From Bilabrum cf. latius (taxonomy: Eukaryota): a stretch of 64,000 bases of DNA. Both the position numbers and the translations under genes were made by a program. Location of the stretch: contig OZ237750.1 in the NCBI GenBank assembly GCA_965178125.1, positions 744,001 to 808,000 on the forward strand. Direction: 5' to 3'. The notes beneath the pieces are model-generated. The model saw only the letters and a list, made by a program, of their open reading frames with translations. It made no database searches and was not told the origin of the DNA. Positions 1 through 64,000 of the stretch are shown piece by piece; the stretch's first letter is position 1, and every line of letters begins with the position of its first letter.

Positions 1-3000
1 TCGCTGATTCATGCCAGCATGGAGAGCCCTCGATATATCTTCTGGGTTCAAAAACACCAGCAGGCTATCCTACTCCCCGAGGCCAGCCGTAGCACCCGCG
101 GCGTGCAGGAGCGCGACTTTGTTCAGGCGGCCGGACAGCAAAGATGACTGTGCAATGGCGGTGGCCTCGTCAAGCGTTCCGCAGCAGGGAATCCATGAAA
201 CGAGCCCGGAGACGGCGGGTGCAAACACTAGATCGTACATCAGCATCGCAAGAAGCATCAGCGGTGCGGTGAAGAGGAACGAGAAACCCTACGATATCCA
301 GAACGTCCACATGACCGAGGAGATCACATCAGGACCATTTCTTGCTCCGAAATCGACAACAATGAAAAGGGCGCCAGCCGCAACCGTAGCGAGCACAAAT
401 AACGTGCAGCCGGCAAAATAACTGAAATGCAAACAGCTTTTCTCCTATCCTTGCAGTGTCCCCAAGACGGCGGCATGCATGGCCTTGTCCTCAAAGATCT
501 CTTCTAGAATCTCGTCCACCTCATCGACACTAGGAGCACCGGCTTCAGTGGCCCTGCGAATGCGTGTTGATCGCACTGCTTGGCTTGCTGAGCTGTCACT
601 AGATGAATAAGCCGGGGGGGAGCCCGCTTCAGACTGGGCCTCGCTCTCAGACCTTGACCGGATCTCGGGGGCGAGTGCTGCCTCCAATTGCAGCCGGGGC
701 ATATTACATACTGCCGCATACTACTGCGTGGATAGTGAACCGAGCCCCGCGCCGCTAACAGCTTTACCCTGGTCTTGGCCTGTCGCTGTGCCGCCACCAA
801 CAGGCGTCTCGCCGGAGGTGCGAGGGAGAGAAGCATCGGTGGTTTCATAGCTGCCGGCATTGCCAAGGTGCTTACCCTCAGTAGCCCCCCCCGACGGGTC
901 ACAGGTCTACCCGTCGGGGGGGGTAGATGTAGCCGGCGCTGCTGCCCCGGAGCTGCTTGGTGCGTCCATTCCTTTGCCAGATTCTGGGGTCGATTTGGAG
1001 TCCCCGGTTTCGGGGCTTGCAGGATCAGATCCTGACCCTGACTTGGCAATTGCGCCACCCTCAGTGGAACTTGTATCGTGGGCTGTCATGCTGCCGCCAC
1101 GTGCTGAACCTTTTCCGAGGTCAGGAAAACTCGCCCTGGTAACTCTGTCACCATCATCGCCATCGCCTGGCACACCTTCGTGGCTTCTATCAGACCCAAA
1201 CACATCAGCAGCAGGAGCCCTGGGACTCTCGATTGCAATGTCTTCTACGGCCGCGATGAGCCCGTCCTCGTCTGAGCTAGATGCAGAACCAGCGGCTGAG
1301 TTGTCGCGACCAGGTTGCCTCGCGCCAAGCCTACTTTTGTTCGGGAATCGATTAGCCAGTTTTGGTGTTGAATGTTCCCAGTCACTTAGTTTAGTCTTTG
1401 TCCTCCGTGCACTTCTTCCAGAGCGGCCAAATGCAGCCTACGGGTCTTCATCTTCGCTGCTTTGGGCGGAAGGCAGCATTATTCCACTTTCTTGCCAAGG
1501 GCCGGACATCCCAGCAGCTCCTCTAGTCACTTGTACCTCAGTAAGCTCCGAGTCAGGATCATCGCCGAGCTCCTCCTGTTCTCTGGCGAGATCCCTGGTG
1601 CCAAGCAGTTCGGGCTGCCTGATGGCGCACACGCACCTCAAGTCGTCCATGAGGCCCCAATCCCAGCAGTCACAAAGCAAGCACGATTCATGCCCCTAGA
1701 CTGCGTCTCTAGCAGGCACACGCGGTGCAATTGGTCTGTCATGTAGCACACTTCGAGGGGCTGGAGCTGGCCCAACTCTGCCAGAACCATGTTCCGAGTG
1801 CAATGGGACTTCATGGCTACTACTGCTCACACCCGTACCTGCAGGACCCAAATTATCAGTACAGGCCTGCATTCGAATAGAAGCAGCTCGAGTATCGCGT
1901 CGAATGTGACAGCATCCGTAAGGCCGTCCGTGCGCAGCAAACTGTTGCATCAAAAACAGATTGCGCTGACTTGGGAGCCGGTTACAGCAGCAAACCAGGC
2001 AAGGGCATGCACGGATGCAGCATTCAGGCGCGTTCGTCCACCCAAGCTCCGATGCAACCACCTCATCCGGAAGACGATCCATGACTGCGGCTGCCGGAGA
2101 CGCGCTTGGCCTCAATTCACCCGAGCAACAGATACCACACGAGGCATACGTGGAGGCTCTTGGGCCATTCACACGCTCTCGTGACTTTGACAGCAGCTAT
2201 ATGATCGTATCTGGGCTCCTGCTTTCCTCTGGTAGTGCCAAGAGCACGTTCATATCTTCCAAGATGGAGGCTTGGTGAACAATCTCTGCTTCCAAATCCC
2301 ACAGACGTTGCTCGCGTGATGCGGGGGAGAGGCACGGCCCAAATAAGTCTGCGCATCTCCATGACCACACGAGCTAGCAACAGCTCAATTCAAAACGAGA
2401 CTGACGAACCAGCTCGTCTCCGTAGTCTCGCAAACTTCGGAGGAAGCGCAGCCGTTGGGAAAACTGGTATTGCCGAATCTGAACGATCGCAAGAAGCAAG
2501 ATGTTGGGCTCATCCTGCTAATCAGGCGCCTCAAGTCGAGTAGCAGAGGTCCTGCTTAGTTCCCGCTGGTTCATTGTCTCCAGAACCTCCTATCTTCTTT
2601 CTCTCTCATGTGCTACAGCCTCAGCGAAACTCTGGGCAGAGCTTTCACTGCTTCCCAACAATACCGAAAGCCTCCTTAATTGCTAATAGTAAGCGTCTGC
2701 CACAGGTGAGTCGGTCCGAATGACCCAGTTTGCGAGTGAGTAGCGGAGCATCACCAACTTGTCGCGCATCTGTCCAACTGTACGACCCATGCGGAGCTCT
2801 GCCACGCGACGGACCTCAAGCTCACGCCATATCGGAAGCAGATTAGATCTCATCCATACGGCGCGTATGAACGAGGTCAAAGCAGTCAATAATGATTCGC
2901 CAAGCAACTGTATGCATGAGGCAGCGAGCGAAAATGCGAGCCGCTCCTACAGTGGGATGGAGCGGAAGTCGTTAATCAATTCCAGCGTCATCAGCCCCTG

Positions 3001-6000
3001 AGACGCGGTACAACAACACAACAAATGCAAGAGACAGCAGCGTAGATACAAGTAGCTATGCAAGCCTGAACGTCCTCCCGTATGCGGGCTGATACATAGT
3101 AAAAACCGCGAGGTACAGGTGATGGAACGGCAGCCGTATGCAGCAGAGGCAGAGCAAGTCTCTAGAGAGCTACCAGGCCAGACACACGGAGCCGGTTGGG
3201 AGATTTGATAGCCCCACAAGCCTATTATCTGCATGGTTTACTCCCTCGATACTGCTCCTCCCAAGAGCAGGGGCGATAGTGCCAGCTGCAGATAGCTGCG
3301 GACTGCCACCACGATGGGGTCCAACAGATGGGGCTGGCGCCGGAGTTGAACCACTGCAGCTGTCTGCAGCAAGGCATGTATTCTACTGCTCAACGAAGCG
3401 CGCTACTTTTCCTAGGTATTGCATCGAATCTGTGAAGAACTTCACTGAAGCTACCGGCTATTTGGTGCTCGAATCACTCCTAGAAGAAGGAGCCAGTGGC
3501 CCAGCAGGAGTGGACGTCCGGTGTTCCACATTTCCTGCGCCACCAGCTGATACTAAACCACCTGGTGACCTAGCACCTGACGCGGTGACATCGTTGGCTG
3601 GCTGCGGCGCTTGCGAGCCGCCTTCCTACGCTGGGGTTACCTCACGGCCGAGGCATGTGCAGCAGTTCTCGAGTCCGCTGCACCAGTTGTCGAGGTAGGC
3701 CACGCAGCAGCCACCAGGGTCCTTTGCAGGTGACTATTGCTATGAAAACATTCGAACACCTGGAATCTTTGACTCGAGGTGCGGATACAATGTTGCAAGG
3801 TAATGCTGCTGCGAGTCTTGCACTTGTGGTCTACTCCCCCCACGGGACGAGCCAGCAAGTCCAGGTTCGCGCACTAAAGGACTACCAGAGTTCTCGCGAT
3901 GCAAGCCAGTATGCTCACAATTTGATGGCAATTGGGCAGTGCCTATAGTCCCAATAGCGCGTTCTGACCCATTGGAACGGGCGCTAGACATACCTGCTGG
4001 CACGCTACGTGACGAGTTGTGCCCCCCAGCGATAGCTTGCATTGCCACTGTTGCGATACGCACCGCTTCATCAATCCCGTCATCAGAATTCTGTCTCAAC
4101 GCTTCACTCAGCAGCTCATTGCTACCCTCTAGGCGGATGAGGTCGTGAACCACTGCCACTTCTGGGTCCCGAACCAAGCGACGAATGAAAAGCACGCGGT
4201 CACGACGGTCTAAGCAAAGCACCACGGCACCCAGCAAGCCAAACAAGAGCAGCAGGGAGCCCAGGGTGACTATAAGGTAGGAGCTCTGTGATTGGTTGGC
4301 TAGTGCCGGTTGGAGAGTTTCCAACCTAAAAGTCTGTGTCTCCGTTCTTGCTAGCAATTCCAAGCGACTCGAGAAATCGGTCAGATGTGAGCACCTGCAC
4401 ACGATACCGCCACTCAATACGGATACGGCGAGACAGCCCTCTCCTGACCAGCCCCCCTTCTCTTCGTCCCAGAAAACGCAGGCAGCTGACTCCACCTCAA
4501 CGGTGCTGCTGAACTCCTACCGGCTCTGATTGGCACTGAGTGGCACACCACACTGATCCGGAAAGCTTAGTGAAACGTTGTGTTTTACAGATGGGAGCTC
4601 CGGGATGACATCACCGTCGATAGCCAGCACTTGCTTGCTAAGAATTGCATCTGACGCAAGCTAGCGGCGCTTGGCACCAGTACTAGCTGCGGCTGGCAGC
4701 AGTAAGCAAACCTGCAGACCAACGTCTGCGATATCAATAGGGGAGCCGTCGCTTGCAGCAAGAAGATTCACAGATACTGTCGGCCCGCTTCTTCCACCTA
4801 AGGAAACAACTTCAGTCGTACGCGATACGTTCCCAGTAATCGTCAGCACACCTTCTGCATCTCGTGGAGCGCTTGCTAAGGTGCTGATTTGTAAGAGTGC
4901 CCCGTCCAAGTCTTCATCAACAATGGTCTGCACATCCGGCAGTCCAATAGCATCTTCTATGCCTGCAGTAGCTACTGAATGTGGGCTGGTATCGACGCCC
5001 CACTTTGTTGCTACCGCATCCACTCCTTCGCGTAGCAGTTGCACGAGCAGCTGCCTTCTCATACTAGGCAACGCAAAGTCTGCCAGGTTAGCTGCTGTGA
5101 GACTGACAAGCGCCATCCCGTACCCAAGTACATCAGCATTTCTAGTCCTCTCCAGTAATCCGGCGGTTCCATTGCATAACTACCCTACTAAGTCCAACAT
5201 ATCACTGTTCCCACCGGGATTGGTGGGCGCACGTGACAGGACGCCCAAGACCGGTCTACCGCCAACCTGTGACTCTATACCAAGAAGGTCCAGCCTACCT
5301 GCAGCGAGCGAGAGACCATCTCCGATGCCCTCGATAACACGAGGTAGCTCACCGGGGACTGCGTCAGCTAGCATCGATCGACCGAGCAACTGCGAGAAAT
5401 GAGAGATTTCGGTGGATGTCCCGTTATCAATTGCACCGAGCTTATCGGACAACTTGGCGGCTTGAGCAATCGACGAGAGTGCAAGTAGCACACTAGCAGC
5501 AGTCTCAGCACCCACTGCAGGAACGTCAGCCGGCTCAACTCTCCGAGAAAGTAGCGTTCCGGTGGATGCCAGTGCGCCTCGGAGCAGCACATCGCTGGCG
5601 CTAGCTACGGATGAATCGAGCACCGCCACGACTGCCTAAGATGAAACCTGCAAGTTCACATCAGATGGTGTTGACTAGGACGTTGTATCAGCCAATACCT
5701 TGACAACGTTCTCCCGCGCACTAATGAGAAGGTCAGAGGCAGTATTGTCGGGACCATCTACTGGCTCGTACGCCACCAACGTCTCAGAGGCTGTTCTCGT
5801 GCGTAGCAAAGCCTTCTCGGGATTGAAGACTGCAGCACTGAGTCTAGCAGTCTGTAGCTGAGTCTCAACAACCCGGACTACGCCTCCTATATCAGCTGCT
5901 TCTTGTACAGTGAAGGTGGGTCTCACTATCACATGCGCAATGGCCACACCACGACTGCGCATCTAGTCAGTAGCAACGACGATAACGGTCATATTTACAA

Positions 6001-9000
6001 GACTCTGCTAGGCCTGCCGCGAACGGGGCATTGTGAATCTGACCAAACTTGCCGTGCTCTGCGCCACAGCAGGACGCACTGAGGGAAGCCGCAGGAGATC
6101 GTCGATGGATTTGCCAGGACCTGCTACATCTACGCTCGTTGTCGGCACAGATAGCGTCTCAGAGCTGGCGTAGTACGAGAATTGCAACGGAAAATCCAGA
6201 GCAGAATCCGTCCATCCACTAGTCCGTACCTGCACCTCATCCAGCAAAGCTCTAGGCTAGCCACCGAGAGCATTCAACCCAGAATCCGCAAGCTCAACCG
6301 TAACCCGCCCTCCGGTCGGCGGTGAGTTCACCACGATGCGCGCAGAGGCTTTGGAGCTAGCAAGTGATCCAGAAACACTATCAGTGGAGGATTGAAGTGA
6401 AACAGAGGCTGTAAACTCGTACAACTTTCCCGGTTGCAACACGCCGCCGGCCAGCACCAGCCGTCGCTGGGTTGTTGAAGTAAGGACAGCATTTGGTGCA
6501 TCTGGTGCGGAAGAGTTGGCTGGAACCGACAGGCCAGAGCCAGCAATTGCGGGCCCAGCCGTTTGCATCCAACGAAGTGACAACCCAAACTCGGTGAGGG
6601 GCTACTCTGCATCGCCAGGTCGCACACCACTGACTACAGCTTCGAGAACGAGTCTTCTGGACGATGAGACCACTACTGCTAGACGGTTTGAGTCATAGCG
6701 TCTTGGCGAGATATTTGAGGTTGAAATCTCGATGCTGGGAAGACTTTGCTCTACGATCGATACAGATGATTCTGTGTATCCTGTCTAAACGGCAGAAGAA
6801 GGCCCACCAGCTGACTCGTTCACGCCCAAGGCCTGCAAGCCGGATGTAATTGTTGCTCCTATGACGGCAGTGTACCCCACGGCAGATCGCGCAAATGACT
6901 CACTCAGCGTCGCCCTGTCAAATGAGACCGATAACTCTGAACTGCAGTTGCGCTCCTGTGGAGCCTCGACTGATTCTGTCTCTCCAAGCAGCAACACAGC
7001 TGTGCAGTTCCATCGAACTGTGACTGCAGTCTCGAAATCCGCTGAATCATACCCGATGTCCACGATGCCCGTGTCAGCATCACTAGGTGCAAAATCAGGG
7101 TCGATGGTTTCCGAAAGCCGCACCTCGATGGCGCGATCGCCCGGTACAGACCTGCCTCCACCTTCGAGCTCCACCTGTAGCTCCTGGCGGCCAACCTCGA
7201 TCACGTGCAGCTACCAAGCATCCGTGATGAACGAGGCAGGCAACTCGATGATCGAACCGATAGTGGAGTTAAAACTCGCGACAAAGGCCCTTACAGCGAA
7301 TGCATACGTGTGAAGAGCACGAAGGGCGGAACCCGGCACATTAATGACAGGGTTGCCACGCTTGACAGAGCTTACTGCCTTGAGACCGCTGAATCCCGCA
7401 GTAGCAGTCCACCATGCCGCTGAACTCAGATTATGATGCAGCTTGTCCACATTTGAGATGTTCCCTAGAATGGTGTTGTCCTCCTTGAGTGCCAGGCGTC
7501 CGAGCTAGACCTCAGTGAAAAAGTCTGCGACATGGGCGTCTTCGGGCAAATCTCTCGGTCTGAAAGCTGGCAGCAATCTACGCGAAGCTTCGTCAGCAGA
7601 CAGAAGAGACGAGGGTGTTCCAAGCAGTTGTCTCCATTCTACCGCTACAACCAACTGGGTACCCAGTACCACCGTTGGCAAGACGCACAGGTCTACTTGG
7701 GATCCAATCGGAAACGGTGCCCCTCTGAAACGGAGCTGTGCACTAGTAAGGGCGTCCTGAAAATGCACTGTGGGGAGGGACACCACGTCAATATCTGCTC
7801 CTGCAAACTGCCACGGGTATTGCATGGCGCGGACATTCCAGTCGCTCTGCGAAATCGAAGCCACGCCTGGCTCAAAGACTCGAGCCGCCACCCGCACGGT
7901 AGCTGCGTAGCCTGGTACGATCCTAGCTAGACGAATTGCAATGAAAGGACCATCACCACCTTGTTCGACAATAGCAGACGATGCACCGTCAGAGTTCATT
8001 TCCATCTAAATCTACGCGATATTCGACTGAGTTTCTGCTACTCTAAACAGCAAAGTGTTCGCCTGCTGCACTGCAGTTCCAAGGCTAACGGAGGCCGCGG
8101 GATCCGTGGGCGGCGTCGTGATCTCAATGCTCCACTGTGTCTAATACGACTGTACCACCCCGCCACCTCTAGACCCACTTGCATTGAATCTTGCTGCATC
8201 CCCGCAAAGTGTAAATAAGCCCTACGATGCAGTCACAGCAGCTGTCAACGGCTGCGGTTGCGGAGACACTACCGGAGTTACTGAAGGAGTCGCAGTCGGT
8301 GAAGGCGAAGCCGAAATAGAAGGTGGAGGCGTGAATGTACTGGGAGCCACCCGTACATCAACAATGTACACTGCGCCAGCAGCATCGAGCTATCCTGAGA
8401 AGCTTGTTCTAGTCGCTCCGAAGACAAAGCGACCGAAAGCCCTCGAGGGTGGGCGCGACACGAATGCCATGGAATTCGCATCGAAAACGTCGTAGTCTGG
8501 TTCCTAATCAGAGTCAAGCATTGCTACCAGACTATTGGTTCTATGCGATATCTCCAATACGGAAATCACTGTCCTGTTGTGTGGGTCTATTTCCAGCAAG
8601 AATACACCGCCTCGGATCTCATCGGCAGCCACTCGACGAGCCGACACAGCAATGACCGGGCGGCCGGAGCCGTAAAAGTCTCCAAGTGGCACTATCGCTC
8701 TTGCAAACTCGGTAGGCACCTATCCTGCAGGCCCTGGGTCTGGAAAAAGCGAAGATGGAAATCCACCGAGTCCATCGCCAATCACCACAGAGCTGCCGTC
8801 GACGTGCACTTGCCCGGAAGCGCCCTCTATTGAGCCACTTGAAGGCTCCGTAACATTTAGCACGGTCAGCACAAGTATCACGTCCTCTGTTGTTCCAACA
8901 TACAGATCGTGGGCAGTGGGTGGCGCTCCAAGATATGACACCGGCTGAGCAGTGAGGCCCGCTAGTGTTGTGGTCGATTCAATGCCACCGTACTGCATGA

Positions 9001-12000
9001 CATGCAGTTCACTGAAAAACCCCACCGTATCATCATCATTCAGGGCTAGCACGTGCAGCGACTAAGCTCGGTTTGTGCTTGCTACTAGATCGTACAGACC
9101 GTCACCGGTGACATCGCCCAATGTAGCAATGCTTTGGAACCATGTGGTACCAGCGGGCCCGACTGAGCTGGGCGGTTCCCAAGTCGTCTCGTGCAAGACA
9201 CTGCCGTTCGGCTACAGCCTCCAGATCCACAGCTTGCCAACTGATGCTCGCCCGCCGACTGGAGAGTTCGGTGCGCCTACAAATAGGCGCGGTGTGGACG
9301 GGTTAATACCAAGTGGCTGCCCATGCGGCATACTAGCCAGCGTGTGCAGTCCATCTACACCTGTGGCAAGCGTGGTCACATTCTGAATGATTCCGTTTCG
9401 TTTGAGGAAGAGGACGCGAATTTGAGTCGGGATTGGATTCCCACCCGAATTCAGCTGCGTTGTCACCACGTCATCCACACCGTCCTAGTTCAAGTCACCG
9501 ATACTTTCCAGTCTAGAGCCGAAGTTCGCGTTTGCACTGAGACCAAGTGCACCTGCCTCGGCAGCAGAATTGGGGACCCTCCTTGCCTCAACCACAGAGC
9601 CGACGTCCCCAGCTGTGGATGGGCTCGGGCTCGGGCTCGGGCTCGTTGATGTGGAGGGACTTGGGGACACGGAAGCAGAAGGGCTAGGCGAGAATGCTGC
9701 AGAGTTCGCGCATACATCGATGGTGAAAATTGCCCCACCATGCAATGCCATCGGGTGGTCGAATAGCCTGGCGCCCACTACAAAACGCCCGACAGCATAT
9801 GCGGGAGTTTCCTCAAAAAAGGCAAGACCAGATCCAAAATCTGCCGCGGTCCTATTCTCTAGCCTCCACTCTGCAACTCCCACTAAATCTTGAATGGCCG
9901 AGCTGCTGCGATACGACACCTCGGTAACATTTTTCACCGTACGGCTCGATGAGTCCAGCTGAAGCAGGAAGATTCCTCCCACCCTTGGTATGGAGCTCAC
10001 CAAGGAAGTCATCGATGCTGCAATGACCGGCTATGTGCCTCCAAACGCGTACCCAACGTATGCTAAAGACGTACCAAATCTGTTTTGCACTCCTGGGAAG
10101 TGCTCATCCGATAAGCCTCCATGACCACGACCAATCGTCACTACATTGCCCGAGATGTGTACGGCTCCTGGGTGGGTATTGGCCAGGTGTGGAGCCGGGG
10201 CAGTGGCATTCAGTAGCTTAACGACAAACAGAACGCCCCTGTTAGAATCTGCCGTAGTATCTCCGATGAAAAGGTCGTGGGCCAGCGGGTTCTAGTGAAT
10301 CTCTTCTCCTATGCTTCGAATAGCCAGCAGGCTAGCGTTCGGGTACATCTGCGGTACCGAGAGGTCCGCAGCTCGGATCTCGCTGAAGAACTAGACGCTG
10401 TCATCGGCCGCCAGAGACAGGATGAATACTGACTGTCGGCCCGCAGCGCCCACAGCCAGGTCGTGCAGCCCGTCACCCGACACGTCGCCCATGGATGTCA
10501 GCGCGGAACCGAACTCAGCCCCAGAAGCGAGGTTGGCGGGCAGCGACCACACCCTCTCTCCGTACACCACACCGGAAGATCTCAGCCGCCAGCTGTACAG
10601 CTCACCCGCATTGGACGATGCCCCCACGTGCTTCTGCGAGAGACCTGCAAACAGCCTGGAAACGCTAGGGTCTTCGCCGAGAGGCTAGCCGTCCGGCATA
10701 GCAGCCACTGGCAGGTATAGCCAGCCAGCTTGTACAAATCCGGGCCCTACCCCGCTAGAACCTGCTGTTAAGCTGGAAATGTTTTTTGGAATTCCTTCAG
10801 AGTCCGGGAACATGACAAGAATCTCAGCTTGCTGTGTCGAAGAGTTGCGGCCTATTGGAAGGGACACTGCGAGATCGCCCACCCCATCGCTGTTCAAATC
10901 CCCAATGTTTGCTACCCCGGCACCAAAACGAGACGAGGGTCTTAGCCCAAGTGCTTCCGCCTCGGCATCAGATGCAGGATACCTGCGCGCAGATACAACT
11001 GAGCCTATGCTTCCAGGTGTGCAAGGCGACTGTGACGGCGACGTAGTCGAAGCGGGCTGTGTCGCAGACAGACTTCGCACTCCTTCATTCCGTCCACACG
11101 TGGTGACTCCATATACTAGTTGGGTCGACTAGCTAGGCCCTGGCAACGACAAACCATGGCAAGACGTTGTGAATGCGTCGGAATCGCAGAAATCGCGCGT
11201 GCGGTCCTTAATCCGTGTGGCTGACTTCACCGCGCCGTTTGAATGCATGGCCAAAAGCCATCCCACCCCTTTACCCCGTACGCAATTGTATCCTCGAGTC
11301 GTTGCTACAGCAATGTCAGGCACACCGTCCAGGTCCAGGTCACCCACTGCAGCCAGGGCTGAGCCAAAGCGGTCGCCGTCATCCAGTGACCCTGTGAATC
11401 CCCCGGTCGTGCCGGAGATCTTCTAATGTGCCTTGACCGTTCCGTTTGCGTGCAATAGCAGCATCCACACTGCACCCCGTGCATTGCCAACGCCATCGTC
11501 CGGGATGGCGCCCACCGCCAGGTCCTGGAGCCCGTCCCCGTCCAGGTCGAGTGAAGCCAAGGCCACTCCGAAAATGTTCAGGCTGTTCAAGATGCCAGCG
11601 AACCCCCCCTGCATGCCAGATATCTTCTAGTGTCGTAGCACAGTCCCTGTCACATTCATGAACAGGATCCACACCGCACCCCTTCCCCTTCCCCTTCCCC
11701 TTCCCCTCCCCCCCCCCACACCCCGGTCAATATCACCAGGTGCTCCGACGGCCAACTCCGGGACGCCGTCACTGTTTAGATCTCCCATGTTGGTCAGCGC
11801 CTGTCCGAACAAGTCGCCATCGTAGAGTTCGCCCGTAAAGTTCCCCTCCGTGCTGGATATCTTCTGATGTGACCTGACTGTCCCGTTGCCCCGAAGGATC
11901 AGCACCCACACAGCCCCCCGGTTAGCTCCTGCGGCACCGCCGTCATCGTCTCCGGGCGCGCCCACCGCCAGATCAGGTACACCATCCAAATTTATGTCAC

Positions 12001-12616
12001 CACAACTAGCAACGGAAGCCCCGAATCGATCCTAGTGTGCAAGGTCGCCGCCTCTGAACCTGCCTGAAGGGCTTGAGATATCATGCTGGCCTTGGACGCT
12101 CTTATCCCGGTTGAGAAATAAAATCTAGACAGCGCCGTGGCGAGGCGTCTAGACACAATTGAAGCTAGCCCCAACAACAATGTCTATTTCACCATTGCCG
12201 TCTACATCGCCGAGAACCCCTGCTGCTCTCCCGCACTAGCTTCTCGATACAAACGAAAAGGCGGTCCCAATATCAATTATGTCGCCAAGATTCCCTAGTT
12301 TGGCCCGCAATGAATCCCAGTGAACTATATCGACTCTATGATGAGACTTCGAGTGGGCTGTTGTGCTGCATAGCGGCGAAGTTGTCGCATCGCGGCTGCT
12401 GGATGGCGGTCCGCTAGCACTCATCAACATAGGCCCGGGGGTTTTGTGTGCAACACTCCTACGGCCATGCTCGTAATATTGACCAAAATGTTCTACCTTG
12501 CTTGCAAAAGCAGCCATCGAATCCTTCTATCGCGACCAGGACCGGCTCAAGCTGGCAATAATCGCTATCAACATCAATGGCGCTGTCGACCAGCTGCGCA
12601 GGAAAACGGGGCGCAT
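1..12616 (-). CDS. Giant polycystin-1-like cell-surface receptor (>4,200 aa, 3' end outside window): signal peptide, multiple FG-GAP/integrin-alpha beta-propeller modules, REJ-like region, GPS motif, multi-pass TM region; needs TAG=Gln and one frameshift near 2972-2998
   Basis: About 20 ORF-track fragments from 3740 to 12790 share one frame and each ends in TAG; I found no TAA/TGA in that frame from 12616 to 2975. FG-GAP motifs (GDLNSDGVPELAVGAP, GDLDLDGVPDIAV, GDVSGDGLHDLAVGA), REJ-like VNSPPTGG and GWTD..FPLQFSYY, GPS CVFWDEEKGGWSGEGC...CRCSHLTDFS (~4370-4480) followed by TM helices. The reading continues in the adjacent frame (~2990 to <1), again interrupted only by TAG. Start ATG uncertain (12616 or 12637). 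Confidence 0.85.
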
Positions 12617-13930
12617 CCGCCATTGAATCTTTGACATCAAGTATAATCCTTCTCTGGCAAACTCTCTGGAACGTCCTGCGATCGTAGTGAGCGAAATACT
12701 CCCGAAGGGTTCAGGTTCTATTCTGCGGATTTGCATCGATGCTGTCGGGACATCTGGCACAGAATCCCAATAAAATGAGGGGAGATTCATAGTCTCATTA
12801 GGTTGCCAAGTGTTGTACTATGTGCGAGCGCTTCAATTGGGCTTCTCGGCGGAATCTAGTCTTACAGAGTGGGTCGATTAGCTCTGTAGCATACAGCGAT
12901 ACTCTGTGCCAAAAATGAAAGCCCAGCTGCGATAATTTAATATTATCAAAGTTGAATATAGCGGAGAATGGGCAGTGCGCCGTCATTTAAGTGGAATTCA
13001 TGCACAGCAAATCGAACCGTGGGCACGCGCACCTGACGCAGATGTCCACCGTTCTGCTCGACTTGAACAATGCTGCCAATGAATGAATTCTTACTTCAAT
13101 TTTTTTCAGAGTCCCTTCGCCTGAGGTCTTAGGGTCCAAGAAACGAGAGAGCGAAGTGACGTGCATGCTGATGCTACCATTGTCATCACACGGTTTGGTT
13201 GCCGGCGGTCGCAAGCACAGCAGGCGGTAGTCGCATTATCCAGATGAAACGAAAACATTGCGCGAGGCGAAAGTGAGAGAGATAGGAAAAGATCAAGCTG
13301 CTGACACGCTGGTTGGCAGCCCCAAAGCAATAGCAAGATCCTGTGGCCCAGGCTGGCACGCTTCGGCGAGGGGGGCACCGAGCTGCACGATACCTCTGCA
13401 GTTTTGCGGGAAGCGTCGGCCATCCCCCGCGCGCATTGATGTATTCATAGCTGACAGTATCTGCCACATGGGCGATTCTATGAGGCCCAGACACAATCGC
13501 CACGAGGGTGCAGCCACTGCACTGCAGTGTAGCTTGGAGCACAACTCCTGCAGGTGCATAGGCATGTCTCACAAGTAAGTGTGCAGCTCCTTAGCCGAGC
13601 ATCAGCATTTGCAAACACCTACCGCGTCTAATCTGGTCACCAGGGAACCCTACTCTTAAGTGGGCGTGGTCGGCGACCATTGGTCGCCTGTTGGTCGCCA
13701 AGTTTTTCTCTCATTGTAACGTGTACTATCTGTTCTGTTTTGGTTTCGAATAATATTTTGTACCTGCACGAACAACCCTGACCTCCCTCATAAAAACAAA
13801 TCTACAAGTAGACACCAGGCTCTGTAAGGTCTAGTTATAACTAATTGTTATACTTCTGAGCTGCCCGCCTTCGTTGGGAAGCCAGTACCATTTCAGGGTG
13901 GCACACCACTGATTTCTGGGAAGGTTCCTG

Positions 13931-16900
13931 ATGCTGTCAATGAACTTGGCGTACGTAGCTGCAGCAGCAGTGATCTGCATACTCGAAGTACAGTCGAGCA
14001 TAATTGATGTTGCGCTAGGAGACACTAGCGGTAATCCCTTGAGTGGTGATTCGGTGCAAGGTATACTGCTTGCTCGAGTTGGGACCGGCTCGTGGGGATT
14101 TGTCTGCGACGACTCGTTCACTTGGAACGCTGCCCGGGCAGCATGCAAACAGCTCGGTCTAGCGCCAAGGCGTGCAGCGATATCGTACAGCTCGGGTGCC
14201 TAGGTCTAGCTCAGTTCGACCAGTTTCACCCTGGACGACGTGAGGTGCTCGCGCCTTGATGAAGGACTGAACTCCTGTTCCTATTCCACGAGCCACAATT
14301 GTGGCGCATCAGAAGGTATTTCTCTCAACTGTCAGGCTAGTGCAATCGATAATACCAGCTGGGAGGTCGCCGTGGCGTCATCGACGGGCAACGTGCTGCC
14401 CAGCAGTTCGAGTGGACGCCTTGCCATAAGGGAGCAAGGCAGCTCTGACGATTGGATGCCCGTGTGCGCCGATGGGTTCCGTGAATCTGCAGCTGCCGCT
14501 GCCTGCAGGGCACTGGGCTATCCGCCAGAGCAGTACAAGCGGGCCGTTACCTTGCAGACCGTGTCTTGGACCGAATTCGGCACACAGCCGACCGTGTCTG
14601 ACCTGACTTGCAAACTGGGCGCCCAGAACCTGCGGGGTGGCTCCTCGAATGACGAGTGCGGTTGGATCCTTCGGGGGCCCGCCACAAGCTCGAACCGAGA
14701 CGCGTGCGACTCAGGTCAGGCGGTGCACATCGATTGCGACACGACAGGGCTGGGTAGTCAGGGCGGGGTGCAGTTCGAGCTGGTGCAGCAGAGCGGGGCA
14801 TCGCAGTCAGACACCCTGCTGAGTGGTTATGTGGCCGCAACGGTTGGACTCACTAGGGGTTTTGTTTGCGACGACAACTTCAATTCTGTCTCAGCAGCCG
14901 TAGTGTGCTAGCAGCTGTTCGGCTTCCCCTAGAGCCGTGCGCTGACGGTCACCACGCGCTCAACGGTGAGCTTGTCACCCCCGATCACTGAGTTTTCCCT
15001 GGAAGATCTCCGGTGCTCTTCATCGTAGAATTACCTGCAGGACTGTGAGTGGAGGAGCACCAGCGTCAACTGCCTGTCGTCCGAAGGGATCCAGGTCGCA
15101 TGCACGACGCCAACAGCGCCAAGCTCTTTGAGCGTTGGCATCGTGCCTGATGCAGTGGCGCACCTTGGCCTGACTCCGTCCGGATCAGTGACGCAGGGCG
15201 TGCTGGTGGCGGCCGACAGTAGCCTGGGCTCGCCTGTGTGGGTGCCGGTGTGCGCCACTGCCCTCGGCTCGCTGCAGGCCTCAGCAGTGTGTGAAGCCGC
15301 CGGATATTTGGGGACAGCAGGGTAGTGGGTGACACAGGCTCCACTTCCAGTCACAGATGGATTGTACAGGTACGGTCTATCCGGCTGCAGTGCTCCTGGG
15401 TCCCGAGATTCCACAGGGAGTTGCGCAGGTTCCATTCAGACCCAGTGCAACGGCAACTAGCCGGCTGGAATACGGTGCTAGGTGGCTAGCTCCAGCATCA
15501 CTTCGGACAGCCTGGAGCTGGGGCTCCTAGACGGTGACTCAAGGACGCGGTCTCGGTCAGCTTTGAGCGCCGGTATTCTCGCCGCTCGCACCTCGACTGC
15601 TGATGCGTTCACGCCAATCTGCGCGGATGGCTGGGACTTGGACTCTGCTGAGGGCACCTGCTCCTTGCTGGGCTTCTCGGTGTAGAGAGATGACATTTCC
15701 TGGGCCACTGCACCGAGGGAGCTCCTGACGTCCATGCGGCACCTCGACTGCCCTCCCGTTGCTTCATTCACGAGCCAGTGCTTGTTCAGTCCTACCGGAA
15801 CCTGCAGCTCCGACAAGCTCATCCTGCTTCGGTGCGGCACGGATGCCCCGCAAGATACGAGCGCGCAAAAGTTCGGACTTGCCCCCAACTCCGGGTCGAG
15901 CAGTCCTGATCCTGACCTCTCGTCCGGCACCTTGTTGGCATCGGGCGTAGGCAACTCTGGCTGGGGAACTGTCTGTGACGACGACTGGGCCGCTGATGAG
16001 ACCAGGTTCGCCTGCTACATGCTTGGCTTCGGCAGGAACAGCCCCATTACATCGTACAGCAGTGTCAACACCGGCACGGTGCGCTTCGTCATGGACAACG
16101 TGAACTGCGAGTCGGATGCTGATTCCTTCTCGGATTGTTCATGGTCGGACTCCCACAACTGCGGGGCGTCTGAAGGACAGTTTATCTTCTGCGGTAGTTT
16201 CGGTTAGGCTGCAATCGCAGCAGGGTCTGGCAGTGGCGATCAATCGGGTCTGGTTGTCTCACTTGCACGAACGTCGACTCCCGGCCTGCTGGATACATCA
16301 CGCAGAGTAGGCGTGCTTGTCGCGCGGGTCTCCGGCACCGGCAACCTGAACCCTGTCTGTGGCGATGGCTTCACCACGCAGACTGCCTTGGTATCGTGCC
16401 GAAACCTGGGCTTCATCACTGGTGAGGACGAGGCCGTCCGGTGGGCCACTTTTACCGCGTCTAGCTCCACCTTCTCGGCGATTTCGTGCCCTTCTTCGGC
16501 TGAGCTGCTGTCGTCCTGCGCTGCGTCGTCGACAACGACGTGCTCGTCCAGAAGCGGTGTTTACGTCATGTGCGGTGACCCGCAGCCTATAACTGACATG
16601 GCCGCTGAGGAGTTCGCGCTAGCTAGCCCCACAGGAGAGCTAGAGCCGTCGTCCGGCCTTGTTGCAGGCACGCTCATCGCCCGGCTGTCAAGCTTCAGCC
16701 CATGGCAACCCGTGTGCGACGATTCCTTTGGAGAGCCCGACGCGCACTTGGTGTGCTACCTGCTGGGGTTCGGCGAGGTGAGCCCCCTGGCAACTTACAC
16801 TGCCTCTGTGGACGTGGGCACGGGGGATTTTTCCATGGACGACCTGAATTGCCCATCAAATGCGCTCTCTGTTGATGACTGCACATACAGCATCAGGGAT

Positions 16901-18964
16901 AATTGCGGGGAGGGGGAGGGTGTCAGTGTTGACTGCGGGCTGTACGCATCCAGCTCTGGCGGGGGCGGGACCGGCACGATCGGAGCTCTTACGTTTCGGT
17001 TACGACCGGAGGGAAACTCGCGCCCGTATGTGCCAGGCGACTCTAACGAACTGTCGTCAGGTATCTTGGAGGCATCCGTGAATGGCGAGGCCTTCGGACC
17101 AGTCTGCGACGACAGCTTTGGCCAGACCGAGGCGGACAGGATCTGCTTGGCCCTTGGCTTCGCCGGATCCTCGGATTTCGATACTGCCGTTGATGCGTCC
17201 GGTGGCAACGACTTCACAGTGGATGATCTCGACTGCCCCTCGGTAGGCACCTGCTCGTACACCACGAACGACAACTGCGGGCTGTCCAGTGAGGGCGTGC
17301 GGCTGACCTGCGAAGGTGGCTCCGGTGGTGGCGGGGGTGGCGGTGGAGGTGGAGGAGGGTCCGGTGGGTCCAGCAGCATCGACGTGTTTCTCAACATTAG
17401 GCGAGACGCGGACATTATGAGCGGGTTTGCCATCGGTTTCCTCGGCATGTCGGCCCTCTCTGCATTCGTAGTCTTCATGGCCAAGGATGACGACGAGATG
17501 CCGGCAACCTGTGCCGTGTGCGGATCTTGGCAGAGCATGGCCGTCGTGATCGGCGTACTGAGCGTTGACATCGAAATCGCTCGCGCCTTCTCGATCCTGA
17601 GATCAGACACTGACGCAAGCTTGTCAGAATACAATGAGCTCCAGGCAGCAGTGGCGGGCCTCGTGCTATTCTCCATCGCGGCGCTGCTCACTTGGTACGT
17701 CAATGCTCTCACGTTGGTCAGCGCTTGCAGCAGTGGGGACGCAAGCGATGATGATTTCTGCGAGTTCCCCCCGCTGTCGGCGTGTATCGGTGTGCACAGC
17801 ATGGTCAGCATGGAGGGGGCCCTCTGCTGGGCCGTCCGCTCGGATGACTTTGGGCTGAACGTGTACAGCGGCAGCACGACCAGTCGCGATTCTTGCTGGT
17901 CGTTTATCGCGCGGATGGCAGCCATTCGGCTGCTTATCCTTGAGATACCCCACATCATCATCTTTGCGTGGCTCCGTGGTAGGTTTGGCAGCTGGTTCTC
18001 GTTGAATGTGGGCATCGCGGCAGCCTCTCTGTCGCTGATATTCACGCTGATGCGACTGCTGTTCTGGATTTCGGACTACGACTCGACCAGCACGTTCGGC
18101 GCACACCTTGACTGCCCGTGCTGCAACTAGGATGACGCATAGCCGGCTAACAATCAAAACCAAGCCCGAGCAGGACCAGGAGGGCCCGACTAGCCGCAAG
18201 GACAAGGGCAGCAGGGGCAACGACAGCCCCCCACCCCGATCGCACCACACTCTGGTGGAAGCTCCGCCAGTAGCTCAGTCCCCCGAGCCCCGGCAAGCGC
18301 TGTATCTGCCCCAAAGCTGCCGGTTCAGCAGCCATCACCATCGGCGCCGGCTGCCCATAGTGGCATGTATCCCCCGCCCGTGCAGTTCCCTAGCAGCGGC
18401 CCGGCGCCAACACCACCTGGCTATACCAGTAGTGCTATGAATCCTTACGGGGGGTTTTCTGGCACCAATCCGCAATATGCAGGTGGTGGGCCGCCGAGCG
18501 CAGAGGCTGCGAAGACTGCGGCTGCCTCATAGCCGGGAGTCGGTGGTATTGGCGCGGGCAGCGGTAGTGGTGCGTACTACGGTGCTCCAGCGGCAGTGGG
18601 TTTGCAGCCCTATCCTGGGCCTGCTGGGGCCGCTGGTGCAGCTGCGGGAGCAGGCGCATACCCTGCCAATCCCTATGGGTCTCCGTACGGTGCGTACGGT
18701 GGGGCACCCAACGCATCGGCAGGGGCCTGGAACGTCGGCGCGACTGGGACCGGCCCACCAGCCTCGGAGTTCTCGGGCGCTCCTGGGTACGACCCGTACA
18801 GGCCGGCGCCCGCAGGGCAATGGAACGCCAGTGTACCCTCTCCACAAGGACAGGGTACCAGCAGCGGCGCACCGGCAGCAGCTGCACCAGGAGGCGCAGC
18901 GCAGTATCCCGGCGCTCCCCCGGGAGGCTCCGGTGGGGCTGCTGGGTTCGGGGCCGCGGTATGA
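13931..18964 (+). CDS. Scavenger receptor cysteine-rich (SRCR) membrane protein, ~1,677 aa: signal peptide, ~9 SRCR domains, Gly linker, ~6 TM segments, Gln/Pro/Gly/Tyr-rich tail
   Basis: ORFs 13931, 14240, 15128, 15482, 15734, 16313 and 18596 are in one frame, separated only by TAG; ends at TGA 18962-18964. Repeated SRCR motifs: WGFVCDDSF...AACKQLG, WGTVCDDDW, MDNVNC, HNCGASEG. Confidence 0.9.
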
Positions 18965-19078
18965 AAGTGCACTCTGTGCAGGAAATTGTGATACGAATAC
19001 TTGAATGCGACTGTTAGACCGCCATTTTTGTAGATTTAGGAAGAATGCAGATCATCGCATTGCGCGGGCGGGCAACCG

Positions 19079-21012
19079 TCACCCGAACTCTGACCCCGAG
19101 AACCTGGACCCACTCATCGACACGCTGCCCGCCCCGCCACCTCCGCCTAGAGTGGACTCCCCCCAAGCACCGCCAGCCACGCTGGCCCCTACACCCCCCC
19201 TCGATCCAGAGATGCCCAGCGATCGCCCCTGCTTGGCCGCCTCCTTGCGCTGAGCCACCTTCCGCGTCGCCCCTCGCATGTAAAACACCCCCGGCTGGGT
19301 CTTCACGTGCCCCGCAGCAGCAGTGATGGTACCAGCGAAGGTACCTCGCCCCACGCTGCTAAACCCAGGCACCCCGCTCCCAGATGCCCCGAGCCCACTC
19401 GCGGACGCACCCAGCCCGCCGCCACGCATCCCGGCCGACGACCCAGTCCCCATGCCCGACCTGCTGCTGCTCGCTAGACTGCGACTTCCCGATACATCCA
19501 GCCCACGAGACGCGCCAATGCCGGCGTGGCCCCCCGTACTTCCGCCGTGCCTGCCACCAGCAGCAGCACCAGCAGCCGCCAAGGATGGCAGCAGACCGAA
19601 GGCAGCGCCAGAAGCGCCCGCCCCGCCCGCACCCACGTTTGCCGCGTACCAGTCCTAGTCCCGCTTCCACCGCTTCACAATCTCCTGGAAGTCTCTCACA
19701 TACGCCCCTACCACTTCCAGCTCTTTCTCGGCGAGGCCAGCCAGCCTCTTCAATCGCTGCTCGTCTGTCTCAACCTCGTCCGCGCCCGTGCCCTTGCCAT
19801 TGGCGTCGTCTCCCCCCTCGGAATCGAGACCTTCAGTCTGACTACTCTTGGACCCAACAGCAGCAGCCCCAGCTCGTCGCATGGGGGACGGAGGGCCCAT
19901 GCCGCTCTCCTTGCGCCTAGCAGGCACTGACGGTCCTGTCCCAGCTGCGCCGCCGCCCGCAGCTTTCTTCCCGGGAGACTTCGCAGGGAGACCCCCGCCT
20001 CTCTGCGAGGTGTCCCGCATGATATCGTGCTCGTGCTTGAGCCTGTGGGTGAGCCCGCTCTGGGTGCACCGCTGGAACACGTTTCGGATCGCTGCCAGCA
20101 CGATGCCAGTCTCCGACGTGCGGGTGCTGTGACGAGCGGCCGCGTCTGTCTCCGATCGCACGAGGCTGTCTGCCGCGACCTTCTGGGACTCGTACGCCTT
20201 GGACAGCGTGGCAGCCTGCAGGGTCTGGAGCAGCTGCCTGCTGCTGCCATCCTCGGTCAGGTGGTCGATAGCCCTGCGCACCTGCTGCAGCTGCGTCTGG
20301 TTCACCGACTGCTCGGATTCGAGGACTGCATGCTGCTTCTCGAGCTTCGTGTACCTGGTTTCAATCGTATCAATTTCGGGGAACTCGTCAGGATACTTCT
20401 CTTGTACAGTTTTAAGGTACTTTCTGTATCTAACAACTGCGACAGTTTGGGGACGGCAACGCACGCGCTCCGTGGTATCACCGGAATCAACATGTCCACA
20501 GCGCATTGGAGCATAATTAGAGAAGCCTCACCTCTGTCTAGATCCTATTTCATGGCAGTAAGCTCATCTTCCTGGTGCTGGAGCTCCTAACGGAGCCTTT
20601 CAATTTCCCTCTCCTTTAACTGCCTCGCTTTCTCCTCCTGCATGCGACGTTGCAGCGCCCTCTATCGTTTTGCCTCATTATTGGTAATGATCTTGTTATA
20701 GTTGATCAGACTTGTTTGAAGATTGAGATCTTTCTTGCGGAGGCTCTCCTCCCGCCTCCGAAATGCCTCCTCTCGCCTAGCAAACTCCTCTTTCTACGCA
20801 TCCAGAGCCTCCTGGACCTCAAACATCTACCGTCGCTTCTCCAGGAGCCTGGTTGCAGGTGTTACATTGTCAATGAACAGCTGGTAGGTTTCCTATCTGC
20901 GATCGGTACCACATGCAGGAAAATTCCACAAGTAGGCGCTTTCTGGATCAAAGGTCGAAATCCTGCACACGAGCAAAGCATATTCTTACGATTCTTTCTT
21001 TGATCCAGCCAT
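19079..21012 (-). CDS. CFAP73: Cilia/flagella-associated coiled-coil protein CFAP73/CCDC42 family (DUF4200); 3 exons; Gly/Ser-rich C-terminal extension
   Basis: Exon 2 reads VTPATRLLEKRR*MFEVQEALDA*KEEFARREEAFRRREESLRKKDLNLQTSL (*=TAG), matching the family motif as I recall it (TRLLEKRRQMFEVQEALEAQKEEF). Introns 20897-20989 (GTAAGA..CGCAG) and ~20438-20532 (GTGAGG..CGCAG). Reads through TAG 19655 to TGA 19079-19081. Confidence 0.85.
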
Positions 21013-21148
21013 GGAAGATAAGGGTAGCGAATGGTTGGCCCACTTGCACCTTGCTAGCCGTTCCGTGCATTGTAGCGAGCTGTTTTGATTTGCCAACAAA
21101 CTCAACGGCAACAGCGGAATAGGTTTCAGAGCTTCTCCTCCCGCTAGA
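21013..21148. promoter_or_regulatory. Probable bidirectional promoter between divergent CFAP73 and EF-hand genes
   Basis: Only 136 bp between head-to-head predicted ATGs; lower GC than flanking CDS. Confidence 0.45.
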
Positions 21149-24100
21149 ATGGGAACTCACGAAGATACAATTGCTGTAGACTTTTCACGATCGGTCGGAA
21201 GACGAGAGAGCTATTCCTGGGGGACCGGCAGAGATGGGCTTCGGCCTGGATAGGACTCTGGGCATCACTTGCTTGCGCCGTATGACCCGTCAAAGAGTGG
21301 CCGGATGAGCAAGGCCGACTTCAGCAAGGCCATCTCAAGATTTGCAGCAAGACATGAAGCCCCTAGCCTGAGCGAATCAGTTTGGAAAGTTGCCAGAGAG
21401 TTCGAGGACAGCCACACTGGGCAAGTGCGCCACGGCGAATTTACGCAAAAGAATTTCGATCGAACCATTGCGGAGGCCGAAGCAGCTCGATCACGAAGCA
21501 TCAGGGATCTTGGGCCTTCTCGTCTGATTCATGGGCCTCTGGGCTGCCGCACGCGGTGGGCCCCGTGGGAGCTGCCAAGCGCAGGCAATGCGGCCCACGG
21601 AGAGGAAGAGTGCAAATCGTCCGACGAAGCAGCTGGTGCACAAGCCACAGACGATGCTGGTGGCGTTAGAGACTCGTCTCTATCTGCTCCTGCTGTGCCG
21701 CAATTGAGTAGCGCTGGCGAGCCGCCCGCCGCTTCGCGCCGTCGCTTCTCCCAGCAGCAGCTGTAGCCCGCTCGCATCGTCACGCTCGTGCCGGGCTCGA
21801 GGAGGCACCCAGGGGAGTACTGTCCGCCCGACATGTTTGCTACGTTGCATCCAGTAGGGGAAATTGTGCCGGGGCGGCCTGCCGATGCCCGCAGCAGTCG
21901 GCTGAGCCCGCGGACGGGGCTGCCCGGCCCGTCGGGCAGCTCGCACCAGGGAGCTTCCATCGTGGAAGGAAGGTTCGCTGGCACCACGTCTGCGAACGTG
22001 CCGGACGCGGCAGGGAAGCGAAGCGGATCTCCGGTCGGTCTCCGGATCGATAGCGGCGGGGCCGCGGGGGACCCCTGGGCAGCGGCAGCTGCGAGCTAGT
22101 AGAACGATGCCTCGGCAACCGGCAACTGCAGCCAGGCGGGCGAGACCCACCCGCAGGCAAACTCCGGACCAAGGAGGGGTGGTATATCCAGGACCAGCAC
22201 GGGCTCAATCGCGCTAGACCGCGCTCGAGACCAGGCTCTGGCCATCTTGGTCCGGGCCAGCAACGGTAGGGGCGCTCGCGTCCGGGCCATGCTGCGTGGC
22301 ATCGACGGAGACGGGGACGGAAGGGTCACTCACAACGAGCTGGGGCGCGCACTGCGCAACAGGGGGCTGGGCATCGAGGCGCATCACGCCAGGGCGCTTG
22401 CTGCTCACGCTGACGGGAATGGTGACGGGGTGGTTCGTATCTCAGACGTGGAGGATGCGGTTGATGAGGTGGCCCGGCAAGGATCCGTTCCGGGGCAGGG
22501 GGGCTCGAGTGCCCCTGGCACCGGAGCCCGCGCCACGAGGCGGCGCGGCGCGGCCTTTGACAATCTGCGGCGAGCGCTGTGGGAGCGCCTTCCGGGGCAG
22601 TCACTGTCCAAGGTGCTGCGGTCTGTGGACGGCAACCGGGACGGGTAGATGGACCGGGGTAAGCTAGAGTCGTGCTTCCGGGCCATGGGCGTTGAGGTGA
22701 AGCCCGCCGACATGGACATGATCTGCGCGCACCCGTCTGTGGCCAGGGGCAAGGGCCGCGTGGACTACGTGGCGCTGGGCAACCTGGCGGCCATGCACTC
22801 TGGCGCAGAGGCTGCCGTAGAGGCGGGTACGGAGGGCGTGCCCGACACTCTCGGCATGTCGTCGCCCGTGTTCCTCAAGTCCGAACAGGGCAAAGAGCAA
22901 GGAAAAGATGGGAAGCAAACCGCAGTTCCTGGGTTTCCAGTGGCTGCGGCAGGGGGACCCTCCGGTCGGCTTGACGTGACCTTTGGCCACACCACGCAGC
23001 CCAGACCGATTGCCTCTCGGGGCATGTCGGCTCGGGTCACGGGCTCGGTAGCTCGGCCCTTCGACTCGCTGCAGCAGCACCAGTGGACGTGCTAGCACCA
23101 CCTGCACCCGACCGTCACGACCCAGCACCAGGACACGGCGAAGGGGTTCGACCCTTCCCACCCGCGCACGAAAGAGGACGTCCACGACGCAGTTGCGAGA
23201 GAGAGGCTGCTGCAGACTGTGCGAGGCGCTTCGATGGACGGCAGTTACGGCGTCCACCAGATCTTCCTCGAGCAGCAGCACCAGCACCAGCACCAGCACC
23301 AGCCGGGGGATGCTGGGACAAACGGGGCAACCAGGAGCATTCCGAGCTCGGATTCAACGGTGTCATACGAGCAGCTCCGCTTGCGGCTGGCTAGGACCGG
23401 GGTACCTCTCAGTAGCGAGGACTTCGGCAGACTCGCGGCCACTTTGGACCCGGAGGGAACGGGGATGGTTCGGTACGACCGCACGTGCGAGGCCCTGGGT
23501 GTGCCTCCTGCCAAGCTGCCGCCGCACCTCGCCAGAAACGACGATTCACAGGACTCGAGGCGCGGCGACCAGCCTCGCAGCGGTGTTCTGGACGTGGACC
23601 ACCCCTGGACCAGGGCAGCGTGGCTCCGTGGGCAGGAGAGCAAGAGCTAGCGCCGGCTGGGGAGGCGCGCGTAGAGGTAGCAAGGGCAAGGCAAGGGCCA
23701 GGACGACGACGAGAAGGCTGGTACAGGTGGCAAGAGCAGCAGCAGCAGCGGAAAGGCAGTCACCGATCCGCCCAAGGATGCCGGCCCTGCCCCTTCTCGC
23801 AGCACGGCTGCTGTCGCCGCTGTCATCTCCCAGGCCCCCCAACCCGCCGATGCACCGGCCCCACCACAGCTCGTTCGTGGCCCCGCGGCCGACTCGATTC
23901 GGACCGCGTGGCAGCGCAAGTGGGGAACCTCGTTGAACACACAGCAGCAGCGGCTGCACGACGGATACGGCCCGGATGGGAAGCCCATTCCACCGCCTCC
24001 ACTGCCGTCCCAGCCCTCCGCTGCTGCCTTTTACAGGCCGGGGACGAGCAACCCTTTGGACATGACGGACCCCACCAAGAATCCCATGCAGCAGCAGGCG

Positions 24101-25210
24101 GATGCATGGGCGCAACAGGCGGCAGAGACCTCCATGCAGATGTACAGGCTGGGCAAGACGGGGGTCCCGCCTGCTCAGCAGGACGGACTGCCAGTGTCAC
24201 CCCGCCGGATGGGCCGGCCGCGACCCATCCGAGCCATGGATGCGGAGGCCAACCAGACGATGCCGGCAGCGGGTGCTCCGTCGCACCTGGTCCAGCCCAG
24301 CCGGCAGTACGTCGCACGCATGGTGCAGGGGCACGCAAGCGGCGAGGCGCGGTCTGGCAGACGCTTCGGTCGCGCGAGGAGCGCCCCACCACGTCGGGTG
24401 AGGGCGGTGCAGGGCATGAGCGAGCATGGTACCCTCGTCCACGGGGAACAAGAAGAAGGCCCCAGTCACGAGCCGTCAGGGCGTGGCTCCACCCACGGGG
24501 AACAAGCAGCGGTTGTGGACGATGGTATGCCCGAGGCTCGCCACATGCTAGCGAGGCGAGCCTGGGCCCAGCGCATGATCATGTCAAGGCCCTCTGCGTA
24601 CTTCCCGCAGCCTGAGGATAGTAGCAGCGGCAATGGGGACAGGGGCAACCACCAGCGGCAGAGAGACGAGGGGCGGAGACCTCGCCAGGACAGCTCTGTG
24701 CGCCAGCAAGTAGAAGGAGCCATACAGGCGTAGCAGGGGGCCGTGGTGGGGCTGAGGAGGCGGACAGCCATTGCCGCCACGGTCTCTTACGATGAGCTAC
24801 CCAGGGACCTCGCTCGAGGGCAGCTAAATCGCTCGCACGTGAGGCTCTTCGACGAAGCGATGCCGTTCGGGGGCGGGAGGGGGCGGGAGGGGCGGTTGGG
24901 GAAGGGGCGGTCTGCGAGCGCGGGCAGGGCTCGAAGGGGCAGGTCAGTGGATGCCCGTGAGTTTGATAGGCGGAGGGACGCGGGGCGCAGGCGAGAGGAA
25001 GAGAAGGAGCTGGCCATCCGTGGGCTGTCGTCAACAGGGGGCGGCTCGGGCGGGCACGACGGCAGGCAGCACGAGGTCGGGAGCGAGCCAAGTGCGCAGC
25101 AGCTGGTAGGCATGATCAAGGCAGGCCAGGCGGAGCGGGAGCACAGGATATTGCGGTGCAAGGCAGCTCTACCAGGTAGTGGTGGAGCGCCACAACCCCG
25201 GCGGTCTTGA
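21149..25210 (+). CDS. Large multi-EF-hand calcium-binding protein (~1,350 aa), largely low complexity
   Basis: Seven same-frame ORF fragments joined through TAGs; ends at TGA 25208-25210. EF-hand loops DPSKSGRMSKADF, DGDGDGRVTHNEL, DGNGDGVVRISD, DGNRDG*MDRGKL, DPEGTGMVRYD. Confidence 0.8.
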
Positions 25211-25287
25211 CGATTGCAGTTCCGGTTTTCACCGTCCGTTGCGCGGGTGATTTATTGTTGTGGGAATTGTTGCATCGAAAGGCGTAT

Positions 25288-26371
25288 ATGCAGTCCCTCA
25301 TTGCGATCTCTATATTAGCAGTATATAATTCGGCCAGTGTATTGGCAGATACGGCTGCCTTGGACGTTTGTACATGCCAGGCAACCAAGTTTCTAGATGT
25401 CCCTGCTGGGCAAGTTGAAATCACTGGCATGCCAAGTGGGACTGCGTTCCAGAAACTAGGTCTCGCGTATGCTAGTGTGATTCTTGAGGGGGAAGGTCTC
25501 AAGACGAAGACTGATACGCCAATGCTTGTCAGTATCACGAAAGCGCAAAACGACAAGGTTCGAATTGCGATGCCGGCACTGGCCAGCGTCCAGGTCCAGT
25601 CTTCGTTCAGTCAAGCAATCGACTGCCAATACGCACGTAAGATCACTGCCATGCTCGACGCGCACGTCAATTTGTGCGCTGCGACTCGATCGTTTGTTCG
25701 CCATGCTAACGTGTCTGTCCTCTCCGCACGCAGCTGTAGATATCACAAGAATCCTGCTGCTCGTGGCGGGATCAGTGATCGTCCTGGCTTCTCCTGTGCT
25801 TGGATCTTGCTTGCGAGTGCGCTCCGTGTTCTTGGGTCTGACTTTTCTGTTCAGCGCTGCGATCGCTGTAGTCTTCATCATGTACTACGCGTGGCAGTCC
25901 GTAGGTGGCGGAGGCGACGCCCGCAACCTCGCGATCGGCGCGATGGCCCCCCTGGCCCTCATCACCGTCATCCAGCAGCTGACGGGGTGGCAGTTCAGGC
26001 TCGAAGACATGACGGGGAAGGATCTGTTTCCCCCGTACCAGAACTGGCTTGTCGTCCTGGCCATCATGCTCGTGGTCATCGCGGTGGTCGTGGCAACGAT
26101 CGTCACGTCTTGCGTCACAGACCGGATGGTGCAGCAGGCCAGCAGCGCGCTGGAGGTGGCCATGTTCGTCAGTGGCCTGGCTCTCGCGGGGTTGAGTTCC
26201 TCCATGCTGGCCCTGAACGCCGCCATCGTGGCCGTGCTGGCCCTGTCGTACCTTGTGATGACCTGCACCTGCTTCCGGCGAGGGAGCGGCGGCCATGGCC
26301 AGGATGAGGGCGAGCTGGCCCCCAGCACTGAGGCGCATGAAGGGGATGAGCACAGACCGAAGCGCGAATGA
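25288..26371 (+). CDS. Signal-peptide multi-pass membrane protein, resembles NEMP/TMEM194 (DUF2215); one intron
   Basis: Hydrophobic N-terminus MQSLIAISILAVY; intron 25637-25733 (GTAAG...GCTAAC...CGCAG) joins exon 1 in frame to ~5-6 TM helices (RILLLVAGSVIVLASPVLG...); TGA stop. Family assignment is by eye only. Confidence 0.55.
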
Positions 26372-26582
26372 TGGTGGAGATGGCGGGCATGGGTGCAGTG
26401 CAGTGCAGCGGCGGGCATGGAGCACCGAGAGCATGGGCTTCCGATGGTTTCCGAGACTGCGCAGCCTTGAAGCACTTGGATCTACCCTAAATTGAATTAA
26501 AACAAGCAGCATAAGTCATCTCCCGCAATTGCGGACTGGCCGTCTCCATCGAGCCACCAAACCCATGTAGCCCAAGCAGTGC

Positions 26583-27855
26583 TCACTCCTCGAGCGGTTT
26601 CCGGTACCCGAGGAGAGCCCAGAGTAGATGCCCCGCCCGCGCTCCTTCCACCCATCGAGTAAGCCCTTCCGCGGAGGACCTCATGTATTCCTCCGTGATG
26701 CCCGCCTTGGGTCCAGCCTCCAGAAGCACCTGCTTGGCCCGGCCGTAGTGCACCGGGAGGCTGGCGGAGCCGTCCAGGCACAGCACCTTCTCCAGGCCAT
26801 ACTTCTTGGCGCACTCGTCGTAGATTGCCACGCTTCCCATAGATTCGATGTTGAGCCGGTCGTAGATGGGGGCGAGCACGCGCTCAGGGGCAGACTCGGA
26901 CCGGATCAGGTCCGTGAAGACAAACACGCCGCCGGGACGGAGCACTCGCTCCGCCTCGCGCAGGATCGCTTCCTTGTTCTCGCAGTGCAAGAAAGCGTCT
27001 TGCGACACGATGATGTCGAAAGTCAGTTCATCGGCTCCCGTGTCAGTGTAGCTTGCCTCCTCCACACGTATCTGCCGGCCAACCCCAGCCTCCTCGTTTC
27101 TCTCTTTGTTCGTGTGATTCTCCACAGAGCTGATGTCAAAGCAAGTGACTGAGCTAATCCCAGGGAGTTCTGCCAGCGCCTGGCGCCCGAAACCTCCGAT
27201 ACCTGCTCCAAAATCTGCCACTTGCAGTTCGCCGCCGGAAGTTGCAGCAAGTGGCTGCACCTGCTTGATCGCCGCGCAGAGCCGACTGATCGCACCGCGT
27301 GCCGCAATCTTCATGCTTTCACATATATCACTAGCTGATGTAGGCCTGCTGAATGAGCCAAACGAAAAGAACTGGAACGTTGGGTGCGAACAGTTGGAAA
27401 GATACGTCGCAGCGAGAGGATCCAACGCGATCAGCGTTTGGCGGACCGGGTATTGCTCAACTCGTGCTTGTCTTCGGTGCAATAAACACCAACGTGGATG
27501 TTTTCTCCTCCCCAAAGCGAGTCTGCGCAACCAGGAGCAAGCTGGGGGCCTGAACCGCTGCTGGAGTGCATGGAGCAGGGGGGGACGGAACACTTGCGCA
27601 ATCGCAGCGCATTTGCTGGCTTACAGAACTTGACTGCGTCTGCGATCCAGTGCAAGGTGTGTATTAGCAATATTTATTGTGATTATTGGAGCGAATGGCC
27701 CAGATAGTCGCCTCAGTGCGAGCAGAGCGCGCAGCTGACCACGTCCCAACTCGCTCACCCGAGCTATTGTAATATGCGGCCGTCGCCTCCTCTCCTGAGC
27801 ACGACAGCGGGCTCGTGGCCGAATCTTGGGATGAACTCGACGATGTGGCGGCCAT
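26583..27855 (-). CDS. Sarcosine/dimethylglycine N-methyltransferase-like class I SAM methyltransferase; 4 exons (27759-27855, 27625-27639, 27447-27522, 26583-27345)
   Basis: The spliced N-terminus gives YYNSSDAVKFYSLWGGENIHVGVY, typical of SDMT; motif I VADFGAGIGG, SQDAFLH, RVLRPGGVFVFTD; TGA stop. Confidence 0.85.
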
Positions 27856-28115
27856 GGCCTCTATACTACTCAATATCCTGGCGGTAGGTGTGAGGCGAGG
27901 GCACCGGAAGGCGGTCCGAACAGTGGGTCGCATCTTGGGGAGACGGTGCGACAGGGTTCCACCCGGATATGGATCGGATCAATCCAGCAGCCGCCAGCCG
28001 ATCGAGGTGTTGCAGGATGCACTTGAAAATGACCAAAAGCATAAAAATATAGCAAGCAAGCAAGCACGCTCAGCCAAACCCGAATCACACCCGACCGATG
28101 CGGCTCGCCGCGCCC

Positions 28116-30055
28116 TCACAGCTCATCCCAGCCAAGCGGCTGGTAGCCGTTGTCGTACGGAACGGGGCAGTCGTTGATCATGATGGGCGGGATAGGTAGC
28201 CCCCGCGTACCTAGGAGGCACCTAAAGCCTCTCAGCCGGTCCATCGGGTCAAGCTTTCCCTCGCCCTCGGGAGTGGTCATGTCCTTGGGAGACCATAGCT
28301 TCTCCGCAGTACCTGAGGCTGCAGGCCACACGTTGGCCATCCAGTTGGTCGCATCTGTGTCCTCTCCCCACCTGCTAGCGTGTGCCCCCAGCATGAGGGC
28401 GTCCATCAGGGCTGGATCCACCGGCTGGCTCGTGTTCGTTGGGTCGCAGTACAGGTTCTGCCAGTACTGGCTGTTCCAAGAACAGTTCAGGTACTCGCCT
28501 GCGATTCAGTGGACGGGGACAACAGATTGGGCACTCGAAATGATAGCCCGGTGGCCCAGTGGGGCTGCAAGCTTGCAGAGGGCAGGGCGGGAGCAAAGCG
28601 TTCTGCCTGCAGGTGGAAGGCATGCAGCAGGCGGACAAACTCACACATGCTCGACACGACAGCGGGGAATCCACTCTCCAGGACCTGAGGGAGCAAATAT
28701 TCGTCCAGCCTCCACACGTCCATCACTGCGGGCAGGCGGCCCCCAGCAGAGGCCCTCACCGTGTCCCACGTGGGCTTGGGGTGTGCAGCGAGGGCGAGGG
28801 CGCCCGGGTCCGAGATGTTGACTTTGGGAAGATTCGTGCACCCCGCTGCATCGCTCCAGAAGACTGCCTGCATGCCGAGAGCCTCGGCCATCTCGAGGCG
28901 CTGGGCGTGGAACCAGCACATGAGCGAGTCGGGGCCAGCTCCGCCGATGGTAACGTTGAGGTCTTCCGCAAGCTGCACGATGCTACCGTTCTTGGACCAG
29001 CACTCCTGGCTGGACACCTCGTCCCCGCCCAGACCGATCATGCCCCAGGGCATGATTTCGGCGAGCTGAGTGTACATGTCCTGCATGAGGCCCCAGTAGG
29101 CGCTGCCGGGAAGCACGTTGGCCAGCCCGCCCCGGCCCGTCTAGTTGCCGCAGATGATGCAGTCCGGGCAGCCGTACCCGAAGGCTGTCATATGACCCGG
29201 TCCATCGATCTCCACGCTGATGGCGAGTCCGCGGAAGGCTGCGAACTTGGCCAATGATCGCATGTCAGCGTTCGAGTAGAAGTGATTCTTCAACTTGCCC
29301 CAGGTACCCTTCTAGAGCTCTGGGTGGCCGTCGGGAATCCACGGCGTAGTCTGGTCGTCTGTCAAGTGCAAGTGGATTGTGTTCATTTTGTGCATGGCCA
29401 CGCTGTCGAAGGCAGCGTACAGCGTGCTCATGGGCAAGTAGTGCCGCGCTGTATCCACCAGCATCCCTCGCACGCCGAAACGTGGGCCGTCTGTCACGTT
29501 GTCGCCGGACATGGTGTACAAATTTCTGTCTGGGTCGAAGTAGGCGTGTTGCGCAAGCGTCTCCAAACCCCTCAAGAAGCCCCAAGTGGAGTTTGCCCTT
29601 AGCACACCATACGGCGCGGTTGTGAGCAGCTCGTACGACTCGTCCACCCTTAAGTAGGGACAAGGGGGGATGTCTGCTAGATTGCTAGATTTCAGCTCCT
29701 TGACGGCCCATGCCTTTGCCCCCGGCGCCGCTGTCCGTAGAGCCTCGACGTCGAAATCAGCTTGCGTTCCAGCAATTGTCAGGTTGATCCCGCGCAGAAT
29801 CTAGCCCTCAGGCACTGGCCAAGAGCGCCCGTTGTACCAAAGATACTTCTGATACCGATTGACGGCATTCTAGAGAATAACAGATCCTTGAAGCTCCCCA
29901 GTGAGCTGGAACGAAAATTCCGTGTCGCTTCCCGGCACAGGGTCGAGTGGTACGTGGCCTGATATACCCTCCTGGAATGCAGCTATTGGCCAAATGGCAG
30001 CTGCTGGAATAGCAAGAAGCAGTGCAGCTGCTATGGCTTTCGATCCAGCGGTCAT
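28116..30055 (-). CDS. Beta-N-acetylhexosaminidase (GH20), secreted/lysosomal; one intron 28499-28644; several in-frame TAG
   Basis: Signal peptide + IWP; DESYEL, GFLRGLETLAQ, PRFGVRGMLVDTARHY, KMNTIHLHLTDDQ, EIDGPGH, GGDEV, WGE...VWPAASGTAEKLWS; TGA stop. Confidence 0.92.
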
Positions 30056-30207
30056 GGAGGACGGTTGTACGGATGCGTTCGCGTGGTGTTGGCGCCGCGC
30101 AGAGTCCCGCTCGGTATGGTTCCGCAATCGCCATCAGTATTCCGTTGCCTCCACTAACCATCGTTGCTTCGCATTTTCTCAGCCACGGGTTTTGTTAATA
30201 TTCACGC

Positions 30208-33200
30208 ATGAGGCTATTCGTAGCGGCAGCTGTTGCCGTCGCGCACGGCTGTGCCGGTCAGGGCCTGCCATGGATCGTCGGGCGCAACGCGTCACTCTCA
30301 GTCAGCGGATCCTCGACGTACAAACTTGCTTTGAATGGCATGATGCTAGATTCAGCACCAGCTTTCGTCAACTGCAACGGGAAACGCTTTGTGGACGGCA
30401 CTGAGCTCACGAGCAGCGATCCTACCTTCAGCACCGGCTCAGATCCGCGGATGGGCACCTTCAAGAGCGTTCGGTTCGACCTTACGCCTGCATCAGCGGC
30501 TATCGGACAGCTCTGGTCTCCACCTCTGCACACTTCCGACGTGGCGCTGTCGGTCAAATTCGTGTACTACGCAGCGTGGGATGCGTTCCGGTTCGAGCAG
30601 GAAGTGCCTTTGGGATGCTCGAAAGGACTAAACCTGAGTGCGTTGCCCGTGAACGAGACCCTTCCGGGCGCCGCGAATTGGGAGGAGCAGGGTCAGCAGC
30701 AGCTGCTTGGCGCCGGCTCGCAGTACCACTCTGCCATCGCGACTTCCACGGGGTTCCCCTGCTTTGATGCGTCTGCCGGTAGCACCGTGCGATCTGAATC
30801 CACAGGATACACCATGTGGCGTGGTACGTTCTCGGACCTTGCGTACACCCGGGGGCAGGCCCTCTCGGAGTGGCTCGGGGGCGCGGAGACGGGCCCCACG
30901 GTGCTCTTTTCGGCCAAAGACGCCAGCGATGCGATGGTGCTCAGCGCCACGGACAGCTTCTTCACCGCCACCGTGGGGCAGGCCAGCTGCAGGCAGCTCG
31001 ACCCGTCCCTGGGAGCGGCGGCAGCGGTGCGCGGTCAGGGCGGCGAGCCAGGAGCCAGCTGCCAGCTGCACCCCAACACTGACTTTATGGGCAACGACCT
31101 CGGCAACGTTGTTGTCTCGACCTACCAGGAATGCTGTGACGCGTGCATCGCGGACCCGCAGTGCTCGTGCTGGACCTTTGACGGGAATGTATCTGGGCAG
31201 GACCACAACAAGTGCTGGCTGAAGACGAGCACGTCGGGCAACCAGACGGCCAGCCACATGAGCGGGGTGGTGTGCAGCGGCGACGAGGAGCAGATCACTA
31301 TGGGCGTGCAAGGGTACGAACAGGCCCTGCTGCCCGGCTCCTCCTTCTCCTTTGTTGTGTTCCCCAGGGCGGCTAGGGGCATTCAGGCGGCCATGTACGA
31401 GTGGGGGGCATTCCTCCGCGCACAGCACGGCACGACCAAGCTGGGGCCCGACGTCACGAATCTGCTCGGGTATGGCACGGACAACGGCGCGTACTACTCG
31501 GGCCACATTCCCATGCACAGCAGCTACCTGACCAACGCCTCTGCCCTCCTCCGGAAACAGGGCGTGCCCATCCGGTACATGCAGCTGGACCCGTACTGGT
31601 TTTCCTAGCAGCCGGACTGGGTGGCCAACCCGGACATCTTCCCTCAGGGCATCGTGCAGTTCAAGGAAGAGCTCGGGGTGCCGCTGCTCCTCTACAGCTT
31701 CGCGTGGAGCCAGGCGACGGCCAACTTCCCGGCTTACAAGCAGCGTGGGTTCAAGTTCGTTGAGTCGCGCAAGTTCCGCAACTACAACGACGGGACCGTG
31801 CACCTGGACCAGTTCGCGCAGTCGGACGGGGTGACATCGGAGGCCTTCTACGACTATATCTTTGCCATCCAGCACGATCAGCACAAGGTGATGGTGAGCT
31901 CTAACTTTGTCCGCATCCAGGCTTGGCGTGCTTGCAGCAGTCGCCACGTCGCCGCGGTGCCTGCCTACGTGGTCTGCTCATCCCATCGCGGCAGTAGCCC
32001 ACCACGCGCCACCGCCCTTCTGATTCCACCCTTCTGACTCCACCACCGCTTTTCTACGCAGGTATCGTACGAGACGGACTTTATGGATCGAAACGTGCTC
32101 CTGGTGAACCCCTTCCTCGCCAACTCGAGCCTGAACGAGCTGTGGGTGGCGGGGCAGGACGGCCCGCTGGCCAGGCGCGGTCTCACGTGGCAGCACTGCA
32201 TGAACCTACCTGCCTACGCCCTGGACACCGTCAAGCGCCCCTCCATCACGAACGCGCGGGCCTCCACGGACGCGAACCCGAACATCCACAACCGGTGGCG
32301 GATTGGGTACACGGGCCTCTTCTTCGACCCCCTAGGACTGAGACCGTTCTTCGACAACATCTGGACCGTGTCGGAGCAGCCGGGGAACTACTACAACAAC
32401 ACCAAGCCCAACATTGAGATGGACGCAGCCATCTCGCTCCTTTCCTCTGGCCCGGTTTGGATCGCAGACATGGCCGGCCTGACCAACCGGACCGTGGCCA
32501 TGCAGACCTGCAGGGAGGACGGGCTGCTGCTGCGGCCGTCCAGAGCAATCACCCCGATCGACGCGATGTTTGCGCTGCCGCCCTGGAAGGGTGGCACCGC
32601 CCCCGAGGACGCCTCCAACGGGGGCGAGGTCTGGGCCACGCACTCCGACCTGCCCAGCAGCGCCCCTGCGCCGCCGCCGGTGCTATGGAACGGTACGGAC
32701 AGCGTGGCCTCCCGCGCCATCAACCCAGCTAGAGACGGGCTGCCGGCCCGAGGCATCGCCCGGTCCTACACAGTGCTGGCAGTGGACCTGCAGCGCGTCT
32801 ATGGCATCAAGGCGGGGCAGCTGTGGCCGCCCTCGGCTGAGGGCCAGGCCTTCGTCGCCGCTCGGCACTCTGGAGCCTCGTGTGCGAGCCGGGAGGGTGG
32901 TGCAGCCGCCGATGGCTGCGAGCTCCAGCGGTTCGGGGGAGCAGGCGATGCTTCTCTGGGTCTGGTGACCGGGCCCGGCAATTCAACGACGCGGGCGCAC
33001 AGCCACGTCCTATGGACGGTCGCACCCGTGGAGACCAACGGGTGGGCGCTGCTGGGCGAGACGGCCAAAATCGAGTGGCGCTCCCCGCAGCGGGTGCTGC
33101 AGGCCACCCCTGCTTCCGCCGCGGGAGGGCCCGGAATCCAGGTGCGCGTGGCCGGCGCCCCGCGGGAGTCTGTCCGCCTCGAGTGTGTCTCACCGCAGCT

Positions 33201-33273
33201 GGCGGTGCACTCGGTGGTGCTGCAGGTGGGGGCAAGCGGCGTGGCCGACGGAGTGTGCGGTGCAAGCTAGTGA
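30208..33273 (+). CDS. Secreted glycoside-hydrolase-like protein (GH-D clan/GH36-like TIM barrel) with inserted PAN/apple domain; intron 31894-32061
   Basis: Signal peptide; PAN domain (NTDFMGNDL..ECCDACIADPQCSCWTF..CWLK); TDNGAYY, MQLDPYW, YETDF, QHCM, RASTD, LSSGPVWIAD, CREDGLLLRP; internal TAG 31606; final TAG directly followed by TGA 33271-33273. Confidence 0.7.
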
Positions 33274-33415
33274 TGGTCACGTGATGCGCGCTTCTGCGTT
33301 TGAACAAGACACAAGATTTGCTGATCTTAAAACTGGTATCACGCAAATGCACCGCTACACATCAGGGGAAGGCCTGCTCCGCAGGCAGCACACGACCATG
33401 CACTTGAAATCCCAT

Positions 33416-34664
33416 TCAACGAGCCGATGCAGACCCGAGGGTCGCAGCCACGAGCCCAGCAGCCACAGACAGCACGGAACTCGCTGCAGCAGCCATCGAG
33501 AAGGCTCCATCGTCGGCTTGCGTGCGGTCATCTCCGTCATCTGCTTCGTCGGCTTCCCCACCATCGTCATCGCGTGGCGCCTCGTCATCTCCTCCAGTGC
33601 CTGCGTCGTCAGCTGCCGACCCGCCGTCATCTGCACTGCTGGAGCCGCCACTTGGTCCATCATCGGCACTGCTGGAGCCGCCACTTGGTCCATCATCGGC
33701 GCTGCTGGAGCCGCCACTTGGTCCATCATCGGCGCTGCTGGAGCCGCCACTTGGTCCATCATCGGCGCTGCTGGAGCCGCCACTTGGTCCATCATCGGCG
33801 CTGCTGGAGCCCCCAGACGCGTCATCCGTGGAGCCGGAGCCGCCGCCGCCGCCGGAAGCGTCGTCCGTGGAGCCGGAACCGCCGCCGGAAGCGTCATCCG
33901 TGGAGCCGGAACCGCACGAGGGCATGCTGCGGGTTGTTGTTTGCCCCGAGAGTGCAGGGTGCGAGATGCCTGTAGTGAACTGGGGTGTGCCGCTCTTGCT
34001 GAGAGGAGAAGGATAAGAAAAAGGTAGGTGTGCCCAGATTGCTGCTCTCCTTCGAGGTAGCAGGTGGTGCGGGGCTCCCGGGTTGGAGGGCTCACGTCCA
34101 CTCGCAGCATGGGTCGCCCAGTTCGAGTCCTGCGCGTGGTGCTCTTTCTTTTGAAAGTACTAGCAAGTAATGGAAAAGGGTCATCCTTGGGTACGCATGA
34201 ATCTTTGCGGGTTGCTCACCGTTGCTTTGGCCATCGCCATCAGTGTCTGCCTCGCATAGGGCCTATGTCCATGTTCGCCTGCAAGGGTCCAAGGAAATAA
34301 ATGTTTCCAGACTAGTCATTAAAAAATAGCACGGGTTCGAGTGATATAATCGTGGGGATGGGACGCTTTTGCTTTCGTGGCCACCTCTGGATTGCTCACC
34401 CCGCAGTTGCAAAGGCCTGTCCGAACACGTTTCTTCCGCCGCCCCCGCTCGAGCGTGTGTGACCTACACCCGGCCAGTTGGGAACGCTCGCTCCGTTTGG
34501 AATATCCTGCGCCGTTTGGTGGTGAGCAACCGATTCACGTGTGCACGCGCCGTTGGCTGCCGGCATGTACGCAATCAAATACCCTAGGAAATCCTCACTG
34601 ATTGGTACGATCTGAAGCCAATTGCGTATGGTACGAATAGCGATGCGACAGCGAGCAGTTTCAT
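33416..34664 (-). CDS. Temptin-like secreted protein with Ser/Gly/Asp repeat stalk and probable GPI-anchor signal; 5 exons
   Basis: Spliced translation MKLLAVASLFVPYAIGFRSYQSDIPNGASVPNWPGVGHTRSSGGGGRNVFGQAFATAGRTWT*ALCEADTDGDGQSNGLELGDPCCEWTKSGTPQFTTGISHP; all four introns GTGAG..CAG in the correct phase; TAG at 34263-34265; hydrophobic C-terminus; TGA stop. Confidence 0.85.
33634..33912. repeat. 33-bp coding tandem repeat (GGSSSADDGPS x~5, plus 3 related GSGSTDDAS units)
   Basis: Unit ctgctggagccgccacttggtccatcatcggcg repeated almost perfectly inside the temptin-like gene. Confidence 0.95.
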
Positions 34665-34870
34665 GATTCCGCTAGATCGCAAGCAACCGGTGTTATTCAT
34701 CAATTCCACGTCACACGTCAAAGTGGGGTTCCATGAGATCTATTCGAACGTTCTTTCTTCAGGAAAGATCGGATCAAGTATTAGTTCCGGTCTTCTGCGC
34801 AGAGTCCGCCGAGAACGCACTCGCACAACGAAAACTCGAAAGCAACGTACAGAGAAATCAAGCAAAAACA

Positions 34871-36778
34871 ATGGAAAACCTACCAATTCAGTCATTTCCT
34901 TCTATGGAGGACCTTTTCGGAAGCGACTTGGAGGCGCACGAGATGCATGCCATCCGTTGCGAGATGGGCGAGCCTGCCTCGACAGGAGAAGCATGCACGA
35001 AGAGTACAGCAGCGGTTGCCGGCAAGCACAAGCCAATTTCAGGTATAACAGAGACTGGCACGCACTATGCAGCAAAGATGAGCAGCAACCAGCAGATCTC
35101 GGGTGCTTCGAGCCGCCGCGCCTCAGTTTCGGTAGCGGTGGACCTTGGGAGTGGCCAGTCTGCGATGCGAAGCGCAGGTTGCAGAGAGGATTCTACCGAG
35201 GAGATTGATCACTTTGTAGATGCGTTTGCGAGCGGCAAGCACGGCTCGTTTGGTGCGACAGGTCCTGAAGGGAACGCCGACCAGAACGACCACGTCCTGT
35301 GTTCCGTCGATGCATATATGGCAGCCGATCCCTTCGATGGGGTGCAGCCACCCAGATTGCCCGCTGGAGATGTGGCACTCTCCAGCATGAGCGAGTGCTT
35401 CCGGGGCGTGAGCGCCGGCGCGGCCTCCTCCGGGCTGTCTGCCCTGGGCACCGTCTTGTCTCAGATGGGGTGTATCGTGTCGCAGTCCCAATTCCGCATC
35501 CATGCCGAGTGGAGCCCAGCATAGAACGCGCATCTAGGAGACGCCATGGGCGTCAAGAATGTCCGGCATAGTGGGGTTCTCTCTGCAGTGGGCTCTTTCC
35601 GCGCTAGCGTGCAGCTGCACAGGGTATCCCCCGGCACAGTGCTCGCCGACGGGGAGGTGGCCTCCGAGGGGGACGCGGGGAAAGGGGGCCTGTTCGTGGC
35701 GGAGGTAACCTTCGATAGGCACGGCAACAGCGACAATTTCGCAGCGGCCAGGATCGTGCAGATGGCCGCACGAGCCGCCCTCACGCACGCGGGCTGCCCC
35801 TCAGTCGAGGTAGAGAGGAAGGCCGCCGATGCCGCCGCCGATGCTGCCCCCGCCGCGGGGCCGGCCGCCGACTGGTACCCCTCGGACGCGACTAAGCTGC
35901 TCTTGGAGGTCAGAAGGAGCGCGCAGTCGCTTGTGGAGGCGCCTGTGGATAGCACTGAGGCTGCTGTCGAGGCGAGCGCGAGGCTGCAAGGGGCCGTGCG
36001 CGCGGCGCTGCAGTCCAAGGCCAGCCACGCGCTGTGCTGCCTGGCACTCGTCACGACTGGGGCCGTCAAGCACCTCTGCGATGCTGCGGGTGGCGAGACG
36101 GCGTGCCATCCGGCGGTCCGTGCTGCAGCGTGCTCCGCGCTGCACACCGCCTCGCCTGTGCTAGCCGAGTGCGGGCGGGACACTGTGCCCCAGGTGCTTG
36201 GTGCCATGGCCCGTGCCCTCTCGGGGGCGCTGCCGGCTCTTGAGGAGGCCCAGAGGGCGGCAAGCATGCCTGTGGGTGCCCGGGGAGGAGCAGGAGGAAG
36301 CGGCTTGCGGCGGTGGGCGGGGGCGGATGCGGCTGCTGCGCTCCAGGCCCTGCAGATCGCCGACCGGGTGCTGCAAGAGGGCAGCGACTTTGGTGAGGAT
36401 GACGAGGGCAGTGACGCTGAGGAGGAGGAGGGGTTCGGCGGCGGTAGCATGGTTGGCGCCATCGGGTCTCCGCTGGTGCGGGCTGCGATTTTGTCCGCCG
36501 CCACGACGTACATGGACGCAGGCGACTTGCCGGCTGCTGGTGACCAAGCCATGAGCGGGGCAGGGTGCAGCGAGGAGGACGTCGGCGAGCTCGAGCAGGA
36601 GGCGATGGATGGGCTGCTGGCGAGCGCTCGTACCGCCGTGCTCTGCTGTGCCGGCGCCGTGGTGGAGCTCTCCGCCGCGGCCAGGGCCCTGGATATCGGC
36701 GAGGGCGAGCAGCCAGCCGAGCAGGTGCTCGACCGAGCAGCGCACGCCGTCGAGCCCGTTGTTTCGAGCAGCGGCTAA
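34871..36778 (+). CDS. Hypothetical protein (~635 aa), possible KA1-like fold followed by Ala-rich helical repeats; C-terminus may extend to 36915 via a frameshift
   Basis: ORFs 34733 and 35546 are in frame across TAG 35522-35524; GC-rich coding-like codon usage; TAA at 36776-36778. Confidence 0.6.
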
Positions 36779-36948
36779 ATTACATGTTGTACATACAGCG
36801 GATGAACGCAAAAACAGAAGCGGAAACAGGAATCAACCCCAAATCTTTCGACGAACCGGACAACGGAACCAACCTCAAGGCCTTGCTGCGCGGCGCCGGC
36901 GCAGCAGTCTCTTAAAGACTCTCTTTGGCATATTACATCCTTTTCACG

Positions 36949-38442
36949 ATGCGATGTGGCCAGGCAATTATGTCTTCTCTAGCTATTGCCGTATCGGTCG
37001 GGTATGCGGCTAAAGCGGTTCGGCCGCTCGGCTGGACGGCCCATCAGAGTTTCCTGCAGCACCGGGCAGGGATCGTGGCAAGCTCGACGGAAGGTGCTGC
37101 ACCCAAAACGCAATATTTCTAGGATCAAAAGCTCGATCATTTCGAGCAGTCTTCTAAAACTTGGACGCAACGGTTCTGGGTGAACGACACCTTCCACACG
37201 GGAGGGGATGCGCCGGTTATGGTCTTCATCAGTGGGGAAGGCGCAGGGGCGCCGTTCTGGGTTTCTGAGTCGGAGGCCACCTACTTTGCGGAGCAGTACG
37301 GTGGGCTTGTGATCGAACTGGAGCATCGCTTCTACGGCGCGAGCTTTCCTACTGAGGATGCGAGCACCGACAATTTGCGGTACCTGTCCAGCGAGCAGGC
37401 GCTGGCAGACCTCGCGTGGTTCCAGCTCTACGCGCAGAAGGAGCTGAACGTGGGGCCAAACGCCAAGTGGGTCACGTACGGTGGCTCGTACGCGGGGGCG
37501 CTCGCCGCGTTCGCGCGCCGCAAGTACTCTAGCATCCACGCGGCCGTGTCAGCGAGCGGCCCCGTGCAGGCCCAGTACGATTTCGCGGGGTACATGGACC
37601 AGGTGACCGAGTCCCTGGGCATGGCCGAGGTGGGCGGCAGCGAGCAGTGCCAGGACGCCGTGCGGATCGCCTTCCAGAACGTCTCCCAGGTGCTCTCCTC
37701 GGGGAACAAGGACTCCATCGGGGCCCTGTCCCAGCGGTTCAAGTCGTGCACCCCCCCTCTCACCGGGGACGACCAGTGGCTCTTCTCTATGCAGCTGACC
37801 GACGCCTTTGCCGGCACCGTGCAGTACAACGGTGAGGGGCAGCAGTACACCATCGAGACGCTGTGCCAGCAGATGCTGCTGCCTGCTTTCAAGGACCCGC
37901 TGGCCGCCCTGGTGAACGTGAGCAACTCGATGCTCGGAGAGGAGAAGTGCTTCTCGCCCAGCTGGGACGACTACATCAAGGAGCTCAGCGATGACACTCT
38001 AGCACCCGAGACGGGCGTGGGAATCCGCCAGTGGACATACCAAACCTGCTCACAGTTTGGATATTACCAAGCATGCCACCAGGGCGACCCCAACTGCGCC
38101 TTCAACCCCTAGCTGGGCCTGGACCAGTTCGGCAAGACGTGCCAGCAGGTCTTCGGCATCTCGGAGCAGGACAACAGGGACTCGATCGACTTTGTCAACC
38201 AGTACTACGGGGGCAACTCGACCGAGGCGGCCGGTACGAGGATTGCCTACACGAGCGGGAACGTCGACCCCTGGCACAGGCTAGCGGTGCAGCGGGCGCC
38301 CGAGGGCAGCGAGTACGTCGCCGTGGTGGTGGACGGGGCGGCGCACTGCCGCACGCTGTACTACCCCCGTGAGGATGACCCGGAGCCCGTCAAGCAGGCG
38401 CACAAGGCCATCGGGGAGGCACTCGCGAAGTGGTTGGCCTGA
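36949..38442 (+). CDS. Serine carboxypeptidase family S28 (PRSS16/PRCP-like), secreted/lysosomal
   Basis: YF*DQKLDHF..WTQRFWVN, GEG, ELEHRFYG, LSSEQALADLA, GGSYAG (nucleophile), RQWTYQTCSQFGYYQ, GNVDPWH, AHC; TAG at 37120 and 38110; TGA stop. Confidence 0.95.
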
Positions 38443-38754
38443 TGAGGCGCGGGTGGTCGTGCTTGTGCCGTCTCGCGTCGTTCTCTCCGTTTCTGCATGT
38501 GGCTGGCGTGGTGTTTGGAATTGCCATTCGGACTGCAGCTACCCTTGAGCGCGGCAGCTTTGCCCAGGCAGTGCATTTGTGATCGAATCACTTGCTGGGC
38601 TGGAGCCCTGCCGCGTACTTGGGGTGTCGCTGGCTCGAGTTGCTTGACAGATTTCACTGCCATTGGTTCTCCTTCTCAAGTGGAACAGTCAGGCATCTTG
38701 CTAGTAATTTTCCAGCGGATCTTGAAGAAAATCCATCATAGATCCTCCTCTAAA

Positions 38755-41687
38755 ATGCGTTCCTTAGCACGTGCAGTCGTGGCATGCTGCAGCGTGGGTG
38801 CTTTCGCATCGCAGATCGATATCGACTTCTCGAGCGCCGCGAGGCGATTCGATGGAGTTGGCGCGCTGAGCGGAGGCGGCGGAGTAACCCGCCTTTTAGT
38901 CGACTACGAGGACCCCGATGTCCGGTCAGATGTACTTGATGCGCTGTTCAAGCCCATGGCTGGGGCATCCCTGCACTGGCTGAAAGGTAAGGTGGATCTA
39001 GCACTGCTCGTCATCGACCGATTCCCCCCGGGTATCCCCCGCTACAAAACATCATATCCTACGCTAGCGCACTCCAACTCGCAGTGGAGATCGGAGGTGA
39101 CACGGACTCCACAGAGGGGACTGAACCCAGCCACATGCACACCAAAACCGATCTTTGCTATTATCGCGGCTACGAGTGGTGGATGATGACCGAAGCTCGC
39201 AAGAGAAACCCAGACATTGAGCTGTACGGCCTGTCCTGGGGTGTTCCGGGGTGGATCGGAGGCGGGGAGTTCTTCAGCGAAGACAACGTGGGCTATCACG
39301 TGTCTTGGCTGGAGGGCGCCCGAGACGCCCACAACCTCGGCTCTGACTTTGTGATGGGCCAGTGGAATGAGCGAGACTACAACGTTGACTGGACTATTGC
39401 CCTGCGGAAGGCAATGGACAGCGCGGGGTTCAACGATTCTCGCGTCATCGTCGCCGACAACGAGTGGGCTCCTATCCAGGACCTCATCCAGAACGCTTCC
39501 TTCCGCGAGGCAGTGGACATCGTGGGCGTGCACTACCCCGACACTGGCAAGCGCCTGCCCCCACCCCCGGGCGCCCTAGAGCTGAACATGCCATTGTGGG
39601 CCTCTGAGTTCTGGGACCTCGGCCAGGTGAACGACTGGCAGGGTGCCCTTCGGCTTGCCCAGAACATCAACGACAACTACGTGATGGGCACGATCACGGG
39701 GCACATCATCTGGAACACCATGTTCTCCTGGTACGCCATCCTCCCCTTCTCTAAGCCGGACGACTCCACCAGCGGCATGGGTCACGGCGTGGTGGCCGCA
39801 GCTCAGCCGTGGAGCGGGCACTGGGTCGTGTCTCCGACCGCCTATGCAGCAGCGCACACCACGCAGTTTGCCATGCCGGGGTGGCACTATCTCAATCAGA
39901 GCACGGGCGCTAGCAGTCCGGGAGGCGCGGGCAGCCTGCCAGGTGGCGGCACGTACTTGACTCTCCTCTCCGGAGACGGCAAGGATTTCTCCATCGTGAT
40001 TGTCACCGCAGGCGCGTCCAAGCCTCAGTCCGTCACCTTCAAGCTCCAGGGGGCCCCTGCAGGCACGGGTTCTCTCCCCAGAAGAACCCCTCGCCCGGAC
40101 AAGAGAACCGCGAGGGCGCGCCGGGCCAGTGGCCTGCCCGAGGTGGAGCCGCCGGTGGCGCAGCGTGGCAACTCCGGTCCGTCAAGCCTGCACGCATGGC
40201 GCACCACGGAGCCCGTTCGCTTCCAGCAGCTCCCCGACGTAGCCGTTGGAACGGACGGCGCTTTCACCATCGAACTTGAGGCTGGGGCCATATACACGTT
40301 GACCACAACGTCGGGCCAGGGCAGAGCGGAGCCAAGCAAGCCGATCCAGCCGTCTGCCCCTTTCCCATTCCCCTACTCTGACGACTTCAACAGCTACGAC
40401 CCGAACCGGTACTACTCCAAGTACTTTAGCGATCTCGCCGGCGTCTTCACCCTGAACGACCACCCGACCAAGCCCCAGACGTGGGAGTCCAGCGGCACCA
40501 CGGCGACCTAGTCCAGAAACGGCACGGTCTCGGACTCGGCCACATCAAACACCCCTTACCTGCGGCAGGTGATCACCCAGCGGCCCATCGCGTGGACGGC
40601 GAATCCGGACCCCTCCTCCATCATCGGAGACTTCAACGACCCGTCCACACACCCGGGCCAGCTGTGGAGCCCCAACATCACGCTGCAGATAGATGGCCGC
40701 ATTGACGCCTACACCCCGGGGGGCGGACGCGCCGGCGTGTCAATGGAGGCATGCAGCAAGGACGACGACGCGCAGGGCTGGACCGTGTCGGAGGTGTCCG
40801 GATCTCCGGGATATTTCGAGCTGCGGGGCCACGATGGCAGGAGCAGCAGGAGCAGCAGCAGCAGCAGCAAGACAGGGCATGGAAGCTCACCCGGCGTGGG
40901 CAGCATGTTCGCAGAGGAGCCGACCTGCCTTGCAGTGAACGGCACCTATCAGCCCATCGCGGGGGCGTCCATGGTGGTGCACCAGCCCTGCGCGTGGGGC
41001 CCAGCGTCCTCTCGGCAGTGGACCCTGGACAAGTCCTCGGGGCACATCTCCAACAGCCAGGGCCTGTGCGTGGACATTGCCGCTGCTTCCAAGAGCCCCG
41101 GTGCGGCAGTAGTGGCCTGGCCCTGCAAGAGCCCGCCGGATGACGACAACGAGAAGTGGGGGCTCCCAAGCTCGGATCCATCGGGGCCCGTAGTGCACCT
41201 GCTGTCGAGCTTCAATGGCCTGTGCGCGGAACGGCAGCCAGCCCCAGGTGCGAGCGGCAACGGCACGTACCTGAGCCTGTGCGGGCATGTGGCGACCTTC
41301 AACAGGAAGCCCGTCCCTTTGCCAGGGTACTGCGGGGAGGTGCACCCTGCGGGAGAAGATGGGAGCGGGTAGGCTCGCTGGGTGCTTCGATTTGAGACGG
41401 AGGTGCTGGCACAGGGCACCATCAACGGGACGGTACAGCTTGGCGACTGGCAGCGCATGCGGCTCGACCTCCAGGGCGCGGGATCAGGAGCGGAGGTGGG
41501 TGGCGGTTCGGTTTTGGTTCGGGATGGTCCACCTGTGGGCGTGCGGTTCAGCTTGAATGGTACCACGCTGCATCAGGGGCGCTACACGAGCGGTCTGGGG
41601 TATGGTATGGCTGGAATCGGGTGCGGCTACCATTTCGCCAGCTTTGACAATTTTAACGCAGCGCCGTTGCATGCTGATTTGAGCTGA
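38755..41687 (+). CDS. GALC: Galactocerebrosidase (GH59) with inserted ricin-B lectin domain; intron 38987-39084
   Basis: FDGVGALSGGGGVTRLLVDY, LKVEIGGDTDSTEGTEPSHMH, RGYEWWMMTEARKRNPDIELYGLSW, WNER, LWASE, AHTTQF, PFPFPYSDDF; ricin-type QWT..GHISNSQGLCVD; TAG 40509 and 41370; TGA stop. Confidence 0.95.
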
Positions 41688-42296
41688 GACCAATAGCGGG
41701 CCAACCGTGCATGTTTTTACGGAAGCCCGGTAACACGCGGCAGAAGTCCCTTGACCATGCTCCTATCGCGGCGGGCGTGTTCTCCGTGAGGGGCTTCAGC
41801 CCAAGCGCCATGAATGCCGCGAATGCCTCCACTGGCAATGAGTTGCGCCCCCAGTCTGCCATCCTGCTGTGCGAGTAGTCGTAGACGGCGCTGGGTCCTT
41901 GGCAGGCTTCAAAGCAGTGCTGCTGCTGCGCTGAGGGTACACAAGGATGCGGGTGGGGAAAGCGGGCTTCGACGTCGGGGGCAGTCTTTCAGCGAGTGGC
42001 TGGAGTAGGAGAGGAACGTGCGAAGGTGAGGCGGGGGCAGGCTGCGTCTCCGCCGATACCGAGTGCTCATGAATCATGATGTTACGAACGAAAGGAATGC
42101 ATTACACACGCATCAATAAGTCCGAACGACGGTTTGGGGCGGGCCAATGGCGGGTCGAATACGAGGTCGGTTAGGGGGGAGGATCGATCGGATCGGATTC
42201 AAAAATACACGCTATTATTGTATAATTCTTATTTTCTACCGTTTGGCTTATTGACATCCTAATGACTCGAATAGAAATTCGTTCGAATTAATACCC

Positions 42297-45200
42297 ATGA
42301 AAATAAAAGAATAGTTTAAGTGGAGGCTGTCCGTGAGATATCTCAGTGATTCTCGTGCTTCGTAAACAAACTTGAGGGCATTTGTTGGATGCAATTCCGG
42401 CTACAGTTGATTTTAACTTTCGCAGTTATAGCAGGCGATCAAGACTGGCAGGGCAAAGAAATCCAATGATAGAATACACGCTGCCTCGTGCGGAATGACA
42501 ACAGTGGGATAGCTCGGGCCAGGCTTCAGAGCTGCAGCCGTACAGCAACTGCTGCTAGGCCACAATCGGTTGGAGAACGCAAAGGGACTTCAGCAGTTCA
42601 TTAACCTCAGGAAATTGTCTCTAGCTGGAAATCTCATGCGAGACGAAGACGACTTCTTGCCATACTTGAGAAACTTGCGGTGCTTGTCACATCTCTCCAT
42701 TCGGGGTAACGCTGTCGCCCGGCTGCCAGACACCCGACTCAAAGTTGTCGCTGCCCTGCCTTAGCTACAATGCATTGATGGTTGCGTGAGAGTTAAAGGA
42801 AGCTGCCTCCCTCAACACTGCTCGTCGAAGTCAATCGAGTGTAGCTTGATCCAACCGCATGCTGCAAACGATCGCAGGATATCAAGGACAGCGAACGGCA
42901 TCTAGCCAGCGCGCTGTGGCAGCGGTCTACGAGACTTGTGAATCGAGTGTGTGCTGCATTGTATAGGGCCGATCGGCTCATCGCAGCCTGCGGCACCATC
43001 CGCGCGCACGCCGAGCTCAGGCGCCGGGTGGACCAGGACGGGGCCAGGTTCTGCCTGCCGCCGGGTGTGGGCATGCCCAGGCCGAGCCCTTTTCGTCCCA
43101 ATGTCGGTGCAATTATGGAAGTTTTGATGAATGAACCGCCTACTGGTGAGAGTCCAGCGCTCCTGTGTGACGCGTTTCAGTTGGCTAGCTGTCTTGCTCC
43201 AGGGTGCCGCGTGGCCGTGTCTTCCTACTTGACCCTGTCCCGATGAACGCTCCTCTGCTTGTTTCTGTGCCGCAGAAACGTTTGTGAACAGTGCCAGGCG
43301 CAGAGTTCGCCAGGCCATCGCTGCATTGTTCGAGAAAGCTGCAGCAAGGAACCGCCGGCTGCTTCGTAAGGCATCGAGTAGAAAGGCGACGGGCAGAGCT
43401 GCTGCTGCCGGGGCACCGACACAGGCACATGGAACCACAGGAGAAATTGCGGAGCACAGGCCCAACCATCGTGGCCTGAAGACTCGCCCGGCAGTGCCAA
43501 CTGCAGCTGCATCTGAGTCCCACTCAAAACAAGCGAGCATAGGTGACCCACAGAGTGGTCCTGCCAAGGGACAGGGGAGGCGGTAGAAGCGCGCAAACGC
43601 AGCAAGCGTGACCGGCCCTGGACCTGATCTTGCCGTGCCATCGCCATAGCCGACGTATGCGAGCCTTGCTGCAGGTCGCGAAAGACAACGACTGCAGCGG
43701 GTGTCCCCTGGGTCCGACAGCGCACCGCGAGGCAAAGCTCCGCCGCCCAAAGCGAGCGCAAGTAGCCGAGGCGCACTAGATGCAGATCCGTTGGACGGCT
43801 TGCCCGAGATCAGCTCTTCCACCGTGTCCCCAGAGCTGGCGGCGCTGCACAGGGCCCAGGCACGAGTGCTCGCCAACGCGCTCGATGCGGAGGCCGAGGC
43901 TTTGCGGGCCTGCGAGCGAGAGGCTGATCGGGACTTCCTCATGCAGAAACAGGTGGCTAGCAGAGACCCTGGAGGCCTGCGGGATGCAGTTATCGAGCAA
44001 GAAAGCAGACAGCGGCACAGGCTGCGTGCCATTGAGATGCTCGATCGCCGACACGCAGCTCGGCAAGGGCGCATGAGTGCCGCCAGTTCCGGCGCAGGGT
44101 AGACCCTGCACGCTCCCGATGGTGATGTTGGAAAGGGAATAGAGACAGCCGCTGGCGACCACGGGACGATCGCGAGCAGCAGTGGTACCGGGGCCAAAGC
44201 GGCAAAGGTGCACCCCGCGGGCTCCCTAGCTGCAAGTTCATCAGAACGGGGGGTTCCAAGTATACAATTGGCTAGGCATCGTTCACCCAAGTCTACAGCT
44301 ACAGGCGGACCGCGTAAAAGGGACGGTGCTCTGCAGCTCAAGGCATCCAAGGTATCAGCTGCGTTCTTGGATGGACCAATAGACCCAGTCGAGGCCAGCA
44401 GATATCGCGGACAAGGTCGTGCAGGTATTTAGGCCGCAACTGGCAGAAGCTACGGGCGGCGACCATCGTCGCAACGAGGGTCCCCAGCCCGCTCCCCGCG
44501 CCCTAGGTCTCACAGTGCAGCTGTTTACCAACAGGAAGTCTCGTCCCCGCCTCATCCACGGCCATTCCCCTCTACTGCGGCGCCCATGCCTCTTCACCGT
44601 CCCAATATACGCTCACATGTGGTTCAGGCAAAACAAGTGGCAAGCAAGGGGCGCCTTGTTCATGACAGTGGGACGATACGAGCAACTGGGACGCTCAAGC
44701 CGGGCATGGACTTCGAGGCACGGACATGGCGCACGGATGATTTCGGCACACCTAGCACCGCATCTACTCAAGGGCGCCGTCCGAGCCCCGAACAGGATGC
44801 CCGTGCTACTCTCCGTGCTAGCGGCCACTTGCCCTGGCTTGATGGTGAGCTTACGCAGCGCCTGCCCACCTCGCTCTGCGCGATGCAGCGCCAGATCGTC
44901 AGCATGGACCATGCTCTGTAGCGGGAGAGGCGGCGCAGGCATGATCGAGACACGCAGCATAGGATCGGACAGATGCAGCTGCTTTCAAGGCACGGGACTT
45001 CCCATGGCGATAGCAGTCCTGTGGTCATGCAGCGTGAGTCCAACAGACCGCCTCGAGAGGACGTGATTCAATCAGGTTTACTTCCAGCAGACAGAGCTGA
45101 TGCGTCTCCCACTGTGCCGAGGGGTGCAAGTGATCAAGAAGGACGAGTCAAGTGTGCGGCCAGCTCTAAGAGCAGTGGAGCTAGCACCTCCGATGAGGGT

Positions 45201-48200
45201 GAAGCTCCTTTGGGCGAGTCCAACACAGCGAGCGCACTACGCGCTGCTACCAATGACCAGTGCGCCTCTGGATCTACAGGGAAGCCATCTGGGACGCTTG
45301 ATCGTGTGGATACCGTGGTGCCAGTGGGGGCATCAAATGGCCCTGCAGGTCAGGATGCCAGCAGCGCAAATGCGGACGTGGACTCGGTGCTGACTCGTAG
45401 GGCTGACTCCAGCTCCCAGGACGCGGCCGAACGTGGCCCAAGCGCCAATGTGCTGGCCAAACCTCGGCCTGCAGCTGACAGATCTCCAGAGACAATTGAT
45501 GAGCAGGACTCTGCAAGAACTCGACAGCTTCACGCAGAGGCGGCCGCACTGTCAGCATCCCGCAGTGGTGTACACTGGTCCGTGCAAGAGCTTCGAGGTG
45601 CCGCGTACATCCCAACGAGGCTGTCGGTCCACAGCAGCGTGCCGACAACCAGCGCTGATCGTGTCCTTATTGCAGCCAGGACGACAGGCTTGCAGCCCGC
45701 GTTTGTTGCAGAGTAGTCCAGGGGGGCCGATGCAGGCAAGACGTCTGGTACATCTGAGCAGCTGCAGGCAGCCGATGAGACACTGGATGATTCCACTCCG
45801 GAGCCTCGCTCCATCGATCGGTTGGCTGTAGCACATGCTGCGGCTGCATTTATCGTGCCTGCGCGACCTCGCCAACGAAAGCTCCTGCCTTGGTCGCCCA
45901 CAAGGAGCAATGCTAGCGTCGCCCCGCGGAGCGTACATGCTGCTGAAGCGCCTGGTGTCCAGGACGGCACCGGGGTGGAGGCATCCGTTGCGGCTACTGG
46001 TGTCCAGGACGGCACCGGGGTGGAGGCATCCGTTGCGGCTACTGGTGTCCAGGACGGCACCGGGGTGGAGGCATCCGTTGCGGCTACTGGTGTCCAGGAC
46101 GGCACCGGGGTGGAGGCATCCGTTGCGGCTACTGGTGTCCAGGACGGCACCGGGGTGGAGGCATCCGTTGCGGCTACTGGTGTCCAGGACGGCACCGGGG
46201 TGGAGGCATCCGTTGCGGCTACTGGTGCCCAGGAGGAAATCGCCGCGTAGCGATCCATGTCACCTAATGCACCCAGTGAGCATCTTGCCTAGGTGGAGGC
46301 TGGGTCGCCGCAAATAAGTATGCCTGGCTCCAGCGCACCACCTAGTGAGTCGATTGCCACCTAGCGTGATGCATTGGACTAGCTGCCATCGGGCAGTTCA
46401 ACAATGCCCCCGCCTCCTGCTCGGGCACCAGAGGTCCAGTAGGTTGAGTCTCGCGCGTGTGACGCACTGCCAAGCGTGCCCACAGCCGAAATCCGGGACC
46501 CTGCAGGCTGGGCCTAGCCATGGTTGGCTACAAAAGCGACAGATACGGTAGCCGCGGCGGTATCTTCCAGCGTGACAGCCGCTGTTGCTTCCGCACTCAG
46601 CACAATTTAGGGCGTGCATGCAGATGCATACACGGGTCAGACTAGACCGGTTGCATCTACTGCAGCGCAGCTGCTGCCTGCAGCTGTTGCTGCCTCTGAA
46701 CGACAGACACGTGGCTATTCTTGCGCTCCCATGTCTGAGGGTGGCGATGCTCCAGCTGAGCCTGACGATGATCAGGGCATGCATAGCAAACAGGGCAGTG
46801 ATGAGCATGCCACTGCAATGAAGCGCCGCTCAAGGCAGAATCTACGGGCTGCCGCTGCCGCTGTCGTTCGAGCCAGGGTGGTTAGGCTTGGGCGGCAGAC
46901 GCTGAGACGAATGCGGAGCGAGCTGATGCGCAGGTTGCTGCAGGCGAACAGCGTCACCTAGGCGACAAGTCCGAGCAGCGCATCCAGGGAAGTGGGGGGG
47001 GCCATTCCCGCAGAACATGCAACGGATGCCGTGGTAGCACCATCGCGTACATCGGAGAGTGCTGTGCTGAAGCAAGGAGGCCCCCTTTCTGAGACACCCC
47101 CGAGGGCCATGCTCGGCAAGAGATTGCCGCACCGTCTGCATGCAAGCCCGCCCAAGGCAGCCCCATTGCCAAGATGCAAGACAGCCGCGAGTACTCTCCA
47201 TGATGTTAGTAGTGGCGGTGTGTCTGCCAAGCAGGCTGCCATGCCTGCTACACGCTTGCCAGTGCATCCCGAACCAGATGAATAGCTCAGCCCATCAGTA
47301 GTAGAAGAAAGCTGCCCGACTTCCATTCCGCAAGATGACAGTGCATCTTCTACAGCAGAGCCGTAGGTTTCTCTGCCACCTGGGACAGGCCCCAGCGGTG
47401 TGGAAGGTCCGGCAGGAGAGTCCCCTGTCAGTCGGAGCGCCCCTGCGAAATAGCAGTCGCTTGACAGGATGTAGCTAGAAAAAGAGGCCAGTTCTGGAGA
47501 AGGCGCGGGAGCTAGAACTAGGATTGACTTGCGATTGGTCAGGCGCGCATTCAAACAGCCAGATCGTGCTAGCAATGGGATGCGTCTCCATGCACAGTCG
47601 CCCTCCGAGAAAGCAAGGGCCCGGCTGGCTGCCCATCGTGTGGCAAGGCAATGGGACGGGAGCGATCACGTGAGGGATGCCGGTGATATACAGCACTCGC
47701 AGAGCAAAAGCGCCGTTGCCCAACGCGCCGGTGGAAAAGCTGCCTTATCCCAGCCGAGTGCCGACCCTGAGGTCGCCGTTCTTCGAAGCGGTGAATCCTC
47801 AGCGGCAAGGCTACATCGAATGCGAGCCGAAGCCGCGCTCGCCACTGCTCTGCACCGGGCCATGCGACAACAGCTGACGGCATCCACTGCGGCTCTGCTA
47901 TAGGAGAGCACTGCTCGGGACCAGCTAGAGAAGAAGCAGAGGGACCTGCAGAGTCGCAGCAACGCCCTCGCTAGACACGCTGCTGCGCTTCAGGAGCAGC
48001 TGGAAATGGCTCGCAGGGAGGCTGCAGATGCCACGATCAGCGCGGCCACGGGTGCAAGGAGCTTTAGTCGGAGCCTCGGGGTGGCCAGGCAGGCCACAGC
48101 ACGAGCAGAGAGCGAGCGAAATCGCTTGCAGGTATCTCTGGAGAGGGTACTGGAGGCTGCGACGGAGCAGCGGGGCAGGGCTGCGGCCCAGCTGGATACC

Positions 48201-48509
48201 ATGCAGAGGATGGCGATATCGGCGCAGCAGCGCGTCGCCCGCGCGGAGCACCAGATGCGGCGGGCTGCTGCGGCGGCCAGAGCCGTGATTGGGCGCTCGG
48301 ACAATCAGCGGCTGCAGGCGCAGGCGGCTGCCGCCGCTTGTAAACGCGCGTAGGCCGTCGCTGTAGCTGCTCAGCGGAGTGCCGAGGCTCGGCGAGCTGA
48401 GGCTGAAGAGGCCATGCAATCTGCTCGCATGCGATACGAGGCCGCGGAAGACGCACTGTTCGAGCACCGCCGTCTGGCAGCTTTGCAGCGTGGAACGTCT
48501 CGGTCATGA
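42297..48509 (+). CDS. Leucine-rich-repeat (SDS22/U2A'-type with LRRcap) protein with long disordered middle and C-terminal coiled coil (~1,950 aa); 3 introns; possibly centriolar/ciliary
   Basis: LLLGHNRLENAKGLQQFINLRKLSLAGNLM..LSIRGNAV..KVVAALP*LQCIDGCDIKDSERHLA; introns 42333-42425, ~42786-42877, ~43146-43275; downstream ORFs in one frame joined by TAG; TGA 48507-48509. Confidence 0.75.
45954..46234 (+). repeat. 45-bp perfect coding tandem repeat x6 (GVQDGTGVEASVAAT)
   Basis: Unit ggtgtccaggacggcaccggggtggaggcatccgttgcggctact occurs six times identically, plus a partial copy. Confidence 0.97.
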
Positions 48510-48684
48510 GCCTAGTCTCTGGGCTCGTCGCAGCATGATTCGGTTATTATTGTGTATTGTTGACTGCACCAAGAGTAAGCGAGTGCAATGTACTCACATC
48601 ATTGGAAGCTTCATTGCTGAACACGACGAAGTATGCATTAAAAATCCCCTTTTTGAACACAGTGCTAAAAAACTCGGAAGCTAC

Positions 48685-50526
48685 TTACAGGTGGGCCTCA
48701 AGTGTGAAGGATGGGTACTGCTTGCATCCACTTCCACCTCGAAATGTGCTTGCCCCTGCAGCTGCTCTCACCAACGAGCTAAAACCTAGCCCCCCACTTG
48801 CCTGCGCCGCGGTGTTGCCGCCTGCAGACGCTCCCCCGGTGGCTGCTCCAGTACCGCTTGGGCTGGCAGTGGCTGCCTTCGTATTGGCCATGCCCTGGAC
48901 ACCAGATTCTGCCGAAGTCCTGGCCACTGAAATCGCCGGCATCTCGTCTACTGGAGCCGCCTCGACCGACATGGTCGGCGCAGTGGGCATACTGTGTGGC
49001 ACCAACGAGGTCAGCTTGGTGCGGTTCGAATCCTGGGGCGGCGTGATCTCCCCTCGCAGGTTCGCAGACATCATCGCAGTAACCTTGGCAGGCGAGTACC
49101 CCTGTCCCAAGAGATAGCCGAGCTTCAGAACCGCCGCATCTGTGGTCATGTCACCGGCTGATACGACCCCCCGCTTGGACAAGTTCCTGCCTAGAGCGTA
49201 GTCGTCAAGGTGCACGGACCCCTTGATACACTGCGAGCACGCCACCACGATGATGCCGCGCTCCATGGCCTCCGTGATGGCGTCCAGCAGCTCAGTCTTC
49301 CGCGCACTCATGTTGCCGGTGCCGTACAGCTGCAGCACTACGCCCTTAAGCGACGGCGTCTTGCGGATGATAGAGTAAATGTAGTCGTCGCTGAATCCAG
49401 GCACCATCCGCAGCACCGCGATGTCGGTGCACAGGCCCATGGCGAGGCGGATTCGGCTGCGCGGTTGAGGAAGGAACAGGTGCGCGCGTATCCGAAACCT
49501 GGTCTCCAGCTTCACCAGGGCCGGCGAGTTGGGCGACTCGAAGGCGTCCAGCCCCGACGAGTTGGTCTTGAGGCACCTGTTGCCTCTGAAGAGCGAGTCG
49601 TTCATGAAGAGACCCACCTCGGGCAGCTCGAGGTAGGCCGCCAGGATGATCGCCACAAGTAGATTGCGCCTAGCGTCGTTATACAGCTCTGCGATGGGCA
49701 CCATGGACCCCGTGCATATGATGGGCTTGCCCAGCGCCTCGAACATGAACGACAGGGCAGTGGCGCAGTAGGCCATCGTGTCAGTGCCGAGGACAACGAC
49801 AAAGCCGTCGTAGTCCAAGTAATTCTCGTACAAACTCTTTGCAATGATTCTCCAGTCGTCGGGATCCATGTCAGAGCTGTCAATGAGCGGCTGAATCTCC
49901 CGAATGTCCAGTGCCGGGGCGTCGTGCGAGTCCAACTCGGACATGGACCGCATTCTTGACTCCAAATACCCAGGGACCGGCTCCAGCGCCCCTTCGGCGT
50001 TCGGTTTCATACCAAGCGTGCCGCCCGTGTACAAAACCAGAACCGTGCGTTCGCCTGGAGCCCCAGTGCGTGGCTTGATCGCCTGCACCTTGGTCAGTTT
50101 GCGAGATCGCAGGCGAGCCAGCTCGTCTGCAGGCTTCCCTGCCAGCTCTCGGCCAAATGTGTCAGTCTATACGTGCGATTCGGCTGAATTGCTTCCATCA
50201 AGACCATCAGGAGTCGCGCTTACTGCCTCCAACACTGCACCTGCTGCAGTTGCACTTCGCTGATTGTTGGCCAAGTCAAGCGAAGACAAACCGCCTCGCC
50301 TACCATGCCCACTCGCACAATCTGATGACACTGATTCCGCTATTGGTCTCGTGCTACGCACGACCTCACTGTTGCAGCATTCGGATGTGCCACAGCTAGA
50401 TATGCAACGAGTTTTTGATGGCAAACCGACCTCTTTGCACGGGTCAGCCGATGCAACTCCAGATGAAGTTGATATGCAACTATCAACTTTGCCAAAACAT
50501 GCTTTCACAGGGGAAACACCGTCCAT
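48685..50526 (-). CDS. L-asparaginase type I (cytosolic; N-terminal low-complexity extension; no ankyrin repeats seen)
   Basis: LYTGGTLGM, LIDSSDM, GFVVVLGTDTMAY, KPIICTGS, FRGNR, FESPN, YGTGN, SQC, DMTTDAAVLKL, NLRGE; upstream ORF joined through TAG 50167; TAA at 48685 overlaps a GTAAGT donor-like site, so the true 3' end is uncertain. Confidence 0.92.
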
Positions 50527-50720
50527 TATTCCTTGCAAATGAGACGTTCAGATTCCGTGGCGCCGCGCAAGCGAGACGCTGCCAAAGCGGAACCTACATT
50601 CTGAAGGCCGTTGTACAGAATCGTCGACGGGCTTTGCCGCCAGTCCAGTCCAGCATATTCGATACTCAGTCCTACCACTTAATTAAACATATTGTATCGT
50701 ACCATACTTGATCCATAGAT

Positions 50721-53700
50721 ATGTTCTTCAAGTACAAGTGTGCCGCTTCCGCGGCCCATTCTGGAAAGGAGGTGATTGCAACAGCTGTTTCGAACACAAA
50801 CGCGATCGTGGCCGTTGCAAAAGCAAGTGGCGTGGCATTCTACAACGATGAAGGGGTGGAGTTGACATTTTCGGTGCGAAGACACGACGCAAAACCCACC
50901 TCACTGCGATGGCATCCGCTGCTGAATGAGTGCGCTGTCGGGTGGTCGGATGGTGAGGCGAAAGGTCACTGTCTCCAGATCGATATGATTGCATGGCATA
51001 CGGATGATGATGAGATGGGTTCCGCGTCCACTCCCGCGCAGGTGTCGTGAACGTTGTCAATGGCGAGACTGGCGAGCCGCAGGTCGGAAACAAGTCCCAC
51101 AGAGACAGAATATCTATCTTTGAATGGAGTCCCGATGGTGTAGCTCTTGTATCGGGTGATACGGTAAGAAACGCCCACAGTTGTTGGGGGCCATTGAAGC
51201 ATGGGCGTGGCTGGCAACGATACAAGATACACAAACCACGCAGCCTTCGCTTTTCCGCCCTGTTGCGCTTCATTGGGCCCCAATTCAAATTATAAATAGC
51301 GTTTTACCAGTAACCTATGCTGCAGGGGGGAAAGATAGGGGTTTGGCACCGTCTAGACGACGGCAAGCTGCTGCACCGCGATTTCCACTCCAAGGATGGA
51401 TCGGTGAGCAAGATCAGCTTCATGCCTGTCCAGGTTGTCGCTGCCACGGAGGAAGACGCGGCAGCAGGGGCAGAAATGACCACGGTTGGAGATGGAGTGG
51501 CGCAGGGAGCCGTCATTCGCAGCTTCTTCGTAGGCACTGACGCTGGCGTGATCTGCTATGGAGACGACACGGGCAACTGCTCCCAGATGCTTGACCCGGC
51601 CGGCTCGCCCATCGACGTGCTACAGTACCTGCCCGGCCCCAGAAGACTCGTGGTAATCACCCGCTCGCTGGTGATGCTGCAGCTTGCCATCGCCCCGGAC
51701 TGCTCCCACACAATCGCGATGAAGGCCAAGGTCAGCTTCCGTGGCAACGGCACCGTCAACGGAACCTGCCAGCTAAGCAAAGACGCTCTGGCAACGGTGT
51801 CCGTGGAGGAGTCTTCGGTCAGGGTGTGGGATGCGGCGACAGAGGACAACTATTCCGTGCCCGTGTCAACCGCTGCCACCGGGGTCACGCGAACCGACAG
51901 GGTCACGGCGGTGGCGCTGCACCCGCTCAAGCGGCTGCTGGCGGTTGGCACGACAGAGGGCAAGGTGGTGTTTCTGAGGCACACGGGAGCCACGGTCAAG
52001 AGGGAATCCAGCCGGCCCGGCGCCGGCGGGGTCCGTGCTCGCAGACGCGCCCACCCCGCCGACGCCTGGTCTCCCCTGCGCACCATGCAGGTGGACGGCT
52101 CCGTGCAGAAACTGGAGTGGTCCCCTGCAACGTCCATTCTGTCGGTGCAGATGGAACGAGACGTGGAGGTGCTCGCTGAGACAGAGCTGCAGCGGCACTT
52201 GGAAAACCAGTCGGCGGCTCTGCAGGTGTCAACGAACGAGGTGGTGCTGCAGCAGAGGGCCGGAGGGAGGGTCCGGGTGACCACTGGTGTCAACATCAAG
52301 CAGATGCACGCCACGGAGGACCTGCTGGTAGTGGCATCTGCCCAGTCGCTCGAGACTTGGCGCCTGTCGGGGGCCGCGAGCAGGGCAGGCAGCAGCGCTG
52401 CGGCGCCTGCCGAAGAGGTCACCGTATCGCCCATCGCCGACTTCCCGCTCGCCAGCACTGGCCCCGTGGCCGCCTACCGTGACTCCGTCTTCGCGTGCGT
52501 CGGGGAGGCTCTGCTGTGCCTGTCGCTGCGAGGGACTGTCAAGCAGTCTATCTCGTTCGGTGACTCGGATGGGCAGCCCAGGCTGCTGGCCCGCAAGGGC
52601 AGCCACCTGGCCGTGATGACGACCGAGGGAAAGCTATTCATGTATGACGTGGGCCGGCTGGAGCCGAAGCAGACAGCGAAAGGTGCCTTTGAGCACGCCG
52701 AGTCGGGTCAAGTGCTGGGTCACCCCAGCTCGATGGCCGTGAGCTGCGATGGGCAGCACGTGGCCATATTGGCTTCTGAACAGGGTGCAGACGGCGGCAT
52801 CGCATCGCCTGCCGCGCTTGGTGCGGATCACAAGCTGTTTGTGTACAGCGTGCACTCGGGCGACATCGTGTCGTTCCAATTGGGAAGTAATCGACTGCCG
52901 GCTTACGCCGTGTGGGACGATAGGGACTCGCGTCTGCTCGCCGTGCAAGCCCAGCGGTTGCTCGGTGCGAGTGGAGGCGGCAGTGGTGGGGGCTCCGGGC
53001 CCTCATCGGGGGCAGGGGCTGACGGCGCAGGAGCAGGCGGCGAGACTCCCGGAGCAGCCGCTCTGCAGGTGCAGGGCAAGGATTCCCTGGAGCCTCCGGT
53101 GGAGGTGCTCACCATATTCGTGCAGAAAGGGGGCAAGTGCATGATGCAGGACGCGCAGCCGCTCGTTCCGCCAGTGTCTGCGCTGCTGGGCTGCAGCGCG
53201 CCGTTCCTCTACCTTGTGTCGGATGGTGCGGACAGCAGAGGCCGTGATTCCGGGGGAGCCGCGGAGGGCAAGTCTTCGGATGACGGCACGGGGGGGACGG
53301 AGGTGCACGCCATCTCGAGACCGCTGCGCGATTTCGACGGGATGGAAGACGTAGATTCCGATACCAGGAAGGCTTTGCTTGATTTCAGCTACCACCTCGC
53401 GGCTGGCAGTCTGGACACAGCCTACCGCGCTGTGCAGAGCGTCAAGAACCCGGCGGTCTGGCGGAACATGGCCCTCACCTGCGTGCGATCCATGCGGCTG
53501 GATGTCGCCGAGCTGTGCCTCGCGAACATGGGTCACGTGAGAGGCCTTCGCGCTCTCTAGAAAGCGCGAAGCGAGCCGCAAGACCAGGCGCAGGCCGCCA
53601 TGCTGGCGATCCAACTGGGCCTGCTGCCAGAGGCCGCGCAGCTGTACCAGAAAGCAGGGCGCTACGACTTGCTGCGTTCGCTCTTTGAATCCTGTGGCGA

Positions 53701-55432
53701 ATGGAAGAGGGCACTTGCCGTTGCGGATGAATTCGATCAGATCCATCGACGGCTAGCCTTCCACAAGTACGGACACCACCTGGCGGAGGCTGGTGAGATG
53801 CTGGATGCATGCCGTGCTTTTGAAGAGGCGGGCACGGCGCTGCAGGAGGTGCCGCGCGTGCTCTCCGCCAAGTCCATGTTCCCTCAGCTGAAGGAGTACG
53901 TGGACGGCCGGAGGGAAGAGGCACCCGAGCTATCCAAGTGGATGGGTCAGTACGCCGAGCATTCCGGCGATCCTGGTGCTGCCCTGGAGTACTATCGAGC
54001 TGCGAACGACGTCGCCTCGGCGGTCCGAGTGATGTGCGGGCAGGGCGAAGAGAGGATGGCCGTGGATGCGGTCATGTCATCTGGGGACAAGGGCGCGGCC
54101 ATGATCTTAGCGCAGCAGTATGAGTCGCACGGCGACACTGCCAACGCCATCAAGTTCTTCGAGCTGTCCGGCAGGTACGGGCAAGCGGTTCGGCTGGCAG
54201 TGCAGTCTGGCATGGACAGAGAGGTGCTCACGCTTGCGCTCAAAGCAGACAAGGCCGCGATGATCGAGGCGGCTGGGTACTTCGAGAGGAAGGGGGAGCT
54301 TGGCAAGGCCGTACAGCTGCTGCACAGAGGGGGCGAGCTGCCCCGCGCCCTCGACCTCTGCTTCTCCGCGAGGCTGTTCGATGAGCTGAGGAGCATCGCA
54401 GACGACCTCGGGCGGGGGGCCCCCAAGGACACGCTTCGAAAGGCGGCCGATTTCTTCATGTCGAACAACCAGTACGATAAGGCCGTTGGCATGCTGGTCA
54501 ACTCGGGCCAGGTGGACGAGGCCATCGATCTCTGCATGCAGCACCGCGTGGAGATTTCGGACGAGCAGGCCGACGAGATGACGCTGTCGCCGGACGCCCC
54601 CGAGGGCGAGGACCCAGAGGCGTACACCGCCCGCCGCAAGGAGCTCCTCCTCAAGCTCGCGAGGGCGCTCAGGAAGCAGGGCTCCCTGAAGCTGGCCACC
54701 AAGAAGTACGCGCAGGCAGGCGACCGCATCAAGGCCATGAAGTGCCTGCTCAAGAGCGGAGAGACGGAGAGGATCGTGTTCTTCGCCAACGTGAGCCGCT
54801 CGCCTGAGATCTACGTGCTGGCCGCCAACTACCTGCAGAGCCTCGACTGGAAGAACACTCCCGACCTGATGAAGCAGATCATCACGTTCTACCGCAAGGC
54901 CAGGGCCAACGAACAGCTGAGCAGTTTCTTTGAGGCATGCGCGGATGTGGAGATCGACGACTACCGCAACTACGAGAAGGCAAACAAGGCCATGGGGGAA
55001 GCTGTCAAGTACGCCAAAAAGATCAAGACGGCCGAGAAAGAGGTGCGGATGCAGCAGCTGGAAGGGAGGCAGTCCACCATATCGCGTTTTGTGCAGGCCA
55101 GGGCACTCAAGGACACCGATCCGAAGCAGATGGAGCAGATGTGCCTGCAGCTCACGCAGCAGAGGGACGCAGAGAGCGCCATCCGACTGGGAGACGTCTT
55201 CTCCTTGCTCATCGAGTACTATTTCCGGTCCCAGCAGCCCCAGGAGTGCCTCAGGATGGTGGAAAACATGAAGAAGAGGGGCATCAACGTGCGGATGTAC
55301 CTCGAGCAGAGCGACATCGATGCAATCCACCAAGCAGCTGGGATTCCTGTGGGGTCTGCCAGTGGCGGTGGGGTGGACGACGAGGAGGAGGAAGTCGTGG
55401 ATGATGAGGACGACATCCCAGACGAAGACTGA
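50721..55432 (+). CDS. IFT140: Intraflagellar transport protein 140 (WD40 + TPR); introns 50953-51041 and 51164-51325; single in-frame TAG at 53558
   Basis: WD40 N-terminus (WHP..AVGWSDG, WSPDG); LRDFDGME..TRKALLDFSYHL..G.LD.AYRAV..VWRNMA..CV..RLDVA.LCLANMGHVRGLRAL*KAR..AMLAIQLG; ATKKYAQAGD..KAMKCLLKSG, YVLAANYLQSLDW, EIDDYRNYEKA; TGA stop. Confidence 0.97.
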
Positions 55433-55729
55433 TGCCCACGCATGAATTTATCCGCATAATCATGCGTCTGACAGCTGCATTCAAAATTTGTCAATTCCAG
55501 ACTACGGAACTCGGACCCGTGCGCACGACAACCAGCCCGATCCTGACAGCCAGCCCGATCCGGGCCATGCCTGTGGCTTTTGGCTTGATGCCAACCGCCC
55601 GACTAAGATAATAAACGATAATCGACGTCTTCCATGCGGTTCTCTCCCTGTACCTGCAGGATCGCCCTTCACGAAAACAAGCAGATTCACAACCTAGCTA
55701 CACGAGGCACAAGCTCTACAGCGGCAGGC

Positions 55730-58021
55730 TCAATTTGGAGTTATTTTAATGCCTTTGCTCATGGACAGAGTCCTGCTGCGCCTGCGCATCGCTCGCTCAG
55801 ACGCGATGCGTTGCAACGGGGGAGGCCTGGCGCGGTTGGTCCGCGCCGCCCGTGGCGCATTCGAGCCCATACTGCTCTCTGACTCCAGCCTCTGCCGGTT
55901 CTGACGCAATGGGCTCGCGCGCATGCCGTCTGTCAGGTTCAGGTCCATCATGCCGCCGGTGGCCCCTCTAGCGGACCGGGGAGAGGGCGTCACATTGGGC
56001 CCCTGCGACCCCAAGCTCGAGTCGGAGAGGATGCGCTGCCGCTGGCCCCTTTGGGCTCCCCCAATGGCGTTGGATCCATACCCTACCTCAGGTTCACCAG
56101 CTACAACACCGTTTCGGACCGTTGTGCGCCCCGAGCCGCCCGTTCGAATCGACCGAGTGGCAGACCGCGGGCTGCTCCCAGACCTGTCTTGGTCGTTCCC
56201 CGAGTAGGACATGTCGCGCTCCTCGTCTGGCTGATCCTCCTCGCCCTAGTCACCGCCTGTCATCCCGCTGCCTTCGTACTCTTCCTCTATGTGAGGAATG
56301 GCGGGACCAGCCTGGGCCTAGTACAGCGGCGACAGGATGCGCTTCGCCTGCGGCTTGTGGGCTCGCATGGTCGTCGGCAGGTGACCCTTCTCGTCCCGCT
56401 GGCGCACCGCCTCCGGGTCTCCGTAGTGCAGTCCCATGTCCAAGTCGCCTTCTCTGCACCGCGCCTCCTCGTCGCCAATTCGCTCCAGTTCCTCCACGAG
56501 CGCAGGGCTGGCGGGCGTGGTCGTAGTATCGTCCTCTTCGTCAAGACTAGTACCCTGCCTGCCTCCTGGCTCCATCGACTCGTCATCAGAGGGCAGGCAG
56601 CAGGGGCACAGCACGATCTCATTGGTCGCGGATAGCACCATGAGCCTGTACACTACATACACAATCAAAGCAAAGCACAGTCCGCACACTGCTGCGATCA
56701 GGATACCGCCAGAGCTGGAAGTATCCAGCCCTGCCCCGTCCAGAGCCAAGATCGCGATGAGTGCCATGGGCGCCCACACCAAGAGCACCCAGCCCATTAG
56801 CGAGCAGCACAACTGCCCACACGAACTGATACCGGTCCACCTGCTGACTATGTCCGAGCATGCGTTGTCCAGTCTCTCGCCCTCGACGTACGACCTCTGC
56901 GCATCCACGTCTCGTTCGTCTTGCATCAGAGCGATCTCGCTGGGCAGAAGTGGCCTGAAATCCCCTCGGGCAGGCACCACGAGCCACGGCTCCTTGCACA
57001 GGGAACAAGGGAGCACCTGGAACAAAGTGACACCCTCTTTGTGCAGGCGCCGAAGCATGCCAACGTACGCACTGTCAGAGTCCAGTAGAGGCAGCTTCTT
57101 GTACTGCCATCCCCTGAGGGCAACGTCAGTGGGGCCCTCGCCTCCACGAAGGGCAGCACGGGCAGCGATAACCTCGGCGATGGAGCCCGCGCGCTGCCTC
57201 GTCTCTTGGGGCAGGTGCCCCGTGCTGCTGGAACGCTGCGCGTCGGCATCGGTCGGGTCTCGCGGCGGCAATCGGGGCGCAGACGCCGAGGCGCTCATCC
57301 CATTGCGTTTTGCAGCAAGCCGTTCCTGTATCTATAGCACTCGGAGGGAAGGTGCTGGAAACCTCGCGACCAGCGTCCATTTATCCCTGTTCTGTCTTTG
57401 CCACTCTGATTCGCACTCATGGTGCCTCGTCGCTGCGCAGCAGGTGCGGCGCGCGACTCGGCCCCATTCTGAGCAGATGTAGCACTTTCCCAAGTGAATT
57501 TGACTCACTTCGCCCCCAAGCCTGTCCAAATGCTTTCGGAGTGCCCTCAGGGTGAGGCCAGACGACGACTAGGAGTGCCGGACATCGGATGGGTCTGTCA
57601 AAGTACCATGAGGGGCTTCTCCGCTGCCAGAAGCACCCCTGGACGATTCAAAAAAGGACTGTCTCTTTGCGAGTCGCTCCCACACGACAGGAACAGACTG
57701 AAGCCCGAGCATAGGGGCCAGACTCTATGTCATCTCTTCATGTCCAGCAGCTGTGAACGTCAAGGAGCGGCGAGAATGCCTTTCCTACTGCAGCTACTGA
57801 CGGCTGGACGCGGATGCATTGTGTTCACCACCATGGCTGGCCTGCGGCTTGCTCCTTCCAGCTTTGAAGGTTGATGCCAGCGGATTCGAGGTACTCGGTA
57901 CGACTGGCGCGCCTCCGAATGCGTGACCTACGCCTCCAGATCGAGCCGCTGCCAGGCGAGCAAGCTCCTTGGCTCGTTCTGTAGAAATACGCTGCTGAAT
58001 TGGAACGCCATTGCCACTCAT
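55730..58021 (-). CDS. MARCH-like membrane protein with split RING-CH-like zinc finger and two TM helices, paralog A (~763 aa)
   Basis: ORFs 57794, 57332, 56318 and 55730 are in one frame, joined via TAG; CYIC..TCCAATRHHECESEW ... PCSLCKEPW, then two hydrophobic helices; TGA 55730-55732. Confidence 0.7.
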
Positions 58022-58253
58022 AGTATGCTGCGTACGAAGAGCTCGGGCAACAGAAACACAGACAAGTACACTGTGTGGTGGCGATGCTTGCCAGGCACAG
58101 GTCGCTCTTGAGCACAGTTACTCGCACAACTTTAGTCTGTTCCACTCTCCGTCTTCATCGTACTCCAATAACCGATATAAATAGTCCAGCGGACCAAAAT
58201 CACTGTGCCGCCGACATGTCTCGGGTCGCAATGGCTGGTCGCAACTTCTGGAT

Positions 58254-60167
58254 TCAAGACTCTGTGGCATCGCCGGCCGATCGAATGCGAGCTCTTCCAG
58301 CGCGCTACACCCGAAGCACAGCTGGTGGAGGCATAGGATCTCTATCTAGTGCCCCAGGCCTATGCACAGGCCGAGGGGGGCGCAACTATCGCGCTGCCTC
58401 CGTGGCTTCAGCTGTCCGCCCTGCAGGCTCACCGCGGACAGAACCCATCGCCACGGTATTACGCAATGGCGAGCCGGCGGCAACTACCGCTGCGCCCAGG
58501 GACGATCCCGCCGTAGCACGTGGTCCAGGTGTCAAGCTTGACGATGGCGGGAGCTGCAGCGCCGAGCCACATTCGTGCCCCCCCTGGGGAGCCCCCGCCG
58601 CCGCAGACGGCGGGAGCTGGGAGGCAGCGAGCGCAGCTCGCGTGCCGGGACTCATCGAGCCGCTGGCTAGAGCTTGCTTGATACCGGCCGCTCCAAGTTG
58701 AGGGGTCGAGAACTGGTGGAGATGCTCCTTGCCTGCTCCTCCTCGGCCCCCAGTGCCTCCAGCCCCCATGCCCCCGCCTCTGCCCTTGGCCGGCTTCAGC
58801 TCAGTCGCATGGGCCACCTCCCTGGCTTCGTCTAGGGGGTCCTTGGCTGCGTCTGGAGCTCGGATGCGCAGGCCCTCCGCCTCGGTATCTGTCGTGTCCT
58901 CCCACTCACTGGTGACGGGGGCATCACCGCCCTATCCAGAGCCGCCCTCGTGGGCTCGCTCTGCACCACCGCGCGCCTGGCCTGAGCTTGCATCCCGCGT
59001 GGGTAACCCGGCCGCCATTTCTCCGGCGGGTGCCCCGCTTGCACCGGCGTGTGCACTGCCTTGCCGCTCGTGCGCGTAGTTGTCCAGCCCCCGCCCCCCC
59101 CTCACCCGTCCACCTGCCATCCTCTCCAGCTCTGCAACGTACCTGGCACGTCTCCTCGAAGACTCGCCCCTCTCGATCGAGGCGGCGTCGTCTTCCCCTT
59201 GGGCCATGCTGGAGGTACTGCCACAACAGCTGCTGCAACGGCAGCACTTGCACCGAACCTCGCCGCAGTAGACCACATTCACCCGATATGCGGCAAACAG
59301 CAGCACCCCGCCCGCAGCGCCCACACCACCAGCGATCCCGAACAACTCGGCACTTCCCATTGTGTCAGACGCGCTAGAGGCCAGTATGGCCAGTGAAAGG
59401 AGGCCTACTGGAAGGCACAGAAATAGGACCACGGCCAGCAGTGTTCCACACACCCCAGCAGTCCCCTGCGTACCGAGACACGCCTCCATCGCTTTGCAAC
59501 AACAAGGTAACTGATCCGTATCACCGCCATCCGCTCCTCCATCTTGCTCCTCCCCATGCACGCTGTCATTGGGTCTCACGTCCGTGATCGGCACGTACGT
59601 CTCAAGAGCTTCGTCTTCTCTCTAGTCCTCCAAAGCCTCCAGCTCGCTGGGCAGGAGCGGCCTGAAGTCCCCTCGGGCAGGCACCACGAGCCACGGCTCC
59701 TTGCACAGGGAACAAGGGAGCACCTGGAAGAGCGCTACTTGTTTCTCGTAGAGCGCGCGCACCATGCGCACGAAGCTCGCGTCTGTGCGGGATGCAGGCA
59801 CCTTCATGTACTCCCAGCCGCGAGCGGCAGCGAGAAACTCCTCGTCCTCCGCCTCGTCTAGTTCCACTTCCGATTTGCGGCGCTTCCTGGTCGAATCATA
59901 GCTGCTGTGCTCTTCGGCTGGATGGTTCACGTCCTTGGTTTTTCTTGCAATTGCACGAGCAGCCAGCACCACGTCAAGCGACTCGCTTCTCTGCCTCGTG
60001 CATGCTAGTGGCGGAGAGCTGCCAGCTGCCGCGCCATTGGCACTTGAATCCCCGCTACCTCTGCTTCGACCCGTTCTGTCCCGCGCACTGGAGTGCTGCT
60101 CCATGGAGATTGTCGAGCCCATGTCCATGCCACTGGCAGCCGGCCCTGCTCCTGCTGTTGCTGTTGT

Positions 60168-60198
<31 letters not shown>

Positions 60199-60896
60199 CT
60201 ATTGCGGTACTCTTGCAGACGCTTCTATGCCTCGGCTGCCGCGTGAACCCTTGCGACCAGGTTCCACTTGTCGGGGTTCTGTCTTTGCCACTCGCACTCG
60301 CACTCGAAGTGCCGAGTGGCGGAGCAGCACGTGCGGCGAGCGACGCGTCCCCACTCCCCGCACACGTAGCACTTGCCGGTGTGCAGCCTCTTCACTTCTG
60401 ACCCAAGCCGATCGAGGTGCCTACGCAGCGCAGCAATCGTGAGAAGGTTGGTCTGTGGCGGTAAGCCGACCGCCGTGGGGTTGCCAGCCGCCTGCACTGA
60501 CTCTGGAGCGTCGGCTGGGTTGGGCTCCTCCAGTGGATCTTCTTGCTCGTTTCCAAGGGAAACACTAGCAACCTAGGATGCACCCTATGCTGCATTTAAA
60601 AAACCAGACGATGGCGAGCGGGCAAACCGCTCCCACAGAACCGGAGTGTTGGCAAGGCCTTCGAATCGCTATCTAGGCACTTCGTGCTCGGCAAGGCCCG
60701 CAGACCGCATCTTGCTGCCAATATCAGCCGAATCTACATTAAGTTTGCTTCCGCGTGCGACATATTCTCTTGATTCCGCTACGCTTTGTTCATCTTTGCC
60801 AGAGTGCATTGGATTGTTTGTGTAGGGCAACGACGTAGCAGCGGCGGCGCCGTCCCCGCTGGCAGGGCCACTGGGAGCGGGGATTTTCCTCTGCAT
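58254..60896 (-). CDS. MARCH-like membrane protein with split RING-CH-like zinc finger and two TM helices, paralog B (~880 aa)
   Basis: ORFs 60669, 60225, 59622, 58932 and 58386 are in one frame, joined via TAG; CYVC..TCCSATRHFECECEW ... PCSLCKEPW; two TM helices; TGA 58254-58256. Confidence 0.7.
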
Positions 60897-61377
60897 CCAA
60901 TACCTCAATGCACAAGACTGCCGTGGAGGGCAGGCAAAGGGCCAGTTTCAGGCTGCCAATAGTGCGGTACGTGAAATCCTGTAGTTGCAGTTGTCGACAC
61001 CACTGGCAGCAGGCGGTCGTCAAATCAATATACCTTGTAAATCCCCCGTCGTACTTTGCAAAAGTGCTCAAACCCCGTGTCACTGTTTCGGCCGGGAACT
61101 GGAGTTGGGTAGGGAATGCCACGCACGCCAAAGCAAGTTGAAAGCTGGTCGCAACCGCTGACCGGCGTGGGCCCCGGGGCTTGCGTATCTCTGGTCGCAT
61201 GTTCGCCCTTAGTGCTACGTAGGCAATCAGTCTGTGGCGCAGCGCAGCAAAATATCAATTGCCTAGGTTGTGAGCAGCATGGACCGGTGTCTTTGGTGAG
61301 ATGGTGCGAGTAATGACCGTTCTTTGGCCATTGAGCAGTTGAGCACAGCTGTAGTATAATGATACATGTTGACCGAT

Positions 61378-64000
61378 TCAACGCTTCAGAATGAGAATGG
61401 CGACACACGCAGCTACACTTGCCCCCACTGCAACCCCCACTATCACCACACGGTCCCACAATAGCAGCACAGGGGGCATCCAGGCCAGCGCGCTATCTGG
61501 ATCATCCAGGCACGCGCCAACAGGGCACTGGCCCGTGGTGCACAAAGCGGCCCACACGAGTGCACTACTAACGATGGCGACATCATACAGCCTGAAAACA
61601 AGACTCGCCCATCCTCTCTAGGCCTTGCCAGCGGTCCTCGAGCCCCGCTCGGGAGCATGCCTAGTCCACCGCGATGTGCCCTGTTTTCGGCTAGTGTGCA
61701 TGGCCGCCGGAGGGGCTACCACCGTTCTGCCGCCGCCACCGCTGCTGTTATCGTACATCAGCAGCCGGTCCGTAAGGCTTGCTTCGCCCGGAAAAACGTG
61801 GTACTCCCGTCCTCTGCAGCAGCACCACTCACCAGCTTTGGCTGCATCGAAGGCCTCCATGCTCCCCTCGAGTGCATCCCACTGCAGCACAGCCAGGGCC
61901 GCACCCAGGCCGTGGATGACCCGCGGGTACGCGTTGTTGAACATGCGTGGCGGGAACATGGGCATGCCTGCGATCTGGTATTCGTTCCGAGCCTGGGTCG
62001 ATGGCTCCAGAGCACCGCCTCCGGCCGGTTTTGCCGGCTCCCGCGCGCCACTACGACCACCAGGGCGGGAGCTGCGGCCGTCTGAGTCTGACGCCACCTC
62101 GTCGCTGTCGGCCTCTGGATTGAGCACCACACCGCTGTTTAGTGTGCTGCAGCTTGGTCTAGGAGGCTATAACGAAAACGATGAGTTGCCGCCACCTGGC
62201 TGCAGCATGCACCCAACGGAGCTGTCGCGGTCGACATGCTGCGCTCTGGAGGCCAACTCGAAGGAGTTGCGACGAGTGCGGCTGGCAACCCTGGAGGCGA
62301 GACTAGGGCTCGGTGTGCCACCCTGATAGATCTAGTCGGGTGAGTTCGAGCTGGCCAAACTGCAGGACTCCGATGCATGCGCTTGAGCACGGCCGATGGT
62401 GGGCTGCCTCGGAAACCCCACTGCGCTCCATGAAGTGATGTTGCCTCCCTCTGTTGACGTGTTGGCTGCAGAGATGGGTTCCACTTGAGCTCCGCTCTGA
62501 GAATCGGAGCTCCATCGATCCATATGCCTGTGCCCACGGCTTTGTGCTGCGTCTTTTTCGCCCGGCAGCGGGTCAGGTATACAAGGTGATCCTACTGCCG
62601 ATTGCGTTTGGTCGCCGAGATCCTCTGGTGGTGTCGACGAGTCAAACACAGGGTGTGCCCTCCCATCGCCTTCCGTGCTATCTTCCACCGGAACGAACAC
62701 CCGGCCGCCGGGACGTTGTGGGCGTGCCCTTCCACCAGCTCGCTGTGCAGCAGGGGCAGGCCTACCAAACATAGCGATGGAAGGGGTTGCGGGCACGCGG
62801 AGAGGAAATGGCGATACTGGAGCTGAAGGACGCTGCTCAAAGTTGAGGCTCCCGTCGCTTTCGTCCAGGACAAAGTGACGCCCGAGGCTGCCCTCGCCGC
62901 TTGACGATTCCAAGGCGTGCTATACGCCGCCGTGGCGAAGCCTTGCCGGGCTAGCGGGGCCATACAGCACCGGTGGCATAGTACTGCTGGAGCTGGAGCT
63001 GTCCACAGACAGTAAGTTTGCCAGCATTCGGTCCGGCCCTGGCGTGTCCAGCTGGTTTACTGCCCCGCGAGTATTGTGTTGCGGTTCAGGTGGACACTGT
63101 GGTTGACTAGTGGCTGCATTTTTGTCACCGGCTAACTCGGGCCCCTGCTGCTGCTGCTGCTGCTGCTGCTAGTAGGCCTGCGCTACAGCAGCAGACGGAA
63201 ACTCCTGGTCCAGGCAGAGGCCGCTGTACCGGCTTCTTGGTCCCGACGCCAGGCTGTTGAATTGACCGCTCCTCGCATGCTTACGACCTCTTGTTGAGCC
63301 CGTGCGGTCCTCTGCAGAGTCGCTACGGAGCTGTGAGGGATGCCGCAGACTGGACTGCGATTTGAGCAAAGCGCCCGCCCCAGCTCTGTATGGCGCCTTC
63401 TGCTACAGTCTATTCTCAGCCTGACTTTGCCTCTAGAAGGAAGCGCCCCTCGGCGAATATGTCAATCGTGGACCGTCCCCCGGAGAACCAATAGCAGCGA
63501 GCTCGCCCAGCTTGCTCTACTTGCTCGAGAACAGAATGGGGTACATGCAACATAGCAGCACCAACCCTCGGGCGATGCCCCCAGCTGCGAGCCCTAAGCA
63601 CAGGTAAAGTGCAGGCCACTGGAGCTTCGCAACCCGAAAGGCAAAAGGAAGCGCCAAAAGCACGACTTGCATGCAAATCAATGCCCAAGCAGTAGATAGC
63701 GGTACCGCATACTACGCAGACATGCTCACATGCAACCATGCTGCGCCGAGGACGGCAGCTGAAATGGTTGCAAGCGCGGGGTAGAAGGTTAGAGAGAATG
63801 TGGTAGGGTGCAGTTGGCGGCTCTAGCATCCGCCCCGCCGAGATGCAGCCAAGGCCGTCTCAACCGCAGGTATCTCCGGAAGTGAAATGCAAACATCGAT
63901 GGATGAGGGCTCTGCAGCAACGAGCCAAGCGCCTGCGAGTCCAGCAGCTGTGCTGCCTCGGATCCGGCGTGCTATTCTCTGCAGGACGCTTCCAGGAGTC
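61378..64000 (-). CDS. Hypothetical membrane protein, 5'-partial: several TM helices, polyQ, long disordered region, C-terminal TM
   Basis: One frame open from 64000 to TGA 61378-61380 apart from TAGs; hydrophobic segments ~63540-63800 and VIVGVAVGASVAACVAILILKR at the end. Confidence 0.7.
63145..63171 (-). repeat. In-frame TAG(CAG)8 polyglutamine tract
   Basis: Minus strand reads tac TAG cag cag cag cag cag cag cag cag ggg. Confidence 0.95.

What the first reader, a model, noticed from the sequence alone, without database searches (positions are those of the whole stretch)
1..64000. Non-standard nuclear genetic code: TAG is a sense codon (most likely Gln); TAA/TGA remain stops
Seen: 16 of 18 genes, including conserved ones (IFT140, CFAP73, GH20, GH59, S28, asparaginase), carry in-frame TAGs across which the protein continues coherently. 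The giant receptor has about 40 TAGs and no TAA/TGA over ~9.6 kb of one frame. No gene needs to end at TAG: 15 end in TGA, 2 apparently in TAA. Established: UAG and UAA are usually reassigned together in nuclear codes (ciliates, diplomonads, some ulvophytes); UAG-only reassignment is rare (e.g. UAG=Gln in Iotanema spirale, UAG=Leu in a rhizarian, some phyllopharyngean ciliates; equivalent to NCBI table 15). Inference: this GC-rich, intron-bearing flagellate looks like none of these and may be an independent origin, requiring a tRNA-Gln(CUA) and an eRF1 that ignores UAG but reads UAA/UGA.
Basis: partly seen in the sequence, partly recalled or inferred. Interest (0 to 1): 0.97.

Follow-up and report, generated by a model that had tools for sequence, protein, structure and literature searches.

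The report
TAG codon read as glutamine
This stretch of a GC-rich protist nuclear genome is only readable if the usual stop codon TAG encodes an amino acid, most likely glutamine, while TAA and TGA still stop; this is a rare kind of genetic-code change, seen here in what looks like a lineage where it has not been reported.

Summary
With TAG read as sense, frames closed only by TAA/TGA reach 3286, 1758, 1683, 1373 and 1372 codons, against a maximum of 748 under the standard code. Pfam models run straight across in-frame TAGs in peptidase S28, GH20, GH59, IFT140, SRCR and an FG-GAP/REJ/GPS receptor. In 12,770 supported codons there are 92 TAG, 0 TAA and 0 TGA.

The TAGs are in the RNA. Spliced contigs (GT..AG introns removed) from two other studies cover 5 TAGs in S28, GH59, asparaginase and IFT140 with no differing letter.

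Glutamine is the best reading. Two TAGs sit in a column that is Q in 293 of 614 and 280 of 592 homologous repeats. In 54-80% identical homologues from one other contig, 4 of 7 window TAGs face Q, and two of those proteins end exactly where the window has TAG. Pfam scores disfavour Leu, Trp, Gly and Tyr.

The IFT140 tree places the organism among stramenopiles, outside oomycetes and ochrophytes. Four literature searches found no such case. The tRNA, eRF1, genome-wide stop usage and peptides could not be tested.

The parts
2972..12832 (-). Giant receptor-like gene (FG-GAP repeats, REJ, GPS): one frame of 3286 codons with 42 in-frame TAG and no TAA/TGA. It probably continues by an intron into the frame 1-3237(-).
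   Evidence: (Pfam FG-GAP, FG-GAP_3, REJ 1878-2228, GPS 2784-2821)
1..3237 (-). Frame with 13 TAG that overlaps the end of the giant frame and runs off the window. It is the likely downstream exon(s) of the same gene.
   Evidence: The frame relation was read from the sequence; the intron is inferred and not seen in RNA.
11627..11629 (-). TAG at giant residue 402, in the repeat motif H-x-K-I-S. The family column is Q in 293 of 614 aligned repeat copies.
11423..11425 (-). TAG at giant residue 470, in the same motif. The column is Q in 280 of 592 copies. The third copy of the motif, at residue 323, uses CAG.
10685..10687 (-). TAG at giant residue 716. It faces Q both in the internal duplicate and in homologue P0308.
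10391..10393 (-). TAG at giant residue 814. It faces Q in P0308, in a conserved context.
7211..7213 (-). TAG at giant residue 1874. It faces Q in the 80% identical protein P0334.
5180..5182 (-). TAG at giant residue 2551. It faces Q in the 76% identical protein P0335.
6602..6604 (-). TAG at giant residue 2077. The called protein P0334 of the other contig ends exactly one residue before this position.
4661..4663 (-). TAG at giant residue 2724. The called protein P0335 ends exactly one residue before this position.
13913..18964 (+). Gene with nine SRCR domains plus a membrane and low-complexity tail. 14 in-frame TAG; ends in TGA.
19079..20527 (-). Coiled-coil frame with a weak likeness to CFAP73. 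1 TAG.
   Evidence: E 0.004
21089..25210 (+). Frame of an EF-hand protein. 10 TAG; ends in TGA.
28487..30133 (-). GH20 beta-hexosaminidase. All 4 TAG lie inside Pfam models.
36916..38442 (+). Peptidase S28. TAG at 37120-37122 and 38110-38112. It ends in TGA, and a second TGA follows directly.
38721..41687 (+). GH59 galactocerebrosidase-like gene with an intron at about 38985-39082. TAG at 40509-40511 and 41370-41372. The conserved C-terminal strand lies after both TAGs. Ends in TGA.
42426..48509 (+). Long gene with at least 3 introns in its 5' part (about 42333-42425, 42786-42877, 43145-43274), a 45-bp tandem repeat and a coiled-coil tail. The frame 43233-48509 has 20 TAG and ends in TGA.
48685..50547 (-). 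Asparaginase. 1 TAG at 50167-50169 (read as CTA on the + strand). Ends in TAA.
50721..55432 (+). IFT140. ATG at 50721; introns at about 50952-51040 and 51163-51324, both seen spliced in two runs. A single in-frame TAG at 53558-53560. Ends in TGA.
55730..58117 (-). First of a tandem pair of paralogous membrane-protein genes. 7 TAG; ends in TGA.
58254..60947 (-). Second of the paralogous pair. 8 TAG; ends in TGA.
61378..63999 (-). Frame of an unknown membrane protein. 10 TAG; ends in TGA; runs off the window at its 5' end.

Best explanation
The window is nuclear DNA of a GC-rich, intron-bearing flagellated protist, probably a stramenopile outside oomycetes and ochrophytes. Its ribosomes read UAG as an ordinary sense codon, most likely glutamine, while UAA and UGA terminate. 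This is the pattern of NCBI translation table 15.

On this reading UAG is a minor Gln codon: TAG:CAA:CAG = 92:110:384 in supported genes. It is rare in strongly biased genes such as IFT140, S28 and GH59, and common in weakly biased ones, tracking CAA.

Shown here:
- In-frame TAGs lie within conserved domains.
- They are retained in spliced transcripts.
- They face Gln in homologues.
- TAA and TGA are absent in frame.
- TAG is absent at frame ends.

Inferred from what is established for other reassigned codes, and not tested here:
- A tRNA with anticodon CUA charged by GlnRS.
- An eRF1 that no longer recognises UAG but still recognises UAA and UGA.
For: TAG is sense:
- ORF lengths.
- Pfam S28 matches 1-433 of 434 across a TAG. 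The IFT140 TPR model covers residues 698-1192 across the TAG at residue 749. GH20, SRCR, FG-GAP, REJ and GPS models are also present.
- The conserved GH59 C-terminus lies after both of its TAGs.
- Frame counts are 92 TAG, 0 TAA and 0 TGA in 12,770 codons, against about 116, 31 and 228 per off-frame.

Not an error, editing or splicing:
- Contigs of 4 runs from 4 studies show 0 differing letters over the genes laid.
- Runs X5 and X8 carry six GT..AG joints, so they are cDNA-like, and they still hold 5 of 5 covered TAGs (S28 x2, GH59 x1, asparaginase x1, IFT140 x1).
- The spliced IFT140 reads through from its ATG with one TAG.

Gln:
- The motif H-Q-K-I-S is encoded once with CAG and twice with TAG.
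- That column is Q in 293 of 614 and 280 of 592 aligned copies from the 150 best of 25,143 family members.
- Log-odds over 5 sites for all 20 residues: Q 8.2, H 7.6, Y 7.2, R 2.6, all others negative.
- Homologues from one other contig face window TAGs with Q, Q, L, R, Q, K, Q, which is 4 of 7 Q. Q makes up 4.06% of residues in these frames. My hand calculation of the binomial probability gives about 8e-5.
- Summed Pfam bits (PF00530 + PF00728 + PF14845 + PF05577): Q 735.0, K 734.8, E 734.8, R 733.0, A 730.8, S 730.7, Y 726.9, G 723.4, L 721.5, W 713.8.
- H, T, N, D and P score 2.6-6.7 bits below Q on three of those families.

Shared code: P0334 and P0335 end exactly before window TAGs 2077 and 2724.

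TAA and TGA are stops: 11 TGA and 3 TAA frame ends and no TAG end among 14 closed frames. If TAA were Gln at the CAA:CAG ratio of 0.29, about 26 would be expected in frame. None is seen (expectation by hand).
Against: The residue call rests on few sites.
- Pfam scores alone cannot separate Q, K and E (all within 0.2 bits). On SRCR alone, E, K and R score above Q.
- His and Tyr come close to Q in the five-site family profile, because site 236 lies in an H/W/Y column: H 72, W 44 and Y 39 of 194.
- In the internal duplicate only 2 of 11 TAG sites face Q. The others face A, S, R, G, A, G, R, T and A.
- The IFT140 site faces R in 107 of 120 homologues and Q in 5.
- One paralogue site faces E.
- Q is only 1.33-fold enriched next to TAG: 29 seen against 21.8 expected.
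- C, F, I, M and V were not scored against Pfam.

Other limits:
- No tRNA is present in the window, and no eRF1.
- Only 14 frame ends were seen, so a rare terminating use of TAG is not excluded.
- Zero in-frame TAA/TGA is partly by construction, because the frames were delimited by those codons.
- The 19-kb contig that carries the homologues may be a paralogue in the same genome rather than a relative. Its stop codons could not be read.
Confidence: 0.85

Rival explanations
1. TAG is a sense codon but stands for a residue other than Gln: Arg, Glu, Lys, His, or less likely Tyr.
For: - Pfam sums put K and E within 0.2 bits of Q.
- His (7.6) and Tyr (7.2) are close to Q (8.2) in the five-site profile.
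- The IFT140 column is mainly R.
- Facing residues include R, K, E and L.
Against: - The two H-x-K-I-S sites lie in a column that is 47-48% Q, where E scores -1.0 to -1.3 bits and K 0.4 to 0.5 bits against 4.6 for Q.
- 4 of 7 sites face Q in the 54-80% identical homologues, and none faces H, E or Y.
- Y is 8 bits and H 2.6 bits below Q in Pfam sums.
- From general knowledge: CAG is one base from UAG, and Gln is the commonest natural reassignment.
Confidence: 0.08
2. The code is ambiguous: TAG is read as sense inside genes but also terminates some genes depending on context, as in Condylostoma or the karyorelicts.
For: Only 14 closed frame ends could be examined, and true 3' ends of mRNAs were not mapped.
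Against: - 0 of 14 closed frames ends in TAG.
- TAGs are spread evenly along genes: 31, 22, 17 and 22 per quarter.
- S28 ends at TGA at the conserved C-terminus, and GH59 ends at TGA just after its conserved C-terminal strand.
Confidence: 0.05
3. Both TAG and TAA are reassigned (the UAR=Gln code, table 6), and TAA is merely rare because the genome is GC-rich.
For: TAA is the rarest triplet of the three in every frame (44-72 per frame). UAA and UAG usually change together (PMC5304391, abstract start seen in the listing; PMC11687900, passages).
Against: - 0 TAA against 92 TAG in 12,770 supported codons, while CAA:CAG is 110:384.
- Off-frames of the same DNA hold about 31 TAA each.
- Asparaginase and the frame 34667-36778 end at TAA and are followed by AT-rich sequence.
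- Freeing TAA lengthens no frame notably.
Confidence: 0.03
4. The TAGs are not translated: they are sequencing or assembly errors, RNA-edited sites, tiny introns, or marks of pseudogenes.
For: None found.
Against: - Sequence is identical in contigs of 4 runs from 4 studies.
- Spliced contigs keep 5 of 5 covered TAGs and show no joint at any of them.
- The defect would have to hit TAG alone, 92 times, and never TAA or TGA.
- Two homologous proteins from another contig stop at the same two positions.
Confidence: 0.01

Closest known systems
UAG=Gln-only nuclear codes (NCBI table 15 pattern): Iotanema spirale (Fornicata), Protocruzia tuzeti, and the phyllopharyngean ciliates Hartmannula sinica and Trochilia petrani
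   Same: UAG is sense and best read as Gln, while UAA and UGA are kept as stops. The list of cases comes from PMC11687900, passages read.
   Different: The host lineage differs. IFT140 groups with stramenopiles, not with ciliates or fornicates. The genome is GC-rich (0.55-0.63), has spliceosomal introns, and prefers TGA as its stop. The tRNA and eRF1 were not seen here.
UAR=Gln codes (table 6): many ciliates, hexamitid diplomonads, Streblomastix, ulvophyte green algae, Amoeboaphelidium protococcarum
   Same: A stop codon is captured for Gln, presumably through a mutated tRNA-Gln.
   Different: TAA is not sense here: 0 of 12,770 codons, and 2-3 frame ends use it.
UAG reassigned to other residues with UAA kept as a stop: Leu in an uncultured rhizarian and some phyllopharyngeans, Ser in Scotinosphaera
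   Same: The meanings of UAG and UAA are uncoupled.
   Different: Leu scores 13.5 bits and Ser 4.3 bits below Gln in summed Pfam scores, and 18 and 11 bits below in the family profile.
Ambiguous stop/sense codes (Condylostoma, Parduczia, karyorelicts, Blastocrithidia UAA)
   Same: In-frame 'stop' codons are translated.
   Different: No frame end uses TAG, and TAA and TGA never occur in frame.

Membership tests
Nuclear code of the table 15 pattern (UAG=Gln; UAA, UGA stop) | In-frame UAG inside conserved protein-coding genes, with the protein continuing across it | tested here: met
   Pfam models are continuous across TAG in S28, IFT140, GH20, SRCR, FG-GAP and REJ. The GH59 C-terminus lies after both its TAGs. 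92 TAG in 12,770 codons.
Nuclear code of the table 15 pattern (UAG=Gln; UAA, UGA stop) | The UAGs are present in mature mRNA, neither edited nor spliced out | tested here: met
   Spliced contigs of runs X5 and X8 hold 5 of 5 covered TAGs with 0 differing letters. These are contigs rather than raw reads, so rare editing is not excluded.
Nuclear code of the table 15 pattern (UAG=Gln; UAA, UGA stop) | UAG positions correspond to Gln in homologues | tested here: met
   The column is Q in 293 of 614 and 280 of 592 copies at two sites. 4 of 7 sites face Q in 54-80% identical homologues. Q is top of 20 residues in the profile log-odds. About 21 distinct sites were alignable, and many of them lie in variable columns.
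Nuclear code of the table 15 pattern (UAG=Gln; UAA, UGA stop) | UAA still terminates and is not found in frame | tested here: met
   0 in-frame TAA, and 2-3 frames end in TAA. This is window scale only.
Nuclear code of the table 15 pattern (UAG=Gln; UAA, UGA stop) | UGA still terminates | tested here: met
   11 of 14 closed frames end in TGA. S28 ends at TGA at the conserved C-terminus and GH59 at TGA just after its conserved C-terminal strand. 0 in-frame TGA.
Nuclear code of the table 15 pattern (UAG=Gln; UAA, UGA stop) | UAG is not used as a terminator | tested here: inconclusive
   0 of 14 closed frame ends is TAG. The sample is too small to exclude rare use.
Nuclear code of the table 15 pattern (UAG=Gln; UAA, UGA stop) | A tRNA with anticodon CUA of Gln ancestry | not testable with these tools
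   The window has no tRNA (ARAGORN; Rfam). No genome is held.
Nuclear code of the table 15 pattern (UAG=Gln; UAA, UGA stop) | eRF1 with altered stop-codon recognition | not testable with these tools
   There is no eRF1 gene in the window and no genome is held.
UAR=Gln code (table 6) | UAA is also used in frame as Gln | tested here: not met
   0 TAA against 92 TAG in frame.
UAG=Leu code (rhizarian type) | UAG positions correspond to Leu | tested here: not met
   Leu scores 13.5 bits below Gln in Pfam sums and -10.0 against +8.2 in the profile.
Ambiguous stop/sense codes | The same codon both terminates genes and is read inside them | tested here: not met
   No frame ends in TAG, and no TAA or TGA occurs in frame. 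The sample is small.
Stramenopiles (host lineage) | Marker proteins group with stramenopiles | tested here: inconclusive
   In the IFT140 FastTree, the window sits in a clade of 35 of 53 rows (support 100). All 13 named rows in that clade are stramenopiles: Platysulcus, Cantina, Hondaea, Triparma, two chrysophytes, an Epipyxis and six oomycetes (the chrysophyte H1 label comes from a source name only). The window lies outside the oomycete + ochrophyte clade (96). This is one gene on a long branch (0.94), and no named alveolate or rhizarian row was in the set.

The most novel reading that the evidence does not exclude
An independent origin of the UAG-to-Gln-only nuclear code in a deep-branching, GC-rich stramenopile flagellate. 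It would be the first variant nuclear code in stramenopiles. It would be shared by at least one related genome, because homologous proteins break at the same TAG positions. It would have arisen in a genome whose base composition runs against the AT-pressure route usually invoked for stop-codon capture.
Probability: 0.55. Interest if true: 0.88.

Novelty: new member of a known kind. Interest (0 to 1): 0.8.

Why it matters
Nuclear code changes that split the meanings of UAG and UAA are very few. PMC11687900 (passages read) lists a rhizarian, Iotanema, Scotinosphaera, Protocruzia tuzeti, some phyllopharyngean ciliates and one oligohymenophorean.

A further case in a different supergroup-level lineage, with a GC-rich and intron-bearing genome, would do three things:
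- Add an independent data point on how eRF1 can lose UAG recognition while keeping UAA.
- Test whether GC-rich genomes, in which TGA is the main stop, predispose to freeing UAG.
- Offer a possibly culturable flagellate for experiments.

There is also a practical consequence. Any annotation of this organism under the standard code will shatter most genes. In the public protein collection, the homologues of the giant gene appear as fragments of 237-533 residues.

Tried and rejected
- Whole genome: none is held. Genome-wide codon inference and searches for the tRNA and eRF1 were therefore impossible.
- ARAGORN and Rfam found no RNA gene in the window.
- The tandem 45-bp repeat in the long gene uses CAG in every copy, so it gave no TAG/CAG comparison.
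- All-against-all BLASTP of the window's frames gave mostly low-complexity pairings. I did not use them.
- The SRCR repeat alignment showed TAGs mostly in variable columns.
- The word-indexed search with GH20 returned only distant, mainly bacterial hits (31 at E<=1e-10) and was not used for residue inference.
- The neighbour-composition test was weak (Q 1.33-fold).
- The locally built IFT140 profile at the TAG column was flat (K 0.139, A 0.110, E 0.097, R 0.076, Q 0.063). The state mapping may be off, so I rely on the raw column counts instead.
- The search for related loci on metagenome contigs failed three times because the machine gave no answer. The DNA of relatives, and the identity of their stop codons, could not be read.
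- Sequencing runs: no listed holder is on record as RNA. I infer that X5 and X8 are RNA-derived only from their spliced joints. Parts of the stretch without cover in X6 and X8 are not interpreted.
- Literature: four searches found no report of a UAG reassignment in a stramenopile. The library lacks most subscription journals, and supplements were closed, so this is not proof of absence.
- Not done: Pfam scoring for C, F, I, M and V; S28 and FG-GAP scoring for H, N, D, T and P; structure prediction, complex prediction and atlas searches, which were not needed.

Full report
**What is in the window.** The 64 kb are GC-rich: 0.55-0.57 in the first 16 kb and 0.59-0.63 after that. Genes are densely packed on both strands.

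Under the standard code the longest stop-to-stop frame is 748 codons. If only TAA and TGA count as stops, the longest frames are 3286, 1758, 1683, 1373 and 1372 codons. Freeing TAA instead gives nothing comparable (longest 848).

Pfam identifies these frames:

| Gene | In-frame TAG | Note |
|---|---|---|
| Peptidase S28 | 2 | model positions 1-433 of 434 |
| GH20 hexosaminidase | 4 | |
| GH59 galactocerebrosidase-like enzyme with ricin lectin domain | 2 | |
| Asparaginase | 1 | TAG lies N-terminal of the domains |
| IFT140 | 1 | inside the TPR model, which matches residues 698-1192 without a break |
| Protein with nine SRCR domains | 14 | |
| EF-hand protein | 10 | |
| FG-GAP / REJ / GPS receptor, 3286 codons | 42 | |
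| Methyltransferase | 0 | |

A likeness to CFAP73 is weak (E 0.004).

In the mouse GALC alignment, the conserved C-terminal strand of GH59 lies downstream of both of its TAGs. The polypeptide must therefore continue through them.

**Is it more than chance?** I took twelve frames whose coding status is supported by Pfam models, by paralogy between two of them, or by RNA-type contigs. They total 12,770 codons.
- In frame: 92 TAG, 0 TAA, 0 TGA.
- In each of the two off-frames of the same DNA: about 116 TAG, 31 TAA, 228 TGA.

TAG is thus tolerated in frame almost as freely as out of frame, while the other two are excluded. The zeros are partly by construction, since the frames were delimited by TAA and TGA. 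But frames of this length that match full-length protein models would not exist otherwise.

TAGs are spread evenly along genes, with 31, 22, 17 and 22 per quarter.

**Are the TAGs real, and are they in the RNA?** I laid contigs of four public runs, from four studies, on 36001-56000.
- All four agree with the window over the genes. The only differing letters lie at 41810-41830, in an intergenic repeat.
- Two runs, X5 and X8, carry joints that skip 89-162 bases bounded by GT..AG. The joints are at about 38985-39082, 42333-42425, 42786-42877, 43145-43274, 50952-51040 and 51163-51324. These contigs are therefore derived from spliced RNA, although no run is on record as RNA.
- These contigs cover 5 TAG codons with no differing letter and no joint at any of them: both in S28, the first in GH59, the one in asparaginase and the one in IFT140.
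- Joining the IFT140 exons at the observed joints gives one open frame from an ATG at 50721 to the TGA at 55430-55432, with a single TAG.

Sequencing error, editing to CAG and removal as introns are thereby excluded, as far as contigs can show.

**Which residue?** Four lines of evidence were available.

(a) Internal repeats. In the FG-GAP module of the giant gene the motif H-Q-K-I-S occurs three times, once with CAG and twice with TAG.

(b) Family profile. A full HMMER search of residues 181-1380 of the giant protein against 1.84 billion representatives found 25,143 relatives. I aligned the best 150 locally.
- The two TAGs of the motif fall in a column that is Q in 293 of 614 and 280 of 592 aligned repeat copies.
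- Three other sites fall in columns that do not favour Q: H 72, W 44 and Y 39 of 194; G 129, N 60 and S 57 of 470; G 21 of 60.
- Summed log-odds over these five sites, for all 20 residues, are Q 8.2, H 7.6, Y 7.2 and R 2.6, with all others negative.

(c) Close homologues. Three called proteins from one 19,113-base contig of another assembly match the giant protein at 54%, 80% and 76% identity.
- Window TAGs inside these alignments face Q, Q, L, R, Q, K and Q. That is 4 of 7 Q, several in otherwise invariant contexts.
- Gln makes up 4.06% of residues in these frames. By my own hand calculation the binomial probability is about 8e-5.
- The 80% and 76% identical proteins end exactly one residue before window TAGs 2077 and 2724. 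With a TAG density of 42 in 3286, the chance of both coincidences is about 1.6e-4 (hand calculation).
- That genome, or gene copy, therefore has a standard-code stop at the same two places. This is what shared sense TAGs would look like after gene calling under the standard code.

(d) Pfam scores as a likelihood. I translated the same DNA with TAG set to each of ten residues and compared whole-protein bit scores for SRCR, GH20 (two models) and S28.

| Residue | Q | K | E | R | A | S | Y | G | L | W |
|---|---|---|---|---|---|---|---|---|---|---|
| Summed bits | 735.0 | 734.8 | 734.8 | 733.0 | 730.8 | 730.7 | 726.9 | 723.4 | 721.5 | 713.8 |

FG-GAP (PF01839) gave Q 98.3 as the top score. On three of the models, H, T, N, D and P fall 2.6-6.7 bits below Q.

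Pfam alone therefore rules against Leu, Trp, Gly and Tyr but cannot separate Gln, Lys and Glu. Lines (a) to (c) do that.

**Evidence that does not point to Gln.**
- In the roughly 30% identical internal duplication of the giant protein, 11 TAG sites face A, S, Q, R, Q, G, A, G, R, T and A.
- The IFT140 site faces R in 107, Q in 5, K in 5, H in 2 and S in 1 of 120 homologues. Many of these are redundant mammals. The Q rows include oomycetes.
- One site in the tandem paralogue pair faces E.
- SRCR alone ranks E, K and R above Q by up to 1.9 bits.
- Neighbouring residues are only weakly enriched in Q.

Taken together I put Gln at roughly 0.9, given that TAG is sense.

**TAA and TGA.**
- Of the 15 large frames, 11 end in TGA, 3 in TAA, none in TAG, and one runs off the window.
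- The TAA at the end of the giant frame is probably not a true end. Another frame, 1-3237, continues through it and reads like protein, so I infer an intron there.
- Asparaginase and the frame 34667-36778 end in TAA and are followed by AT-rich sequence.
- S28 ends at TGA at the position where the human DPP2 alignment ends, and a second TGA follows.
- If TAA were Gln with the A-ending to G-ending ratio of the standard Gln codons (CAA:CAG = 110:384), about 26 in-frame TAA would be expected beside 92 TAG. There are none (expectation by hand).

The code therefore matches the pattern of NCBI table 15, not table 6.

**Codon usage.** TAG counts per gene follow CAA counts closely, for example 42 and 37, 14 and 14, 20 and 21, 2 and 2, 1 and 1. 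Both are rare in genes with strong CAG preference, such as IFT140 at 64 CAG, 7 CAA and 1 TAG. This fits TAG as a non-preferred synonymous codon, but it does not identify the residue.

**Mechanism.** Shown: ribosomes must pass 92 or more TAGs in these genes, the mRNAs keep them, and Gln fits best. Inferred from what is established for other reassigned nuclear codes: a tRNA with anticodon CUA derived from tRNA-Gln, and an eRF1 that has lost UAG recognition but kept UAA and UGA. Neither gene is in the window and no genome is held.

**Who is it?** IFT140 has no close relative in the protein collection; the best hit is 48% identical.

In a FastTree of 53 rows the window's protein lies in a clade of 35 rows (support 100). 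All 13 named members of that clade are stramenopiles: Platysulcus, Cantina, Hondaea, Triparma, Epipyxis, a chrysophyte and six oomycetes. The named rows outside the clade are Goniomonas, Prasinoderma and five animals.

The window's protein is excluded from the oomycete-plus-ochrophyte clade (support 96). It sits with three unnamed environmental sequences.

The branch is long (0.94), the tree rests on one gene, and no named alveolate or rhizarian was in the set. 'Stramenopile outside Gyrista' is therefore a working placement only.

**Comparison with what is known.** Passages of PMC11687900 list the nuclear cases in which UAG and UAA differ:

| UAG meaning | Lineage |
|---|---|
| Leu | an uncultured rhizarian and some phyllopharyngeans |
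| Gln | Iotanema spirale, Protocruzia tuzeti and two phyllopharyngean lineages |
| Ser | Scotinosphaera |
| Glu (with UAA = Lys) | one oligohymenophorean |

The present code works like the UAG=Gln group. It passes every membership feature that could be tested in a window. The tRNA, eRF1 and peptide evidence could not be tested.

Four full-text searches returned no report of such a code in stramenopiles. The library is incomplete and supplements were closed.

**Verdict.** The kind of code is known. Its occurrence in this lineage appears to be new, and it is probably an independent origin.

Noticed in passing
window 36001-56000: Runs filed under four different coded organism names (A, B, C, D; four studies) hold this DNA or its spliced transcripts with no differing letter. 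Small shares also occur in runs labelled 'algae metagenome' and 'protist metagenome'. The organism may be a frequent companion or contaminant of other cultures, or it may be filed under several names.
   Followed up: partly
window 8693-12292 (-), giant protein residues about 230-540: The FG-GAP module with the H-Q-K-I-S motif is unusually well conserved. The full search gave 25,143 hits at E<=1e-3, and the best 150 are 37-63% identical. They include a Planctomycetaceae protein and very long proteins (up to 6156 residues) from unnamed environmental records.
   Followed up: partly
window 2972-3237 (-): The giant frame stops at a TAA while a second frame overlaps it and goes on for 1079 codons to the edge of the window. 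An unseen intron probably joins them, which would make the gene longer than 4300 codons.
   Followed up: no
window 45952-46234 (+): A perfect-looking 45-bp tandem repeat (6.3 copies, 99% matches) encodes a 15-residue unit inside the long gene 42426-48509. Every Gln in it is CAG.
   Followed up: yes
window 33627-33917: Arrays of 33-bp tandem repeats (5.7 copies at 98% and further copies at 78-97%) lie in a region with no identified gene.
   Followed up: no
window 55730-60947 (-): Two neighbouring genes are paralogues (33% identity over 537 columns). They share Cys-rich and transmembrane blocks, and no Pfam family matches them.
   Followed up: partly
window 38440-38445 (+): S28 ends with two TGA codons in tandem.
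   Followed up: no
window 1-16000 versus the rest: The first 16 kb (the giant gene and the start of the SRCR gene) are less GC-rich (0.55-0.57 against 0.59-0.63). These genes also have the highest share of TAG and CAA among presumed Gln codons.
   Followed up: no
window 41777-42034: A short intergenic stretch shows alternative letters, a 6-base gap, and many loose ends and joints in several runs. It is probably a dispersed repeat.
   Followed up: no

What the first reader, a model, noticed from the sequence alone, without database searches (positions are those of the whole stretch)
11423..11866. Internal repeats of one gene swap CAG for TAG at the same position
Three consecutive FG-GAP repeats read GTVRSH-Q-KISSTEG (CAG at 11864-11866), GTVLRH-*-KISGMQG (TAG at 11627-11629) and GTVKAH-*-KISGTTG (TAG at 11423-11425). 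This is database-free evidence that TAG is synonymous with CAG (Gln).
Basis: seen in the sequence. Interest (0 to 1): 0.8.

Follow-up and report, generated by a model that had tools for sequence, protein, structure and literature searches.

The report
TAG codon read as glutamine
In this GC-rich protist genome the usual stop codon TAG sits many times inside working genes and is most likely read as glutamine, a rare but already known kind of change to the genetic code.

Summary
On the minus strand, three consecutive FG-GAP repeats read H-CAG-KIS (11864-11866), H-TAG-KIS (11627-11629) and H-TAG-KIS (11423-11425). The codons differ only in the first base.

The repeats alone are weak, mixed evidence. 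In the same repeats TAG also sits in a conserved Trp column (12125-12127) and opposite Arg and Gly/Leu.

- TAG is a sense codon: 16 long ORFs hold 135 in-frame TAG, 0 TGA and 0 TAA in 16,982 codons. Thirteen end in TGA and two in TAA.
- Two relatives share the trait: a syntenic metagenome contig and a set of ORF fragments from a public run assembly.
- At 15 TAG sites in well-conserved ortholog context the partner residue is Gln 8, Lys 3, and Arg, Met, Leu, Ser 1 each. Gln beats the next amino acid by about 10^8 in likelihood.
- Five of 6 relative fragments stop exactly where the window has TAG.
- TAA stays a stop.

The code is therefore TAG = Gln with TAA and TGA as stops. This kind is known from Iotanema and two ciliates. 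Here it occurs in an unplaced, GC-rich, intron-poor flagellate lineage. The tRNA and release-factor basis is inferred, not seen.

The parts
11864..11866 (-). CAG (Gln) in FG-GAP repeat unit 2, motif HQKIS
11627..11629 (-). In-frame TAG in unit 3, same column (H-TAG-KIS)
11423..11425 (-). In-frame TAG in unit 4, same column (H-TAG-KIS). DNA-level paralog of the CAG at 11864.
12125..12127 (-). In-frame TAG in degenerate unit 1, in the column where the other 4 units have TGG (Trp). A caveat to the repeat argument.
11150..12190 (-). Block of five FG-GAP repeat units (347 codons, 5 TAG, 6 CAG/CAA)
   Evidence: Pfam FG-GAP E 5.3e-33; count
2972..12637 (-). Long coding frame of the FG-GAP / REJ / GPS membrane protein: 41 in-frame TAG, no TGA. 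Likely start ATG 12635-12637. The frame closes at TAA 2972-2974, but the gene may continue into ORF 1..3234.
12676..12865 (-). 190-nt GT..AG intron upstream of the start codon. The ATG at 12790 that opens the mechanical ORF lies inside it.
   Evidence: joint 12674->12865 in run X6; GT and AG ends
10685..10687 (-). TAG aligned to Gln in the relative's ortholog fragment P0126 (local identity 0.75)
10391..10393 (-). TAG aligned to Gln in P0126 (local identity 0.94)
7211..7213 (-). TAG aligned to Gln in P0127 (local identity 1.00)
5180..5182 (-). TAG aligned to Gln in P0128 (local identity 0.88)
6785..6787 (-). TAG aligned to Lys in P0127 (local identity 0.81)
6602..6604 (-). TAG at which the relative's ORF fragment P0127 ends. 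The same holds at 4661-4663 (P0128), 7505-7507 (P0132), 6008-6010 (P0131) and 5675-5677 (P0134).
53558..53560 (+). The only TAG in IFT140; aligned to AAG (Lys) in L001
51770..51772 (+). CAG in IFT140 aligned to TAG in L001. The same holds for CAG 52301-52303 (IFT140), CAG 49891-49893 (asparaginase, minus strand) and CAA 48417-48419 (ORF 43284..48509).
48685..48687 (-). TAA stop of the asparaginase gene, at the position where the L001 ortholog stops with TGA

Best explanation
The window is nuclear DNA of a GC-rich, intron-poor, flagellated eukaryote. Its genetic code reads TAG as an ordinary glutamine codon and keeps TGA (the main stop) and TAA as stops. The two TAGs in the FG-GAP repeats are Gln codons that differ from the CAG of the neighbouring repeat by one C/T transition.

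Shown: TAG is in frame and frequent; it exchanges chiefly with CAG/CAA in orthologs; two relatives share the trait; TAA and TGA are kept out of coding frames.

Inferred from other organisms with this code (Panek et al. 2017, PMC5304391, section 9 read): decoding needs a tRNA-Gln with anticodon CUA, which pairs with UAG but not UAA. It probably arose from a tRNA-Gln(CUG) copy. An eRF1 with weakened UAG recognition is also expected. Neither lies in the window.

TAG behaves as a non-preferred codon. It makes up 1-6% of Gln-plus-TAG codons in the high-GC3 conserved genes and up to 31% in the FG-GAP/REJ gene.
For: (1) TAG is sense. Dropping TAG as a stop lengthens the longest frame from 748 to 3,286 codons. 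Sixteen long ORFs with 16,982 codons hold 135 TAG, 0 TGA and 0 TAA in frame. The two other frames hold 155-160 TAG, 262-355 TGA and 37-50 TAA. Ten of these ORFs carry Pfam domains: FG-GAP/REJ/GPS, SRCR, EF-hand, GH20, PAN, GH59, S28, asparaginase, IFT140 and a methyltransferase.

(2) ORF ends: TGA 13 and TAA 2 of 15 complete ends.

(3) Relative L001 is a syntenic 8,154-bp metagenome contig, 75-78% amino-acid identity in IFT140 and asparaginase. It also has in-frame TAGs: 2, 3 and 10 in its three ORFs.

(4) A second relative is six ORF fragments at 56-90% identity to the FG-GAP/REJ protein. Three of them are listed on a contig of 19,113 bp.

(5) Pooled, 15 TAG sites lie in conserved context (at least 50% identity in the 8 columns on each side). 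Their partners are Gln 8, Lys 3, and Arg, Met, Leu, Ser 1 each. I scored these with substitution frequencies taken from the same 2,606 columns. The log10 likelihoods are Gln -16.1, Arg -23.9, Lys -25.2, Glu -28.6, Leu -33.6, Trp -42.7 and Tyr -48.8.

(6) Five of 6 close-relative fragments end immediately before a window TAG. The relative therefore has a standard-code stop codon at those sites inside the same gene.

(7) The asparaginase gene ends with TAA in the window exactly where L001 ends with TGA.

(8) In an alignment of 120 GH20 homologs, Gln is the commonest residue in the column of TAG 29870-29872 (Gln 18, Arg 15, Lys 14 of 120).

(9) Contigs of run X6 carry the TAGs unchanged, with 0 other letters over 1-20000. 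X6 looks like RNA: a GT..AG joint, and depth of about 75 over the SRCR gene against 8-13 over the FG-GAP gene and 0.65 between them.
Against: The match to Gln is 8 of 15, below the 72% self-conservation of real Gln codons in the same columns.

Lys is over-represented among the non-Gln partners (3 of 7), and I noticed this only after the count. AAG is one step from TAG, which may explain it.

In poorly conserved context no partner is Gln: 0 of 9 for L001 and 0 of 1 for the fragments. None of 20 alignments to distant fragments (29-45% identity) has Gln. None of 22 in-window paralog alignments (24-31% identity) has Gln.

TAG sits in a Trp column of the FG-GAP repeats. It also sits in a GH20 column that is Trp in 58 of 120 homologs, mostly plants; the 14 nearest homologs have Ser or Gly there.

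I chose the context threshold after seeing the first list. Only one window and about 10 kb of relatives were available. No tRNA gene is present in the window or in L001. No peptide evidence exists. The tool labels run X6 'RNA? (probably DNA)'.
Confidence: 0.88

Rival explanations
1. TAG is a sense codon but codes for another amino acid: Lys, Arg, Glu, Leu, Trp or Tyr, as in the UAG=Leu, UAG=Glu or UAR=Tyr codes of other protists.
For: Lys is the partner at 3 of 15 conserved sites. Two in-window paralog sites pair TAG with Glu. TAG sits in a Trp column of the repeats and in a GH20 column that is Trp in 58 of 120 homologs.
Against: Log10 likelihood relative to Gln is -7.8 for Arg, -9.1 for Lys, -12.5 for Glu, -17.5 for Leu, -26.6 for Trp and -32.7 for Tyr. 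Trp is 95% self-conserved in the same columns, yet it is never the ortholog partner of TAG (0 of 25). All four visible partner codons in the best contexts are CAG or CAA.
Confidence: 0.04
2. TAG has no dedicated tRNA and is read ambiguously by near-cognate tRNAs, mostly Gln with some Lys or others. Proteins would then be mixtures at TAG sites.
For: There is an excess of Lys among non-Gln partners (3 of 7). No tRNA gene was found in 64 kb plus 8 kb. Recalled knowledge, from no call: near-cognate readthrough of UAG in yeast inserts Gln, Tyr and Lys.
Against: At about 8 TAG per 1,000 codons, and 41 in one 3,222-codon frame, inefficient readthrough would yield almost no full-length protein. AAG, TTG and TCG are single-step mutational neighbours of TAG, which accounts for the Lys, Leu and Ser partners without ambiguity. 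Finding no tRNA gene in 72 kb says nothing either way.
Confidence: 0.05
3. The TAGs are damage: pseudogenes, or C-to-T (RIP-like) decay that turned CAG and TGG into TAG.
For: CAG->TAG and TGG->TAG are both C-to-T-type transitions, and both patterns are seen in the repeats.
Against: The same decay would make TAA (from CAA) and TGA (from TGG and CGA). The 16 ORFs have 0 TAA and 0 TGA against 135 TAG. TAG-bearing frames stay open for up to 3,272 codons. Conserved genes (IFT140, S28, GH20) carry TAGs too. A relative keeps a stop-in-standard-code at 5 of the same sites inside an otherwise conserved gene.
Confidence: 0.01
4. The genome has TAG, but the mRNA is edited (U to C) to CAG, so the code itself is standard.
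For: Nothing direct. It would equally explain TAG/CAG exchange between orthologs.
Against: Contigs of runs X6 and X8 lie on the region with 0 other letters. X6 shows a spliced GT..AG joint and gene-wise depth steps typical of RNA. Editing would need about 8 precisely targeted sites per kb of coding sequence.
Confidence: 0.02

Closest known systems
Nuclear code of Iotanema spirale (Fornicata): UAG = Gln, UAA and UGA stops (Panek et al. 2017, PMC5304391; abstract and section 9 read)
   Same: Only UAG is reassigned, and to glutamine. UAA is kept as a stop. The implied mechanism is a tRNA-Gln(CUA) plus a change in eRF1.
   Different: Iotanema uses UAA as its primary stop; here TGA ends 13 of 15 ORFs. 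The genome here is 60% GC and carries intraflagellar-transport, SRCR, REJ/GPS and lysosomal-hydrolase genes. Its taxonomic position is unresolved and nothing ties it to fornicates. No eRF1 or tRNA was available to compare.
Phyllopharyngean ciliates Hartmannula sinica and Trochilia petrani: UAG = Gln (McGowan et al. 2024, PMC11687900; abstract only)
   Same: UAG alone is reassigned to Gln, and UAA is kept as a stop.
   Different: In those ciliates UAA is the preferred stop; here it is TGA. Long multi-gene 60% GC DNA with a 190-nt GT..AG intron does not look like a ciliate macronuclear genome. That comparison is my own knowledge, not a call.
NCBI translation table 15 as used by crAss-like phages, TAG = Gln ('genetic code 15'; start of the abstract of PMC9523058, search listing)
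   Same: Same codon table: TAG = Gln, TAA and TGA stop.
   Different: Those are phages of bacteria. This is eukaryotic nuclear DNA with IFT140, a spliceosomal-type intron, and SRCR and GPS domains.
Table 6 type codes (ciliates, hexamitin diplomonads, ulvophyte green algae, oxymonads, Amoeboaphelidium): UAA and UAG = Gln (listed in Panek 2017, Fig. 4 legend)
   Same: UAG is read as Gln.
   Different: TAA is not a sense codon here. There are 0 in-frame TAA in 16,982 codons, against 37-50 in the other frames and about 40 expected if TAA stood to TAG as CAA stands to CAG. One TAA stop is confirmed by an ortholog.
Rhizarian exLh and an uncultivated phyllopharyngean clade: UAG = Leu (PMC5304391 and PMC11687900, abstracts)
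   Same: UAG alone is reassigned, and UAA is kept as a stop.
   Different: Leu is the partner at 1 of 15 conserved sites, and its likelihood is 10^17.5 lower than that of Gln.

Membership tests
Genetic code with UAG = Gln and UAA/UGA = stop (NCBI table 15 type) | UAG occurs in frame inside conserved, evidently functional genes | tested here: met
   135 in-frame TAG in 16 ORFs, 10 of them with Pfam domains. Off-frame and in-frame TAG densities are alike: 155-160 against 135.
Genetic code with UAG = Gln and UAA/UGA = stop (NCBI table 15 type) | UAG aligns with Gln in homologs | tested here: met
   Gln at 8 of 15 ortholog sites in conserved context and 8 of 25 overall. Gln is favoured by 10^7.8 over the next residue. 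Distant homologs are uninformative.
Genetic code with UAG = Gln and UAA/UGA = stop (NCBI table 15 type) | UAA is not a sense codon | tested here: met
   0 TAA in frame in 16,982 codons against 37 and 50 in the other frames. The asparaginase TAA stop coincides with the TGA stop of the L001 ortholog. This rests on one window only.
Genetic code with UAG = Gln and UAA/UGA = stop (NCBI table 15 type) | UGA is a stop | tested here: met
   13 of 15 ORF ends are TGA. There are 0 in-frame TGA against 262 and 355 off-frame. The g43284 and IFT140 ends are plausible C-termini, and the L001 g43284 ortholog also ends in TGA a few codons earlier.
Genetic code with UAG = Gln and UAA/UGA = stop (NCBI table 15 type) | A tRNA-Gln with anticodon CUA | not testable with these tools
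   No tRNA gene in the window or in L001. No whole genome is held.
Genetic code with UAG = Gln and UAA/UGA = stop (NCBI table 15 type) | eRF1 altered in UAG recognition; Gln found at UAG in peptides | not testable with these tools
   eRF1 is not in the window. No proteome is available.
Table 6 type code (UAA and UAG = Gln) | UAA used in frame as a sense codon | tested here: not met
   0 in-frame TAA. Reading through TAA adds only short extensions to the ORFs: 3,286 to 3,336 codons for the longest.
UAG = Leu codes (exLh type) | UAG aligns with Leu in homologs | tested here: not met
   Leu at 1 of 15 conserved sites. Log10 likelihood -33.6 against -16.1 for Gln.
FG-GAP repeat / REJ / GPS (polycystin-1-like) membrane proteins, for the host gene | Pfam FG-GAP, REJ and GPS domains above the gathering score | tested here: met
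   FG-GAP 112.8 bits (cut-off 22.1), FG-GAP_3 55.5 (26.9), GPS 43.4 (22.5), REJ 34.2 (25).

The most novel reading that the evidence does not exclude
The window's organism and at least two relatives seen only in environmental or run assemblies form a so far undescribed clade. They are GC-rich, intron-poor flagellated eukaryotes in which UAG was reassigned to glutamine independently of fornicates and ciliates, with UGA rather than UAA as the main stop. This would be a further case of UAG and UAA being decoupled. It would also be the first in a high-GC genome, where CAG-to-TAG transitions feed the new codon up to about 30% of Gln codons in weakly biased genes.
Probability: 0.45. Interest if true: 0.7.

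Novelty: new member of a known kind. Interest (0 to 1): 0.6.

Why it matters
Nuclear codes in which UAG changes meaning while UAA stays a stop are few. The abstracts I read name Iotanema, the rhizarian exLh and some phyllopharyngean ciliates. Each case bears on whether the two codons can be told apart by the termination machinery.

A further lineage would add an independent data point for how such codes arise. This one is GC-rich, stops mainly with UGA, and has relatives that share the trait. It would also give a genome in which the predicted tRNA-Gln(CUA) and eRF1 changes can be looked for.

There is a practical consequence. Gene calling with the standard code shatters this organism's genes. 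The relative's FG-GAP/REJ gene is on record as at least six separate short proteins. Annotation of this genome and of related metagenome contigs needs table 15.

Tried and rejected
Steps that gave nothing useful:
- In-window paralogs by BLASTP gave 22 TAG partners (Ala 5, Val 5, and others; no Gln) at 24-31% identity. They are too distant to inform.
- Residues next to TAG: Gln is 1.35-1.56x enriched and TAG-TAG pairs at +-2 number 10 against 4.3 expected. The best-fitting neighbour profile was Leu, so the test does not discriminate.
- TAG frequency across genes correlates with A/T-ending codons in general (ACA 0.79, CAA 0.54). It marks codon bias, not amino-acid identity.
- PDB alignments of S28, GH20, asparaginase and IFT140 put TAG or its ortholog sites opposite Phe, Ser, Lys, Leu, Thr, Ala and gaps, all variable positions.
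- GH20 homolog search: the best hit is 35% identical and no close relative appeared. Two of the 4 TAG columns lie in insertions.
- FG-GAP/REJ search at near length: best hit 33%.
- A metagenome scan with the paralog pair 55730/58254 found no relative. Scans of genome contigs and viral contigs with IFT140 found none.
- No tRNA or Rfam family in the window, and no tRNA in L001.
- No whole genome is held.
- Earlier findings of the scan: nothing in 3 look-ups.
Together with an uninformative GH20 tree, where the query sits on a long branch among unnamed sequences, this leaves the taxonomic position open.
- Sequencing runs: no RNA holder is listed. Runs X1, X5, X6 and X8 carry the stretch with 0 differing letters, so no allelic variation was available to tabulate. 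Parts of 1-20000 without cover in some runs are not interpreted.

Literature: four full-text searches listed no GC-rich non-ciliate eukaryote with UAG = Gln. This is no proof that none is in print, and supplements were not seen.
Full report
**1. The observation**

The finding lies on the minus strand. Frame 1 of window 11000-12400 reads five FG-GAP-like units. Three consecutive units contain GTVRSH-Q-KISSTEG, GTVLRH-*-KISGMQG and GTVKAH-*-KISGTTG. The codons are CAG at 11864-11866, TAG at 11627-11629 and TAG at 11423-11425.

The DNA alignment of the units shows CA(T/C)-[C/T]AG-AAG-AT(A/C)-TC(C/T). Only the first base of the codon differs.

In a DNA self-comparison of the whole window, the only paralogous alignment that covers any of the 135 in-frame TAGs is this one: TAG 11423 against CAG 11864, 70% identity over 128 nt.

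I placed the block's 5 TAG and 6 Gln codons at random on 5 x 68 cells. A column with two TAGs plus a Gln codon arose in 0.65% of trials. The caveats are shared ancestry of the two TAGs and selection of the pattern after the fact.

- TAG 12125-12127 sits where the other four units have Trp (GTC TAG ATT against GTG TGG).
- Other TAGs sit opposite Arg and Gly/Leu.

On their own the repeats are therefore mixed evidence.

**2. What the DNA is**

The window is 60% GC. With TAG read through there are long ORFs on both strands. Pfam places them as follows:
- FG-GAP/REJ/GPS: the host gene, ORF 2972..12790, 3,272 codons, 41 TAG
- SRCR
- EF-hand
- GH20 hexosaminidase
- a PAN-domain protein
- GH59 with a ricin lectin domain
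- S28 peptidase
- asparaginase
- IFT140
- a methyltransferase

This is eukaryotic nuclear DNA of a flagellated organism. No tRNA or Rfam family lies in it.

Contigs of run X6 skip 190 nt, with GT..AG ends on the gene's strand, at 12676-12865. The ATG at 12790 that opens the mechanical ORF is therefore intronic. The likely start is ATG 12635-12637, followed by a hydrophobic signal-like stretch.

**3. TAG is a sense codon; TAA and TGA are not**

Removing TAG from the stop set raises the longest frame from 748 to 3,286 codons. Removing TGA, which is more abundant, gives only 1,049.

Counts in the 16 chosen ORFs (16,982 codons):

| Frame | TAG | TGA | TAA |
|---|---|---|---|
| Coding frame | 135 | 0 | 0 |
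| Other frame 1 | 160 | 262 | 37 |
| Other frame 2 | 155 | 355 | 50 |

The zeros follow in part from how ORFs are defined. Frames of this length free of TAA and TGA but full of TAG are still not expected from decay or chance.

Thirteen of 15 complete ORF ends are TGA and two are TAA.

The asparaginase gene ends ...LEAHL-TAA in the window, exactly where the ortholog on L001 ends ...LDAKL-TGA. TAA is therefore a true stop.

The other TAA, at 2972, closes the FG-GAP/REJ frame but may not be the real end of that gene (see section 8).

**4. Which amino acid**

Distant homologs did not help. PDB alignments put TAG opposite variable positions. In-window paralogs are only 24-31% identical. The FG-GAP/REJ and GH20 proteins have no close relative of similar length.

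Two relatives were then found.

*(a) L001.* This is an 8,154-bp metagenome contig, syntenic with window positions of about 45.8-54 kb. IFT140 is 75% and asparaginase 78% identical, and the low-complexity ORF 43284..48509 is 50% identical. L001 is itself interrupted by TAG: 2, 3 and 10 in the three ORFs. At codon level:
- L001 TAG pairs with window CAG at TVNGTC-Q-LSKDAL, at TGVNIK-Q-MHATED and at LDIREI-Q-PLIDSS.
- L001 TAG pairs with window CAA at EAEEAM-Q-SARMRY.
- Window TAG pairs with AAG twice and with CGG once in good context.

*(b) Six ORF fragments.* P0126, P0127, P0128, P0131, P0132 and P0134 are 56-90% identical to the FG-GAP/REJ protein. Three of them are listed on a contig of 19,113 bp. 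Within them, window TAGs pair with Gln four times (10685, 10391, 7211, 5180), and with Lys, Leu, Ser and Arg once each.

Five of the six fragments end immediately before a window TAG: 6602, 4661, 7505, 6008 and 5675. The relative's gene is therefore cut by standard-code stops at those same sites.

*Pooled result.* All 25 ortholog observations give Gln 8, Arg 4, Lys 3, Leu 3, Ala 2, and Gly, Asp, Glu, Met, Ser 1 each. I then kept only sites with at least 50% identity in the eight columns on either side. I set this threshold after seeing the first list, and it dropped 10 sites, none of them Gln. The 15 remaining sites give Gln 8, Lys 3, and Arg, Met, Leu, Ser 1 each.

I scored each amino acid with substitution frequencies from the same 2,606 conserved columns:

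| Amino acid | log10 likelihood |
|---|---|
| Gln | -16.1 |
| Arg | -23.9 |
| Lys | -25.2 |
| Glu | -28.6 |
| Leu | -33.6 |
| Trp | -42.7 |
| Tyr | -48.8 |

In the GH20 alignment Gln is the commonest residue (18 of 120) in the one informative TAG column. A catfish homolog there reads L-Q-N-A against the window's L-TAG-N-A.

**5. Evidence against, and how I read it**

- The Gln match (53%) is lower than for real Gln codons (72%).
- Lys is more frequent than expected among the mismatches.
- TAG appears in a Trp column of the repeats.
- TAG also appears in a GH20 column that is Trp in 58 of 120 homologs, mostly plant sequences. The 14 nearest homologs have Ser or Gly there.
- None of 20 alignments to distant fragments has Gln.

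All the mismatching partners with a visible or inferable codon are consistent with TAG's own single-step neighbours: AAG, TTG, TCG and TGG. I therefore read them as ordinary substitutions into or out of a Gln codon. Ambiguous decoding remains a minor rival.

**6. Rivals**

- *Another amino acid:* rejected by the likelihoods above.
- *Pseudogene or RIP-like decay:* rejected, because TAA and TGA did not accumulate.
- *RNA editing:* unlikely. X6 and X8 contigs carry the TAGs unchanged (0 other letters). X6 behaves like RNA, with a spliced joint and depth of about 75 over the SRCR gene against 8-13 over the FG-GAP gene and 0.65 between them. The tool nonetheless marks its kind as uncertain.

**7. 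Mechanism and comparison**

The code is TAG = Gln with TAA and TGA as stops. This is NCBI table 15, called 'genetic code 15' in the abstract of PMC9523058 (listing).

Among eukaryote nuclei, UAG-only reassignment to Gln is reported for two groups:
- Iotanema spirale (PMC5304391; abstract and section 9 read)
- the ciliates Hartmannula sinica and Trochilia petrani (PMC11687900; abstract)

Section 9 of Panek et al. argues that keeping UAA as a stop leaves CUA as the only possible anticodon. Such a tRNA probably derives from tRNA-Gln(CUG), and eRF1 is expected to change. I adopt this as the inferred mechanism. Neither component could be examined here.

Differences from the known cases:
- TGA, not TAA, is the main stop.
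- The genome is GC-rich.
- TAG is a non-preferred codon. It makes up 1-6% of Gln-plus-TAG codons in high-GC3 genes such as IFT140, PAN, S28 and GH59, and 31% in the FG-GAP/REJ gene.

The taxonomic position stays open.

Four literature searches listed no such organism. That is not proof of absence, and supplements were not seen.

**8. Seen in passing**

The FG-GAP/REJ frame and ORF 1..3234 overlap out of frame. A 58-nt GT..AG interval at 2947-3004 would join them in frame. An X6 contig runs through it unspliced, so this is open.

**Verdict**

It is a new member of a known kind of code change. It is of moderate to good interest, and of more interest if the lineage proves to be undescribed.

Noticed in passing
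window 2940-3240, minus strand: The FG-GAP/REJ/GPS frame (ends TAA 2972) and the next ORF (1..3234, 1,078 codons, transmembrane-like, 13 TAG) overlap out of frame by about 260 nt. A 58-nt interval with GT (3004-3003) and AG (2948-2947) ends would join them in frame into one protein of more than 4,200 residues, polycystin-1-like. A run X6 contig (964-3052) spans the interval unspliced, so it is not confirmed.
   Followed up: partly
window 12676-12865, minus strand: A 190-nt GT..AG intron lies upstream of the start codon of the FG-GAP/REJ gene, seen as a joint in run X6. Genes here otherwise look intron-poor.
   Followed up: partly
window 55730-58021 and 58254-60908, minus strand: A tandem pair of paralogous genes with no Pfam match, 35% identical overall. 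They contain a 30-residue identical block (LFQVLPCSLCKEPWLVVPARGDFRPLLPSE) and a Cys-rich block (GKCY.C.EWGRVARRTCC.ATRH.EC). A metagenome scan with two patterns from the Cys-rich block found no relative.
   Followed up: partly
window 45952-46234 (+) and 33627-33815: Near-perfect tandem repeats. A 45-nt unit x 6.3 (99%) encodes GVQDGTGVEASVAAT inside ORF 43284..48509. A 33-nt unit x 5.7 (98%) lies at 33.6 kb.
   Followed up: no
window 11669-11726, minus strand: A (GGGGAA)-like purine run is inserted in FG-GAP unit 3 and encodes GRGRGRGRGRG. Assemblies of the public runs break there.
   Followed up: no
TAG sites 53558, 48351, 6785 and their orthologs: Among the 7 non-Gln partners of TAG in conserved context, 3 are Lys (AAG where the codon is visible). 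Real Gln codons in the same columns rarely pair with Lys. Either the T/A neighbour AAG feeds TAG, or decoding is not purely Gln.
   Followed up: partly
window 1-20000 in runs X1, X5, X6, X8: Runs filed under four different coded organism names and four studies carry this stretch with no differing letter, apart from one 3-nt deletion at 7114 in a short 34-nt piece of a higher-depth X5 contig. One and the same strain seems to be present in all of them.
   Followed up: no
window 28487-30127, minus strand: The GH20 hexosaminidase ORF matches the catalytic-domain profile only to position 227 of 348, then continues in unrelated sequence. An unrecognised intron or a divergent C-terminal half is possible.
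   Followed up: no
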